Shown here one piece after another: positions 1 to 64,000 of a DNA stretch of 64,000 nucleotides (within the stretch, counting starts at the first letter, position 1; the number at the start of each line of letters is the position of its first letter). Made by a program: the position numbers and the translations under genes. Source of the DNA: Camelus dromedarius. Taxonomy: Eukaryota. Location of the stretch: assembly GCF_036321535.1 (NCBI RefSeq), contig NC_087455.1:1302001-1366000 (forward strand), read 5' to 3'. The notes below the pieces were generated by a model. It was given only the letters and a program-made list of their open reading frames with translations. It was not told where the DNA came from and did not search any database.

Positions 1-1099
1 GCGGCAGGAGCCAGGCACAGAGCAGGAACCCAGGAAATTGTCAAGGGGTAAACAGGGGAGGGAGGGGAGAAGGAGGAAGGGGAGGAGGGAGTAGGGATAG
101 GAGAAAGAAGGGGAGTAGGGGAAAGGAGAGGAAGAGGGATGGGGAGGCAGGAGAAGAGGGAGGTGAAGGAGGGGAGGAGGAGGGGAAGCCCGAGGGAACA
201 AACACCCGCAGCTGCACCCCACAGCTCGGAAAGGTCTGGGGTCCCCATGCAGCAGACCCGAAAGGAAAGCAGACTGTCTGCCCCTTCTCTCCAGTTTCTG
301 ACAATACTGCCAAGTGGCAGTGAGTGGACAGTGAGCTTAGGATCACACCAGTGGCAGAGGGGCCCCAGGTCCTGCAAGTTCCTCCCAGGACCCCTTGGAC
401 GTCGTCCACACCAGTGGGGAGGGTGGCTGGTGTGCCCAACAAAGCTGTTTACAGCGGGCCTCCCAGGAAGTCCCTCTGTTACCAAGGATGGGACAGGACC
501 CCGGGTGGGCAGGCCAGGCGCTGGGGAGTAGGAAGGCGGCGCTGGGAGCCCTGTTGTCTTGGCTGTCTGTTTTGTGGATGTTTTGCAGTTCTGACAAACC
601 CTGTGCTTCCAGCGGCACCTGGGTGCCCCGACCCGGACGCTGCTCCGGCCCTGGAGCGCTTCAGGTCAGCTTCGAGATGCCGGCCAGCTGTGCTGCACCT
701 GAGTTGCTGCCAGTCGCCACGTCAAAACTCAGACGGAACCTGAGCAGGAAGCTTCGCAGCTCGCTGTGCTCTGGGGCCTCTCTTCCCGGCTTGGAAACAG
801 CTGAAAATCCCTGCTACACCCACCCTCCAGTGCTGAGAGTGACGCTGACGGTGGCCTTGGCCCACCGCTGCCTCAGATCCCTTACCTGGTTCCTGCCCCA
901 GCACCTCAGAGTCCCCTCAAACTTCCCCCCTCCCTCAGGTTCTGAAAAATCAAGGGGTGGAGTTGAGTTGTGGGCTCCTGGTTAGAGACTAGGCTCTCCG
1001 CCGACCTCCTGGGGAAAGGAAGTGCTTCCCACAGCCGCCAGGATTCACACCCTCTGTGCTCTTAGCACACCTGCTGGCGTGGCCAAGGCGCCCTCTTGC

Positions 1100-1506
1100 C
1101 TCCTGACGAGCGGGAGGAGGAGCCGAGCGCAGGGCGGAGCCGAGCGGGGGGAGGAGCCGAGCGGGGGGAGGAGCCGAGCGGGGGGAGGAACCGAGCGGGG
1201 GGAAGAGCCGAGAGGGGGGAAGAGCCGAGCGGAGGGTGGGGAGGATCCAGCGGGGGGTGGGGAGGAGCCGAGCGGGGGGTGGGGTGGAGCCGAGCAGGGG
1301 GTGGGGAGGAGCCGATCGGGGGGAGGAGCCGATCGGGGGGAGGAGCCGAGCGGGGGGTGGGGTGGAGCCGAGCGGGGGGTGGGGAGGATCCAGCGGGGGG
1401 TGGGGAGGAGCCGAGCGGGGGGTGGGGTGGAGCCGAGCAGGGGGTGGGGAGGAGCCGATCGGGGGGAGGAGCCGACTGGGGGGTGGGGAGGAGCTGAGCG
1501 GGGGTA
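1100..1506 (+). repeat. G-rich minisatellite of about 20 units, core GAGCCGAGC plus G-runs (units of about 17 and 22 bp)
   Basis: Directly visible. It produces the spurious Pro/Gly-rich ORFs at 989-1691. Confidence 0.92.
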
Positions 1507-2624
1507 GAAGGTGGGAAGACCCCCTGACTTCGCACTTTTCCACACACGACTCCTGGGTCCGAAAAATGCAGGAGGAGCCTCATCAGTGAGCAGACCCCCA
1601 CGACCCTCAGGCACATGGACCCACGGAGATGCAACAGGGGAGTGGGGGCAGTCGCGTCTCCTCCGGCTTTGGCTCCCGCTTTTGCTGCCACAGAGTAGTC
1701 AGCGAAGGCACTGCTGCCTCCACGTGGCTCTTGCTTTAATCTGCTCCTCGGACCCCACAGCTCAGCGTAGCGCTAACGCAGGTGTAGGGGTCGGATGGAT
1801 GCGGCTTCACGCCTCTGCGCACAAAGGTCGGCTCCCATCCGGCATCCCACAGCTTTTGAAATGTCCTGGCATCCCTGTGCCTCAGTGTAGTGTCCGGAGT
1901 TAAAGCCGTGGGCACTTCCGAGGAAGTGCGAGGTCACCACCTGTAAGCTTGTGTTACAGCGAGGTCCTTTCTCCTGGGGCCCAGGGTTCCAGTCTGAAAA
2001 CTGGCTGAGGTCCCAAAACTGGGCAAGGGATTGTGACTTTTTATTGGGGAGATGGCACTCAGCCTCCCATTTTCCATCCTGACGCAAACTGGATGGGTCT
2101 CTGGCTGTTGCCCATTGGTTTTGCCCTCAGGGACACGGGGCTCTACCTGGTCTCCACAGCCCTTCTGCAGGCTCCTGGAACTTGCTCCCTGGTACTGCAG
2201 GCGGACGTGACAATTACGATGTAATAGCCCAGGTTGTGGAGCCAAGCCATCTGGGAGCCAGTTCTGCACAGTGGGCTCTGAGTGGAGCAGTCACGGGGGG
2301 GGGGGTGCTGGGGGCTCCGCACTAGCCCGGGAGCATAGCCTCCCCTGCAAGGCCGACTGCTGGTGCTGAACAACCCACCAGCCTGGCTCCACCCCTTCTG
2401 AGGCCAGCCAGCTACTTGGTGAGGCTGATAATTTTGTGCCATTTCCACACTGCAGGGTGCAACTGTCCCTCCTGCTGGGATGGTTACCTAGCCGAGGCAC
2501 AAGTTTGCTCAAGCTTTTGCCCCCAGTGCCTCAACCTGCACCACTACCTGAGAACCCACAGAGCGGTTTCCTCCCCGAGACCTTGTAGGACATCCCCTCA
2601 GACAGAAGGGTGCTTTACATCAAC

Positions 2625-3052
2625 AGGTTTACGGCTCCGAGGCTGCTGAAGTGAAGTTCCCAAATGTACATGATTTAAAACGGAGGAAATTTCTGGTCTC
2701 GCAGTTCTGGAGGCTGGCAGAGCTGTGCTCACTCCGAGGGCTTAGGGGAAGACCCTCGCTTGTCTCTTCCAGCTCCAGGTGGTGGCCAGCAATCCTTGGC
2801 CTTCCTTGGTTTGTGGCCATGTAACTGCAGTCCCTGCCTTCCTCTTTGCTCTGTGTGTGTCTGTGTGGCCCAGTTCCCCTCTTCCTATAATGACACCAGT
2901 CACGGTGGGCATGGGGCTCACCCGAATCCAGCACGACCTCATAATTACTTGATTAAATCAACAAGACCCTATTTCCACAAGAAGTCCCATCCACAGGTTC
3001 TGGGGGTTAGGACTTGAGCATATCTTTTTGGGGGGGCAATTCCACCCAGTGC
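2625..3052 (-). mobile_element. MaLR (MLT1-like) LTR
   Basis: Recognised by eye from MLT1-type segments such as CAGTTCTGGAGGCTGG and TAGGACTTGAGCATATCTTTTTGGGGGG. Confidence 0.65.
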
Positions 3053-3149
3053 AAGAAGAATGGTTGGGGCCCAGGCTTTCCACTGTGTACCACATGGTTC
3101 AGAAGCTGTGGCTTGTGGAACACTAGCATGGGCCCTCAAAGACAAAGCC

Positions 3150-6100
3150 CAGGAAGTATCGTTAGCCATTTGGTCTTTACCAAAGAATGAGAAAATTGAT
3201 TTAACTTTAGAAAACCAGTCAATGAAACTCACCAGATTCAAAGACAAAAAAAGGGGAAAAGATGTATTCATCTCAATAGAGACAGAAGAGCTGTTGGAAA
3301 AAATTTGACTCAATGGTGATAAAACTCCCTTAGCAAATTAGTATTAGAAAGGAAATCCCCCACCCTGATAAAGGCAAGCCATGAAAACCCCACAGCTAAG
3401 AGCATATTTAAAGGTGAAGGGCCACCGGCTCTCATTGTTTCTGTTCCCTTTACTGGGAGATTTGGCCAGGCAAATAGGCAAGAAAAGAGATCAAAGGTGT
3501 TCAGGTTGGAAAGCAAGAAGTAAAACTGTATTTGCAAAGGCATGATTGTCTGTGTAGAAAACTGTAAGGAATATTCATACAGGGGACGAAGACACACAGA
3601 AGACAAGATTAATACAAGAAACCTGATTGTATGTCTGGTCCAGAAGCAAATAATTCAGAATTGAAATCTGAAGTTCAGTGAGACTTGCCACTGAGAGTGC
3701 GGTCCACTAAAGGGAAAGCGAGCAAGTCGGGCTTCATTAAAATGAAACCCTTTTGCTCTGAGAACACCCACATGAAGGGGATGAAAGATGACGTATAGAC
3801 TGGAAGGAAATGTTTGCAAACATTTGTTGCAAAAAAAAATGTTCCAAACACATGCCTGACAAGGGCTTAGTACCAAGAATACGCAAGGAACTCTCAAAAC
3901 GCGACAGTACAAACAATCTCATTAAAAAACAGGAAAAGGGTGTTTTACTGAGACGATACACGACGGCAAATACACATGTGAGACACGTTCAGCACTGCTG
4001 CCAGGGGGATGTGAACCCAAACCACAACGAACTGTCACTACACACCTGTCAGAACAGCTAAAATCAAAATTAAGGAGAAGAGCAAATGCCAGTAAGGACG
4101 CGGGGACACTGGGCCACTTGAGGGGACGTAAAATGGTACAGCCACCCTGGAAAATAATTTGGAAGTTTTCTTGTAAAACTGAACATGCAGCTGCCACCTG
4201 ATCCAGCCATTGTACTGTTGGATGTTTATCCCAGAGCAGTTAATAATGTTCGTACAACACCTGTGCATGAATGCTTATAGCAGCTTTATTGGTACCACCC
4301 AAGAACTGGGACAGCCCAGACATCCTTCAACAGCTGAATGGTTAAGCAAACAGTAGCCCATCCACGGCACGGAACACTCCTCAGTGTCAAAAGGACCAAA
4401 CTATTGATGCACACAACCTGGATGGGTGTCCAGTAGGGACTGAGCTGAGTAAAAGAAACCACCAAAAGGAAATAGACTGTATGATTCTACTTTCATAACA
4501 TTTTTGAAACGGCAACATTTTAGAAATAGAGAGCAGATTAGTGGTTGCCAGACGTTCGGGATGGAGTGGAGTGAGAGGAAGGGAGGTTATAAAACGTCAG
4601 CAGGAGGGACCCTGGGGATGACGGAGGGGTTTAGCACGTGGACCACCTGGAGGATGCAGGAACCCACACGGCTGATAAAACCATGTAGGTCTGAACACTC
4701 TCAGAAGGGTATGCAGTGGGAGAATGAGTGTGACTGCTGAATTGTATCAACAGTATACTATATTGCTATTACACTATAGTTTTGTGATGTTATACTATAG
4801 TTTTGCAAATGTTACCATTAGTAGACACTGGGTAAGGTGTACACAGATCTGTTATTAAAGCTCCATGTGAAACCACCATTATCTCAATAAAATTTTTTAA
4901 AATCAAGTTACAAAAAATTTAATGGCATTTAGAGTATCTTCAAAAACATGGCATACTTAGAAATAAATTTGACAAAATATGTGCCAAAGGAGTTGAAAAA
5001 ATTTACATATATTAAAATAAGTACATACACTTTCACAAAAAGAAAACAAACAACCTCATAATAAATGGGCCAAAGGTTTGAGTAGACTCTTCACCAAAGA
5101 GAAATTCACACGGCAATGAGCACATGGAAGGATGTTCAGCATGTTTAGGAAGATGTAAATCAGAATCTTGCTGAGATACCGTGCCACACGGAGGAGAATG
5201 GCTGGAATCAGACAGTACTAGCGAGGGTGGGGGGCCCTGCAGTCTCCCCCATCGCCGGCACAGATGCAGCCACTTGGCAAAAGTGTTTGGCGGTTTCTAA
5301 TTAAGTTAAACATACTCTTACCTCATGACCGGGCAAGCCCAGTCCTAGGTTTTTTCCCAAAGAAATGAAGATGGACGTTCAGACTGTGCGCACATTTTCA
5401 GAGCTCTTTGTTTCCAAGTCTGAGTGCCCACGGAGAGCTCGTGCCTCGGCCGAGTGGAGGTTAGCCACAGGCACACATGCGGCAGCACGGGGGAGCCCCA
5501 GGGGCATCAGCTGAATCGGGAGGGCTACAGAAAAAGGCACACGTGCTTGGCCCCACGGGGCTGGGCTGATGGTGGGAACTGGCTGCAGGAGGGTGCCAGG
5601 GACTTCTCTGGGGTGACAAACTGTTCCATATGCTGATTGTGGTGGTGGGTACAAGTGCATGACTGCCTGTATTTGTCAGAACTCATGAAACTATATTTAG
5701 AAATTGGTAAATTTTATTTTTACAAATCATACCTCAAACAGCTGACTTTAAAGAAACTTTCCACAAAGGAAAACTCCAGATTTAGATGCTCTCACTGCTT
5801 AACTCCTCCAAACACACAGGAGAAAGACAGTATCAGTCCTCCAGAAACTCCTTTAGAGGAAAGAAAGGGGTGACACTTCCTTGTTAATTTTAAGAGGCTA
5901 GCATAATCTTGATTTTTTTAAATAAAAATGGATAAGGATTTACCAAAAAAAAAAAAAAAAGCCAGAGCAATAGCCCATGAAAATTGATGAAAACATATCC
6001 TAAATGTAATACAGAAAATAATCAGTGGCCTATAAAAAAGAAAACATACTGTATAATCTAGTAGGTACAGAAAATCATTTGATAAATTCAACACGCTTTA

Positions 6101-6480
6101 TGATAACTCAGCAAACGAGGAATAGAAGGTATCTTTCTGACCTCATAAAGGTCACTACCAACCCAGCTCTCACGTTCATCGTATTTGTGGTGAACTACTG
6201 AGCACTTTCCTCCTGTCACCACCACCTCTCGTCACTCTGTCCTGGATAAAAGGAACAGGAACAGCAGCAACAAGGGGACTATCATTGACGATGAGGAATC
6301 GACTGCATCATTTGGACATCGCATGATTTTGAATTTAGAATGTAATGTACAGAGCAAATATTGGAATTAATACAGGAGTTTAGAAGGGTCACTGGCTATA
6401 AGAGCTATACATAAACACCAACTGGATTTCTATATAATAGCAATAATAAATTTAGAATCTTAAAGTTTAAAAAATCCACT
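3150..6480 (+). mobile_element. Cluster of old, fragmented L1 ORF2/3'-end relics
   Basis: A-rich sequence with decayed L1 segments and no open frame. Boundaries are approximate. Confidence 0.7.
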
Positions 6481-7039
6481 GAATTCTCGACTGCCCTAGG
6501 ATAACTTCAGCTCCTGTATCCAACTCTCTTTACTGTTTCTAGAAGAAAAGGCATTCAGATCAACAGAGAGAGGGAACAGGACCTCACCTGCCCCATGCCC
6601 TCAGCATGCGCAAGAGATGGAGAGACCACAGGTGTCATTTACCTTCATGTAGAGAGACGAATGCAAACTTCTGGCAGAGGTATCTTTGGACCTAGGGCAC
6701 CTGCTGGGCAGAGTTGGTGTCGCTGGAGGGAAACGGGAGGAAATGGGAGAAAGGAACTTAGGGCCTGAGTGCGATGGGCTCGGACAAAAGCCACCCTCAG
6801 AAACAGAAGGTTCGGCTCCCCGTGCGGGGATGCTGGGGGCCAGACTGGGAGCTGCTGATCAGCCGCCTGGCTCTCGGCGACGTACCTGAGAGGACGTGGG
6901 GACGCAGGGTTAGTCCGAGATGATTCCCTTCTCCGGTGGCCAACCAGGAGGAGGGCCGACACCCCAGGAGGCTTGGTGACAAATGGAAAGAAGGAAGGAA
7001 GAAGGGGGAAACTAAGTACTGTAGCAACAAAGGAGCCTC

Positions 7040-7230
7040 CTAATGTTGCAGGGTACCCACCCTTCCCACCGCCACCGCCGCCGCCGCCGCCGGCGGCATC
7101 GGCGGACCTCGGCCGCCAGGAGCAGCTGCCCTTCACCGCGCAGCCGGAAGAGGGCGGCCGCGGCCCGGCGTCCGGGAGGCGGCGCTGCGGGCCCACCCGC
7201 GGGAAGACACCGCGGGAGAAGTAAAAGGGG
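7040..7230. promoter_or_regulatory. Small CpG island with a (CCG)n tract and ETS motif CCGGAAG
   Basis: CpG-dense patch within AT-rich surroundings, with a CCG run at 7069-7092. Confidence 0.55.
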
Positions 7231-7895
7231 AGGAAAACCTTTTTCCTGACAAATGTCCCGGAAAACCAGCCAGGAAGCAGAAGAATCCGTCATACCCGAA
7301 TTAAAACATTTGAAAACATGAACACCTTGCTCCAGAAATTCAGAACCTCAAAACAAATAGGCGATCAAAGTGAAGACATGAAATGAGAAATTTCCTCATG
7401 AGAGTGAGGACGGAAATGGAGGAAAACTTAAGGACCCGCTTGGAAGTAAAGACTGACTTACAAAGTTCCAAGGGAGCAGGCTGTGAAATTGCAGGTCGGA
7501 AACTGTGGCAGAAGCATGGGATGGGAAGGCAGGCAAGCAAGAGGACAAAATGACCCAAATCTGCACTAAAAGGGCTCACCCATTCCTGGGAAAATGACCC
7601 AGAATGGTGACCTCTAAGACTACGCCTGTACAAATTCTGAAAGATACAGAAACCACCCTTATTGCCTACAATCCACAAAACCTATGTTAGGAAAACAGCA
7701 GACTGATGTCAGACTTCTCAAAGTGCCCTTTAAGCAAGACACAGTGAAGCAGAAATGACTTTAAAGAGACAAACTCAAGAAAATAACGTTCCGTATAGTC
7801 AAGACTATAATCAAGCATCAATGCTTTAGAAAACAATTTTAAACCTCTAACCTTTGGTTTCAGTAAAAAGGGAAAAAAAAGTGACAATATGATAC

Positions 7896-8542
7896 TGGAA
7901 AAACATGGGCCATGTGGGGCGAGGGGACAGCCGTATTCCAGGTCTTGGTTGAGCCCCTGGGACGTGTCCCGCTAAGCGTGGGTCCCTGGCTTCACGCAGG
8001 AAAGAACTGAAGAGCGAGCCACAGCTGAGTACAGGTAGGTTTATTTAGAGAGACACATACTCCACAGACAGAGTGCAGGCTGTTTCAGAAGGGCAGAGAA
8101 AGGCCATGAGGTGTAGGGGTTGGGTGCTCAGTTTAAAGCAAAAGCAGAGGGGGGAGGGTATAGCTCAGTGGCAGAGCGCACGCCTAGCATGCACGTGGAC
8201 CGAGTGTGGCCCTTCTCACTCAAGCCAGAGCGGCCAAGATGCGCGGTGTTGCTAGTTTTTATGGGCCTGGTAACTTCATATGCTAATAAGTAGGAGGGTT
8301 ATTCCAGCTACTTTGGGGAAGGGACAGGGATTCTCAGGAATTGGACCACCACCCACCCTCTTTTATGGTCGGCCTTAAAACTGCCTCGGCACGCGTGGGA
8401 GGGCCATTCAGCAGCCATTGTATTTCAATGAGCGTATACTGACGCTCAAGGTCTCCTGGGAGTTGAATCTTCCCCCATGTTGGTGCTAATTGCTGTGTCA
8501 TTCTTTTAATGGTCATGCCCTGCCCCCTTCCCTCCTGTCTCA
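7896..8542 (-). mobile_element. ERV solo LTR
   Basis: TG...CA termini (left boundary uncertain; possible TSD GATAC/AATAC), minus-strand AATAAA at about 8040-8045 and typical U3-R-U5 composition. Confidence 0.6.
8151..8195 (+). mobile_element. tRNA-derived SINE head (Vic-1-like), 3'-truncated, inside an LTR
   Basis: GGGGAGGGTATAGCTCAGTGGCAGAGCGCACGCCTAGCATGCACG, with an A-box but no B-box or tail. Confidence 0.75.
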
Positions 8543-10211
8543 AATACTTGAATCAAACCCCTAAATCAAAGAAACTGGAGGAAAAAACACAAAGTGAACA
8601 GAAGGAAGCACAGGGAAGAAAATCAGAGAAAGCCCCGCCCTGCTCTGTCCCCAGATGTTAAATTAGAGGGAAGAGGGCAGACCGGGCGGCGGGCAGCCTC
8701 AGGGTTCCCATCAGCCTGGGGCCGCATGTGGGCGCCCAGGCAAGAGCACCTTGCCGGCTAACTCAGAGTCCCCGGGTCCTGTCCCAGCAGCCCTGCCCCT
8801 AGAGCACCCCTTATCCCCTACTCTTCACCCAGACCTTAAATGCAGTCCCTCCCAGGACTCCATTGTGTCACTCAGATTTCTCCAGGAGGCTGTCCTCCCA
8901 GAATGCACCCTCTGAAGTTATGACCCCTCTGCCCAAGGAGTCCCAGAAAGCATCCTTGGGTGGGGCTCAGAGAGGGGAGGTCCAGCTGGGCTGTGGCTCA
9001 GCCACCAGCTCTGGGAATGGTCTCATCCCCCTCCCCCCCAAATCCAGGGGAGCCAGGCAGGGGAAGCAAAGGAACTCTGCAAGCTGAGGCAGGACAAACC
9101 CAGGCCGGGCCACGGCCACCTGGCATCCATGGTCATGGGATAGATAGCCTTTGAGTGAGGGGCGGAGGTCAGCAGGCTGGGGCCCTGCTAATCACAGGAC
9201 GGCAGGAGCAGGGCAATGCAGGAAATGCTAAGGACTGGGGAGGAGGGGGTGGAGAGCCCCCCCTGGGCTGGGCTGTGGGCACCACAGATGGAGCCTAGAC
9301 ACTGGGCAAGACCTTCCTCCCGGAGCAGCCTGGGAGGGGCAGGCGAGGGGGCTGGGGCCAGACACTACAGAGCTGAATTTGGCTACAGAGAAGTGGCAGG
9401 CATCAGTCGGGTCCCTGTGCACTGAGACCAGGGAGTCTGGTCTCCTGCCCTAAGTGTGCCCAGGCTGGACAGCACCACTGCAGCCTGGCCAGATGCCAGG
9501 GGGAGGGGGAGCCTAGGGCAGGGCCCTCGAAATGCTTTCCTTTCCCCTCCTCCTCCCCTTCCTCCTCTTCTTTCTCGACCCCTCCCTCCCTACCTGCCCT
9601 CCTCCCTGTGGTAGGAAATGGAAACTCAGAGCCCTGGGCTCCTCCTCCAACCCCTCCCCCTCCCAGCCCAACCCAGCCTCCTCCCACCCCAGGGAGGGGC
9701 AACAGGAACTGAGAGGACCACCAGCCACCCCCAGGAGGTCTAGCCGCCTTGGAATCAGCCCTCCAGGGATTTTGCCCTCCTACCCGGGGCAGAGGAAACG
9801 CTGGGCCCCGAGGGTCACAGACCCAGTAGGCAAGTGGCTTCAACCCTCTAAGCTCTGGTTTCCATTTCTCAAAACTAGAGGTAGTCACGCCCCCTCTCAG
9901 TGTAGTTGTCGGAAGAGAAATAACAGATTAATGTCACCTGGAGAGCAGGAGGTGCCCAGAGGTGGACTCCACGGTTGGGGTCAGCAGAGGAGATCGCCCA
10001 CACAGACGTCCCGCCACCACCTCCTGCCCTGCGGCTCCCAGCGTCCCCAGAGCCAGATGCTAACTGCTGGCCACGATGGCCAAGTCTCCTGCTACATCTT
10101 CCTCTGCACACCTGGTTCCAGCTCTGCCCAGCCTGGCTGGTCTCAGTCCTTCTAGCAAAGTCGCTTCGATTTATTTTGAGTGAACACAGTGAATGCAGTC
10201 TATGTGGGAAC

Positions 10212-10675
10212 TGTCGATAAAAAGCCAAATATGAAACCAAATCAACAAACAAACATTGCACAATGAGAACGGTGAGTTTGCTTTTTCCGGGGACCTTACT
10301 GAGACCACAGCCTAGCAGACAGCCTCTCCGTAACGCTGAAGAACTGCTCCAAAGAGGTAGCGGAGGAGCCAGGATATATATGACGTTTTTGGCTGGAAAA
10401 TGCAGGTAGTCAAGCATGTATCTCGGTAAAAGATGACTGCTAGTCACAAAAACCACATCTCATGATTTGAGTGCTTCCAGTTTATGGGAAGATGCAAGAA
10501 TGGGGCAGTGTCAATGAAATTTTCCTTAGATGTGCTTCTTAAACTTCTAGAGGCCTACATCCAACACAGAGTGCTTCATCCAACTCTCTGCTCTGGACTT
10601 GCCTTCAGGGTGCACTGCAGGTGGGCGGCACCTTAATCCTTGTGGAGCTGAACTGTGAGAAACATTCCTTTTACA
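10212..10675. mobile_element. ERV solo LTR just downstream of the LY6E 3' end
   Basis: TGTC...TTACA termini, near-matching flanks GAAC/GGAC, 464 bp, LTR-like composition in GC-rich surroundings. Confidence 0.55.
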
Positions 10676-11200
10676 GGACTCAGAACTCCATGGAGAACCA
10701 GCATTCCTGAGGCCCAGTCGGATCTCCCTCCCATTGAATTTTTTCTTGCTTGGGTTTTTAATGTTGGTCTGACTCAGTGAACCATGACACTTTCACTACC
10801 CCGGGAGTCTCCACCAGACTGCTCTGGCGTGCTTCTGGATCCTTCCGCAAGATGTTGGCTGGGCCTGATGCTCAGCCTCACCCCTCCCTCTGTAGGGTCC
10901 TGACTTCCTCCCAGAAGCAGGCTGACCTCTCTCCTGGTTCCCCTGTCCAGTCCTGTTCTGAGGATGAACTTCCCCAGTGACCCCGCCCGGCCGAGGGCAG
11001 CTGGCTGTGGACTCTCCCCCACTGCCTTCAAGTGGGCCTCAATGTGGGGCCCTGTCACAAGGACCCCAGACCCCCTCCCCCCAGGCTCTGGGTCTCTGCT
11101 GCTGCCTTCCCTACATTAGGATCCTGCTGGGAGGGGCAGTCCCAGGCAGGTGGGCCACAGGCAGTCACACCCAGAGCAAGAAGGGGTGGGAACATCTGTG

Positions 11201-11206
11201 TTTATT
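11201..11206 (-). terminator. LY6E: LY6E polyadenylation signal AATAAA
   Basis: TTTATT on the plus strand, about 600 nt downstream of the stop codon. Confidence 0.7.
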
Positions 11207-11799
11207 TGAGGCACCAAAGCAGCAGGGGGTTCCAGTGGGGTGGGAGCTGCAGCTGGATTTGGGGGTAGGAGCAGATTCCTGGGTCAGCAGCCTAGACGTG
11301 GGATCAGTGGAAGCCCTGTGCCCTAAAAGGCTGCCCTCGAAGTGATGAAATAAGGGGTGTACAGATGCCAGGGCAAAGGGGCTTGGGGACCCTGATGCTT
11401 ACTCCCACGCCCCCTGCCATGCCTGGCAGGGTGCACTGACCACACACCCATCCACACAGCACATCTTCTGTACCTGGGGGTGGAACAGGGCCTGGACAGG
11501 GCAGGCCTGGGGCTTAGGTGCCCCTCCCAGTGTGTCCCCAGGACTTGGTTCTGACTCTGGAACCCTCAGGCTCCGTTCCCAGGTTCCCCCAGGAAGGCTG
11601 ACCCGGAAGGGTGGGCAGCTGGCAGGTGTAGGTACAGGGGCAGGCCTGCCTGTGGGGACCCAGAGCCAGGGGGAGGGGGTGACAGGCAGGGTGAGAAGTC
11701 AGAGGAGGTGGCTTCAAGATCCCCAGTGGTCCAGGAAGGGCTGCGCTTTCCTTCCTTCCTGAGCTTCGGGGGTCTGGGCTGGGCACAGGGTCCTGGCAA

Positions 11800-12641
11800 T
11801 CAGGGGCCAAGCCGCAGCAGGGCGGACAGCAGGCTGAGCAGGAGCCCGAGGCCCAGCACGTGGGTGCTGGCCCGCAGCCCGCCGTCGGCTGCACTGATGT
11901 TGCACAGGAAGCTCTGGCAGCAGTGGGTGCCCACGGACGCCACTCCAAGATTGACGCTCGGGCCGGGACAGATCGGGGAGCAGCCCTTGTTCAGGGTGTA
12001 GCCAAAGTCCACCACGTTCCCTGCACAAGAAGACCAGGTTGTGAGTGGAGGGGCAGAGGGGACAGAGCCGGGGCCGGGGGGCCTGGCTACCCGTGCTCAC
12101 CGATGCCAGCGGATGCAGATATGGTCACGCAGTAGTTGTCGGAGTCGGAGCAGACGGTGGGCTTCAGGCAGTACCAGTTGCTGTTCTTATTCGTGCAGGA
12201 GAAGCACACCAGGGAGCGGGCTGCGCGAGGAGGGCGCCCGTCTCACGCAGGGGAGTCTTCCCGCAGCCCTCCCAGCCCTGGCCCAGAGGCTCGTGGGCGC
12301 CCGGCCTTTGCAGGCGTTCACTGAGCAGCCGCGGTACGCCAGGCCCGGGCTGGGGACCAGGAAGCACAGTGACACCAGACCCTGGCCCCCCGGAGGGACT
12401 CCAGTGGGAGCAGGGGTGGGGTGGAATGACCGCTGCTCTAGGGGAGAGGGGCCTTTTAGGTGGCACAGGGCAGGTGACACAAGCACCCAACTGAAGGGCC
12501 CCTGGGCACTGCAAGGGAGAGAAGAGGGACAGGGAGTCCAGGAGGAGGGCACAGCCCGCCCAGAGGCCGGGGGCCCCAGGGCATCTCACCTCGCTCCACA
12601 CCCAGGAGGGCAGCCAGCAGCACCGGCAGGAAGACCTTCAT
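11800..12641 (-). CDS. LY6E: Lymphocyte antigen 6E, GPI-anchored LU-domain protein, 130 aa; coding exons 12590-12641, 12101-12220, 11800-12020
   Basis: Exons of 52+120+221=393 nt with GT/AG boundaries translate to MKVFLPVLLAALLGVERARSLVCFSCTNKNSNWYCLKPTVCSDSDNYCVTISASAGIGNVVDFGYTLNKGCSPICPGPSVNLGVASVGTHCCQSFLCNISAADGGLRASTHVLGLGLLLSLLSALLRLGP. It has a 10-Cys LU pattern ending CCxxxxCN, a signal peptide and a GPI-signal tail, and is recognisable as LY6E. Confidence 0.97.
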
Positions 12642-14899
12642 TTTGGTGCGGGCAGGCGTCTGGGGCCTCACGAAGCCAAAGAAGTCAGCCCTGCTCTGAA
12701 AAGACCGTTGGTTGGTGGGTGAGGCTTGCCACCCTCCCTGTGCTGAGCCCTGGGGCTGGGGCAGCGCCTCACTCTTCCAAATGGGCCAGAGCCACTGGCC
12801 TTGGCGTTCCGTTTGTAGATGGGGCAGCAGCTGCGGGGCCAGAGTACAGAGGGTCTTTCTGCTCCGTTCTCCATTCCTAGCCTACTCCTTGCTCAGTGCA
12901 GACTCCCTCTGGCTGAGACCCTTCCCCAAGCTTGTGGCAAAAGTGGTTGGCAGAGGGGACACTAGAGGCCAGATGGGGGCACTCATTAAGGTTCTCGGAA
13001 TCACACAGGAAGGGAGGCCAAGGGAGTGGCACCTGCCCGCAGTCCTGGCAGGGGTGGGATGGGGGGGCGGGTTATGAGACCGGCTGGGACCTGGGATTCT
13101 CTCCCGCGGTGCTTGCAGCTGGACAAATGTCTCCTTGAGCAACAAGGAAGAAGGAAACAAGTCTTAAGTGACTGAAAATAACTGCGCCTAGGCGTAGTTG
13201 GGACAATAGGGTGCAAAAAGCCACAAACTATATTTTTGAGGTACTGGGAGCAAAAGCAGGTGCTGTGCATGCACGATTCCTGCGCAGGGGGCTGGACAGA
13301 CGAGCTAAGCTGCCTGACCCACGGATCCATCCCCATGGTCACCCCATTTAAGCCCCAATCAGCTACTCTTGGGGAGCGGGCAAGGGCACCCATTTCTTGC
13401 TTTTGCTCCCTTGTGCTGCAGCGCGAGCCCTCATGAAGCCTTGCCTGGAAGTCTCGTCTGGCCTCTGATTAAAGAGTCCAAGGGCCTGGGTTGGTAACAG
13501 GCGGATGGCAACCAGTAATGACAGTAGCTGACCTGCATCCAGAACTTTCCATGGGCCAGCTCTGTGCCTGACGTGGCGACCGAGCGGGGCTGGGGGCATG
13601 AGGCATGTCTAGCTGAGCACCCTCATGGGCAGCTTCTGTGCTGGGGGGTGGGGGTGATGGGTTCTCCCATTCAGTGTTATTTCGCACTGAAGGCAATGAC
13701 TCCATTCGTATCTGCTAGTCCCCCCGCTGTGTGGCTGGGGGGAGGCTCCAGGAGACCCAGCAGTGTGCTACCATCACACCAGAGGCAACAGGCACATGCT
13801 GGGCTGGGTGGGTGTGAGTCCGTGGGGGCTACCGCACACCAGGACCCTCCCTTGGGCAGAGGCCCTGGGCAGGGGGTGGAGAAAGCACTTTGAATGTGAC
13901 CAGCTGAGGTTCCGGTTCTGTTTTGCAGGAGGCATGGTGTGGGAGGAGCATCTGGTGCTTTCTGCTGGGGATAGCCGTGGGCGAGGGAAGGGCATTTAGG
14001 GCCCGGGGATGCTGGTCTGGAAGGAGAAGCCAGGGAGAGGACAGATTTTGCGAGGGGCTGGCGGAGGTCCTGAGAATGGGCCCCTGGTCTCCTGCCCAGC
14101 CCTGGGCCCGGGCTGATGTCTTGGGGTTGGGAGCAGGAGCTGAAGATGTTCAAGAACAGTGCCAAGCTGGGCCTGTTCCCCGGGAACAAGTGATTCAGGG
14201 AGGAAGGGAACTCTGTTTCCTCCTCCGTAAAGTGAGGTTTGGGTAGGAGGAGCTCTGAGCTGTCCTGAAGGAAGCTCTGGAATGTGCAGGCATGGTCACG
14301 GCCAGCATCCCCACAGGCTGCTGCCAGGTACCCCACCAAGTGGGCCCCACTGGGCTGAGTCCAGACACTGGCCCCAGTGGATCCACATCAGCAGGGTCAG
14401 GCAGAGGGAGCCCTGGGGGAGCCAGCAGGGCCATCTGGGATGCAAACGGAGCACTCCACCCCAGGCTCACAGGGCTGATTGCTGGGAAAGCAGGGCATTC
14501 AGTGACTGGGCCAGCAGGAGAGGAAGGAGCCTGTCCTGGATCCCCGGGATGGCAAGGGACCAGATGGCCCAGCACCGGGGCCTGGGCTCCTAGGCACCTC
14601 AAACTTGTATAATCTATGCTAAACAAGGTGCTCTCACCTGTTCCCGGGCGGGCTCCTGTCCCCATCGTAATCCACCAGGGCGCTTAATTCTTTCCTTCCT
14701 GCCGGTCCATCAAGATCCCAGCCCCCTCCTCAAGTCAGGAAGGTTGCCCCTTCCCAGTCCCCACGTGAGAGGTCAGGGAAACCTAGAGTTGGGCGATGGG
14801 CCCCCAGCAGCGCCGCAGCTCTGGGCTACCCAGCCAGGGAAGGCGCCTGGCTGCAGTCTCCGCCCGCTCCGGCCCCAGATCTTTGGAAATACTGGGGAG

Positions 14900-15700
14900 G
14901 GCTGGGAGGCTAGGGGACCGGGAGTGGAGGCCAGGCGCCCTGGGGCCGGGCCTGCTCGCAACTCTGACCCCTCCCCCAGCCTCCCGCAGGCCTCTCCTGC
15001 CTCCCTGGCGCCCCCTTGCTCGCTCCCCCTCCTGCCTGGGGCCTCGTCCCCGAGTCCGCGTCTGCCCGGCCCGCGCCCCAACTCACCGCCGGCGGACGCA
15101 GGTGTCCGGCCTGGCCGCGCTGCTCAGCCTGTGCCCGAGCCCGATCCCGCGGAAGCCCGCATCCAGGCCGGCGAGGCGGCGCGCGAGAGCGGGGGGCGCG
15201 CGGGGGGCGGGGCTTGAAGCCCAGGCCCCGCCCCCCGGCCCTGCATCCTCGCGCAGAGCCCACAGCTGCTGGCCCGCGGTCCGCCCCGGCAGCCGGTCCG
15301 TCCGGTCCCCCGCGGCGCAGACGTCGCGGGACAGCCCGTCGAGGCTGAGCAGGGGTGCGGGAAGCGCTCCGCGGGGCCCGGAGGCCCACAGGTGGCCAGA
15401 CACGTTAGGGGCAGAGCATAGGGGCGGGGATGCGTCCGTGGGGGCCGAGGGGGCAGTACCAGGAACCCCGTCAGCAGCGTGCGGTAGGGCAGCGAGGAGG
15501 CGGAGAAGGTGCCCTGACCCGGCCGCGCCTAGGGTCGGGCTGCTAGCCTTCCCGTGGGTGGGGGAGGGGTGGTGACGGGTCGAGTGTCCGGAGGTTGGAG
15601 GAGGGGGCTTCTGGGCGGTGGAGCACAGTACCGTCCAGCAGCAGATCTGGGCCGCAGGAGCGGCGGCCTTGGCGGGCTCGGGACCCTGCCTCCTCTGGGA
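14900..15700 (-). promoter_or_regulatory. LY6E: LY6E CpG-island promoter with non-coding exon 1 (3' end at 15087; TSS near 15200)
   Basis: CpG-dense region with GC boxes at about 15200-15240. The minus-strand donor CCGGCG|GTGAGT ends the exon at 15087. The exon 2 acceptor is TTTTCAG|AGCAG, with the exon starting at 12695. Confidence 0.8.
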
Positions 15701-18700
15701 GCAGGAAGGCCTTCAGTGTGGCTCCCCCGACCTGGGCCAAGATCCTCTGCCCAGGAGGACTCAAGAACTTCCTGGGTGCTCCCCGGCCCTCCAGCCCAGT
15801 CTGCAGGCAGCGAGGTGGTCTCACAAAACCAGCCTGGCCTGACCGTTCCAGTGCGGGACCTAGAGGCTTCTGTTGGAGTGAAGCTGGCCATCCTTAGGCA
15901 GTGAGTTTCCTGTGCTCCGTCTCCAGGTGCCCGTTAGTTGCCTTTCCTTCAACCAGTGTTCACAGAGCACCCACTGTGCAGCCCTGGTCCTGCATCCTCC
16001 ACCCCGGCTGTGAGCCAGACTCCAGCCGGTCAGGGTGGCCTGCAGCACCCTAGGCCCTGCTCCTGCTTCTGCTTCAGCCCTCCCGCGCAGCCTGCGGGAG
16101 CTGGAGGTGCTAAGGCCTGTGGGTGGGCGCGGGCTGCCAGGCAGAGGGCTCTCCCTGTCCCTGTCACCTCCTCTTCCTGCAGAGCCTTCTTGGCCCCTGA
16201 TTGCTCTCTGGAGAGACACACTTTTTTTCACAAATATTTCATGACACATTTCCTGTTGGAACTGTTTGTTGCACCTGATCTTTTCTTGAAGACTTTCTGG
16301 GTGACATTTGCGGTGGCAGTGGGGGAGGGCCCCTGAAGTGGTTTCTTAACCATACACCGGGGGGGGGGGGGGCGGCGACAGGGAGGGGCCGAGGCAGGAT
16401 GGCAGGGTGGGAAGAGGGACCCCTATAAGAGGGTAGGGGTACACTAGGCACCCTGTGAGTGTGGGTGATTGTGTGATTGTCTGGTGAGCGCGTGTGTGGG
16501 TTCAGAGCTCTAGGGTCAGGGTCAGCTTCTCGTATGGTCCTCTGTTAACATCTAGATGACAGGAGAGAGGAATTGATCAACTTGGGGAGGCTTCGCAGGC
16601 TTTTTCCTTGGAGGATGAAGGTGGGGCTCTGTGTCATGAGATGTCCCAGCTCAGGTATGATGACATCCTCTGGTTTCATGGCTCTGGAGTGATGGCTGTC
16701 CCTCCACTGTCCCCAGGGACATGCAATAGACTGTGGCCTTTCTGGGTGTCACCTCTAGGGGTCAGGGACTGCGGCTGGTAGGGCTGCCTCACCTCCACAC
16801 CTCCCCCTAAAACATAACATGCAAACCATGCTGGGAGGCTAGCTGGCTCCCTTGAGCTGGAAGCCTGCTCTCAACGTTCAGTCCAGCTGAACTTGTCTGA
16901 GAGGTGGGGCTTGTGGCCAGGTTAGCCTGCTGCACTCAGAAGGCCGCACCCTTGAACCCACGGCAGTCCCGGGAGGTGTGACGTCAGGGTCTATATCCAG
17001 GCGCCCTATCCAGGGGCTTGGCATAGCTGGGGTTACCAGCCAGAGGCGTTCCTGGGGACCAAAGTGATGCCAGGGGGCTTCCCTAATAGGCCCACCCACC
17101 CGTGGCAGGCCCACTCAGACTCCCTCCTTCAACTGCGGGCTCTGGGAACTGGCTTCTCATCCACCGGACGCCCACTCGAATGGCTAGGTGTGTGTCTGCC
17201 TGCTCTCAGGCCTAGTCATTCTGCGGATACCTCTGTTCCAGGCAGTTGAAAGAGATTCCTGTAACTAAGCCTCCCTAAGCTGGAAAGGCAGATCTGAACT
17301 CGCCAGGTATCATCTCGGGCCACCTGGGGCTTGCACACAATCCTTCCAGGGCAAACATGACGTAGGAACGCCAGTAGGGGAAATCCGGTTACCTGGATCT
17401 CCCTGGCTGGATGCCATGTGGTGACAGTAGCCATTCAGAGTGTGCCTGGGGCAGGAGCCAGTCGTCACCACCCAGAGTTCTGTGGCCACTGTGAGCTGTC
17501 TTCTCTCTGAGGCATCTCAGACACCAGATGGTGGGTAGGGGTTTCTGGGTGAAGTTGGCTCAGAACTGGAACTTTCCATCTCCTCTGAGCACAGAACCGC
17601 CCACCTCACAGGATCTCAGGGGACTGGGCAGGCAATGACCTGGAGCACAGGTACTCTGGCTTCATCCCAGGGGGGAACGGGAGGACCCACTGGATGCTCT
17701 GACCAAGATGGGCATCTCAGCCAACCACCCTGCTCCCTGCTCTTTTACTGATCTTCCCTGCCTTGAGGTTGGGTTTGGTTTGGCATGGCCCCTCAGTGTC
17801 CAGTGCTTTTAGTCTTTTCTCATCTGGGCCAGGTCCTGTCTTGAGCAAATGCCATCTAAGGACTTCTTGTCCCCAAGAATGATCTTTCCCAGGCAGAATG
17901 CCATCTCCCTAGGCCATCCAGAAGGCGGCCAGCCCCTGGTGATCTGTCTGGACTTCTGGGTTCTGACATTTCAGGGTTCTGACCAGGAGGAATTTTACAT
18001 AAATCTGCTAGCATCCATGCACCTGGCTTTCTGGTGTGGTCACACCAGCACTGACCAGGCCCCTGCCCAAGCACACCCCTGGCGGGGCTGGGCAGGTTGG
18101 GAAGGCCACAGGCTCCATCCCCACTGTCAGAGGGCCCAGCTGGAGTGAGGCCCCTGCGGCAGGGGCACGTGGGGGCTCATGGGGAGCCCCTCCAAGTTCT
18201 GGTGCCTCTCCCAGCATTTCCCTGGTCTTCGGGGTCCATCTGTGCACCCCACCCCCCCATGTTGCCTTCCACCCTCTTCATTAGCCGCTTGAAAAGCTCT
18301 AGGCTTCCCAAGTTTTTGGGGCTTTGCAAACTAACTGATTTTCAGGGCTGCTGCTTTCCCCTTGCCCCACCCTGTCCCAGCACAGAATGCTTTTTGCTTT
18401 TCAGCACCAGTTGGCCTTGGGCAGCCCCTGTCCTGAGGATGGCCCAGTGGGTAGAGGTGGGTGCAGCGTGGCCCCTCACTGGTCTGCTTGCTCCCGGGTC
18501 CCCACGCTATCCTGGCTGGTCCAGGAAACCCTGGAATGATCCCGCTCTGGCCCCTGAATCCCTATCCTCCCTTTAGAAGTCAGGAGCCTCCCTCCTGCTT
18601 GCCCCTCCCCTCTCCTGGCTGCCCGGAAGGAGGTCAAGGCACCCACTGGGCCTGTAGCGCCCTCTGGTGCCAGATGCTGGTGCCCACAACCCTGCAAGGA

Positions 18701-19189
18701 TGACTTAGTGAGCCAGGGAGTGAAGTGGTGGCCGAGGACAGAGGACAGAGACCCAGATCCTCCAGCATGGAGATCGAGTGGTGTCTGTGCTGGTGACCCA
18801 GCCCTCCCACCCTCAGTCACATACTTACTCCTCAAGGGTTTGTTCTGGCAGCCCCTCTCTGGACCCAGAATGATGGAAGACCTGTACAGGCATCAGGTGA
18901 AGGAAGCTTTCCATCTTCATAGGTGCCATGGGAGTGGGAAAGCCCGGTGGGAGAGTAGGGGGAGGGAAGCTCCCTGGGCAGAGGTGGAGGGTGGCAGGTC
19001 CCCTCGCCTCCCCCAGGGTGTGTGTAAATCTCTATCCCAGCTGAACCCCTACTCATGCTTCCTGGGGAACTTTCTCCTGGCAGAGACTTCTGAGGTTTGG
19101 GTGACGCGCACTTTGAATTCTGGCCATTCACGTTGGCTGCTGGCTGGCCCCTGCTGCTGTCCCAGGTCTGGACAAGGAGCCGGCGTGGC

Positions 19190-19760
19190 CCGGCCCGGGC
19201 GAGGCAGCATTGTTCGAGCTCGGAGGCTGGAGCCGCCGCCCTCTCATCTGCAGAGGGTCGGGGCTGAATGGCGCCGAGTGGAAATGGCGGCTGGGGGTAC
19301 AGATGGCGTGGGCCATTGTCGCTCTCTGGCATCCTGGTTTCAGCCTACGAGGGAGGGGCATCCATCCGCGCCGGGTGTCAGCGTTATCTGCCTGTGCACA
19401 GTGCTCAGGCTCGGCCGGCGATTGCGGCCCGGCCCGCGGCGGCGCCTCTGGAGGCGGAACGCGTCCCTGTCCCCGGTGCTCGCTGGGGCCGGGCTGGCAC
19501 GCGGCCGAGCGCACAGGTCTGGGCGTCACCCGCCGCCCCCGCCGCCTTCACCGGGTCCGGCTCCTTCAGTTTCCGTCCCCGCCCCTCCGCCTCCTCGCTC
19601 GCCCTCCCGTGGCCGGAGTCTGGAGTGCATCCTGCGCTGGCTCCGAGGCCGCGGTGAGTCCAACTGCACTCCATTCTCTTTTCTCCTGGACATTCGGTGG
19701 ATTCACTTCCGTGGTCCCAGGGACAGGCCGGCTTCATCCCTTCCCTGCCGCTGCTTTTAT
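19190..19760. promoter_or_regulatory. Second CpG island about 4 kb upstream of LY6E, with plus-strand donor GCCGCG|GTGAGT at 19653/19654
   Basis: High CpG density, GC boxes and a consensus splice donor. Confidence 0.55.
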
Positions 19761-21659
19761 CTCAGAGGCCTCCAGGCCATCCCTGCCCTGCGCACTGGTC
19801 AGGCCCCCTGTGGGTCCCCCCAGCTTGAGTCTTGCGGCTCCACTCTCACAAGCATATCTACTTTAAGCTCCATGAGGGGCCCTGGCGGCGGGAAGAGCCC
19901 CCCCTCCACCACCACCACCACGGGGAAGCACTGCTGTCCTGCTGAGGAGCGGCCCTGAATGTCCAGGGTGGGGCTGGCGCCAGGACCTGGGGGCTTTCCC
20001 TGCAACTCTGCTGGCGGGCACCATGGGCCGGGCTCTGAGCTCCTCCAATAGAGCAGCCGACCTGGCCCTGTGCCACCCGAGAGGCAGCTGTCAGCCACCT
20101 GTGGCCACTGGAGGCTGGACGTGCTTCTCACACAGACGACTGCTTCACCAGCCTGGCTCCAGACCCAGACATCAGCACAGTTCCCAAAAGTCTCAACCTG
20201 GCCAGTGGGTCGCTCATCAGAGGAGGCTCCCTTTGGGCTGAGGTGGCCCTGCTCAAGCCCCTGTCCGCGCCCTGTCACTGTCCCAGCTGGCTCTTTAGGG
20301 GAGATCCAAACATGAGCCTCTGCGGCTGCCACACTGAGCCAGCGAAAGGGACGGGCAGCGGGATTCAGAGACTCTTCTCTTGTCTCTTGCTGCCATGCCG
20401 AGACCTTTTGCAGGCCAGCTTATTGTAAAACTTCTACTGGAAAATGCAGAAATGCCACCCCTCAGCATCCCACCTGGGAAAGGAGAAAGTCTCCTCCTCA
20501 TTCGAACTGCCCCTCTGCAACAGTGGCCAGGGAGGCGGCGGAGGTTGGAGGGCTCTGCCCCAGATCCTCTTGTTCTGGGTGGGCAGGGGGTTCTCCTCCC
20601 CTACCAGTTCCCCGGCCCCCTGACCTGCTTCACTGGGGCCAAAGGAGCAACCATCTTGGCGTCCTCACCTTTCCTCTGCTGTCCTGGCTAGGCCAGGGCC
20701 AAGGTGGGGCTGCACTCTGGGGAGAGGGAAACCGGAGGGCCCCCCAACCGTGCTCTGGAGGGATGCCCAACCATGCAACTCCCCTGAGCACACAGCCGCA
20801 CACGTGCCACCACCAGCACTGTGCACGTGACAGCAACAGCAAACAGAACGCACGTGCACACACACCACCAGGCCACATACGCACAAGCGCATGCCCACAG
20901 GACACGTACACACATCGCATCAGGTGCGCGCGCACACACACACGTGCCCAGACAGGTGGGCAAAGCCAAATGAGTGGCACCTGCTGAGAACGGGGCTAGT
21001 TACGATGAACTGGGGTCTTAGAAGGAGGTGGAGTGAAAGCCTAGAAGGCACGTCATGAGTAGCCAGGGCCTCTGGAGGGGGATGTCCCAGGGTGAGGAGA
21101 CAAGGGGACAGGACGGAGGTGCAGTGACGTCCGGTGCTGAACTGGGCTCTGGACTCAAGACAGGACCATGTGTGGATCCCCGAGGGCCTGGCGCTGGGTC
21201 TGGGCTCCTAGTTTTGGCTGCAGGGCTACGGTTATGTAAGAAGTCAACACTTGGGGAAACTGAAGGACGGGTCTCTAGAAAACTCTGGATTATTTTTGAA
21301 ACTTCTTTGTCAGTGTGAACTGATTTAAAAATCAAAAGCTAAAAATGTTTTGAGAGCAGCAGGGAGTGGGCTTGTCGGGAGCTGTGTGACTTGGGGATTT
21401 TCCTTGGAGGCCCGGCGGGGGAGCCAAGGCCTGCTGGTCGGAGGATGAAGGATGAAGGCTGTCGGGACGGGGCTGGGGCATCCCGGAGAGAACATTTCAG
21501 GGGGGTCAGAACTCAGGCCGAGAATGGAAAACTTAGAGGTTTTAAGAAGACATGGAAGAATGTCTATTCATGTGTCAACAGAAGACGTTTTTAAATAATG
21601 TATTTAAGAAAATGAACGGTGAAAAAGATTTACCTGATACCATGCTGCGACAGCCAAAA

Positions 21660-23980
21660 AGAAAAGACAGACTGAAAGAAGATACTTTCAAATAATTAGT
21701 ATCCACTCGTCCGTATGTATTACAGACTACAGATTCACAAGGTAAAGAAAGTTCTTTTACAACTTATTATTAAGAGCAGACCAATAGTCCAAAAAAGTAA
21801 TTTTCTCAACAGAGAGAAAACTAAACTCTAGTTTGGCATTAGTGTACTATTGCCACTAAAGTTCATTTTTAAGATGTTATAAATAAACTCATCCAGCCTT
21901 AGCTACTTTTGACCATGTAGCAGAAGATCCCTTTTGTTCTATACCGAAAATTTTGTCTAGTGTTGTCTCGTAACAGTCTGTTCAAATTCACTTCTAGTTA
22001 AAAGAAACCTTAAATCTCTTTCTGATTCCTTTCCTACAGACCTCCAGTGTCCGACCCTCACCCAGGTTTTGTCCCGCACTTCCCTCCGCAGTCTGCAGCC
22101 ACCAGGCGTTTCGCTGCAGGACGGGTCATTTGCCTTCTCTCACTTTCCTGTGTGCTTTTCCTTAGCACAGTGCATCCTGCTGGCTGTGTGCATGTTGTAC
22201 ACAGAATTGTTTCCTTTAGCTTTATTGTTTCTGGTCATTTCATTTATATATACTGATCATAATTTTTAACCTGGTAATTTTTATTTTACAGAAAAAGCCA
22301 GGGAGTAGTCAGCTGTGAGTGGTCTGTCTTCACCGCCATTCTGTAGCAGGCTCACACGTTTTATGGATATACCATCTCACAGTTTTTATCAGTCTATGCT
22401 TCCTCATAGCACAATTTTTCAGTGAAGCAAAAAAATGCTTATTAACAGAATAAAATATATTTAGATCTCCTGTAATATTTAAAAATAAGGAGCCAAAGTA
22501 TAGAAAGTAAACTTATGCTTAGTCATTCATGTTTGAGTAGTTTCTTACCTAGAAATGATCTGGATATTTAATGATTATCTATCACTTAATTTAGCATAAA
22601 TCTTAAATTACAAAGTGCCAAAACGATTTTGGAAACTTTTAAAGACATACTATCAAACATAACTGTTGAAAAGTCCATTCATAAAACTTTTATTTCATTT
22701 ACATCAACTTAATACAAATATGATTGGATTAGTCAAGAAAATTTCATAAGATGTTGAACTAAGCTAGCTGTCATCTCAAGTTATCTTTCTGTTAGCTGTT
22801 TTTATAGCATGTTAGGCAAGTACAAAAAATCACAAAAGCAGAAAAAATTTAATGTAAAATGCATGGATTTTTTGTTTGTTTTTCATGCAGTCCAATTTTA
22901 GTGCATTGTCACCTGTACATTTGTCCTTAGGCTAAATTTATATTTTTATAATCTTAAACATCTAGTAGCTATAACATTAGCTTATTTCACTAGTAAATCC
23001 AAATAGAATAAAAATGTATACTCATGTTATACTTAATGCTGATAATTCAGAAGACAGAGCTGTTTTCATTAAACCAACAATATTAAACTGGTTGTTATTT
23101 ACCAAAGATTTACCCGTATCACATGAACTTGAACAGTATTTGGGTTAGTTTCTGTATTTGTGAGAGATTTAGGAATATTTCATTTATGGAAGTACTTATT
23201 TATGTCTAAGTCCATTAGAATAGAATGAGCTTTATGGGGCTGATAAATTAGTTTGATAGTATCACCTCGAGGTGGGAAAATATCGAATGTAGATCGCATA
23301 GTACATACACATACAGAAGCGTGCAGGAAGACACAAGTGGAGACTTAGCCGCGAGTCAGGCATCAACAGTGATGCAGACTGCACTCGCTTATAAAAAGAC
23401 TTGGTTCTTGACTTTGCCCCACTTTCTATTTTTATCTGAATTGTGCTTCTGGTGGGTGAGGCAATTTGAGGCCACCTGCTCCATGTGAAGGTTAGAGCTT
23501 CCCCCCATTGCCGGGGAAGGGACTTTCACAATTTCCTTTTGCTGTGATGTGCAGTTCCTGTGGGGACTGTGGACTAAATTTTGATTGAGGTGCTGAGGGG
23601 ATGCCATCTGTGTGTCCCCAAAGTGCATCTGAGGGAGAAAGCACTCAGTCTGTTTCCATTTAGCCTCCTCAACCTCAAGGGGCTGCTTTTAGGGTCCCTG
23701 GTCCCTGGAGAGCCCCCAGTGGAGGCAGGCAGCCTAAAATCTGAGTGAATATAGGGAGCTGAGGGCCAGAGTGGGAAGGGAAGGAGCCAACAGATGACCA
23801 GAGAGATGGAGGAGTTGGGGGCTTGAAGAGTCAAGGAGCCTGGAGGGAAGATTGGAAGTGGTAAAAAGGAAGGTGGAATGGAGGTGATGGCCAGAGCAAA
23901 GGCTTAGATCAGCCAGTTTGGGAGATCTCAAGTTTCCCAAAGAAGCCATTGAAGTTCCAAACTATCCTTAGTGAAATCAG
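21660..23980 (-). mobile_element. Degraded ERV internal sequence with an L1 fragment at about 22030-22270
   Basis: AT-rich ERV1-int-like sequence followed by a decayed gag-like region. Recognised by eye only. Confidence 0.45.
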
Positions 23981-24049
23981 AGATTAAAAAAAAAAAAAAA
24001 AGAAAGAAAGAAAGAAAGAAAAAGAAAGAAAAAGAAAGAAAAGAAAAAT

Positions 24050-24116
24050 GGGGGGAAGGGTGTAGCTCAATGGTAGAGCATGTGATTAGCAAGCACAAAG
24101 TTCTGGGTTTGATCCC
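24050..24116 (+). mobile_element. tRNA-derived SINE (Vic-1-like) running into an assembly gap
   Basis: TAGCTCAATGG A-box and GGGTTTGATCCC B-box-like motif, preceded by an A/GAAA tract at 23986-24048. Confidence 0.8.
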
Positions 24117-24317
24117 NNNNNNNNNNNNNNNNNNNNNNNNNNNNNNNNNNNNNNNNNNNNNNNNNNNNNNNNNNNNNNNNNNNNNNNNNNNNNNNNNNNN
24201 NNNNNNNNNNNNNNNNNNNNNNNNNNNNNNNNNNNNNNNNNNNNNNNNNNNNNNNNNNNNNNNNNNNNNNNNNNNNNNNNNNNNNNNNNNNNNNNNNNNN
24301 NNNNNNNNNNNNNNNNN
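24117..24317. other. Assembly gap (201 N)
   Basis: Run of N. Confidence 1.
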
Positions 24318-24567
24318 AATGAAGGATTTCCCAACCAGGAGGGAAGTGGGCAGAACTGGCACCACAGTGGCTAAGCACACAGCCTGTGGAAGTCCTCAGA
24401 GGAAGCTGAGAATTTCCCATGAGAAGAGATGTGTGAAAGTCACAGCAGCAAGAAGGAGGGCACCCGACAGGGGGTCTGCGGAGGAAGTGTGCCCTAAACA
24501 GCAAAAAGCCGAATCCCGCCCCAGTTAGACCCGGTGAGGGCTCCCCACGTTCTGGACCCGTGGTGCC

Positions 24568-24972
24568 TGCTATGGACTAAATTGTGTCCCTGATTCATAT
24601 GTTGAAACTCTCACCTTCAGTACCTCATACAGTGACTTTTTGGAGAGAGGATATTTAAAGATGTAACTAAGGTGAATGAGGCCACATGGATGGGTCCTAG
24701 TCTAATGGGACTGATGCTTTCCTAAGAAGAGGGAATTAGGACTGAAAGAGAGACTCTGGGGTGCTTGTGCCCAGAGGGAGGGCCGTGTGAAGGGGTAACA
24801 GGACTGTGGCATCGACCAGTCAAGAAGAGGAGCCTCAGGGGAAAATGACCCTGCCAACACTTTGATCCTGGACTTCCAGCCTCCAGGACTGTGGGAAAAA
24901 TAAGTTTTTGTTATTTAAGCCACTCAGCCTGCGTGTGGTGTTTTGTCACAGTGGCTCTAGAAAACTAATAGA
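24568..24972 (+). mobile_element. MaLR (MLT1-like) LTR
   Basis: Begins TGCTATGGACTAAATTGTGTCCC and ends with the typical GACTTCCAGCCTCCAGGACTGTG...TTTAAGCCAC...AACTAATA tail. Confidence 0.8.
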
Positions 24973-25194
24973 GGACCTTTCCAAAAAACTTGGGGCTCTA
25001 AGCCCGCTTGGAGGGAAAACGCGGAGGCCCCAGAACGCGTCCCCACGTGCTTCCGCAGAGCGCCGTCGGGGGGCTGGCTGTCCGCGCATGTGGGCGCACT
25101 GCTGGGGCCGCCGCCAGCCACGCCAGGAGCGAGGTGCACGCGGGGGTCAGGCTCCAACGATGAGTCAGAGCCTTTCGAGTCACGGCCCCAGACC

Positions 25195-25520
25195 TGTAAA
25201 ACAGCAGCATCTGACAGTTGTTTCGCTGGTAGGGAGGACTTCATTCAAGACTATGGCAACAGGGACCAAGACGACTGCCAGAGTGGGGAGAGACCGACCT
25301 CAGCTCCTGACACAGGGCAGACAGCTGGACATTTATATCCAACAAGCAGAGCGAGGGCTTAGTGGATGGACGATTACAGAGCAGAGACATCAAGGCTGGG
25401 GGTTCTTGCTGATGGCAGGCCAAAGGCTTGGACATTGAGGGTTGGGGGAGGGGAGCTTGATCAGGTATCAAGGGTGGGCAGAGTCTCACTAGACTGCCGT
25501 GCCAGGGTTCTCTGCTAAAA
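25195..25520. mobile_element. ERV1-type LTR fragment
   Basis: Contains GGACTTCATTCAAGACTAT and TTGATCAGGTATCAAGGGTGGG segments reminiscent of MER-type LTRs. Confidence 0.45.
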
Positions 25521-27282
25521 TGAGGTGATGCAAGCTGACGGCAGCAGTGGGGCCGACGTGGAGGCCCAGCTGAGAAGGGAGCTCAGAGGAGTCTGCTTGG
25601 GTTTGGTCGAAGGGGACACCTTTCTCAGGTGTAACCTGAAAATATGCGGAAAGAAGCTGGCATATTACCAGAGTCCAGCTCAGTGACCAACAGTCAGTCC
25701 AGCCCGTCACGATACTGTGTGAAAACGCCTCCCGTGGCTCGGTCGCCCGGGTTCGCAGGCTCCCACTCGACCTGGCCAGGCTTCTAGGGCACAGGTGGTC
25801 TGAGCAAGGTGCACCGCACTGCCCGGGCATCTGGTCCCCTGGAGCTGACAGACGGCATTACAGGGCAGACCCCTCTCAGGCATGAGTGTCACACTGCATT
25901 TCCTTCACTGCATTAATTCCTTTCCCCTCAGCTGTTATTTCTCCATTTGTATCCAAAGTTTTCCAGCGTTGGAAGGGACAATAAGTTTGGCCCTTGTGCT
26001 GGTCTAACCTGCAGGCAGCCGTTCCAGTCCGTGGGCCCGCCCCTCTGTCCACTGCGCTCCACGTCGGGCAGGGGGTCGCGGGTGCAGGGCGAGTGGGCTG
26101 CCACTGCCGCTGGGCAGCTCAGCTGCGCTCACCGTGAGTCCCAGTTCTGCCAGGTGCAGGGCAGGCACAGCCTGCCCCATCATGCCCATAGGAACTCTGA
26201 CAGCAAGGGTTAAAAATGGAGTTCGTTTCTTGCTTAGGAATCATCACTGCTTCGGGAAAAGACAGGTGAGGTGATGTGGGGAAAGAAGCTGAGTTGTCAC
26301 ACCAGCCTCCCCTCTCCTTGGCCAGACTGAGGCTCAAAATGCACAAAGGAAGGCCAAGGAAACCTGGTCATGGTGCCAGGAAACTGGGACTTGAGACCAA
26401 TCCTTTGCCCCCAAAATTTGGGGCCCCTCAAGACAGAGAAGCGGGTCCCCGTTCAAGCTGGGTCATTTTCCTGATTACTGTGGGATTCAAAGTCGCAGCT
26501 TCACAAACCAGGCAAGAACGACTGAGTCACTGGGGTCCCTCCCTCCCAGCACTCTCTGGCTGACTGCCCAGGCCAATGGAAAATTGAGAAACCCTATAAT
26601 GAGAGGGCCACTCAGGACTCTGAAACTGCAGGAATGAGGCTGAGGTGCTGGCTGGCAGTGAGGGGAACATGGAAAGAGAAGAGGGACTCTGGTTATCAAC
26701 CATGTCCTGGATCAGCTACAGAGATGGGGGCTGGGGAAGCCCCCCCGCCAAGTTCACGTTGCTTCTTTCCCTTCTATCTTGTGTGCAGCACTAGCGTGGC
26801 AGGATGTCTGTGGCAGATGATGAGACCTGGGTCCCCAGTGCCTACTGGTGCTCCAGACTCACGATCTCCTCCCTCCATGCTGCTGCCAGCCCCGGAGTTG
26901 GCATCTGGACACCCTGATAAGCATTCTTGTCTTCTGGCCTCCCTCTGGGCTCAGCTCAAGGGAAACAGCTGACAGCAGGTTGGAGCGGGGAGGTTCTCAC
27001 TGCCACCCTACTGCTGCACTTTTGCTGAGCCAGTGCCCCTCCTGAAGGTTATGGGTCGACCTGGTTGGGGATCTCCCTGTATTTGACCCTTAGTGCTTGG
27101 GGCTCCGGTGCATGTTGGCTGCTGGAGCTTCAGCGACCTGTGTAAGTTTCTTTTAAGCCTCCTGCATCGGCTCAGGGTGCCCAACTGTTTCCGGCTGAAG
27201 CCACTTCCTCTACGAGCCTGGAAAGATGCCCCTTCTGCATCCTCACAAACCCCTCAGAGCTCTTGCAATACCTGACATTCAG

Positions 27283-28080
27283 CTACAAGCGTATTCACTT
27301 ACAAATAATTTCCAAAATATACAAATAGCTCATACACCTTAACGTCAAAAAAACAAACCCAATAAAAAAATGGGCAAAAGACCTAACAGACATCTCTCCA
27401 AAGAAGACAGACAGATGGCCAACAAACACCTGAAAAGATGCTCAACATCCATAATTGTTAGAGAAATGCAAATCAAAACCACAATGAGATCTCACCTCAC
27501 ACCAGTCAGAAAGGCCATCATTAAAAAGTCTACAAACTATAAATGCTGGGGAGGGTGTGGAGAAGACAGAACCCTCCTATACTGCTGGTGGGAATGTAAA
27601 CTGGTGCAGCCACTATGGAGGACACTATGAAGTTTCCTTAAAAAACTAAAAATAGACTTACTGTATGATCCATCAATCCCACTCCTGGGCATATACCCAG
27701 AGAAAAATATAATTAAAAAAGATACATNNNNNNNNNNNNNNNNNNNNNNNNNNNNNNNNNNNNNNNNNNNNNNNNNNNNNNNNNNNNNNNNNNNNNNNNN
27801 NNNNNNNNNNNNNNNNNNNNNNNNNNNNNNNNNNNNNNNNNNNNNNNNNNNNNNNNNNNNNNNNNNNNNNNNNNNNNNNNNNNNNNNNNNNNNNNNNNNN
27901 NNNNNNNNNNNNNNNNNNNNNNNNNNNNNNNNNNNNNAAGAAAAATACCATATGATATCACTTATATGTGGAATCTAAAAAAGGACACAAATGAACTTAT
28001 CTACAAAACAGAAACAGACTCACAGGCATAGAGAACAAACTTATAGTTAATGGGGGGTAAAGGGTGTGGGAAGGGATAAA
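27283..28080 (+). mobile_element. Relatively young L1 3' end containing an assembly gap
   Basis: ORF 27370..27630 gives the L1 ORF2 C-terminal signature ([32 protein letters not shown]). Confidence 0.9.
27728..27937. other. Assembly gap (210 N) inside the L1
   Basis: Run of N. Confidence 1.
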
Positions 28081-29280
28081 TTGGAAATTCAAAAACTGCA
28101 CCTCTAAGGGAGTGATGGAAATGTCAGCTGTCCTGATTGTGGTAGTGGTCTCATTGGTGTGTACGTCTATCAAAATTCATCAAATTGTACATTTAAAATA
28201 TGTGTAGTTTACTGTACATGAACCATACCACAATAAAGATGTTTTTAAAAAGAGTACAAAGCAGAAAACATTAATTGCAATGAAGAACCTTACTTCAAAG
28301 TCATAAAATTATAATTACTAGTTGTAGGAAGACTTAAAATTCTAAATTTGTATGAATCTGTTAAATGAACAGACAATAAATAAAGCAGAGGTCGAGACTA
28401 AAAAGGACAGCATGCCTCCTCTCCCTGTGAATAATCAGTAGAACCAGCAGGTGGAAAATCAGACGGCGGGGGTTGGGACATGATTAACAAAAGAGTCTAT
28501 GGCATTTTGTCACAGCAGCCTGAACCAACTGAGACAGTGTCACTAGAGGTTTGAAACTTAGTAAGAGGATTTTACTAACAACTTTAATGCAAAAAAATCT
28601 GAAAAATTGAATGAGATAAATTACTCATCAAAAGCTAATAAAAACTATTAGAAGAAAAAAACACAAATAACTCTGACTTTAAAAAAAAAAGTGTTTTACT
28701 TTGGAGTAATTACAGAATCACAGGAAGTTGCAAAGACAATGCGGAGAGGCCCCAGCCACCCTCGCCACCCTGCCCCCAGTGGTTACGTCTCCCACAACTA
28801 TAGTCGGCGTCAGAGCCGGATGTGGGCACTGGCAGGAGCCGTTATGTAGTCCTGCACCACACGCGGGGGTTCCCGTTACCAGCACCCCAGTCAACACACA
28901 GATCGGTCTGTCGCCACGAAGGTCTCCCTCCCTCAGGCTGCCCCTCAACAGCACCCGCACTCTCCTCCGCCACACCATCACCAAATCCTGCAGCTACTAA
29001 ACCGCTCAGCATTTCCACAGTTGTGTTGTTTTGAGAACGTTTTTTCTGAGTGCTTTCTTGTCTCCTCACCTCTGGCTTTATTGAGCTAGACTTGATATAC
29101 ATCACTATGTTTGTTTAAGATGTACCGCATGACCTGACTTACACAGTGACATGATCACCACCGTAAGTTTAGTCAACATCCATCGTCTCATACAGATTTT
29201 TAAAAAAAGAAACACTGTCTTTTCTTGAAATGAGAACTCTTAGGACTTACTCTCTTAATAACTTTCAAATACCCATCCCA

Positions 29281-29713
29281 TTTGACCTTGGCCCAAGGGA
29301 CGGCTGACCCTAGCCCCTCCCCACCTGACTGCAGACTTTGGTGAAGGTGCTACTCTACTCCCTGGGTCTAAGTGCCGCCGTGTTCGCCAGGCCCGAGCGC
29401 TACCATCCCCAGCGCTGGCTGGACCACCAGGACTCTGGCATCAGGTTCCCGCACCTGGCCTTTGGCTCTGGCGTGTGCCAGTGCCTGGGGCGGCGCCTGG
29501 CAGAAGTGGAGATGCTGCTCCTGATGCACCACATGAGTGGGCCTCGGTGGGCCCTGGCGGGCAGCCCGCTTGCAGATCCCAGGCTTCTGCCCCTAGGACG
29601 CCCAGCCCCAGGGCCCTGGACAGAACCCTGCCTCTGTCCTAGGTGCTGGAAAACTTCCTGGTGGAGTCACTGGTGCAAGAGGACATCAAGATGGTCTACT
29701 GCTTCATACTGAT
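29281..29713 (+). pseudogene. CYP11B remnant: end of intron 7, exon 8 (29335-29532), intron 8 and 5' part of exon 9 (29643-29713)
   Basis: Aligns to 49686-50141. There are 12 differences in the 198-nt exon 8, including R412L, F445S and R448C. The exon 8 donor is mutated from GT to AT, exons 1-7 are absent (L1 sequence upstream), and exon 9 is truncated by a deletion junction. Confidence 0.93.
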
Positions 29714-29717
29714 TTGT

Positions 29718-32133
29718 AAGTACTGTGCCTAATGGAGTCGTCCAGCAATATCTCAAGATACAAGTACATGATCCAAAAGCAGTCGTACTTCTCTTCATTG
29801 GTAATGCCAAATCCGAAAATACAATTAAGAAACCCATTCCATTTGCAAGAGCATCAAAAAGAGTGTAACACCTAGGAATTAAAAGATGTCCAAAATTTAT
29901 ACTCAGAAAACCACAAAGCACCGTGGAAAGAAATTAAAGAAGAGCTACAGAGTTGGAAAGCATCCTGCACCCACGAATCAGAAGATGCTGTCTTGCTCCC
30001 GTGGCGACACTCCTCATACAGGTCTCCAGACTCGACGCAACCCCTATGAAGACTCCAGCGGACTCCTTCGTAGAAAGTGCCAGGCTGACTCTAAAATTCA
30101 CAGGGAACGCAAGGAAACTAGAAAAGTGGTCCTGGACCAGTCTTCCCGCGGGCATGTAGACTATGCCCTGGGGCTGTTTCGTTTTTGACTAAAATACTCA
30201 ATCTCTGTTCCCTCAAGTGGCAATATACTTTTGTCCGTGTGTGAGTGGTGCCTAACAAGGAAAACAACGGATCAGAGCTAACACCACAAAGAAATCCGAG
30301 TACACAATACCCAAACCATCATGCTCTTTATTTCTCCCTCCAAACAAGCCCTAAATGGGTGACTTGCCAACGGGGGACCCCGTGGGTCACTGTCTCTGGC
30401 TCACAAAAGAGCAAAGGACAGCCAACTGGCTCTGGGGAATGGGGAGATGGTAAGACCCTCCAAAGGCAGCTTCTCATGTCAGTGTATTGCTGACCGCAAT
30501 GGAGGCAAAGCTCAGGAAAAAGGTTGACTGCCCTAATCGCACAGTTCCTTCCAATTCCTCCTCAACTGTCATTTCGGGGAGGATGTCCCTCTCAAGATTA
30601 CTAATACCCCCCTCGTTGCAGGTCATACTATTACAGCAATGAACAAAATAGAAAGAGTTAGAACGAAAGTATTTTCTCCTGGGGGCTTCAGGAGGCTGCT
30701 GAGAGGGGTGCACAAATGTGCAGTTGTTTGTGCAGTTCTTGTAAACGAATAATTCACGTTCATCGTAACCTAAAAAAGTAAAGATGACAATCATTGATTT
30801 CTCGTTTTCTGCTTACAAATATCAAAGCACGTTTATCTTAACTAGCTCCATCCCTCACGTGTTGTTACACTGCCTGAAATTCTTGATTGAGAAGACAATC
30901 CAAGTCCAATAAGGGTTCGGTGACTCCATGACACCTTCTCCTGGAGATGTTGTCTCGCTACACTGCCACCTCATCTCTGTATCTGGCCTCCCTATGAAGC
31001 TTCCTGGTGCCTGATCACGGAGCTGTACAAACGCATCGTCCTGTTCACCATTTGCTCTAAGAATTCTAGGGATCCGGAAGCAGAACGGAGCCCAGGAAAC
31101 ATGTTTTGCTGATGTCCCAAGGTCACACAGACCCTCCAAGCAGAGGGCCCTTGTCATCTGGCCTCCAGCTGACTTTCTGCAGCTGGCCTCACCCTGCTAG
31201 AACGGGCTCCCGCCGCACCCCTCTGCCTGCCGTTCCCCGCCCCCGGCCCAGCACGGAGGCTGACGCACATTCACACCCACCTGCTCCCCAGTGCAGCCCT
31301 GGTGCCCCGTCCCAAGTACAGTCCCACTGGGACGCCTGTGAGCGCCTTCGCTGGAGGACTGGCCAGTGCCCTCGACCAGCCAAAGCCCTGTTCAGGCTCC
31401 ACCTGAGGCCTGGCTCGAGAGTCCCTGAGTTAAGCTGCCGCGGCCTCACTCACCAGTTCTGTGCCCCTGGCCTCACACAGACACCTCCTCCCGGAGCTCA
31501 CCGGGGGCACCTACCCACTCGGGCGGCCTCACCTGCCTCAGAAAGTGCTGACGGCTGCGCCCCAGGCACCTGCTTTCCTTGATTTTCCGTTTGTGCCAAA
31601 GAGCTTGCTAAAGACCCACATTCTACAGAAAAGCGCACAATCGCAGGGCGACAGCTTCACGGACCCTCCCGAAGCGCACGTAACCGCAGAGCAGCATCCT
31701 GCTCGAGAAGCAGGCCTGGGTGGAAAGCCCCGCATTCCTCCCTCCGTTCCTCGACTCAGGCACGAGACGCGCCACGGCCAGAGGCGAGGAGGAAGCGCCC
31801 GGCTTTCCGAGCCTCCACGTGACTCGGCCTGCTTTTGAATCAACGGAAAGGAAATCCACCCGCGCTGCTCGTTTTTGCGTCTGCCGCCTCTTCTCTGCGG
31901 GGCTCTGTGCGGTCCGGCCCTGCCCCTGGCGAGGCCGCGCGGCGCTCCCTCTCGCGGTTGCGTACTTTCCACCGATGGACACACCTCACTTCACTGCGGA
32001 TGGACACGGGGCTGCTTCTGGGTTTTATCGAGCCCAGGGGGTGCTGCAGCGAGTACTCTTGTCCTTGTCTTGGGGGTGGGGTGGGGGACGTGCGAGTCTC
32101 ACGAGGTGTGTGCCAGGGCTGGCGACGCTGGGC
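29718..32133 (+). repeat. Direct segmental duplication, copy 1 (partner 54833-57247)
   Basis: Identical ORF translations at offset 25115/25114. By eye only four differences were found. Confidence 0.95.
30327..30332 (-). terminator. GML: GML polyadenylation signal AATAAA
   Basis: TTTATT on the plus strand, about 140 nt past the stop codon. Confidence 0.7.
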
Positions 32134-35100
32134 CTCTGCTGCGCTCACAGGCGGACGCCGTTCATGAGCCTTCCGACCGCTTGTGCCTGTTCACGCTCCA
32201 AAGGAGCGCGCACATGTCAGCGTCTCGCCACGTGCTGGGCTTTGAATAGTCAGTCATTCCTTCTGCAGTCATCGTATCACGCGTTTATATTGCATTTTCA
32301 CCAAAAAGAATCACGTCCAAAGATCTCTGTTTTATTTGTTACCGGTTCAGAACTCATTTTCTGGCAAACTGCCTTCATGCCTTTTGCTCAAATTTCTACT
32401 GGGTGATCAGCTATTTTAGTTACTGATTGGACGGAAGAGGTTCTTTCTGCATTAAATACAGTCTATATTTCATTTCCACTCTTCCGCTGTAAAATCACTA
32501 ATGAAGTGTGAGCCCATGAAACCCTAGGCCCCAACCTTGACTCCCTAAAAACAGAGCCCCGGCCCAGCCCTCGTTCTGTCTCCTGCAGACCTCGCACTGT
32601 GCCTCTAGGTGTCCCCTGCAGGCCAACAAGCCTCCTCCCCACTCCAGGGCAGGGTCAGCTTCGTCACAAAGCCTCTACGTGGACACTCTGCTTCCTGCGT
32701 TCGCCCTCCTCCTCTACTGGTCTGTCTTCGATCCCGAGCCCAGCACCACTCCGTCCTAGTGAACGGAGCGGCGTAAGTGCTCTCGGTACTTGACAGCGCT
32801 GGGTCCCCAGCGCCTTTCTTCTCCCACTAGGCTGCTTTGGTTATTCCTAACCCTTTCCACTTCCACAGATGTTTGAACATCTGGAATCAGCTTTTAGCGC
32901 GCGCGGGCACACACCCTGCTGAGATTCTGGTTACAACTTTATTGAGTTTGTAGATTAATCTTGGCTCTGTAGGGGGTCTTGATCCACAAGCTCGGTTTGT
33001 CCTTCTGTCAGTTTAAGGGTTTCACTTCAATAGTGATTCTGCAGTTTCAGTGTGGAAATTCTGCACAAATCTAGTTGGATTTCTTCCCAGGTAGTGAGTG
33101 ATATCTTGGTGCTTGTAAACAAGCTATGCTTTTTAGTAAATTTCATTTTCAATTTGTCAGTAGGGGCCTGTAAAAACAAAACTGACTTTTTAAATTGATT
33201 CTTGAATATTGACCTTCTATCCAGGGCCCTTTGTAAATTCACTTGTTTTTTCCAAAGCTTGTGGTTTTCAGTGACTAGTAGCAGTGTAATTCCTGTCTTT
33301 CCAATCACCATGTATGTTATTTCTTGCTCTGGCCTACGTGAACCAACCATGAACTTGGTTCCATGGGGAGCAGAGGTGGTGACAGCAGGCATCATACCCC
33401 TCTGTGACTCAGGAAAAAAACTTTTCACATTCTCGTTGAACTACCACTATTCTATGAGAGAAAATTTCCCTTCTGCTTCCATTTCCTCACAGGTTTCTTC
33501 CTAACTGGGAAATGCTGTTGGGTTTTATCACAAAGTTTTCAGCCTGTTGGTCATCACTCCACGATGTTTCATTTTCCCTTTGTTCATGCGATGAACTAAA
33601 CTAGTGGGTTTCAAACTGTAAGGCACCATGCAGTTCTGTGATTGCTCCCCTCCTGTGTGCCATTGCCATGGCTTACGTGGCGAGGGCGCCTTCATCCCAG
33701 ATGATGAATGAATATTGACAAATTCTTCTCAGCTCAAGTCCACGCTTCATTCAGAGGTTGCTCATCTTCCCTAGTGTTCCTGTCCTGACTCAGGATCCCA
33801 TCCCCGAAAGGCACGTGTCAGAGCTCCTGCAGCTCATGCAGACCCGGGTTCTACTGGCTGGAGTCTGGCAGGTGTCTCTGCGTCTCTAGGCACAAGAGAC
33901 GACCATCAGCGATTCCCCACTCTCCCGGTGTCTTTGTTGGGTGTGTGTCGGGTGTACGCTGTGATCGTGAGCATGCTGGTGAGAGGCTCCTCCCTGCTTT
34001 TGCGGAAGGGGTTGTGTAAGCTTGGGGTGACTCCTCCCATGATACTAGCGAGGTATTGCCAGGGAAGCAATCTCTGGCTCACAGAGTTTTTAGAAAGGAC
34101 TCAGGGCACTTCAGTCTTACATTCTCATTGCCAGAAAGAGGTGGTTAACAGCGTTTTTCAAGTTTTTGTTCGTTTCATCAGGAATGTCGCATTTATCACA
34201 GGGAGTATATTCATAACAGCCACGTTTTCTTTATAAGGCCTGTGAGGGCACCAACTGACGCCTCCCCTCCCATTTCTGATGTTGGCTATGCAAATTTCAT
34301 TTTATTTAATTTTTGTTCATTTCTTACTCTGTTTTACAAATAACATGAATCTTTCCAAAAAACCAACTCTGGCTTTGTGGATTTACCTCTTGTTCATTTC
34401 TGAGCCAACTCCTGGGAACATGGTCTCGGGATGGAGACACAGCAGGCCAAGGCCATGGGCTGGGTGCAGAGAAAGAACACACTGGCCCTGCCCCTGAAAC
34501 TTCCCAGGTGGAGTGACTAGTTCACCAGGTGGAGGAAAGACAAATTGGTACTTACGAGATGAGATGGTCAAACAGCGCCTAATTTCATAAGGACAGACTC
34601 TAATATTTGAACAATAGAAGGTGTTCGTGACCCAACAATCATAGCATTTCAAATTATAGGTCCCTAGAGAAAAAGAGAGCGGTGTCAGTCAGGCTCCTGT
34701 CCAACGTGCCTTTTTCCTCTACCTTTCCACCCACCACACCCCTCCAGCAGCTGGCCCCTTCCCTCAGCATCAGAGGACATCCTGAGGCCTGCCCTGCTCA
34801 GCCCTCGCTGGGCTGTGTGTCAGGGCAGGGCTACCTCCCTGCACAGAAGCCTGGTACACCCAGGACATTTTCTTGTTCTCAGACACAGGTTCTCAGGAAC
34901 GCCTGCAGGTGGCCAGGTGTGTGAACCCTCCGCTCTATTGATTGGACCCACCTTTTCAAGGAAGGCCTGAGAATCTATGAGGCCACCCGCCCCGAATTCC
35001 CTGCACTCAGCCACCCCTGCTTGTTCCAGATGGGGAAGGGCCCCAGCTAGAGACACCACCCTCTCCGGTCCCTGGGTCCACAGGTCCTTGGAGAAAGCCT

Positions 35101-35347
35101 TCCTCCATCCTGACCCTCCCCTTGCTCACGGACACTCTCTAGTCCACCCTGTGGTCACCAGCTGCACTGGCAGTGGAGATCTCAGCTGGCTAAGATGATG
35201 AAAACTCCATTCAGACCCTTACCATGACCCCAATTCAGTGAAGCCTCCTCCTCTCTAAGGCAGAGAAGACTGATACTCACAGGCTTCAGGATCAATGTCA
35301 CCGTGTGGCCACCCCATGAAGAGGAGGAAGGCAAAGAGGAGCTTCAT
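30474..35347 (-). CDS. GML: Glycosylphosphatidylinositol-anchored molecule-like protein (LU domain), 156 aa; coding exons 35281-35347, 34556-34663, 30474-30769
   Basis: Exons of 67+108+296=471 nt with phase-1 GT/AG junctions translate to MKLLFAFLLFMGWPHGDIDPEAWTYNLKCYDCWVTNTFYCSNIRVCPYEIRRCLTISSRYDERELFVYKNCTNNCTFVHPSQQPPEAPRRKYFRSNSFYFVHCCNSMTCNEGGISNLERDILPEMTVEEELEGTVRLGQSTFFLSFASIAVSNTLT. It has 10 Cys and GML-typical motifs (NIRVCPY.IRRC, KNCTNNCTFV), and sits tail-to-tail with CYP11B as in human. Confidence 0.92.
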
Positions 35348-37616
35348 CCCTGTGGGAGCTTGAACCTGGAGGGAGGAGATCCAGGGTGCAAGTCAGCGAG
35401 GGCAGGGCTCCTTGTAGGGGCTTCTGGGCTCCCAGCTCCAACCAGCACGTGGGTCCCCACCTCCCGCTCTGGGCTGAGTGCTCCTCCGGGCAGGACCTGG
35501 CCAGCAGGCCTTTGCCACACACAAAGGCTTTGCCAAGCTCAAGCCTTCATCTCAGACCAAGACATCCTTCCTGCTCTCCATCTGGCAGAGCACAGCCAGG
35601 GCAGCGAGGTCCTGCGGCTGTTTCCACGCGGACCACACCCCAGGGCCGCACACCCTCAAGTGTTTCTCCTTATCTACTCGTTGACGCCCCACCTCAAGAG
35701 CAACCTGGGGAAAGTGCTGGAACATTGTCCTTTGAGGTATTTCCTGCCTGTACAAGGACCATGACACACGTAGGGCTGGGGACCAGAGGAGGGGAACTAG
35801 TAATGAAGATGCCAGAAGCCTAACTTGCCCTGTGGCTAGGAAGTGTGGACCCCATGCAGTCCTGTCTCCCTGGGCCTGGGCATCACAGAGCCCTGAATGA
35901 CTGCCGGGGGCAGGGGGGCCTGGGGCTCCTCACGCCTGAGCCAGGACACTAGCACTTGCTGGAGGGGCAGCCCCCAGGCACCAGGCAGTGCCTGCACCTG
36001 AAACATCACTTGCGGGGACCCACCTGCACCCTCACCGCTGCCAATGCCTATGGCCTCTGGGGAACCTGCCTCCCCCAGCCCCAGGCAGCCTCGCTCCCTG
36101 GGGCGCCCCTTCTCCCTTGCCGGGAGCGTGACATGCTCTCGGCGCTCTGTGCGGCTCCTCTCTGAGGGGAGCTCCTCGTCTGCTGCCGCCTGTCAACCCG
36201 AGGAGACCCACCCGGGTGGTGGCAGCCCTTGGCATGCAACCCCCACGGATCCAGCTGAGGGGCCCCCGACGGGGTCTGACTGTGCAGCAGGCAGCCATGC
36301 CCCTGAGGTGGGCACCCAGAGGTCCTGCCCCCGGCCCCCTGCTTTCCTAAGTGCAGCTCTCAACCCAGCTGCAGCCCAGGCCTTCCCACTTGGGAAGCTC
36401 CCGAGTACGGAGAATCGGGGTGAAGGTGGGTCAGCGCCAGGGCCCTGGAGGGGCTGCTCCTTTGACCAGCCAGCCCGCCCCCAGTGTGGACCCCCAACCT
36501 CTCCAGGCACAGATCCTCGTCCCCTGCAGCCCCTTCCCACTCGGTGCTGCCTGCCTTCCCTGCATCTGTCCCTTCCCTCAGCCACACTTGCTCCCGGGCC
36601 GGTCTCGTGAGCAGCTAGTGACCCAGAGCCAACGTAGTGAGGCCCTCTTCTCCCACTCGCCACACCAGACACTCCGGACATTTCTGTGCTGCAAATACCC
36701 AGAGAAGATGCTGACCACAACCCGTCAGATGTCTTCACGGACGCCCCACTGAGGTCTTTAGACAGATGGGAAATACCCAAGGGCTCAGATGAGGGACGCG
36801 GCAGAAATCAGACTGGAAAGTGTCCAGAAGCAACACGACTGCCGGCACCGTCTGTGAACGGCCAGTGCTCAGAGATTCAGGGTCTGACAGCTGAACAGGT
36901 CCTGGAAATAAAGCCAGGGCCCCTGAAAAGTGGAGAGTGGGGACTGAGATCCTCACACAGAACAGGATTCATCCAAGAGTGAAAGTGTCACAGAGCAAAA
37001 TGAACCACACTGTCTAAGATCGGCTTGGGCAGAGTCAACTCTTCCTGGCTTCCCATCGCCCAGAGACAGAATCCCGTGCCCTCAGCACAAACCATGCAAC
37101 CTCCCAGAAACCTGCCGATCTGAGAGCTGCATGGAGCTCAGGCTGAAGACAGAAACTCCCACGTGCACAGGCAACAGGAGCAGGAGTTACAGATGTGAGA
37201 GGCTCTCAGTCACAACGCAGCAGAGTCAGCCCAGACGTCGCCAGGGGCCGCTCAGCGCTGCCACCCACCCCACCCACACCCCACCCGGCTTGGGTCCTGA
37301 GCCGACGGAGTGGCCGGGCCCTCCCACAGCCTCCCTGCCAGAGGAGAGAGCAGGCATCCTCTGTGGTAACAAAGCCACCAACGTGCTGGCCAGGGTCTAT
37401 GCAAGTCCAGAGTCTCTGTGAAAAACCACAAGACGCAGAAGAGGCAGGACTGGAGGACTGCTATGCAAGAAAGCAGCGGTAGAAGGCAACCCCAGTTCAC
37501 CCAGAGGCTGATGTCAGCATCTAAGTGCTTGTAATTCATTATAATGAAAATATAAGGAGAAAGTGGTAACAAAAACGATTTTAAAAACATGAAAATCTTC
37601 AACAGTGAAACGACAT

Positions 37617-38106
37617 TGATGGGGCTCAGGGCAGACAGCCCCCAAATTTGCGAAGATAGTGTATTGATTACTTGGAATTAAAGTTGCTTGAGAAACATCC
37701 AGTATAGGAGGAACGCTCTGAGCCTCCTTGCTTCCCCTGCAAGCAGGAAAGAACGTCCCCCGGGGAATGCATCCTCCCTACGTGGGAAGGGTTGGAGGGC
37801 ATCCTTATCATCAAAGACGGGGATTTTGCGCTGACCAAGGTGCAAAAAGGAACCTTGTCACTTCTTCATTAATTTGCTACCCCCAGCAAAAATTCATTTG
37901 TTTTTATCAAATCTTCACACATCATTGATTCTCTGTCTAAAATGTATATAAACTGTCTCACTCAGTCCCTTTTTTAGGTCCTATACCTATGGGGCCTCCT
38001 TACCTTCAAAATTAAATGTTTCCTTCTGTTAATCTGTCTCATATCAATTTGATTAGACCAGCCAAAGGAACCTAGAGAGGTACAGGAAAAGCTTTCCTCC
38101 CCTACG
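37617..38106 (+). mobile_element. ERV1-type solo LTR in GML intron 1
   Basis: TGATGGGGCTCAGG start, typical LTR tail (CTGTTAATCTGTCT...CCAGCCAAAGGAACCTAGAGAGG...CCCCTAC), flanks ACAT/TCAT. Confidence 0.6.
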
Positions 38107-39503
38107 TCATCAAGAGAATCAAACAGACATTCTGAAACAGAAAAAATATCTAACAGCAAAAAACTCACTGGAAGGGATGCACAGCCAAGCAGACGCAGTG
38201 AACTACAACAGTGCAAAATGTGAAGACAGGCCCACAGGAAACACCCAAACTGACTCCCAGAGAGAGAGAAACAAGGGAGTGAACAGCACTGGGGAAACGA
38301 GACCCACAAACGAGAGTCCGACAGCCGCCATCCGCCGAGCCAGAGTCCTAGGAGGAGAGGACGGAGAAACAGACGCACATCTCTGAAGAGACGCTGGAGG
38401 ACACAGCCCGCTCCCAGGATGAGCGCGGGGCATCAGCCCACAGCCCACAGAGCTCAGGGCGGAAGGGCCCAAGCAGAAGAGACATGAGGAAGACCAAACT
38501 CAGACGCACCGCAGCTGAACCGTGGGAAACGACGTTTAACCAGTGAGAGCTGGAACGCCTCCCAGTGGAAAGCCAGGCGCAACTTAAGGCAGCAACAGTC
38601 CCACCGACTGCTGGTCCTTCAACACAAACCACGAGAAACAGAAAGCCTCAAGGACAATCACGCCTAAATGCTGTAGAAAGAAGACACCTGCCACCAAGAC
38701 TTCTATTCTACTTAAGGGAAAATATACTTAAAAATGAAGACAAAATGAATATGGTTTGATGCAAAAAAGGTTCGGAAGCCTCCTTATCAGCAGATCTCAC
38801 TACGAGAAACACTGACCGTGCAACAGGTTTAGACATAAGAGACACGACATCCAGAGCCCAAAGCCGAGGTAATGGGACTGAGATGCAGAAACAGCTCCGT
38901 TAGTCTCAGCCAGAGAAGACTTCAACATAAAGAGTCTCTCAAGAGATAAAGGGGTGTGGAGAATTCATGTCCATCAGGCATTTTTGGAAACACAAGTCAG
39001 GGCACTGTTTCTACTACAGCCATCTTATGCAAGAGAATCAGTCACTTCACCTGTTCGGAAATTAAGAACACAATTTCAAATAATCAACACCCCCACGCAC
39101 CCTCCCGATTATTCCCAGTAGAAAACACAAAATAGTTCGGGCAGCATGATAATAGACATATTACAAGTCAAAACCAGAGCAAAATAGCCTCAAGCCCTGG
39201 CAGGAAAAGGAGGGCTGACAAGCATAATTAGAAGTGCACCAAGACTGAAGACTTAAGAATCGCCCTTCTCACGTTAAAAAACCAGGAAAGCGACACCAAA
39301 CTCAACCAAAACACAGGGGCCCCGGAGAACAGAAAGCAGAAGCTGGAAGGTGGGGAGTCTGCCGCGTGGCAGGTGGGGGCTTGGGGACCCCGGAGTGGTA
39401 CTGCAGATGGAGGCGCTTTGGGCTTTGGATGTCTGGCACCAGCGGGATCCCGGATCCGTGCTCCAGGGCATCACGGCTGAACCCCAGGCCCAAAACCACT
39501 GAC

Positions 39504-39560
39504 CTGAGGGCTAGCAGGAGCCTGCAGGACTGCCCCCCCACCCCGCCTGCGCCCCGCCCA
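39504..39560 (-). other. GML: Putative non-coding exon 1 of GML (donor CCTCAG|GTCAGT, exon 3' end 39504; start approximate)
   Basis: Coding exon 2 begins only 2 nt before the ATG (acceptor at 35350-35351), so an upstream exon is required. This donor is at the edge of the nearest CpG island and is conserved in a diverged paralogous copy at 59430. Confidence 0.55.
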
Positions 39561-40432
39561 GACAGCTGGACGCTTCCCCCGCCCCCCTCCGGCCCCGGCC
39601 CCGGCCCCGGCCCCACTGCCCCACGGCCCCCACCCCCACCGGCTCCCACCCCCGCACGCCCGAGTCCCGCCCAGGCTTTCTGGAACCTTCCCCCACCCCC
39701 TCTGTCCCCTCCCGCCATCCCCGCCCCCACCCTGTTTCCCGCCCAGGCTTTCTGGAACCTTCCCCGTCCCCCAACCCCTATCCTGCCCAATCCTCTGGAC
39801 GCTTCCCCTGCACCCCTCAGTCCCCATCCCCCACCGGCTCCCACCCCCGCACGCCCGAGTCCCGCCCAGGCTTTCTGGAACCTTCCCCCACCCCCTCTGT
39901 CCCCTCCCGCCATCCCCGCCCCCACCCTGTTTCCCGCCCAGGCTTTCTGGAACCTTCCTCCGTCCCCCTGCCCGACCCAGTTCCCCGCCCCGAGCTTTGT
40001 GACCTTCCGCGGACACGACCTCGAGGGCCCGCACAGCCGGTGTGGCGCGGGGAGCCGCAGGTGGGCGCGGGGAGGCCGGGCGGGCTCCAGGCCCCGTTCT
40101 CTCAGCCGCAGGTCGGACGGGCGTCTCCCGACAGGCTTCGCGCGGCTTCCGGAAGGTTCGGCCTGGTCTCGGGGCGGCCCCGTTCCCCAGAGGCGCTTCC
40201 CTGAAGGGCCCTGCTGCAGGGGAGGTTCCAGAAGGTCTGGGCGGGAAACGGGGTTGGGGGGGACGGTGGGAGGGGACAGAGGGGGTGGGGGAAGAGTCCA
40301 GAGGTCTGGGCGGGACAGGGGTGGGGGAGGGGGAAGACAGTCCCAGAAGGTCTGGGCAGGACATGGGGAGAAGGGGAACTCCAGAGAGAACCTCTGGGGG
40401 AGGTTCCAGAAAGCCTGGGCAGGACTGGGGCA
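39561..40432. repeat. GC-rich minisatellite blocks in opposite orientations (39561-39960 C-rich; 40219-40432 G-rich) around a CpG core; unit core CCCGCCCAGGCTTTCTGGAACCTTCC
   Basis: The repeated core is directly visible, with a 195-bp higher-order period (39636 vs 39831). Confidence 0.9.
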
Positions 40433-42561
40433 GTGGAGAGGACTTCAGAGTGACCACGCCAAATGCTGGACAGGATACAAAGAAACCAGGTTGTTCCCGC
40501 ATTGCTGGTTACATGAAAAAATGGCGCAGCAGGTGTGTAGAACAGAGTGCAAGTTCCTTTAAAAACTGCTTATGCAATTACCATGAGATTCCCAAATCCA
40601 CTTCTGGGTGATTTCCCCAGAGACACTGAAACTGTGTCCACACAGAACACATCCATGGATGTTTACGGCAGCTTTATCTGAAATGCTCGGGAGAAAAACC
40701 CAGATGTCCTACAGTAGTGTGCAAACCACAGCACTCTCTCACGGAGGTGAGCTGCTCAGCAGGAAAAGCAAAAGTATTGCTGGACGTCCTGAGTTGACTG
40801 AATGCCTAGGGACTCATTCTTAATGACAAATGACACTCCACCAAGGTTACATAACACACTGTTCGTTTTGTATACCATTATAGGGATGACAAAGTTGCAG
40901 AAACGGACACCAAATCCATATCGCAGGGTCGCACTGTCTGGGGATCTGGGCGGGAAAGAGATTGATGCGTCCTTAGGAGGGATGATTGTGGGGCCAACAC
41001 CATTCTCTCCCCTCGCTTGGGGAGTGACACTAACCTAGTTAGTTGTGATACTATAGTTTTGCAAGATAGTGTCAGTGGGAATGACTGAGGAAAGCACACA
41101 CAGGATCTTTCTGTGTTTTGTGCCCATATATTTGAATATACAAACATCTCAAAGTAAAACGTTTAATGGAAAAGAAATTTTTAAACAACCAGATCATTAC
41201 TTGCATTACTATTTAAATGGCTACAGTTAGGAACCCAAGATTTTTGGGATAGACAAAAGATAGTACGTTCTCTTTACTAGAGGCGTGCTTTAAAATAAGG
41301 ACATGACAAGATTGAAAAAAATATATAGAAAAGGGTCTACAATTTGAATGCTGCCCAAGGGACTCTTACACACACACTGAGGCTAAGTAAACATTAACAC
41401 AAGAGCGTTACTTATGTGAAGAACCACATTTTGTAGAGGTGAAGGAATAAAATAGATACCACAGTCATCACAATCTAAATCCACACGTACCTGATAGCAC
41501 AGGATGAAAATACCTTGGTAGAACTTAGGTTCTAGGTACTGTGGGCAAAACAAAAACAAAAACTAAAACAGTCGCATAGTTGTCATAAACTCATCTGTCT
41601 CCATGGATTCTGGACCCTGAAGCAAGGAGACAGAATTTATTGTAGCCCTGGACTACGGTCACCATCGTTCCTCTGAAAAGACCAGACAGTAAATGTCTTC
41701 AGCTTCAGAGGCTGTCCAGTCTCTGTCACTCCTACAAAACGTTCTCTTTGTGGGGCTGGAACCAGACACAGAGGATGCGTAACCGTACGATCGTCCCTAT
41801 GATCCAGCAAAGCTTCCGTCACCGACACGTTGGTGGCCTGGGCTGGTCCCACAGGCTCTTGTCTGCCAGCCCCTGCTACAGACGGTCTGAGCAACACTTG
41901 CCCAGCGTCGCCAGCCCTGGCACACACCTCGTGAGACTCGCACGTCCCCCACCCCACCCCCAAGACAAGGACAAGAGTACTCGCTGCAGCACCCCCTGGG
42001 CTCGATAAAACCCAGAAGCAGCCCCGTGTCCATCCGCAGTGAAGTGAGGTGTGTCCATCGGTGGAAAGTACGCAACCGCGAGAGGGAGCGCCGCGCGGCC
42101 TCGCCAGGGGCAGGGCCGGACCGCACAGAGCCCCGCAGAGAAGAGGCGGCAGACGCAAAAACGAGCAGCGCGGGTGGATTTCCTTTCCGTTGATTCAAAA
42201 GCAGGCCGAGTCACGTGGAGGCTCGGAAAGCCGGGCGCTTCCTCCTCGCCTCTGGCCGTGGCGCGTCTCGTGCCTGAGTCGAGGAACGGAGGGAGGAATG
42301 CGGGGCTTTCCACCCAGGCCTGCTTCTCGAGCAGGATGCTGCTCTGCGGTTACGTGCGCTTCGGGAGGGTCCGTGAAGCTGTCGCCCTGCGATTGTGCGC
42401 TTTTCTGTAGAATGTGGGTCTTTAGCAAGCTCTTTGGCACAAACGGAAAATCAAGGAAAGCAGGTGCCTGGGGCGCAGCCGTCAGCACTTTCTGAGGCAG
42501 GTGAGGCCGCCCGAGTGGGTAGGTGCCCCCGGTGAGCTCCGGGAGGAGGTGTCTGTGTGAG
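39607..42561. repeat. Inverted segmental duplication, left arm (partner 56587-59345)
   Basis: Mirror ORFs with coordinate sum 99147 (e.g. 41637..42158- and 56989..57510+; 40042..40611+ and 58536..59105-). The left arm carries one extra 195-bp VNTR macro-unit. Confidence 0.95.
39677..40160. promoter_or_regulatory. Cluster of five perfect three-pentamer heat-shock elements (39677-39691, 39749-39763, 39872-39886, 39944-39958, 40146-40160)
   Basis: tTTCt-gGAAc-cTTCc occurs four times and cTTCc-gGAAg-gTTCg once, matching the HSF consensus. Function is not shown. Confidence 0.6.
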
Positions 42562-43445
42562 ACTGTGAGGCCCCAGGTTCCCCAACATGACTCCTGCATG
42601 AAAGTAGCAAATTTCTCACATAAAGTCTCAAACGGAAATTTCTGATGCGCCAGTAGCTCTTCCTCCTCCAGTGGTTGGAGATGTCATGTCCACGGTCTCC
42701 AGGCCAAGTAGCAAAGGGGAAGGAACACAGAGGGTCAGGACCATCAAAGACACACGTGGCCTCTGCCCTGGTTCTGCCGGATAAACTGGGCTGCAGGAGC
42801 CCGCACACTGCAGTCTGTGGGTATAGGAAGTGCCTGGCATGAGTTGATACACAGCCAAACTTGTCTGCCATATTTAGCATCTTCAAAAGACTAGAAGTAC
42901 TGTCTTTTAGTGAAAAAAACCCACTCCAGACCATGACCTTTGAAGTCAGAGGCTAAAGTAAATACATTGAGACCACTGATCTGACAACGTCTCTTCCCAC
43001 AGAAACTTCTTCACTGAAAGTTTAAGTAATGACCACTAGAAAAAGTGGAATTTATCTCTAGGAGAGTTTTCAATGTAGAAAAGAATAGTGAGCCCAGGAA
43101 ACATACACGTGTGAGTGAATGAAAACAACAAAATTCAAATCTACGAATGGAGTGTAAGAAACAAGAACGTTAATTAAAATGGCTGTAAAGGTTCTGCAGT
43201 TTTTGTGTGTTCGCTGAGACCTGGGCAGCGTGGCCCACACTGACGCACCAGCACACCAAGGGCAGGCTGTGACTCCCGGCTGCATCCTGGTCCAAGGGCA
43301 GCTCGTACACCACTTGGGGCTGAGGCCCACTGTACATCTCAGCCTTCCGAGGGGCCTTGGCAGTTCTGACTCACTGGCCCAACTGAATGAGGAGGGTGAG
43401 GAGCAGGGAATGAGTTAAATCAAAGTAATATTAGAAATGACAGTC

Positions 43446-44017
43446 ATATTCTTCACAATAGCCAAGTCATGGAAGCCACCTGAATGTCCACTGACAGATG
43501 ACTGGTTAAAGAAGCTGTGGTGTATTTATATACAATGGAACATATACTCAGCCACGAAAAGGAATGAAATAATGCCATTTTTAGCAACATGGATCTACAG
43601 ACGATCATACTAAGTGAAGTAAGTCAGAAAAAATAAAGTGTCATGTGATATCATTTACAGGAGGAATCTAAAAAAGTGACAGAAACGAACTTATTTACAA
43701 AACAGAAAGAGATGCACACACATAAAAAACAAACTTGTGGTCACCAGGGGGGAATGGAGGGAGGAAGTGATAAATTGGGAGTTTGGGATTGGCAGATACT
43801 AACTACTGTGTACAAAATAGATAAACAAGGTTCTCCTGTGCAGCACAGGGAACTATATTCAGTGGCTTGTAACCTGTAAGGAAAAGAATATGGGAAGAAA
43901 TACATATATGTATAAGTGAATCATTATGCTGTACACCAGAAATTAACATGTTGTAAGTCAACTAAACTTCAATTCTTAAAAAAATCAGAAAACAAAGAAA
44001 CAACAACAAAAAAAAAA
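43446..44017 (+). mobile_element. 5'-truncated L1 3' end with A-rich tail, 0.9-1.5 kb upstream of the CYP11B ATG
   Basis: Cetartiodactyl-type L1 3' UTR (CAGCACAGGGAACTATATTCAGT...GCTGTACACCAGAAATTAAC) ending in poly(A). Confidence 0.85.
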
Positions 44018-44556
44018 ACGCTCTGGGGACCCCCCCGCCTGAGGGCTGGCTCCAGCTATGTGCCTGCTGGAAAGGGTCCCTGGGAGAATGGGGAGCCCAT
44101 GCCCACCCCCATCACAGCCTTGATGGGTTCCTCTGGGAGGACAAGTTCTGGGGAGAGAGGAAGACGGGGCCCTGAACAGAGGCCCCAAGTCGGGCAGGCA
44201 GAGACCTGTCATTGTCTACCTGAGGAGCAGCTCACAGGCCACCCCACCAATGACCCCATCTCCTGGGTGTTCACTGCCCCTTAGCTGGACCAGCAAGGCC
44301 AGATACACAGGGCCTCAGCCACATCGGTGCCCTGGCTGCCCCAGTGCCACCCAAGTGGTGTCTGGATTCCCCTGACTGGCCCCAAGGCACCGAAACCCCC
44401 CCACCAGGAGGGGTGCTTGCTAGCTCCTGACCTCCCCGCCCTGCACCCAGCACAAGGCCTGGGAAGAGCAGACAAGACACACAGGGCGTCAGGAAATTGG
44501 GGCAAAGCCCTCCCCACTGCTTCCTCCTCTGGTCCTTGTAGAAAAGATGAAAATAT

Positions 44557-44869
44557 CCAAGGTCCCCATTCATCCCTTGATAAGATAAGGCACCTCTCCA
44601 TCTTGCTGCTTTCCCTCACGGGAGAGAGGAGGGAGGCCTCCTTACCCCACCCCGACTCTATTTGGCCCCATCCCGACCCACCCCTGCTCTCAGCAGCCAC
44701 CCACCGGCGGGTTGCGTCACTGCCAGACGAGGCAGCCGGCCATCTCTTTCATCCTCCCGCTGGACGCCTCCAGCCCTGACCGCTGCCCTGGGTTTCCTGG
44801 TCTGGCCAGGGACAGCTTCTCCTCTGACGTGATCGAGGCGGCCGGTCCAGCAAACTAGGCGAGATAAAA
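44557..44869 (+). promoter_or_regulatory. CYP11B1: CYP11B proximal promoter: Ad4/SF-1 site CCAAGGTC (44557-44564), Ad5-like element (44768-44787), Ad1/CRE TGACGTGA (44825-44832), GATAAAA TATA variant (44863-44869)
   Basis: The motifs are visible in the order and at about the spacing known for CYP11B promoters (Ad4 about -340, Ad5 about -130, CRE about -75 from the ATG). Confidence 0.8.
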
Positions 44870-44902
44870 GGACCGGGCCGAAAGGGGTGAGGGCGCACCA
44901 GC

Positions 44903-47900
44903 ATGGCGTTCCGGGCAAAGACCGCAGTGTGGAGGGCAGGGCCTTGGCTGTCCCTGCACAGGGCACGCACACTGGGCACCAGAGCTGCTCAGGCCCCCAA
45001 GAAGGTGCTGCCCTTCGAAGCCATACCCCAGTGTCCTGGCAACAAGTGGATGCGGGCGCTGCAGATCTGGAGGGAGCACGGCTCCGAGAACATGCACCTG
45101 GACATGCATCAGACCTTCCAGGAGCTGGGACCCATTTTCAGGTAAAGCTCTCCCTGAACACCTCAGCGAGAACACCCTGACTGGTGGTGGTCCCGCTGGC
45201 CGCGGAGTCCTGGCTGGGCTCAGGGTTCTGCCACATCCAGTCCTGGCGGGGAGTCTGGGGAATGGGGGAAGGGGCAGGTAGGGGGCTCCGCAGGGCTGGT
45301 CTGTGCCTTCAACCCTGGAGACCGTGGCTCTCCGTGGAAACAGAGCACTGTGCAGCTTGCTGCTGGGAGGACAGAACGCAGACACCAGAGGAGGAGAGGC
45401 TTCAGTGAGACTGCAGGAGGGACTGCCTGGTCTGAGCCAGCTGCAGGCCGTCTCTGCAGTGGGGCCCAAGGGAGGCCACATCCCCAGAGCAGGGCCTCGA
45501 GCTTTGTCCCACAGGTATGACGTGGGAGGGAGGCGCATGGTATTCGTGATGCTGCCCGAAGACGTGGCGAGGCTGCAGCAGGCGGAGAGCTTTCACCCTC
45601 AGCGGATGCTCGTGGAGCCCTGGCTGGCCTACCGACAGCACCGTGGCCTCAAACGTGGCGTGTTCTTGCTGTGAGGGCGGGTTGGGGTGCAGGGGGTGGG
45701 CAGTGGGAAGCGTGGATGCAGAGAGGAGGTGAGACAGGAGAGGCTCCAGCGCACACCCGCCTGGGGCCTCTCTAGGCAGGTGGAGAGAGGGTGACCGCCA
45801 GCTCCCGATGAGTGCCAGTCCCGAGGGGCTCAGGGGTGCCCCGGGCCGGGGAGGGGAGCAGGGGGCCTGGTGGGGACTCGAGCCAGGCCCTGTCCTCCAG
45901 GGAGAGGAAGAAGGCTAGGACTGCCATTCGGGAGCCCTCTCCAGCCTCCACAGGCCCCGAGGGGCTCGTGCACAGGTGGGACTTCTCGCCTTCTGCAGGT
46001 CAGACCCCCTGTAGGCCTGCAGGGAGCCCCCCCCACCCCCGTGGGCTCCGGGCTCTGTCCGGAGCCTGCTAGGAGAGCCCTGCTCTGATTCTCGCCCCGG
46101 AGGAGCGGAGGCTCTGTAGGGAGAGCAGCAGGTGGAACGGGCACGGGGCAGCGCACCCAAGCTGGGGATGAAGGTCTCCAGGGGCTGCTCCCGCTCCGGA
46201 CTGTGGGTGAGCGTCGGAAAAGCCTCCACCCCCAGAGAGGGAGACGTGGGTGCCAGGGGAGGGGCCTGCCAGTTTGCACAAACAGTGGGGCCCGGCAGCA
46301 GCCCGGGCCGGGGCTCCCGTCTCAGCCTGGGCGAAGTGCACGAGGCCCCCCTGAGGAAAGAGGTGCTGCCAAGGCCCACGCGTGGGCAGCCGGCCCCCCG
46401 AGAACCAGCAGGCGGCTTGCCGCCCCGCCCGCCTCCCGTCGTGGGGGGGCACAGGGCTGGGGCCAGCTGCTGGCTCCGGATGCCCTGACGCTCTGCGCTC
46501 TGCTCTACAGAAACGGGCCCAAGTGGCGCTCCGACCGGCTGCAGCTGAATCCGGACGTGCTGTCACTGCAGGCCGTGCAGAAGTTCGCGCCCCTGGTGGA
46601 CGAGGTGGCCAGGGACTTCTCCCAAACCCTGAGGGCGAGGGTGGTGCAGAACGCCCGGGGGAGCCTGACCCTGGACATCAAGCCCAGCATCTTCTGCTAC
46701 ACCATCGAAGGTGTGGGCGTGCAGCGGGGGTGCCGCTCAGAGGCTCGGAGTGGGCCGGGGCTAGGGCAGGGAGGGCTAGGGGAGGCGGCCAGGAGGCCCT
46801 GGGCTGCCTCAGGCTCAGGAACTGCCTCCTCCCTGCAGCCAGCAACTTAGTCCTTTATGGAGAGCGGCTGGGCCTCCTCGGCCACAACCCGAATGCTGAC
46901 AGCCTGAACTTCATCAGCGCGCTGGAGGCCATGTTCAAGTCCACAGTGCAGCTCATGTTCCTGCCCAGGAGCCTGTCACGCTGGACAAGCACCAGCATAT
47001 GGAAGGAGCACTTCGAGGCCTGGGACTGTATCTTCCAGTATGGTGAGGGCCGAGGATCCAGCAGCACTGGGACCAGGGACCCCAGGGCCCCCTCCACTCA
47101 CCACAGTCCAGGAGAGCAGAGGCCACGTGCCAGGGCTGGTGGCTTCTTTCTGGTCCCTGAGAGAGTGGGCAGGGAGGCTGGACTAGGCTGACCCTAAGAA
47201 CTGGGGGTGGCACACGGAGACCTGGGGCTTCTGAGGGCTGAAGGGCAGGAGGGTGACAAAGAGAAGTGCCCCCAGCCCCAGGCCCAGGGCCTCTGTCTCT
47301 CTGGGCCCCACAGCCAACAAAGCCATCCAGAGACTCTATCAGGAGCTGACCCTTGGCCGCCCGTGGCGCTACAGTGGCGTCGTGGCAGAGCTGCTCATGC
47401 ATGCAGACATGACCCTGGATGCCATCAAGGCCAACTCCATCGACCTCACTGCCGGGAGCGTGGACACGGTCAGGCCAGCAGCCAGCCCTTCCCGTAGAAC
47501 CGGGAGCCCTCCCCTTCCCATGCCAGACGGCTCGACCATGCCCCCTCCCCAGTCTGTGCCTCCAAAATGGCTAGACTTAGGCCTCAGCTTCTGAACTGAG
47601 AGGGGGAACATGGGCGCCAAGCCTCAGAGGGAAGGAGTTTGCAGCTCCTCCCGTGGGAAACCGTGCTCCAGGCAGAGTGCAGAGTGGATGAGGCCCAGGG
47701 GCATGCAGCTCCACAGACCCTGTGTGGATAATCTGGGTCCTGAGCCAACGGGGAAGGACCAAGGTGCAGCAGAGAGCTGCACGGGGAGACCCCCCAGTGA
47801 CAGATGACACTTAGCTCTCACCAAAGATCCTTTGGAGGGGACAGGCTGACGGGCAGGGCAGCATGGGGCTCCGGCTGGGGCGGGGGAGCAGGCGGCGGTA

Positions 47901-50184
47901 CAGTGCGGCGGGCAGGGCGGGCTCCAGGGCGCAGGGCCGACGAACCTTCCTGCCTCTAGACAGAGCCTTCATCTGCCAGCGTCTCTGAGGGCCTGCTCTG
48001 GGCCACGCACCCAGGATTCAGAGCAGAGGCACAGACCCATTGTGGAGAAACTCCCTGAGCAGGGGGTCTGTGATGCAGCCACCAGCTGAAAGAACCCAGG
48101 GGAGGGCATGTGCCTTCAGGGGGCAGCTCTGAGAGGAGGACTTCCTGGAGAAGGAGGGCTTTCCGTGGAATGCAGAAGAACCACACACAAGTCAGATGGG
48201 CCACGAAGAGGGGGCTGGGAGTGCAGCAGCCCGGGGCCAGCAACAGCAGACAGTGAAGAAAGGCCCTGAGGCTGAGTGGAGCCGACAGGGGCAGACAGGG
48301 TCAGGACCCCTGGCAGTAGGGGCCTTGGGCACCAGGCCTGTATCCAAGGCTGGAGGAAGCCAGTGCAGGGAGTGCCTCGGTCAGATTTCTGCTCCCTCAC
48401 GGGCCACAGGGCAGAGCACGGACTAAAGCTCAGGGTGCAGCCGAGAGGCTGTATCTGCCCATCAGAAGATGCCAGGGGCGTGCGTGTCGCCTTGGGGACG
48501 GCGTTCAGGAAAGACTTAGCTTCCCTCCCAGATTTTGGCCGGGGCTGGCAGACACCTCTCCCTGCACAGGGAAGTGATCCAGGAGGAGGAAAGGGGTAGG
48601 GTCTGGGACCTGCCTTTGGATGCCCAGGGGAGAAGCCCCACTGGGAGCAGTTAGACCTCGGGCTCCAGAACCCTCCCCCCTGAGTAGCTGGCAAGAGTGA
48701 GCCCCTCGTGGACACAGAGGAAGGTGAGAACCAGGCCCTGAAGTGGCTGGAGGAGGCCTGCATCTTCATTTGAGACTGGGGACACCTTCCCCGAGGGATT
48801 CAGGGGAAGTCGATGAGGTGGGTGGTTTTAGGCTCTTGAGGTCTCAGGTCTCTGGGCACGCAGGTCCCCTGTCCCCAGGGGTGGCCATCTTTCTGGGGAG
48901 GGTGCCCTGGGGGTGGAGGGGTGTGGCCCGTGCCAAGGTCCGAGCCCTGCTCCCCTGGCTCCTGCAGACAGCCTTTCCCTTGTTGATGACTCTCTTTGAG
49001 TTGGCTCGGAACCCGGATGTGCAGCAGGCCGTTCGCCAGGAGAGCCTGGTGGCTGAGGCCAGGATCTCTGAAAATCCCCAGAGGGCAACCACGGAGCTGC
49101 CACTGCTAAGGGCTGCCCTCAGGGAGACCTTGAGGTAGGCGTGGTAGACCTTGGCTGCCCCAGATGCCCTGGCCCCAGTGTCTGGAGAGCCCACTCCCTA
49201 GGGCTTGAGGACAGATCCTGGGGCTGACAAGCAGCTTTGCCCGAGGACACATCCCCCTGTGCCTTCCCTTCCTCCCCTAAAAGGATGGGGTGCTTCTTCC
49301 TCTGGGATGCCACCTCAATGTCCTGGGCCGTCCTCCATCCCGTCCCCACTGGCCCGGGGCTGCTCAGGCTGGGGGAGCTTTGGCTGAGCTCCAGAGCTGC
49401 CAGGAAGCAGCTGCTCAGGAGCGGGGCTTCCCAGTGCCAGAAGGGACCTGTGAGGGCAGTGGCCAGCTGCCCTTGGCCCATGAGTGCTGGGCCGGGAAGG
49501 CTGCAGAAGGGAAGTGAGGGGCCCTTTCACAGCGGAGGACCTTGTTGGACATCCCTATGCACAGGCTGTATCCCGTGGGTATCACCGTGGAGCGACGGGT
49601 GAGCTCAGACTTGGTGCTGCAGAACTACCACATCCCGGCTGGGGTGAGTGAGGCCCCAGAACCCTTCTGGCTGATACTCAGCCCGTTTGACCTTGGCCCA
49701 CGGGGCGGCTGACCCTAGCCCCTCCCCACCTGACTGCAGACTTTGGTGAAGGTGCTACTCTACTCCCTGGGTCGAAATGCAGCCGTGTTCGCCACGCCCG
49801 AGCGCTACCATCCCCAGCGCTGGCTGGACCACCAGGACTCTGGCGTCAGGTTCCCACACCTGGCCTTTGGCTTTGGTGTGCGCCAGTGCCTGGGGCGGCG
49901 CCTGGCAGAGGTAGAGATGCTGCTCCTGATGCACCATGTGAGTGGGCCGGGCTGGGGCCTGGGCGGGCAGCCCACTTGCAGACCCCAGGCTTCTGCTCCT
50001 GGGACGCCCAGCCACAGGGTCTTGGAAGGCGGGAGAGGCTGGGCCAGGCAGAACCCTGCCTCTGTCCTAGGTGCTGAAAAACTTCCTGGTGGAGTCACTG
50101 GTGCAAGAGGACATCAAGATGGTCTACCGCTTCATATTGATGCCCTCCACCCTCCCACTCCTTACCTTCCGGGCCATCAACTAG
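44903..50184 (+). CDS. CYP11B1: Mitochondrial cytochrome P450 11B (steroid 11-beta-hydroxylase, probably bifunctional), 503 aa; exons 44903-45141, 45515-45670, 46511-46710, 46839-47042, 47314-47468, 48968-49134, 49565-49643, 49740-49937, 50071-50184
   Basis: Exon sizes 239/156/200/204/155/167/79/198/114 total 1512 nt, the canonical CYP11B structure, all with GT-AG introns and an open frame. Motifs include the I-helix AGSVDTTA, K-helix ETLR and heme motif [10 protein letters not shown] (Cys450), plus an N-terminal mitochondrial presequence. Confidence 0.97.
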
Positions 50185-51706
50185 TCATGTCGCTGCACTG
50201 TCGGGCTGGGTAGGCCACAAGCCCCCCTATGCCTGACTCAAGGCCCCCTCGGTTCTCTCCTGGGGGCCCTGCTATCTAAGCCACACCACTGTCCAGCCAG
50301 CACTTTGCACAGATGGAACAGCCAGGCCCTCTAAGGATCAGGGCTTGCCATCATGAGCAGTAAGGCCAGAGCAGAGCTGGGGATGAGTCTTGGTTGCAGG
50401 TCCTGGCCATGCGCCCAGTCTCACCAGGGTCTTCTCCAGCAAGGAGCACCATCTGGGGGCTTGTGCAGCCCTGATGCCCCAGCACTAGCTCCAGGCCCCT
50501 CGTGTGTCCATCCGAGTGAGAGGCCTCAGATCCCACCCTCTGCTCCCCTTCCAGTCTCTTACGTCCTCTGTGCTCAACTCTGCCCCCATGCAAGAGCTGA
50601 CGACTTGGGTGTCCCCTGTCCTGCTCGTTGCCATTTCAAGCATCATGCCTTTTGTTCGCAGTGCTCTGGCATGCCACTGCCCTTCAGGCTGGGTTGTTAT
50701 CTGTCCATCTACCTCTTCTGCTCAGCCCACTTGGGCTCCTCCTGACAGTGCCTCCCTCCCAGATCTTGGACTGGGCTGGCAGACACCTCTCCCTGCACGT
50801 CCTCTGGGATTGGGCTGAAGAACCCAGCCAAGGGCCTGGAGAGGCAGGTTGAAAGTAGTGTTTACCAGAAGAGTAGCTACCAAAAAGCTGACTTGAACAT
50901 GTGAAAGCAGGAGGGGTGGTGAACCCCTCTGGCAGGAGGCAGGGCGACCACAGAGAAGCCTCTACAAGGAGGGTGTGTAGCCATCTCATGCTCCCTTTAG
51001 TAAAGCCCTCCGTCTGAAGTGCCTGTCTGGCCTCTGACAGTGACCCACAGGTGAGAGGCCACCTTGGCCATGTGGGTGGGAGAGGCTTGTGTTCAACAAG
51101 CCAGCCAGGGTCCCCCAGCTGGCAGGAGCGAGCAGTCTGTCTCGTGTCACCGGGGGCACAGTGACGCCCCCCCATGTACAAAGGGGGCCCAGAGGCAAGA
51201 TGAGAGGTGAGGGAGTCTCTCCACTCTCCCTCCGTCCCGTGTCACCCCCGTCTCACCCGCTGAGATCCAGGTCCTCAGTCACAGCAAGGGAGCAAGGGAG
51301 GAGGCGTCACCTTTCTGGCTGCACCAACCCTGCCAGCTCCAGGCCACCCCAGTGGCATCAGTCCGGTCCCAAGACCCCTGGAGGGGATGACCAGAGTCTG
51401 CACTCTCCTCACCTCTCCACTCCATCCACAGCTCACAGCAGGCCTGCTGCCAGGACCGTGCACTACTCTCAACCCCATCCGGCACTGCTGAAGGGGACTT
51501 GGAGAATCCCGGAGCAGAGAGGAGGGAAGTTCCAAGCACAAGATGGAGCCCTGCCTTAGCACGTGGGCTCAGCCCTCAATCCCGCTGAGACTCACCCTCT
51601 TCACGTGGGGATTCCTTAGAGTTACCAACTCGCCGGGCCCAGTGAGGACACAACTGACAGGACCGTATTTGGCAAATGCCCAGATTTCTGGCTCAGCTGG
51701 CACTCA

Positions 51707-51712
51707 ATAAAT
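51707..51712 (+). terminator. CYP11B1: Probable CYP11B polyadenylation signal AATAAA (3' UTR about 1.5 kb)
   Basis: First AATAAA found downstream of the stop codon at 50184. Confidence 0.6.
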
Positions 51713-54329
51713 GGGGATTTCTTCTCCCACCACTAAAACGTTGCTCTTTACTTGTGGCCCTGCTCCATGGTGGGTGGGGGACGTGATGGCAGGAAGGGAA
51801 TGAAAACATAGCTAGCCTGCAGTGAAGGTGTGTCACTCTGCCAGGCTTGGCACACACGTTCCCTTGGTCTCCACAGCAGCCCTAAAAGGCAAACACTGTG
51901 ATCAGCCCCGATTTGCGGATAAGGAAACTGAGGCTTAGAGAATTTGTTTACCTGCCAAAGTCTCGCAGCCCGTCCAGGGCAGGGGTACCGCCTGAACCTA
52001 GGATGCCAATCCCCTCCCCCTGAAAAGGCCTGGGACTGGGAGTGGCCTTGCACACACCTGGGAAACAGCCTCCAATGTAAAGCATCTCTGGATGCTTTCA
52101 AGATTGTCTCCTGGTGTTCTGTGTGTCTTCAGTTTTACTGTTTCAAGTCTACACAGGGTCCTATTTGTTTATGCTGCTTGGAATTTCCTGTGCCTTTCCA
52201 GTGAGAGTGTCCATCTGGCTCTTTCTAAAAACCCTCTAGGTGATCTCGATAGCCTACTGTTTAACGGCCATAATTCTTACAGCTCTGCACTTCTTCCAGT
52301 GTGGAAGTAGTGTTGCCTTTAAGATACCTGATGCCAAGAACTGGAACATCTTCTCTGATCCATGTGCAGCTGGGGCCTGGTCTGAGGCTGTTGGCCCAAG
52401 GGCTATCATTTTCCCACAGCCACTTTTGTCTTACTTGCTCAGCCTGGGAGCTCCTCTTCGTCATGAGCACCAGACCTAGATCAGTGTCAGGGCACCTTGG
52501 TTCTCGGGAGGAAATGTGTGCCCTCCTCCGTCCCAGTGGTAGGAAGCTAAGCCCCTCATCCTCTCCCAGAGCTGTGGGACAGGAGGCGTCTGTGCTCCAT
52601 TTTCAGTGTTGCTGTAGTGTTCTGAAAGCCTCGCGTCCCTGTGGGGTTCCAACTGCAGTTTCTAACCTCATGTCCTGAGCAGCGCATCCTTCCCCCGAAG
52701 GAACTGGAACGACCGGGCCATTAGGCTACTTGACCCCCCTCCCCTGGCGGCCGCTGTCCTGGCTCCTGTGCTCCTTCTTGCCTGGTCCAGGTCCCTCCTT
52801 GTCTCAGGACCCTGAAGAGGTCCTGCCCTTTTCTGCCAGCCCAGAAATGCGTTTCTCGCATGTTTTTGATTATGTATAGTTAGTTGCTAGAGTGGAAGGA
52901 TTTTCAGAGAATCAGCCCATAACTTTGCTAGAACCTGTAGACATTCACTGGCGCCTTGAAGCAGAGTCAGTGTCTGGATGCTCTGTCTGTGGCTGCCCTG
53001 GGGGTGGACCGAACATCCTCTCGTTGTCGAGTCAAGTCTCCACAAAGTGGTTTTCAGCTCTCTTGCAGAAATGGTTGCCTACCGTGCAAGAGAGTTCCCA
53101 GAATTACTGGTTGGTGGCCTTATGCACTTGGGAGAATGCTGGACCATAGGAGGATTGCCTGCCAAAGTCGGAAGCAGCTAAGCACCCCACTTTCCTTCAT
53201 CACTCAGTGCTGTTTACCAGGACTGCCTACATGTCCGGCCTCACGCTGTGCGGCAGTGAGCAAGACAAGCCCTCGCCCTCAGAGGGAGTGCACCCCGTGA
53301 GTCTAAACTATAGGAGTGGGGATTTATTGCAAAAATCTTGGTAACGGCAAGAGTGGGCACAATATAATTTTCTTTCAACAAAGGGACTGTTCACCTGAAG
53401 TGTGTCCGTTCAGTAGAACACTTAAGCATCTGAAAGAGAAATAAATAAGGCACCTCGCTAAGTGTCTGTACAGAACGATGTTCACCACGTAGTCACTAGA
53501 AAGGCAGGACACAGAGGTGCACCAGTTGTATGTATGGGCGCACACGGTCTGGCAAAGTAGACGTGGCGAGCCACCGACCTGGTTTCTGCCGGGGCGGGGG
53601 AGGTGACGCTCCTGGGGCTTGCCTGGTCACCACAGAAAAGTCCCAAAGGAGCAAGGCTAACCCCTTGCGGCCGGAAGGAAAGGCACTCAGGAGTCAGCAG
53701 CCATCCGCCTGGGGAGCAGTGAGCCCCAATAACGGGAAGCCAGGAGCGCACAGGGGGCCCGGGGGCTGCAGTGGAGCCCAGCCCAGGCCCTGGCCTTGGT
53801 CCGGGAGGAGAACAGGGCGTCCTCACAGTCCCACAGGGATGGGCCGGCACCCAGAGAGGCAGGAAGGGTGTGTCCGCACTAAGGCAATGGTCAGGGTGTG
53901 GCAGCAGAGGCCACACAGACACCCTCTAGGGACTTCAGCCCTGTGGCCACCACTCTGTCCACATCAGCGTAGGTTTCAGCGAGGGTGACCAACACTCTCT
54001 TCTAGAGGCCTGGGAGGCCATGTGGAGGGGCTGAGGTCAGGCCAAGGTGGGACTGGGCCAGCAAAGTGGAAGGGGTGACGGGGTGCCAGGCAAGGTGAGG
54101 AGAGGGCAGACATGGAGTGGAGAACAGGGTGCGGAAGGTGAATGCAAATGCCACCCTCGCAGGGGAGCACCACCGCAAGGATGTCCCCCCAGCTGGCTGA
54201 CACGTTGGGGGTGGGGAGGGACCGAGAGCCCCTCACCAGGCATTTGGCATGGCCCCTGCATGCTCCAGGGCCAACTCGGGCCACGCCCTCCCCTATTTCC
54301 TCCAAGAATCCTCATCAAGTGACTAGCAA

Positions 54330-55300
54330 ACCACATCCAGCAGCATGTAAAAGGAATTCTACATTCCGGACCAGTGGAATTCATCCCAGGAGTAAAGGTT
54401 GGCTTAATACCCCCAAGTCAAGGACTTGCCATCGGACAATAACCCCGTCCGTAGCATACAGAGGAAAATCACACTCCCACCTTCACAGACGCAGAAAGAG
54501 CATTTAACAAAAGTCAGCGCTGCTGCCGTGGTAAGAAATACTCCACAAACCGGGAGTAGAAGGGACTTTCTTCAACTGATAAAGGACATCCATTGAAAGC
54601 CCACAGCTAACACCATTCTGAAGAGGGAAGGACTGGCTGCTGTCCTAAGATTAGGAACAAGCATGCCTGCTCTGACCGCTCCCATTCACCATGGTCCTGG
54701 AGGTTCTAGCCAGAGCAGTTAGGCTCTCAGAATGAGCGGAAGTCATCCAAGTTGGAACGGAAGGAGGAAAACTCTCTCTATTCACAGATCATATGATCTT
54801 GTCTAGAAAACGACCTAAGGAAATCATTTTAAAAGTACTGTGCCTAATGGAGTCGTCCAGCAATATCTCAAGATACAAGTACATGATCCAAAAGCAGTCG
54901 TACTTCTCTTCATTGGTAATGCCAAATCCGAAAATACAATTAAGAAACCCATTCCATTTGCAAGAGCATCAAAAAGAGTGTAACACCTAGGAATTAAAAG
55001 ATGTCCAAAATTTATACTCAGAAAACCACAAAGCACCGTGGAAAGAAATTAAAGAAGAGCTACAGAGTTGGAAAGCATCCTGCACCCACGAATCAGAAGA
55101 TGCTGTCTTGCTCCCGTGGCGACACTCCTCATACAGGTCTCCAGACTCGACGCAACCCCTATGAAGACTCCAGCGGACTCCTTCGTAGAAAGTGCCAGGC
55201 TGACTCTAAAATTCACAGGGAACGCAAGGAAACTAGAAAAGTGGTCCTGGACCAGTCTTCCCGCGGGCATGTAGACTATGCCCTGGGGCTGTTTCGTTTT
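54330..55300 (+). mobile_element. Old L1 ORF2 relic; its 3' part is duplicated at 29718-30180
   Basis: Decayed RT-region sequence. The deletion breakpoint of copy 1 falls inside it. Confidence 0.65.
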
Positions 55301-57247
55301 TGACTAAAATACTCAATCTCTGTTCCCTCAAGTGGCAATATACTTTTGTCCGTGTGTGAGTGGTGCCTAACAAGGAAAACAACGGATCAGAGCTAACACC
55401 ACAAAGAAATCCGAGTACACAATACCCAAACCATCATGCTCTTTATTTCTCCCTCCAAACAAGCCCTAAATGGGTGACTTGCCAACGGGGGACCCCGTGG
55501 GTCACTGTCTCTGGCTCACAAAAGAGCAAAGGACAGCCAACTGGCTCTGGGGAATGGGGAGATGGTAAGACCCTCCAAAGGCAGCTTCTCATGTCAGTGT
55601 ATTGCTGACCGCAATGGAGGCAAAGCTCAGGAAAAAGGTTGACTGCCCTAATCGCACAGTTCCTTCCAATTCCTCCTCAACTGTCATTTCGGGGAGGATG
55701 TCCCTCTCAAGATTACTAATACCCCCCTCGTTGCAGGTCATACTATTACAGCAATGAACAAAATAGAAAGAGTTAGAACGAAAGTATTTTCTCCTGGGGG
55801 CTTCAGGAGGCTGCTGAGAGGGGTGCACAAATGTGCAGTTGTTTGTGCAGTTCTTGTAAACGAATAATTCACGTTCATCGTAACCTAAAAAAGTAAAGAT
55901 GACAATCATTGATTTCTCGTTTTCTGCTTGCAAATATCAAAGCACGTTTATCTTAACTAGCTCCATCCCTCACGTGTTGTTACACTGCCTGAAATTCTTG
56001 ATTGAGAAGACAATCCAAGTCCAATAAGGGTTCGGTGACTCCATGACACCTTCTCCTGGAGATGTTGTCTCGCTACACTGCCACCTCATCTCTGTATCTG
56101 GCCTCCCTATGAAGCTTCCTGGTGCCTGATCACGGAGCTGTACAAACGCATCGTCCTGTTCACCATTTGCTCTAAGAATTCTAGGGATCCGGAAGCAGAA
56201 CGGAGCCCAGGAAACATGTTTTGCTGATGTCCCAAGGTCACACAGACCCTCCAAGCAGAGGGCCCTTGTCATCTGGCCTCCAGCTGACTTTCTGCAGCTG
56301 GCCTCACCCTGCTAGAACGGGCTCCCGCCGCACCCCTCTGCCTGCCGTTCCCCGCCCCCGGCCCAGCACGGAGGCTGACGCACATTCACACCCACCTGCT
56401 CCCCAGTGCAGCCCTGGTGCCCCGTCCCAAGTACAGTCCCACTGGGACGCCTGTGAGCGCCTTCGCTGGAGGACTGGCCAGTGCCCTCGACCAGCCAAAG
56501 CCCTGTTCAGGCTCCACCTGAGGCCTGGCTCGAGAGTCCCTGAGTTAAGCTGCCGCGGCCTCACTCACCAGTTCTGTGCCCCTGGCCTCGCACAGACACC
56601 TCCTCCCGGAGCTCACGGGGGCACCTACCCACTCGGGCGGCCTCGCCTGCCTCAGAAAGTGCTGACGGCTGCGCCCCAGGCACCTGCTTTCCTTGATTTT
56701 CCGTTTGTGCCAAAGAGCTTGCTAAAGACCCACATTCTACAGAAAAGCGCACAATCGCAGGGCGACAGCTTCACGGACCCTCCCGAAGCGCACGTAACCG
56801 CAGAGCAGCATCCTGCTCGAGAAGCAGGCCTGGGTGGAAAGCCCCGCATTCCTCCCTCCGTTCCTCGACTCAGGCACGAGACGCGCCACGGCCAGAGGCG
56901 AGGAGGAAGCGCCCGGCTTTCCGAGCCTCCACGTGACTCGGCCTGCTTTTGAATCAACGGAAAGGAAATCCACCCGCGCTGCTCGTTTTTGCGTCTGCCG
57001 CCTCTTCTCTGCGGGGCTCTGTGCGGTCCGGCCCTGCCCCTGGCGAGGCCGCGCGGCGCTCCCTCTCGCGGTTGCGTACTTTCCACCGATGGACACACCT
57101 CACTTCACTGCGGATGGACACGGGGCTGCTTCTGGGTTTTATCGAGCCCAGGGGGTGCTGCAGCGAGTACTCTTGTCCTTGTCTTGGGGGTGGGGTGGGG
57201 GACGTGCGAGTCTCACGAGGTGTGTGCCAGGGCTGGCGACGCTGGGC
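54833..57247 (+). repeat. Direct segmental duplication, copy 2 (partner 29718-32133)
   Basis: The match starts at AAGTACTGTGCC and ends at GGCGACGCTGGGC. Confidence 0.95.
55442..55884 (-). pseudogene. Orphan copy of the GML last exon (coding part 55589-55884) with intact acceptor and polyA signal (55442-55447)
   Basis: Identical translation to 30474-30769 at offset 25115. The upstream intron is cut at 57247 and no matching exon 3 or exon 2 is found to the right. Confidence 0.88.
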
Positions 57248-59345
57248 AAGTGTTGCTCAGACCGTCTGTAGCAGGGGCTGGCAGACAAGAGCCTGTGGGA
57301 CCAGCCCAGGCCACCAACGTGTCGGTGACGGAAGCTTTGCTGGATCATAGGGACGATCGTACGGTTACGCATCCTCTGTGTCTGGTTCCAGCCCCACAAA
57401 GAGAACGTTTTGTAGGAGTGACAGAGACTGGACAGCCTCTGAAGCTGAAGACATTTACTGTCTGGTCTTTTCAGAGGAACGATGGTGACCGTAGTCCAGG
57501 GCTACAATAAATTCTGTCTCCTTGCTTCAGGGTCCAGAATCCATGGAGACAGATGAGTTTATGACAACTATGCGACTGTTTTAGTTTTTGTTTTTGTTTT
57601 GCCCACAGTACCTAGAACCTAAGTTCTACCAAGGTATTTTCATCCTGTGCTATCAGGTACGTGTGGATTTAGATTGTGATGACTGTGGTATCTATTTTAT
57701 TCCTTCACCTCTACAAAATGTGGTTCTTCACATAAGTAACGCTCTTGTGTTAATGTTTACTTAGCCTCAGTGTGTGTGTAAGAGTCCCTTGGGCAGCATT
57801 CAAATTGTAGACCCTTTTCTATATATTTTTTTCAATCTTGTCATGTCCTTATTTTAAAGCACGCCTCTAGTAAAGAGAACGTACTATCTTTTGTCTATCC
57901 CAAAAATCTTGGGTTCCTAACTGTAGCCATTTAAATAGTAATGCAAGTAATGATCTGGTTGTTTAAAAATTTCTTTTCCATTAAACGTTTTACTTTGAGA
58001 TGTTTGTATATTCAAATATATGGGCACAAAACACAGAAAGATCCTGTGTGTGCTTTCCTCAGTCATTCCCACTGACACTATCTTGCAAAACTATAGTATC
58101 ACAACTAACTAGGTTAGTGTCACTCCCCAAGCGAGGGGAGAGAATGGTGTTGGCCCCACAATCATCCCTCCTAAGGACGCATCAATCTCTTTCCCGCCCA
58201 GATCCCCAGACAGTGCGACCCTGCGATATGGATTTGGTGTCCGTTTCTGCAACTTTGTCATCCCTATAATGGTATACAAAACGAACAGTGTGTTATGTAA
58301 CCTTGGTGGAGTGTCATTTGTCATTAAGAATGAGTCCCTAGGCATTCAGTCAACTCAGGACGTCCAGCAATACTTTTGCTTTTCCTGCTGAGCAGCTCAC
58401 CTCCGTGAGAGAGTGCTGTGGTTTGCACACTACTGTAGGACATCTGGGTTTTTCTCCCGAGCATTTCAGATAAAGCTGCCGTAAACATCCATGGATGTGT
58501 TCTGTGTGGACACAGTTTCAGTGTCTCTGGGGAAATCACCCAGAAGTGGATTTGGGAATCTCATGGTAATTGCATAAGCAGTTTTTAAAGGAACTTGCAC
58601 TCTGTTCTACACACCTGCTGCGCCATTTTTTCATGTAACCAGCAATGCGGGAACAACCTGGTTTCTTTGTATCCTGTCCAGCATTTGGCGTGGTCACTCT
58701 GAAGTCCTCTCCACTGCCCCAGTCCTGCCCAGGCTTTCTGGAACCTCCCCCAGAGGTTCTCTCTGGAGTTCCCCTTCTCCCCATGTCCTGCCCAGACCTT
58801 CTGGGACTGTCTTCCCCCTCCCCCACCCCTGTCCCGCCCAGACCTCTGGACTCTTCCCCCACCCCCTCTGTCCCCTCCCACCGTCCCCCCCAACCCCGTT
58901 TCCCGCCCAGACCTTCTGGAACCTCCCCTGCAGCAGGGCCCTTCAGGGAAGCGCCTCTGGGGAACGGGGCCGCCCCGAGACCAGGCCGAACCTTCCGGAA
59001 GCCGCGCGAAGCCTGTCGGGAGACGCCCGTCCGACCTGCGGCTGAGAGAACGGGGCCTGGAGCCCGCCCGGCCTCCCCGCGCCCACCTGCGGCTCCCCGC
59101 GCCACACCGGCTGTGCGGGCCCTCGAGGTCGTGTCCGCGGAAGGTCACAAAGCTCGGGGCGGGGAACTGGGTCGGGCAGGGGGACGGAGGAAGGTTCCAG
59201 AAAGCCTGGGCGGGAAACAGGGTGGGGGCGGGGATGGCGGGAGGGGACAGAGGGGGTGGGGGAAGGTTCCAGAAAGCCTGGGCGGGACTCGGGCGTGCGG
59301 GGGTGGGAGCCGGTGGGGGTGGGGGCCGTGGGGCAGTGGGGCCGG
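56587..59345. repeat. Inverted segmental duplication, right arm (partner 39607-42561)
   Basis: Reverse complement of the left arm apart from the VNTR copy number and three small differences at 56590-56645. Confidence 0.95.
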
Positions 59346-59392
59346 TGGCGGGGACGGAGGAAGGTTCCAGAAGGTCTGGGCAGGACTCAGGG
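58715..59392. repeat. Mirror copy of the minisatellite/CpG cassette with four perfect HSEs (58987-59001, 59189-59203, 59261-59275, 59359-59373)
   Basis: Reverse complement of the left cassette. The last HSE lies outside the near-identical arm. Confidence 0.85.
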
Positions 59393-61070
59393 CGGTGAGG
59401 GCAGCGCTGAAGGCTCAGACTCGGCCTCAGGTCAGTGTGTGTGGGTCCCGGGGCTCGGCCCTGCTCCCCTGTAGGAGGGGTCACAGATCCCGGTGGCACC
59501 GCCCTTGTGTTCCGCCCGGCAGAATAGCATCCCTGCCCTGGGGTCCCATGGCCTCCTCTGCGCACCTATCAATCCCTCCTGCGGGCGTCCCCGTCAACCC
59601 CCTGCACGGTGCCGTATACCGCCACCTTCCTCTGGGACGGATGGTCCCCTGCACCCACCTGACATCTTCAGCGCTGAGATTCCTGCCCCACCTGGACCCC
59701 ACCTAGCATCCCCTCTCCTGAGTCTTGAGGCTCCCCAACTCCCAGCTCATACACTGATGCCTTGTAAATTCTACGTTTATTTAAATTAAGCCCCTAGGAG
59801 CATCGGGCATTTCAGGCTACAACAATTCGCAGACCTGACATTCCCTTATCTTTCAGTTAGTCAGCACCATCAGCGTGTGAGTCAGGAGGGCAGCGTGGAG
59901 GTCTGACCAGGCCGTCGCTTTCTTGCCCTCAGCAGAGAGGGAGAGCAGGCTACAGGCGGCCGTGGAACTTGGCCCTCTGCACCCTTTCCTGACCTCCGCG
60001 CTGGAATGGGGTGGCGGTGGGGTGGGTCAGAGTAATCCGGGATCCAAAATAATCCCCAGGATCTTTTTTCCAGAGATCTCCTCACGTGGTTTCTTTCTGG
60101 TTCACACCAAATGAGGCTCCTTACCGCACGTGTTTGGAGCCGACTCACCCACGCGGTATTACTAGTGCAGCTACTCGCTAATTCACGATGGTTATTGATC
60201 TGAGACCCGCCGCACTGGATTGTCACATATGCTGGCAAGTTCAAACACTTCTGTGGAAAAACTATAAATGTAAGATTAGTTTCATTTGCAAAGAATACAC
60301 ATTTTGCCTGAATTGGGAGTGAGAAGAAGGCGTCAGCGAAGTTGGCCCCGATGGCCCAGTTCTCCCGTCATCTGGTTTCCTTCCCGCGCCATCTTTGCTC
60401 TATCGGGGCAGCGGAAGCAGTGGGAAGGGCCGCCTGTTTTACTGCTCATTGACTTAACCGTGTTCTTATCCGCACAGAAGTCTCTGTACCTCGTAATACT
60501 GTGCTTAGCAATCCAAAAATAGTCTAAATCCCATCCCCAGCCCGTTTCACCTGTTTCCTGCAGAAGCCTTAGATTCCCCCACCCAGGGCTATGCAGTCAG
60601 ATTCAGGACCTTCAGTCTCTAACTCTAGAATTCAGCCTCTTGTTCAAATATTTTCTGCTCTGTGCATGATTCTCATAATGGGTTGAATCTGGGCTAGAAT
60701 ATATACAGCACTTTTTTCATCCCTGGCATTTTATTTAAAATACTTGAAACAGTAAAGCTGAAAGAACTTACAGTGCATTCAAGGATACCTACCACTGGAG
60801 TCTACGCCCAGGGCCTCATGCATGTTGAGCGTGCACGCTACACTGACCCGTCTCCTGCTCCTTCTGCAGCCGTTCTTTAACTCAGACCATCTTTTGAGTC
60901 ATTTTAAGCTGAGCTGCAGATATCAGCATTCTTTCCCCTACAAACTGCAGCAGTTTGCCTCGTATGATTCCTGCTTTGTGTCCTATCTAAAAATTCTTTG
61001 GAGAACTCAAGATTGCAAAAATTGTTCCTGTTTCCTTCTAGAAGCTTTCTGGTTTTGTATTTAGATAAGT

Positions 61071-61229
61071 CTTTTTTCTTTTCTTTTTTTTTTTTGGAGG
61101 GGGAGGTAATTAGGTTTATCAATTAATTTATTATTGTTATTTATTTATTTGATGGAGGCTCTGGGGATTGAACCCAGGACCTCCTGCATGCTAAGTATGC
61201 ACTCTACCACTGAGCTATACTCTCCCCTC
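61071..61229 (-). mobile_element. Full-length Vic-1-like SINE with target-site duplication TAGATAAGT (61062-61070 / 61230-61238)
   Basis: Reverse complement reads GGGGAGAGTATAGCTCAGTGGTAGAGTGCATACTTAGCATGCAGGAGGTCCTGGGTTCAATCCCCAG followed by an A-rich tail. The TSD is visible. Confidence 0.9.
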
Positions 61230-62404
61230 TAGATAAGTTTTATAGCTTATGGTTAGATCTGTAATCTCCTTCAAATGGATCTTTGTAAATGGTGTGAGGT
61301 AAGGGGAAAGTCACGTTTATGTTTTCTCTTTTTTCCTGACTTGTTTTTTGCATATGGTCGCGCAGCTCCACTTGTTGCAGAAGCGGTCCTTTCTTCATTG
61401 TATTATCTTGGCACCATTGTCTAAAGGCCATTGATCGCACGTGCAGATCTGTTTCTCAGCTCTTTGTTTTGCTCTCTTCCGCGATGGCGCGTCTGAGCTT
61501 CTTGCAGCGTCGCCCTGCTTGGTCACTGCGGCTTTCTAGTAAGTCTCACAGTCAAGTAGCTTCAGCCTTCCAGCTTTGCTCTTCTTTTTCCAAATTATTT
61601 TGGCTGTTCTAGGGCCTTCACTTTTCCACCTAAATTTTAGAATCAGTTGTTAATTTCTATGTTAAAAAAATACACTTCCAGGGATTCTGACTGAGATCAT
61701 GATGAATCTACAGACCCATTTAGGGAGAACTGACATCTTAGCACTAGAAAGTCTTACGGTCCAGGAACATGGTGTCTCTCTCCACTTTTTAGTGCTCACT
61801 GCTCTTTAAAATTCTGTTCATCTGGTGATGCTGCGACCTCAGCTTCCTGGTGGGCTGATAAATTAGACATTTGTGGTTTATCTGGTTTTCTCGTCTTGCA
61901 GTTGTGTTTGTGGTTGTTCAAGCGGGAGACAGGTTCTCTTGAGGCTTTCTACTTCCTAACCAGACAAACTGAAAAAGACTCAAGCAACAATAAATCCTGA
62001 AAGGCATGATGAGAGCCACCCACACCTTCCAGGGCGCTCCGAGGGCCCAGTCACCGACATGCTGCCACGCAGATGTGTGGACACACAAAGCAACTGGAAG
62101 GATACAACCCACAAAGAGAACCAGGCAGAATTAAGACAGCGTAAGGAGCATCTCAGGTCAATAGTGGACGGAACAGCCATTCTAAATGATGGAGTCAAGC
62201 TAACTGGGCCGCCATCTGAAAAAACACAACGTGGAAGGAGGAGTTCCAAATGGATCAAGGATTTAAATAGGAAAAGGAAAAGGAAAACAAGACTTCTGGT
62301 AAAGCTATCAGAAGAAAATATGGAAGAATTCATTTATCACCTGTTTGGAGGAAGGTTTTTTTTTAACTACCACTCAGAATCCAAAAGCGTAAAATAAAAG
62401 GCGG

Positions 62405-62950
62405 TGACAAAGATCTTCTCCTGACCAAACTCCAGCCAGGCTTCTCTAAGTCATTTCTCAGCTAGGCTTCAAGCTTGGCTGTAAAGACTTGAGCAGTCGC
62501 TGAGGTCACTTCTGACAGCCCCAGGCCACATCCCTGGGGTGATCCTCCCCAACCCTGCCCCTGCCGCTTGCCTCAGAGTACAGCCTGAGAAAACTCACAG
62601 CTGCCCGAGCTGCGTGCCAGCTGGCGCCTGAAGATGGGCCCCCACTCCCAGCCCCCCTGGGAAGGGGCAGGGGCTTACCGTCAGTAAGTGCCAGTTAGCC
62701 GGCCCAGGTAGCAAACACAGGGACCAACCTTGTGTTCCTGCTGTGGGAATTTTCACTTCCCTGACTCTGCTGAGCCCCCCTCACCACCTCTCTGCTCCCT
62801 CACTCTTGCTTTGAAATGCCCAGTCACGCCTGTGTCAATCCAAGTGGAGGTCGCTTCACACCGGTTCTCTTCCCCACCGAAAAGGTATGTTCATGGTTAA
62901 AATCCATCCTTACTACTTTTAACTAGTGTCTGGCTTTGTTTATCTTCGAC
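62405..62950 (+). mobile_element. MER31-like ERV1 LTR inserted in an old L1 (about 61930-63450)
   Basis: Starts TGACAAAGATCTTCTCCTGACCAAACTCCAGCCAGGCTTCTCT, matching my recollection of the MER31 5' end. Confidence 0.6.
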
Positions 62951-64000
62951 CATGAAGAAGCAAGCACTTCTGCTCTGCAAAAATGCCAAGACCTGTATCG
63001 AATAGGAAAAAAGTTTTTCTGCCTTTTTATCACAGAGAACTGACTACTGTTATGGTCCATAAAGAAATCGACAGAAAAGTATTTGGGCAACGGACTAGAA
63101 TAGAGAACACAGAAAAGGGAATAGAAGTACCCACCTGAAATACAAAAGCTTGCTCACCGTCACTCGTAATTAGAGAAATGCAAATTCGTACTACAGGGCA
63201 CAGGTCTTGCCCACCATCCGGATCGGTGAAAATCCAAAGCAAGGAGGACGTGCTCTTTTCGACGGTGCTGCGGGGACAGGCACTCACACCTCAAAGGTGG
63301 GAGGACGAAACGGAGGTGGCTATGGGGCAAACGCATCCGGACTGCAAAAAAGTGGAGCCGGCGGCAGGCAGCCTCGTCGCCAGGAGCCTTCTTCCCGCGG
63401 ACCCGCACGCGTGAGGCGTGACGTGCGGCTTTCCGTCTGGTGCGACGCGCTGGCCACAGCACAAGGCCCATCGGAGCAGGCTGTGCGAACGCACGGTGCT
63501 ACATCCAGGCCGCAGCACGCTCTGCCGCCCACCCTCACAACCAGAACCCAAACCAGGAGCGCTCCCCTGCGGAGGCAGAGGCGCCGGCCAGGCCTGCCGG
63601 GAGGGCTGCGGGAGGAGAGCGGCTCGCCGCGCGCGCTCCTCTGGGGCCACGACCTGGGAGAAACCAGCACGCAGGCCCGCGGGGCCCAGGAGGGGACAGG
63701 CCGCAAGCACCTGTGGGCTCCCGGTGCCCTCTCCCCGTGTGCATCCCGCCCAGAGGGGGCCGACCCCTCTCCCCTTTGACCCCCACCTGCCAGACAGCAG
63801 GGGGAACTTGGGGAACATTCCTGAAGAAGGGGTAGCGGGGCAGCCTGGAAGGGGGCGGAGTGGGCATGCCTGGGGGCATGAGTTCGGGGGGCCTTGCGAG
63901 AGGAGGGCCGGCCTCAGCATCAGGGGCAGGTGCGCGGGCGGTGGGACTGCAGCCGGCCTGGGGTGGGCCAGGCACTGCAGGGGTACCCAAGCCTTCCTGT

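What the first reader, a model, noticed from the sequence alone, without database searches (positions are those of the whole stretch)
39561..40432. Minisatellite that amplifies a perfect heat-shock element plus GC box at the GML promoter, 4.7 kb upstream of CYP11B
Seen: the VNTR unit CCCGCCCAGGC-TTTCTGGAACCTTCC couples a GC box to tTTCt-gGAAc-cTTCc, a perfect three-pentamer HSE. Four such HSEs lie at 39677-39958, a fifth independent one (cTTCc-gGAAg-gTTCg) at 40146-40160, and two-pentamer versions in the opposite block (40219-40432). The array abuts the putative GML exon 1 (donor 39504). Established: HSF1/HSF2 trimers bind inverted nGAAn arrays cooperatively, HSFs are major spermatogenic regulators, and GML is testis-associated. 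From memory, the human LY6K 5' region (a GML relative) also contains GAAGGTTCCAGAA, which would make the motif ancestral; this needs checking. Inference: a single ancestral HSE was expanded into a copy-number-variable HSF-binding cassette. It could make GML, and possibly the adjacent cortisol/aldosterone enzyme CYP11B, heat- or stress-responsive in a camelid. The copies are not statistically independent evidence of function.
Basis: partly seen in the sequence, partly recalled or inferred. Interest (0 to 1): 0.8.

Follow-up and report, generated by a model that had tools for sequence, protein, structure and literature searches.

The report
Conserved heat-shock elements at GML promoter
The repeats carry genuine three-part heat-shock-factor binding motifs that sit at the start of the GML gene in nine of eleven mammals checked and were multiplied in camels and other hoofed mammals, which fits published data listing GML as a heat-shock-factor target, but nothing ties them to the neighbouring steroid gene CYP11B.

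Summary
Five perfect TTCnnGAAnnTTC motifs lie at the stated coordinates, against about 0.005 expected from shuffles of that 1.1 kb. The "minisatellite" is looser than described: a 195-bp block present 1.8 times, next to a non-repeated CpG core and an inverted, degenerate block.

The region is the 5' CpG island of GML. A Camelus ferus gene model splices an exon inside it to the GML signal-peptide exon. A second donor-like site at 39504 recurs in hippo, horse, colugo and elephant.

The same motif sits upstream of GML in 9 of 11 mammals examined. Elephant, colugo and beaver have an inverted pair; camel, hippo, sperm whale, warthog and horse have arrays. In the sites compared across species the GAA/TTC triplets mostly stay fixed while the spacers vary. 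So an ancestral element was expanded, but the expansion is not camel-specific.

Published data agree: HSF1Base lists human GML as a direct, activated HSF1 target, and mouse Gml is among genes induced by heat shock. I found no evidence on regulation of CYP11B, and the LY6K recollection could not be tested. Part of the camel "amplification" is the junction of a 99.85% identical inverted segmental duplication. The scan's other notes on this window (s1-200382, s1-200411) describe that duplication and the mirror cassette. Verdict: real and probably functional, with moderate novelty.

The parts
39497..39509 (-). Donor-like site CCTCAG|GTCAGTG (GT at 39503-39502), a candidate end of a non-coding GML exon 1
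   Evidence: Read and located. The same architecture (motif, then 45-70 bp, then CAG|GTCRG) is seen in hippo, horse, colugo (alignment A1) and elephant.
39541..39626 (-). Promoter-proximal degenerate unit (GAAGCGTCCAGCTG on the GML strand), two GC boxes and a (CCGGCC)n / C-rich simple repeat
39627..39783 (-). First copy of the 195-bp block, with perfect three-pentamer motifs at 39678-39690 and 39750-39762, each followed by a GC box
39822..39978 (-). Second copy of the 195-bp block, with motifs at 39873-39885 and 39945-39957. Its start coincides with the start of the 99.85% inverted segmental duplication.
39979..40218 (.). Non-repeated CpG-rich core. It holds the donor used by the Camelus ferus gene model (GAG|GTCGTG, GT at 40019-40018, minus strand) and the fifth motif at 40147-40159.
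   Evidence: The core with its motif aligns to warthog, horse (reverse strand) and sea lion (alignment A4).
40219..40432 (+). Inverted, degenerate block of four units that are G-rich on the + strand. Only two-pentamer motifs remain, at 40226-40233 and 40404-40411.
   Evidence: (family D2, inverted pairs I1-I12)
58715..59437 (+). Mirror cassette B. It is identical to 39822-40432 up to 59324, then has its own unit (motif at 59360) and the same donor-like 13-mer on the + strand at 59425-59437. Homology to GML intron 1 stops about 100 nt further on.
35282..35365 (-). GML exon 2 (approximate bounds): acceptor 18 nt before the ATG at 35347, then the signal peptide
   Evidence: tblastn with GML orthologues and mapping of P0113
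34554..34682 (-). GML exon 3, the N-terminal half of the Ly6/uPAR domain
30477..30758 (-). GML last coding exon. A 99.8% identical copy lies at 55592-55873.
44903..45142 (+). CYP11B exon 1 (ATG at 44903), divergent from GML and 4.47 kb from the cassette
   Evidence: E 4e-24 to the human CYP11B2 chain

Best explanation
The stretch 39.5-40.4 kb is the CpG-island promoter and first-exon region of GML. Its conserved core is a pair of oppositely oriented, perfect three-pentamer heat-shock elements. These are binding sites for HSF1/HSF2 trimers and probably make GML inducible by heat or proteotoxic stress. In even-toed ungulates and in horse, the roughly 40-bp unit carrying the element plus a GC-rich tail was multiplied into a short, degenerate array. 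In the camel, two of the copies were added by a recent inverted segmental duplication. Shown here: the motifs, their excess over chance, their position at the GML 5' end, and their presence in 9 of 11 mammals. Taken from the literature: HSF1 binding and activation of human GML, and heat induction of mouse Gml. Inferred: that these motifs are what HSF1 binds, and that a larger number of copies changes the response.
For: Five perfect motifs against 0.005 expected from shuffles. None of the window's 13 other CpG-island-like segments contains a motif. The same motif lies at the GML 5' CpG island in hippo, sperm whale, warthog, horse, sea lion, colugo, beaver and elephant, with 2-5 observed against at most 0.008 expected in each. 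Among the perfect motifs and the aligned central site the spacers vary (GG, GT, AG, GA, GC, CC, CG; CA, TA, CG, GG), and the GGAA and TTCC cores that an ETS factor would need are not kept. At the central site the third pentamer sits on opposite sides of a shared GAAccTTC in elephant and in camel. A Camelus ferus gene model (P0113) matches 161 of 162 residues along 40502-40017 on the minus strand and then continues into GML exons 2 and 3. A donor-like site recurs downstream of the motif in hippo, horse, colugo and elephant. HSF1Base lists human GML as 'activated' and 'direct interaction'. Mouse Gml is among 243 heat-induced genes, about 47th by fold change. The human GML promoter CpG island is hypomethylated in sperm.
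Against: No occupancy or expression data exist for the camel. Within the arrays the triplets are no better kept than the spacers (0.76 against 0.72 when units are picked by their GC-rich tail), and only about 14 of 35 units are perfect, so the arrays themselves look free to decay. The promoter-proximal unit has lost the motif in camel, hippo, horse and warthog. Cow and tamandua show no motif and no CpG island within 10 kb upstream. I could not confirm that the human and mouse promoters carry the motif. The transcription start is unknown, and under the P0113 model the four perfect motifs lie in intron 1, not upstream of the start.
Confidence: 0.6

Rival explanations
1. It is a neutral GC-rich minisatellite. 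The heat-shock-like word is simply part of a repeat unit that spreads by unequal exchange and gene conversion in a recombination-prone CpG island and has no regulatory role.
For: The G-strand unit contains GGGCAGGA, which resembles the classical minisatellite core (the resemblance is from my own knowledge). Units decay freely, and inside the arrays triplets are no better conserved than spacers. The cassette sits at the edges of inverted or direct duplications in camel, horse, colugo, sea lion and whale.
Against: Species without any array (elephant, colugo, beaver) still keep two perfect motifs in 400-500 bp, against 0.001 or fewer expected. Sites compared across species keep the triplets while spacers and phase change. 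GML is recorded as an HSF1 target and as heat-induced.
Confidence: 0.15
2. The conserved word is the site of a different factor (an ETS-family, STAT/BCL6-like or unknown zinc-finger protein) at an ordinary Sp1-plus-ETS CpG-island promoter. HSF does not act through it.
For: The camel central site is the palindrome CTTCCGGAAG, and the first hippo and whale units read CCGGAAGT, a good ETS word. GC boxes accompany every unit.
Against: GGAA and TTCC are not conserved: elephant and horse have AGAAGG, and most central sites read TTCTAGAA. STAT and BCL6 sites need a 3-nt spacer, whereas here the spacer is always 2 nt (own knowledge of the consensus; spacing).
Confidence: 0.15
3. The cassette acts as a stress-responsive enhancer of the adjacent CYP11B gene as well as, or instead of, GML.
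For: It lies 4.5-5.3 kb upstream of the CYP11B ATG and divergent from it. A mirror copy lies on the other side of the gene. Sperm whale shares the head-to-head layout.
Against: I found no data linking HSF to CYP11B; CYP11B1 did not occur in the stored (truncated) HSF1Base tables, though LY6K did not either. In warthog the p450 gene ends upstream of the cassette and points the same way as GML, so the layout is not conserved while the cassette is.
Confidence: 0.07

Closest known systems
Heat-shock elements of HSP gene promoters (such as HSPA1A), bound by HSF1 trimers
   Same: At least three contiguous inverted nGAAn pentamers, the definition quoted in PMC11059408. Several elements occur per promoter, combined with GC boxes.
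   Different: The gene encodes a GPI-anchored Ly6-family protein, not a chaperone. The elements sit in a GC-skewed, quasi-palindromic CpG island and are multiplied as part of a roughly 40-bp repeat. Binding has not been shown for this sequence.
Human GML as catalogued in HSF1Base (PMC6888953, Tables S2 and S3)
   Same: It is the orthologous gene, recorded as a direct and activated HSF1 target. Mouse Gml is heat-induced (PMC6265442).
   Different: Those are genome-wide screen entries with no site mapped. The conserved paired element and its expansion in ungulates did not turn up in the papers searched.
HSF1-bound tandem repeats (human satellite III of nuclear stress bodies)
   Same: Tandemly repeated DNA that offers many HSF sites (own knowledge; reviewed in PMC8535310, seen).
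   Different: Satellite III is a megabase-scale pericentromeric (GGAAT)n without perfect elements. Here there are a few units at a single-copy gene promoter.
Regulatory promoter minisatellites (INS VNTR, HRAS1 minisatellite)
   Same: A GC-rich repeat next to a promoter whose unit contains a transcription-factor site (own knowledge).
   Different: The camel array is short, irregular and not called by Tandem Repeats Finder. Polymorphism is not shown.

Membership tests
Heat-shock element (HSF1/HSF2 trimer site) | Three or more contiguous nGAAn pentamers in alternating orientation with 2-nt spacers | tested here: met
   Five perfect sites in 39678-40159 and four in the mirror cassette
Heat-shock element (HSF1/HSF2 trimer site) | Occurrence beyond chance and conservation of the triplets rather than the spacers | tested here: met
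   Observed 2-5 against at most 0.008 expected in nine species. Spacers and phase vary among the sites compared across species. Within the arrays the test does not discriminate.
Heat-shock element (HSF1/HSF2 trimer site) | HSF occupancy in vivo | not testable with these tools
   Only indirect evidence: human GML is listed as 'direct interaction' in HSF1Base. The source papers are not held.
Heat-shock element (HSF1/HSF2 trimer site) | Heat or stress induction of the linked gene | not testable with these tools
   Mouse Gml is among 243 heat-induced genes. There are no camel data.
Minisatellite / VNTR | Head-to-tail array of 10-100-bp units | tested here: inconclusive
   Tandem Repeats Finder finds no array in 39640-39978. 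The repeat finder gives a 195-bp block present 1.8 times and four 40-nt units with spacings of 46-69 bp in the inverted block. Sperm whale has a clean 40-bp array of 3.7 copies.
Minisatellite / VNTR | Copy-number polymorphism within a population | not testable with these tools
   Only differences between species and between the two camel cassettes (4 against 3 outer motifs) were seen.
GML promoter / first exon | CpG island at the 5' end, spliced to the coding exons | tested here: met
   A CpG-island-like segment spans 39601-40300. The P0113 model joins 40502-40020 to exons 2 and 3. The position upstream of GML is shared in nine species.
GML promoter / first exon | Mapped transcription start | not testable with these tools
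   No CAGE or RNA-seq data are available. Two candidate donors exist, at 40019 and 39504.
CYP11B regulatory element | Conserved linkage to and orientation towards CYP11B | tested here: not met
   Camel and sperm whale are head-to-head. In warthog the p450 gene ends upstream of the cassette on the GML strand.

The most novel reading that the evidence does not exclude
The cassette is a symmetric, GC-skewed bidirectional heat-responsive promoter. Its two outward-facing repeat blocks make it a recurrent breakpoint, and it has repeatedly seeded inverted duplications and inversions that reshuffle GML and the 11-beta-hydroxylase gene in separate mammalian lineages (camel, horse, colugo, sea lion, whale). 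That would link a stress-activated promoter to structural evolution of a steroidogenic locus.
Probability: 0.15. Interest if true: 0.65.

Novelty: new variant of a known kind. Interest (0 to 1): 0.42.

Why it matters
GML is a poorly understood p53-inducible Ly6-family gene. A heat-shock element pair present from elephant to camel gives a concrete, testable cis-element for its listing as an HSF1 target, and it suggests GML belongs to an ancient non-chaperone arm of the heat-shock response. The lineage-specific multiplication offers a natural series, from 2 to 5 or more perfect sites per cassette, for testing how the number of elements tunes induction. It does not single out camels, and it gives no reason to think that cortisol or aldosterone synthesis is heat-regulated through it.

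Tried and rejected
- **Rfam:** a scan of the whole window found nothing.
- **Triplets versus spacers inside the arrays:** two ways of picking units (nhmmer seed; anchoring on the GC-rich tail) gave only 0.93 against 0.85 and 0.76 against 0.72. This does not discriminate, because units are recently homogenised and local alignment trims the ends.
- **A second Ly6 gene driven by cassette B:** the cysteine-patterned ORF at 60182-60319 has no Pfam match and only a 7-residue BLASTP match. Homology of the B flank to GML intron 1 ends after about 100 nt. Rejected.
- **Mouse Gml locus:** no murid GML protein came back from any of the three protein searches, so the motif could not be checked in the species with heat-shock data.
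- **Red deer and marmot loci:** not on record.
- **Source papers:** Page 2006 and Mendillo 2012 are not held.
- **LY6K 5' region:** no sequence was available, so this was not tested.
- **ETS, STAT and BCL6 readings:** considered and set aside on grounds of spacing and conservation.
- **Right flank from 40440:** it looks like a LINE-1 fragment, but that is from memory and was not tested.
- **Earlier findings:** look-ups by words and by sequence added nothing.

Full report
**What is in the sequence.** Window 39500-40500 is 72-74% G+C. GC skew switches from -0.57 (39600-39999) to +0.36 (40200-40599). The pattern TTCnnGAAnnTTC occurs at 39678, 39750, 39873 and 39945 (all TTCTGGAACCTTC) and at 40147 (TTCCGGAAGGTTC). 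The whole window holds 10 matches against 0.5 expected from dinucleotide shuffles. Shuffling the 1.1-kb cassette alone gives 0.005 expected against 5 observed. Two-pentamer remnants (TTCCAGAA) lie at 40226 and 40404, and there are 13 GGGCGG/CCGCCC cores.

**Repeat anatomy.** Tandem Repeats Finder does not report the left block. The repeat finder and a self-BLAST show a 195-bp segment present 1.8 times (39627-39783 and 39822-39978, 93-97% identical). Each copy carries two motif-plus-GC-box cores 72 bp apart. To the right lies a non-repeated CpG core (about 39979-40218), which contains the fifth motif. Beyond it is an inverted, more degenerate block of four roughly 40-nt units (40219-40432) that pairs with the left block at 73-93% complementarity. 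The whole is a quasi-palindrome: a centre flanked by two blocks, each G-rich on the strand that reads outward.

**A segmental duplication contributes to the amplification.**
- 39822-42561 is 99.85% identical to the reverse complement of 56587-59324.
- 29718-32133 is 99.83% identical to 54833-57247.
- 31472-32133 is 100% identical to the reverse complement of 41900-42561.
- The 39822 boundary is exactly the start of the second 195-bp copy, so two of the four left-block motifs came with this event. Either the event is very recent or it is an assembly artefact.
- The mirror cassette (58715-59437) has three outer motifs plus the central one. It also has the identical donor-like 13-mer on the + strand at 59425-59437. 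Its homology to GML intron 1 stops about 100 nt later.

**Gene context.**
- GML lies on the minus strand. The signal-peptide exon has its ATG at 35347, the Ly6-domain exon is at 34682-34554, and the last exon is at 30758-30477.
- An intact CYP11B lies on the plus strand with its ATG at 44903 and its haem-binding exon at 49734-50210.
- A CYP11B remnant and a copy of the last GML exon lie at 29329-29709 and 55592-55873.
- The cassette is 4.2-5.1 kb upstream of the GML ATG and 4.5-5.3 kb upstream of the CYP11B ATG, between the two divergent genes.

**Is it the GML promoter?** A Camelus ferus gene model, P0113, is mislabelled "translation initiation factor IF-2". It matches 161 of 162 residues along 40502-40017 on the minus strand. 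It then continues into the GML exon whose acceptor lies 18 nt before the ATG, and on into the next exon. The window is therefore from a Camelus species. At least one gene model starts GML transcripts in or beyond the cassette, using a donor at 40019.

The arrangement is motif, then 45-70 bp, then CAG|GTCRG, and it is seen in hippo, horse and colugo (alignment A1) and in elephant. A review lists five exons for human GML, so non-coding 5' exons are expected. The transcription start itself is unknown. Under the P0113 model the four perfect motifs are just inside intron 1, and the fifth is in exon 1.

**Comparative evidence.** I fetched the GML locus with 10 kb of upstream flank from ten other mammals.

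| Species | Locus | Motifs upstream of GML |
|---|---|---|
| Hippo | L001 | 4 perfect motifs, 481-1109 |
| Sperm whale | L002 | 5 perfect motifs, 2932-3302, including a clean 40-bp array of 3.7 copies; a further cluster of 3 near 18.5 kb |
| Warthog | L007 | 5 perfect motifs, 8049-8426 |
| Horse | L003 | 2 perfect motifs plus runs of up to seven in-phase pentamers |
| Sea lion | L005 | 3 perfect motifs |
| Colugo | L004 | 3745 and 3908 |
| Beaver | L010 | 7630 and 7912 |
| Elephant | L008 | 1543 and 1692 |
| Cow | L006 | no motif and no CpG island within 10 kb |
| Tamandua | L009 | no motif and no CpG island within 10 kb |

In every positive species the motifs lie in the CpG island upstream of GML, and shuffles expect at most 0.008. 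The three species with no array carry one pair in opposite orientation, 150-280 bp apart. That is the simplest candidate for the ancestral state.

Among the perfect motifs and the aligned central site, the first spacer reads GG, GT, AG, GA, GC, CC or CG and the second reads CA, TA, CG or GG. GGAA and TTCC are not invariant, which argues against an ETS site. At the central site the third pentamer lies on opposite sides of a shared GAAccTTC in elephant and in camel. The camel central site with its flanks aligns to warthog, to horse on the reverse strand, and to sea lion (A4).

**Limits of that evidence.** Inside the arrays the triplets are not clearly better kept than the spacers, and only about 14 of 35 units are perfect. 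The promoter-proximal unit has lost the motif in camel, hippo, horse and warthog. What appears to be maintained is the presence of some perfect sites, not every unit.

**Literature.**
- HSF1Base lists human GML (ENSG00000104499) as "activated" among its targets and as a "direct interaction" in its cell-type tables (PMC6888953 supplements).
- Mouse Gml is one of 243 transcripts enriched after heat shock of utricle explants, about 47th by fold change, among Hsp genes (PMC6265442 Table 3).
- The human GML promoter CpG island is reported as hypomethylated in sperm (PMC3653781).
- HSF5 is reported to prefer a single GAA rather than this element (PMC11059408).
- No paper describing a heat-shock element at GML turned up in the searches.

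**Conclusion.** The most likely reading (confidence about 0.6) is an ancient HSF-responsive GML promoter whose element-bearing unit was multiplied in ungulates. The multiplication is not camel-specific, and part of it in the camel is a duplication junction. I found no evidence on CYP11B regulation, and the CYP11B-GML orientation differs in warthog. The LY6K recollection, the population polymorphism and the motif's presence in human and mouse could not be tested here.

Noticed in passing
window 29718-32133, 39822-42561, 54833-59324: Three-way mosaic of near-identical segments (99.83-100%). The block 54833-59324 joins the GML 3' part to the reverse complement of 39822-41899, which is exactly the junction expected if the 9.8 kb between the 662-bp inverted repeats (31472-32133 and 41900-42561) were inverted. 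This may be a real duplication, or both orientations of an invertible segment may have been assembled.
   Followed up: partly
L003 (horse) 1-4084 vs 9119-5038; L004 (colugo) 1606-3052 vs 9263-7832; L005 (sea lion) 6606-7241 vs 9899-9302: Inverted duplications of 99.9%, 89% and 80% identity lie immediately upstream of GML in three other orders. The motif cassette is inside the arms (horse) or between them (colugo, sea lion). This suggests recurrent palindrome formation at this promoter.
   Followed up: partly
L002 (sperm whale) 18423-23547: A partial GML duplicate in which cassette units are fused directly to intron 3 and the last exon, at 87-99% identity to the main copy. This is the same make-up as the camel copy at 55.6-59.4 kb.
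   Followed up: no
window 40502-40020 (-) plus 35365-34548 (-): The public Camelus ferus model named 'translation initiation factor IF-2 isoform X2' (P0113) is a GML transcript model. Its proline-rich N-terminus is an ORF read through the GC-rich repeat, so the name is almost certainly wrong.
   Followed up: yes
L007 (warthog) 1-3831: A called 503-residue p450 gene ends about 4.2 kb upstream of the cassette on the same strand as GML. In camel and sperm whale, CYP11B is head-to-head with GML. The orientation of CYP11B relative to GML is evolutionarily labile.
   Followed up: partly
window 11803-12242 (-): Two exon-like ORFs with the Ly6 cysteine pattern, probably LY6D judging by position and sequence. 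Not examined further.
   Followed up: no
window 29329-29709 (+): A remnant of the CYP11B haem-binding exon in which the consensus FGxGxRxCxG reads [10 protein letters not shown], with the arginine replaced. This is consistent with a pseudogene copy.
   Followed up: no

What the first reader, a model, noticed from the sequence alone, without database searches (positions are those of the whole stretch)
39607..59345. The only intact CYP11B gene is enclosed by 2.8-3.0 kb near-identical inverted repeats, predicting an inversion polymorphism
Seen: 39607-42561 and 56587-59345 are reverse complements differing only in a 195-bp VNTR unit and three small changes, around a 14-kb spacer containing the CYP11B promoter, all nine exons, the polyA site and the orphan GML exon. 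CYP11B currently keeps the human-like orientation relative to LY6E and GML. Established: kb-scale inverted repeats above 99% identity mediate recurrent NAHR inversions and gene conversion. Inference: CYP11B may flip orientation between haplotypes, changing which HSE cassette and GML promoter lies upstream. Caveat: the assembly has N-gaps, so gap-filling from a paralogue could have created or homogenised one arm.
Basis: partly seen in the sequence, partly recalled or inferred. Interest (0 to 1): 0.7.

Follow-up and report, generated by a model that had tools for sequence, protein, structure and literature searches.

The report
Inverted repeats bracketing camel CYP11B
The dromedary's single intact steroid 11-beta-hydroxylase gene really does sit between two mirror-image 2.8-kb repeats, which are kept identical by copying between them and have probably helped turn the gene around during camelid evolution, but no camel assembly shows the flipped form today.

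Summary
Arms 39595-42561 and 56587-59357 are reverse complements, with a 2,674-bp core that has no differences. The 14,025-bp spacer holds an intact nine-exon CYP11B gene (503 aa) and an orphan copy of the last GML exon.

The repeat is not an assembly artefact:
- Contigs from four public read sets give depths near 1:2:3 for the flank, the two-copy part and a three-copy part.
- Three independent Camelus assemblies (C. bactrianus, C. ferus, a second dromedary) carry both arms in the same contexts.

A 662-bp segment X is present three times. A 2.4-kb direct repeat also brackets CYP11B.

The arms evolve in concert. All nine lineage-specific changes sit in both arms of each species, and arm-to-arm differences are 0-2 against 4-8 between species.

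Alpaca has one long arm, a 604-bp X/X' inverted repeat around CYP11B, and the flank R on the promoter side. Relative to R, CYP11B therefore has the opposite orientation in alpaca and camels. That supports inversion as an evolutionary event.

A segregating polymorphism is untested. All four Camelus assemblies agree in orientation. Because the arms are mirror images, a flip would leave the first 5 kb upstream of CYP11B almost unchanged.

The parts
39595..42561 (.). Left arm (Y'X'). The outer part holds the HSE minisatellite. The inner 662 bp (41900-42561) is an inverted copy of X.
   Evidence: read contigs; also present in L004, L005, L006, L008
56587..59357 (.). Right arm (X2 Y), the reverse complement of the left arm.
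   Evidence: a contig from run X19 runs from it into the right outer flank
39828..42501 (.). Core with zero differences from the reverse complement of 56646-59319 (2,674 bp).
39439..39594 (.). Older, diverged outward extension of the repeat, 72% identical to the reverse complement of 59340-59496. Both copies match a single region in each of two whales.
59358..59496 (.). Right-hand partner of the 72% extension, at the start of single-copy flank R.
31472..32133 (+). Third copy of X, inside GML intron 3. It is 100% identical to the left-arm X' in inverted orientation, 9,766 bp away.
   Evidence: read contigs start at 32104 and run into 32134 onward in 4 runs; the X|U junction is collinear in sperm whale
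29718..31471 (+). Block 'a' (GML last-exon block), the copy used by the intact GML frame. Its left end abuts the truncated CYP11B remnant.
54833..56586 (+). Block 'a2', a direct repeat of 'a' (with X: 2,416 bp at 99.83%, period 25,115 bp). Its left boundary lies inside a continuous L1 ORF2 fragment, so this copy is in its original place.
44903..50184 (+). CYP11B coding region. Exons: 44903-45141, 45515-45670, 46511-46710, 46839-47042, 47314-47468, 48968-49134, 49565-49643, 49740-49937, 50071-50184. It encodes 503 aa, identical to the protein named CYP11B1 of C. dromedarius / C. ferus (P0321).
29269..29713 (+). CYP11B remnant (exon 8 to mid exon 9), 88% identical to 49674-50141 including a 23-bp gap.
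30477..35347 (-). GML, an intact 156-aa frame. Exons: 35347-35281, 34663-34556, 30769-30477, all with GT-AG splice sites.
55592..55884 (-). Orphan copy of the GML last exon, identical to 30477-30769. It lies at the position where alpaca has its working GML 3' end.
39619..40159 (.). HSE cassette of the left arm. Perfect trimeric heat-shock elements start at 39678, 39750, 39873, 39945 and 40147. There are two 195-bp units.
58988..59372 (.). HSE cassette of the right arm, with elements starting at 58988, 59190, 59262 and 59360. The last lies outside the near-identical part.
54745..54906 (+). L1 ORF2 fragment (matches residues 688-741 of human ORF2p) that spans the a2 boundary at 54833.
60182..60319 (+). 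Cysteine-patterned Ly6-like exon in flank R. C. ferus annotations place a Ly6/uPAR-domain gene on this strand.

Best explanation
This is a genuine and old pair of inverted segmental duplications in the dromedary genome. The window is identical to assembly GCA_036321535.1. Each arm consists of Y joined to X. Y is a heat-shock-element-rich, GC-rich 5' module that faces outward toward a Ly6-family gene: GML on the left and a Ly6 gene in flank R on the right. X is a 662-bp piece of GML intron 3. The arms bracket CYP11B and a stranded copy of the last GML exon.

The arms stay near-identical because they repeatedly copy sequence from one another (gene conversion), not because they are young. The same holds for a 2.4-kb direct repeat (a-X) that also brackets CYP11B.

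Recombination between inverted copies has already rearranged the locus in camelid history. Alpaca and Camelus differ in which single-copy flank lies on the promoter side of CYP11B. Two flips between repeats that exist in Camelus would convert one arrangement into the other.

Shown: structure, copy number, junctions, concerted evolution, and the alpaca-camel difference. Inferred: the recombination mechanism, the order of events, and any present-day polymorphism.
For: Reality of the repeat:
- Contig depths for flank: Y: X are 48:76:101, 25:51:77, 41:76:131 and 10:14:28 in four runs.
- Contigs begin in X at 32104 and run 7.5 kb to 39574.
- The unitig graph forks exactly at 42561 in all four runs.
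- One X19 contig reaches the right outer flank.
- Both arms appear in the same contexts in C. bactrianus L004, C. ferus L005/L008 and dromedary CamDro3 L006.
- In CamDro3 the left Y' is a noisy stretch (87-95% identity) bounded at 39467 and 41902, which looks like raw long-read fill spanning that arm.

Concerted evolution:
- In the shared 2,218 bp, arm-to-arm mismatches are 2 (dromedary), 0 (bactrianus) and 0 (ferus), against 4-8 between species.
- All nine lineage-specific changes are present in both arms.
- Unique flanks differ by 0.45-0.51% between dromedary and Bactrian. About 10-11 arm differences are therefore expected without exchange (P(0) about 1e-5 to 5e-5).
- The derived T at 42502 is shared by the left arm and the third X copy, and is absent in run X2.
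- A 2.8-kb segment is present at a2 in bactrianus, ferus and alpaca but missing from both a and a2 in dromedary. The left 406 bp of a and a2 are 94.7% identical in ferus but 100% identical in dromedary.

Age:
- A 72% identical extension lies beyond the arms.
- Alpaca has its own 604-bp X'/X inverted repeat at 99.3% identity around CYP11B.

Inversion:
- Alpaca L003 reads R' Y' X' P J a X U, whereas the window reads a X U Y' X' P J a X Y R.
Against: - Only 25 kb of alpaca sequence was available, so the two-flip derivation predicts sequence to the right of U in alpaca that I could not see.
- Whales share the Camelus adjacency of the GML 5' flank with the CYP11B 5' flank. The polarity of change (alpaca derived) rests on two outgroup loci only.
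- Zero differences in the core could be exaggerated by consensus polishing of repeats in assemblies. Logan contigs also pop variant bubbles, so paralogue-specific variants in the core cannot be strictly excluded.
- No contig was laid on 42562-43400 in any run. The tool says records are filtered, so the left inner junction was not seen directly in reads, only in assemblies and as a graph fork.
- In run X1 the depth ratio is lower (1:1.6:2.1), which I cannot explain.
Confidence: 0.78

Rival explanations
1. One reading: the spacer currently exists in both orientations among living dromedaries as an NAHR inversion polymorphism, with consequences for CYP11B regulation.
For: - The arm size, identity and spacer fit known human polymorphic inversions (PMC3961182).
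- Frequent exchange between the arms is shown.
- Orientation differs between alpaca and Camelus.
Against: - All four Camelus assemblies have the same orientation.
- Contigs and short reads cannot test this, because a flip creates no new junction shorter than the arm.
- By symmetry the 2.3 kb plus 2.8 kb upstream of the ATG stay the same after a flip, so a proximal regulatory effect is unlikely.
Confidence: 0.2
2. Assembly artefact: one arm was created or homogenised by gap filling or a haplotig mis-join.
For: - The window has two N gaps.
- The core is 100% identical, with differences only at the edges, which is the pattern repeat polishing can produce.
- In the older CamDro3 assembly the left Y' was indeed a filled gap.
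Against: - The N gaps are more than 11 kb from the arms.
- Depth is about 2x for Y and 3x for X in independent read sets.
- The graph fork, the flank-spanning contigs and three other assemblies from two further species show the same structure.
- Species-specific substitutions are present in both arms of each species.
Confidence: 0.03
3. A young duplication: the arms are identical simply because one was copied from the other very recently, with no ongoing exchange.
For: Zero differences over 2,674 bp.
Against: - The structure is shared by dromedary, wild Bactrian and domestic Bactrian camels, whose unique flanks differ by about 0.5%. Yet each species has its own substitutions in both arms.
- The X'/X part is already present in alpaca.
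- The repeat continues outward at 72% identity.
Confidence: 0.04

Closest known systems
[quoted passage not shown] 2014, PMC3961182). From my own knowledge, also the Xq28 FLNA-EMD inversion between 11-kb repeats.
   Same: - Kilobase-scale, highly identical inverted repeats flank a gene-containing spacer of 5-226 kb.
- Breakpoints lie in the most identical stretch.
- Orientation differs between related species.
- The repeats exchange sequence by gene conversion.
   Different: - Both orientations have not been seen within a species here.
- The arms are at the short end of the range (2.75-2.95 kb).
- The system has a third X copy and a parallel direct repeat.
Arm-to-arm gene conversion in large palindromes of primate sex chromosomes (my own knowledge, not checked here).
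   Same: Paralogous arms within a species are more alike than orthologous arms between species. Identity drops at the arm boundaries.
   Different: - The arms here are far shorter and the spacer is relatively long (14 kb).
- The locus is autosomal-type.
- The arms carry promoter-like modules rather than testis gene families.
Saccharomyces chromosome XIV 24-kb flip/flop region (PMC9731477; title and abstract only).
   Same: An invertible gene-containing segment is bounded by repeats that are recurrently homogenised, and it is conserved across species.
   Different: It is a yeast locus, and both orientations are documented within species. Here only a between-genus difference is seen.
Human CYP11B1/CYP11B2 unequal crossing-over, which gives the chimeric gene of glucocorticoid-remediable aldosteronism (my own knowledge).
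   Same: It is the same gene family and chromosomal neighbourhood, and rearrangement occurs by recombination between paralogous sequence.
   Different: In humans the repeats are the two genes themselves in direct orientation. Camels have one intact gene, and the repeats are non-coding flanks.

Membership tests
Inverted segmental duplication able to mediate NAHR inversion | Two copies in inverted orientation on one chromosome, at least ~1.6 kb long and highly identical | tested here: met
   2,740 bp at 99.85% identity, with a core of 2,674 bp at 100% and a 14,025-bp spacer. Size range taken from PMC3961182.
Inverted segmental duplication able to mediate NAHR inversion | Both copies exist in the organism, not only in one assembly | tested here: met
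   Depth is about 2x and 3x in read-derived contigs of 4 runs. Both arms are present in L004, L005, L006 and L008.
Inverted segmental duplication able to mediate NAHR inversion | The spacer is found in both orientations within a species (polymorphism) | tested here: inconclusive
   Four Camelus assemblies all show one orientation. The sample is far too small, and short contigs cannot detect a flip.
Inverted segmental duplication able to mediate NAHR inversion | Orientation relative to unique flanks differs between related species, with breakpoints in the repeat | tested here: met
   In alpaca L003, R' Y' X' abuts the CYP11B 5' side and X abuts U. In Camelus, X Y R lies on the 3' side.
Repeats under concerted evolution (inter-copy gene conversion) | Paralogues within a species are more alike than orthologues between species, and lineage-specific changes are present in both copies | tested here: met
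   0-2 arm-to-arm mismatches against 4-8 between species, with 9 of 9 lineage-specific changes in both arms. The dromedary-specific 2.8-kb deletion is in both direct copies.
False duplication (assembly artefact) | Single-copy read depth and no reads supporting one copy's junctions | tested here: not met
   Depth ratios are near 1:2:3. There is a fork at 42561 and a junction at 32133|32134, and contigs reach the right outer flank.

The most novel reading that the evidence does not exclude
The CYP11B cassette is a recurrently flipping switch in camelids. Recombination between the arms, and between X copies, repeatedly swaps which Ly6 paralogue (GML or the gene in R) lies head-to-head with the only 11-beta-hydroxylase/aldosterone-synthase gene. 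Both orientations still segregate in dromedaries, and the parallel 2.4-kb direct repeat generates deletion or duplication alleles of CYP11B. Any of these could contribute to variation in adrenal steroid output.
Probability: 0.12. Interest if true: 0.7.

Novelty: new member of a known kind. Interest (0 to 1): 0.45.

Why it matters
CYP11B makes cortisol and aldosterone, and the window holds a single intact copy. Any structural instability around it is therefore relevant to camel salt, water and stress physiology and to breeding.

This locus carries three recombination substrates at once:
- The 2.8-kb arms, which can flip CYP11B.
- The X/X' pair, which could flip the 5' half of GML.
- The 2.4-kb direct repeat, which could delete or duplicate a 25-kb unit containing CYP11B.

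It is also a compact example of concerted evolution, with a between-genus orientation difference that is easy to test with long reads. For genome builders, it marks a place where older camel assemblies had a gap and where gene models merge Ly6 genes across CYP11B. The kind of structure is well known from human and yeast genomes, so this is a new case rather than a new principle.

Tried and rejected
- My first idea was that the right arm holds GML exons 1-3 and the 'orphan' exon belongs to an intact minus-strand GML there. tblastn with GML proteins rejected this: the signal-peptide and first LU exons occur once, at 35.3 and 34.6 kb.
- I first dismissed sperm-whale matches to 43.2-44.4 kb as L1 noise. 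I revised this after gray whale L007 showed the same collinear order.
- A three-step staggered-break inversion path reproduces all the copies on paper. I dropped it as the preferred history because it does not explain the 72% homology that continues beyond the arms, nor the alpaca and whale adjacencies.
- P0327 ('CYP11B1-like', 88% identical) is not a second gene. It maps onto the window's own exons.
The 120-bp query had all 12 words in at least 12 runs, but it cannot say whether a junction word was among them.
- Read laying put no contig on 42562-43400. The tool filters records, so I treat this as no evidence.
- A profile search with an alignment of P0068 plus exon pieces returned nothing, probably because of the length window.
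- P0044 and P0325 are not on record.
- Rfam found nothing in 29000-64000.
- Pfam found nothing in arm ORFs or L1 pieces.
- Six loose-end sequences from the read contigs match none of the fetched loci.
- For L008, I did not list or use alignments that reach below window position 29000, so the parts matching the window's N gaps were left alone. No N was filled.
Full report
**1. What is in the sequence**

The window has only two N runs, 24117-24317 and 27728-27937.

The repeat finder and a self-BLAST show that 39822-42561 is the reverse complement of 56587-59324. The match is 2,740 bp at 99.85% identity. It continues outward as 39595-39772 against 59357-59179 at 97.8%. The left arm carries one extra ~195-bp unit.

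The core 39828-42501 equals the reverse complement of 56646-59319 exactly over 2,674 bp. All differences lie at the edges: 39817-39827 on the outer side, and 42502, 42531 and 42558 within the last 60 bp on the inner side. Beyond the near-identical part, the repeat goes on for about 150 bp at 72% identity (39439-39594 against 59340-59496). The spacer is 14,025 bp.

**2. Genes**

CYP11B lies on the plus strand:
- It has nine exons with GT-AG boundaries from 44903 to 50184 and an open frame of 503 aa.
- Pieces match Pfam p450 in the expected order. The exon 8 piece matches human CYP11B2/B1 structures at E = 1e-27.
- The protein is identical to P0321, which its sources name cytochrome P450 11B1 of Camelus dromedarius and C. 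ferus.

Locus L002 (GCA_036321535.1, CM070329.1) is 100% identical to window 34903-60184. The window is therefore that dromedary assembly.

A short CYP11B remnant (exon 8 to mid exon 9) sits at 29269-29713.

For GML I ran tblastn with GML proteins found:
- The signal-peptide exon and the first Ly6-domain exon each occur once, at 35347-35281 and 34663-34556 on the minus strand.
- The last exon occurs twice, at 30769-30477 and 55884-55592.
- An intact 156-aa frame uses the upstream copy.
- The arms contain no GML coding exon.

**3. The repeat is part of a larger system**

I name the segments as follows:

| Segment | Coordinates |
|---|---|
| a | 29718-31471 |
| X | 31472-32133 |
| U | 32134-39594 |
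| Y' | 39595-41899 |
| X' | 41900-42561 |
| P-J (CYP11B and downstream) | 42562-54832 |
| a2 | 54833-56586 |
| X2 | 56587-57247 |
| Y | 57248-59357 |
| R | 59358 onward |

The order in the window is: remnant, a, X, U, Y', X', P-J, a2, X2, Y, R.

- a-X and a2-X2 are direct repeats: 2,416 bp at 99.83% identity, with a period of 25,115 bp.
- X is present three times. The third copy and the left-arm copy are 100% identical in inverted orientation, 9,766 bp apart.
- The boundary of a2 at 54833 lies inside a continuous L1 ORF2 fragment, so a2 is in its original place.
- The left end of a is joined to the truncated CYP11B remnant, so that junction is derived.

**4. Is it real?**

I laid Logan contigs from four runs on 38600-43400. 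All four runs carry dromedary-type arms, under two organism labels.

| Run | Flank depth | Y depth | X depth |
|---|---|---|---|
| X1 | 48 | 76 | 101 |
| X2 | 25 | 51 | 77 |
| X5 | 41 | 76 | 131 |
| X19 | 10 | 14 | 28 |

These ratios are close to the 1:2:3 the assembly predicts. In X19 the Y contig also covers unique flank, which lowers its figure.

Further points from the contigs:
- In all four runs, contigs start with the last 30 bases of X at 32104 and run on into U. They reach 39539-39574 as one 7.4-7.5 kb contig in X2, X5 and X19, and as two contigs in X1. This confirms the X|U junction.
- The Y contig ends where X begins.
- The contig carrying the left-type variants ends exactly at 42561. 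Its only visible successor is the a-type flank. A fork at that base is what a second continuation into 42562 predicts.
- One X19 contig continues from Y into the right outer flank.
- X2 has a piece across the left-specific VNTR junction (39737-39857).
- No contig was laid on 42562-43400 in any run. The tool warns that records are filtered. The 0.93-0.96 word share for 38100-44060 shows that this sequence is present in the runs. I draw nothing from the hole.

Independent assemblies settle the point. All of these carry both arms in the same contexts and orientation:
- C. bactrianus L004.
- C. ferus L005.
- The older C. ferus scaffold L008.
- The second dromedary assembly CamDro3, L006.

In CamDro3 the left Y' is an indel-rich stretch of 87-95% identity. 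It is bounded at 39467 and 41902 and flanked by clean sequence. That looks like raw long-read gap fill, and it amounts to long-read support for that arm in its context.

**5. The arms exchange sequence**

I compared the 2,218 bp shared by all loci (40344-42561):
- Arm-to-arm mismatches are 2 (plus one indel) in the window, 0 in C. bactrianus and 0 in C. ferus.
- Arms of different species differ at 4-8 sites.
- All nine lineage-specific changes are present in both arms of the species concerned. This includes three changes private to C. ferus and one private to C. bactrianus.
- Unique flanks differ by 0.45-0.51% between dromedary and the Bactrian lineage. Arms evolving independently since that split should differ at about 10-11 sites (P of zero about 1e-5 to 5e-5).

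Other signs of exchange:
- The three inner differences in the window all lie in the last 60 bp (chance about 1e-5).
- The T at 42502 is derived, because every other sequence has C. It is shared by the left arm and the third X copy, and it is absent from run X2.

The direct repeat behaves the same way:
- A 2.8-kb segment is present at a2 in C. bactrianus, C. ferus and alpaca. It is missing from both a and a2 in the dromedary, and from the third copy in C. ferus.
- The leftmost 406 bp of a and a2 are 94.7% identical in C. ferus but identical in the dromedary, which has dromedary-specific bases in both copies.

One caveat applies. Consensus polishing of repeats and bubble popping in contigs could hide some paralogue-specific variants in the core.

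**6. Comparison with alpaca and whales**

Alpaca L003 (GCA_048564905.1) aligns as follows:
- 227-4900 to window 64000-59350, reversed.
- 4870-20305 to window 39741-55238, forward.
- 23088-25025 to a-X.
- 25024-25294 to window 32150-32420 (U).

Alpaca therefore reads R', Y', X', P-J, a, X, U:
- Within the 25 kb seen it has one long arm.
- Flank R lies on the promoter side of CYP11B.
- A 156-aa gene call lies tail-to-tail downstream, where camels have only the orphan exon.
- X'/X forms a 604-bp inverted repeat at 99.3% identity around CYP11B.

Relative to Y-R, the cassette P-J-a therefore has the opposite orientation in alpaca and in Camelus. The junctions specific to Camelus are remnant|a and U|Y'.

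Starting from the Camelus order, two flips give an order compatible with everything seen in alpaca. The first is between the arms. The second is between X and X' around U-Y'. The model predicts Y', X', an inverted orphan exon and the remnant to the right of U in alpaca. I could not check this.

Whale evidence:
- In gray whale L007, the end of U and HSE-like units lie upstream of CYP11B in the Camelus order. No X is found there.
- Sperm whale L001 agrees, and it shows a-X-U collinear across the X|U junction.
- Each whale has one region homologous to both the U end and the R start. The outer, 72% part of the repeat is therefore an old inverted duplication of a Ly6-gene 5' region.

The remnant has about 22 private changes in 445 bp. 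It keeps the ancestral base at five sites where Camelus CYP11B is derived. This suggests a duplication older than the camel-alpaca split.

**7. What the arms are**

- Each arm carries perfect trimeric heat-shock elements. They start at 39678, 39750, 39873, 39945 and 40147 on the left, and at 58988, 59190, 59262 and 59360 on the right.
- Each arm also carries an outward-facing ATG-initiated GC-rich frame, from 40502 on the minus strand (343 aa) and from 58645 on the plus strand (353 aa).
- C. ferus gene models start their coding ranges at exactly these mirrored positions. One runs into U and the other into R.
- The older C. ferus annotation has a Ly6/uPAR-domain gene on the plus strand toward R.

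I read the outer parts of the arms as paralogous 5' modules of two outward-facing Ly6 genes. This is inference: no RNA data were examined.

**8. Consequences**

- A flip between the arms creates no new junction shorter than an arm, so contigs and short reads cannot see it.
- By symmetry a flip leaves the same 2.3 kb of unique upstream sequence followed by X then Y. Only context beyond about 5 kb changes, that is, GML on one side or R on the other.
- The direct repeat a-X/a2-X2 predicts deletion or duplication of a 25.1-kb unit that contains the GML 5' exons, the left arm and CYP11B.
- The X/X' pair predicts a flip of U-Y' that would separate GML exons 2-3 from the adjacent exon 4.
- None of these alleles was observed.

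**9. Comparison with what is known**

In humans, 22 predicted inversions of 5.1-226 kb with inverted repeats of 1.6-24 kb were studied. [quoted passage not shown] The camel structure fits that class.

I found no paper on this locus in camelids. The library is limited and my searches were few, so this is weak evidence of novelty.

**10. Verdict**

- The artefact caveat is rejected.
- The inversion inference is supported as an evolutionary event and as a plausible mechanism.
- The inversion is unproven as a living polymorphism.
- Its claimed regulatory effect is weakened by the symmetry of the arms.

Noticed in passing
window 30123/30134 and 55238/55249; L004 20332-23125; L005 20334-23128; L003 20305-23088: A 2.8-kb TE-rich segment is present downstream of CYP11B in C. 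bactrianus, C. ferus and alpaca. It is absent at the same breakpoints from both copies of block a in the dromedary, and from the upstream copy in C. ferus.
   Followed up: yes
L001 15708-15998 and 22038-22328: Sperm whale has its own tandem duplication of the GML last exon (97 aa, 99% identical), plus inverted pieces of the GML intron further downstream. This locus appears prone to rearrangement in other cetartiodactyls too.
   Followed up: partly
L006 4601-7000 (= window 39467-41902): In the older dromedary assembly CamDro3, the left arm's Y' is an indel-rich stretch of 87-95% identity flanked by clean sequence. It looks like a gap closed with uncorrected long reads. Users of that assembly will see a false 93% arm identity.
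   Followed up: yes
window 40502-39474 (-) and 58645-59703 (+): Mirror-image ATG-initiated GC-rich open frames of 343 and 353 aa run outward through the HSE minisatellites. C. ferus gene models of 323 aa start their coding range exactly there. These may be annotation artefacts or real 5' exons.
   Followed up: partly
window 39707, 39902, 40281, 40503, 42452 (loose ends): Read contigs in several runs match short stretches of the arm and then continue into sequence found neither in the window nor in any fetched locus. One example continues for 255+ letters before the VNTR unit at 39902 or 39707. Either other loci share these motifs, or there is an unseen allele.
   Followed up: partly
window 38600-42561, run X1: Run X1, from a sample flagged as a possible source of the assembly, shows depth ratios of 1:1.6:2.1 instead of 1:2:3. 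The left-variant junction contig is only slightly deeper than the third-copy junction. The cause could be GC bias, noise, or heterozygosity for an arm.
   Followed up: no
L004 10001-16682; L005 10001-16684: C. bactrianus and C. ferus annotations list a 608-aa CYP11B1 isoform X1. It shares residues 1-467 with the 503-aa protein and then has a different 141-aa tail, extending the coding range about 1.4 kb downstream.
   Followed up: no
L003 1-25294 (-): The alpaca annotation contains a 375-aa Ly6-domain gene model that spans the whole CYP11B locus on the opposite strand. It seems to merge GML with the Ly6 gene of flank R.
   Followed up: no
L007 6193-6477 and 22823-23108; 6600-6930 and 23131-22831: In gray whale, CYP11B is bracketed by short repeats of about 290-330 bp: one direct pair at 94% identity and one inverted pair at 78%. 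They are unrelated to X and are probably SINE copies.
   Followed up: no
window 42000-42400 (and the copies in the other two X segments): X is GC-rich (63%) with CpG observed/expected near 1, so it resembles a CpG island. It is a piece of GML intron 3 that is now present three times.
   Followed up: no
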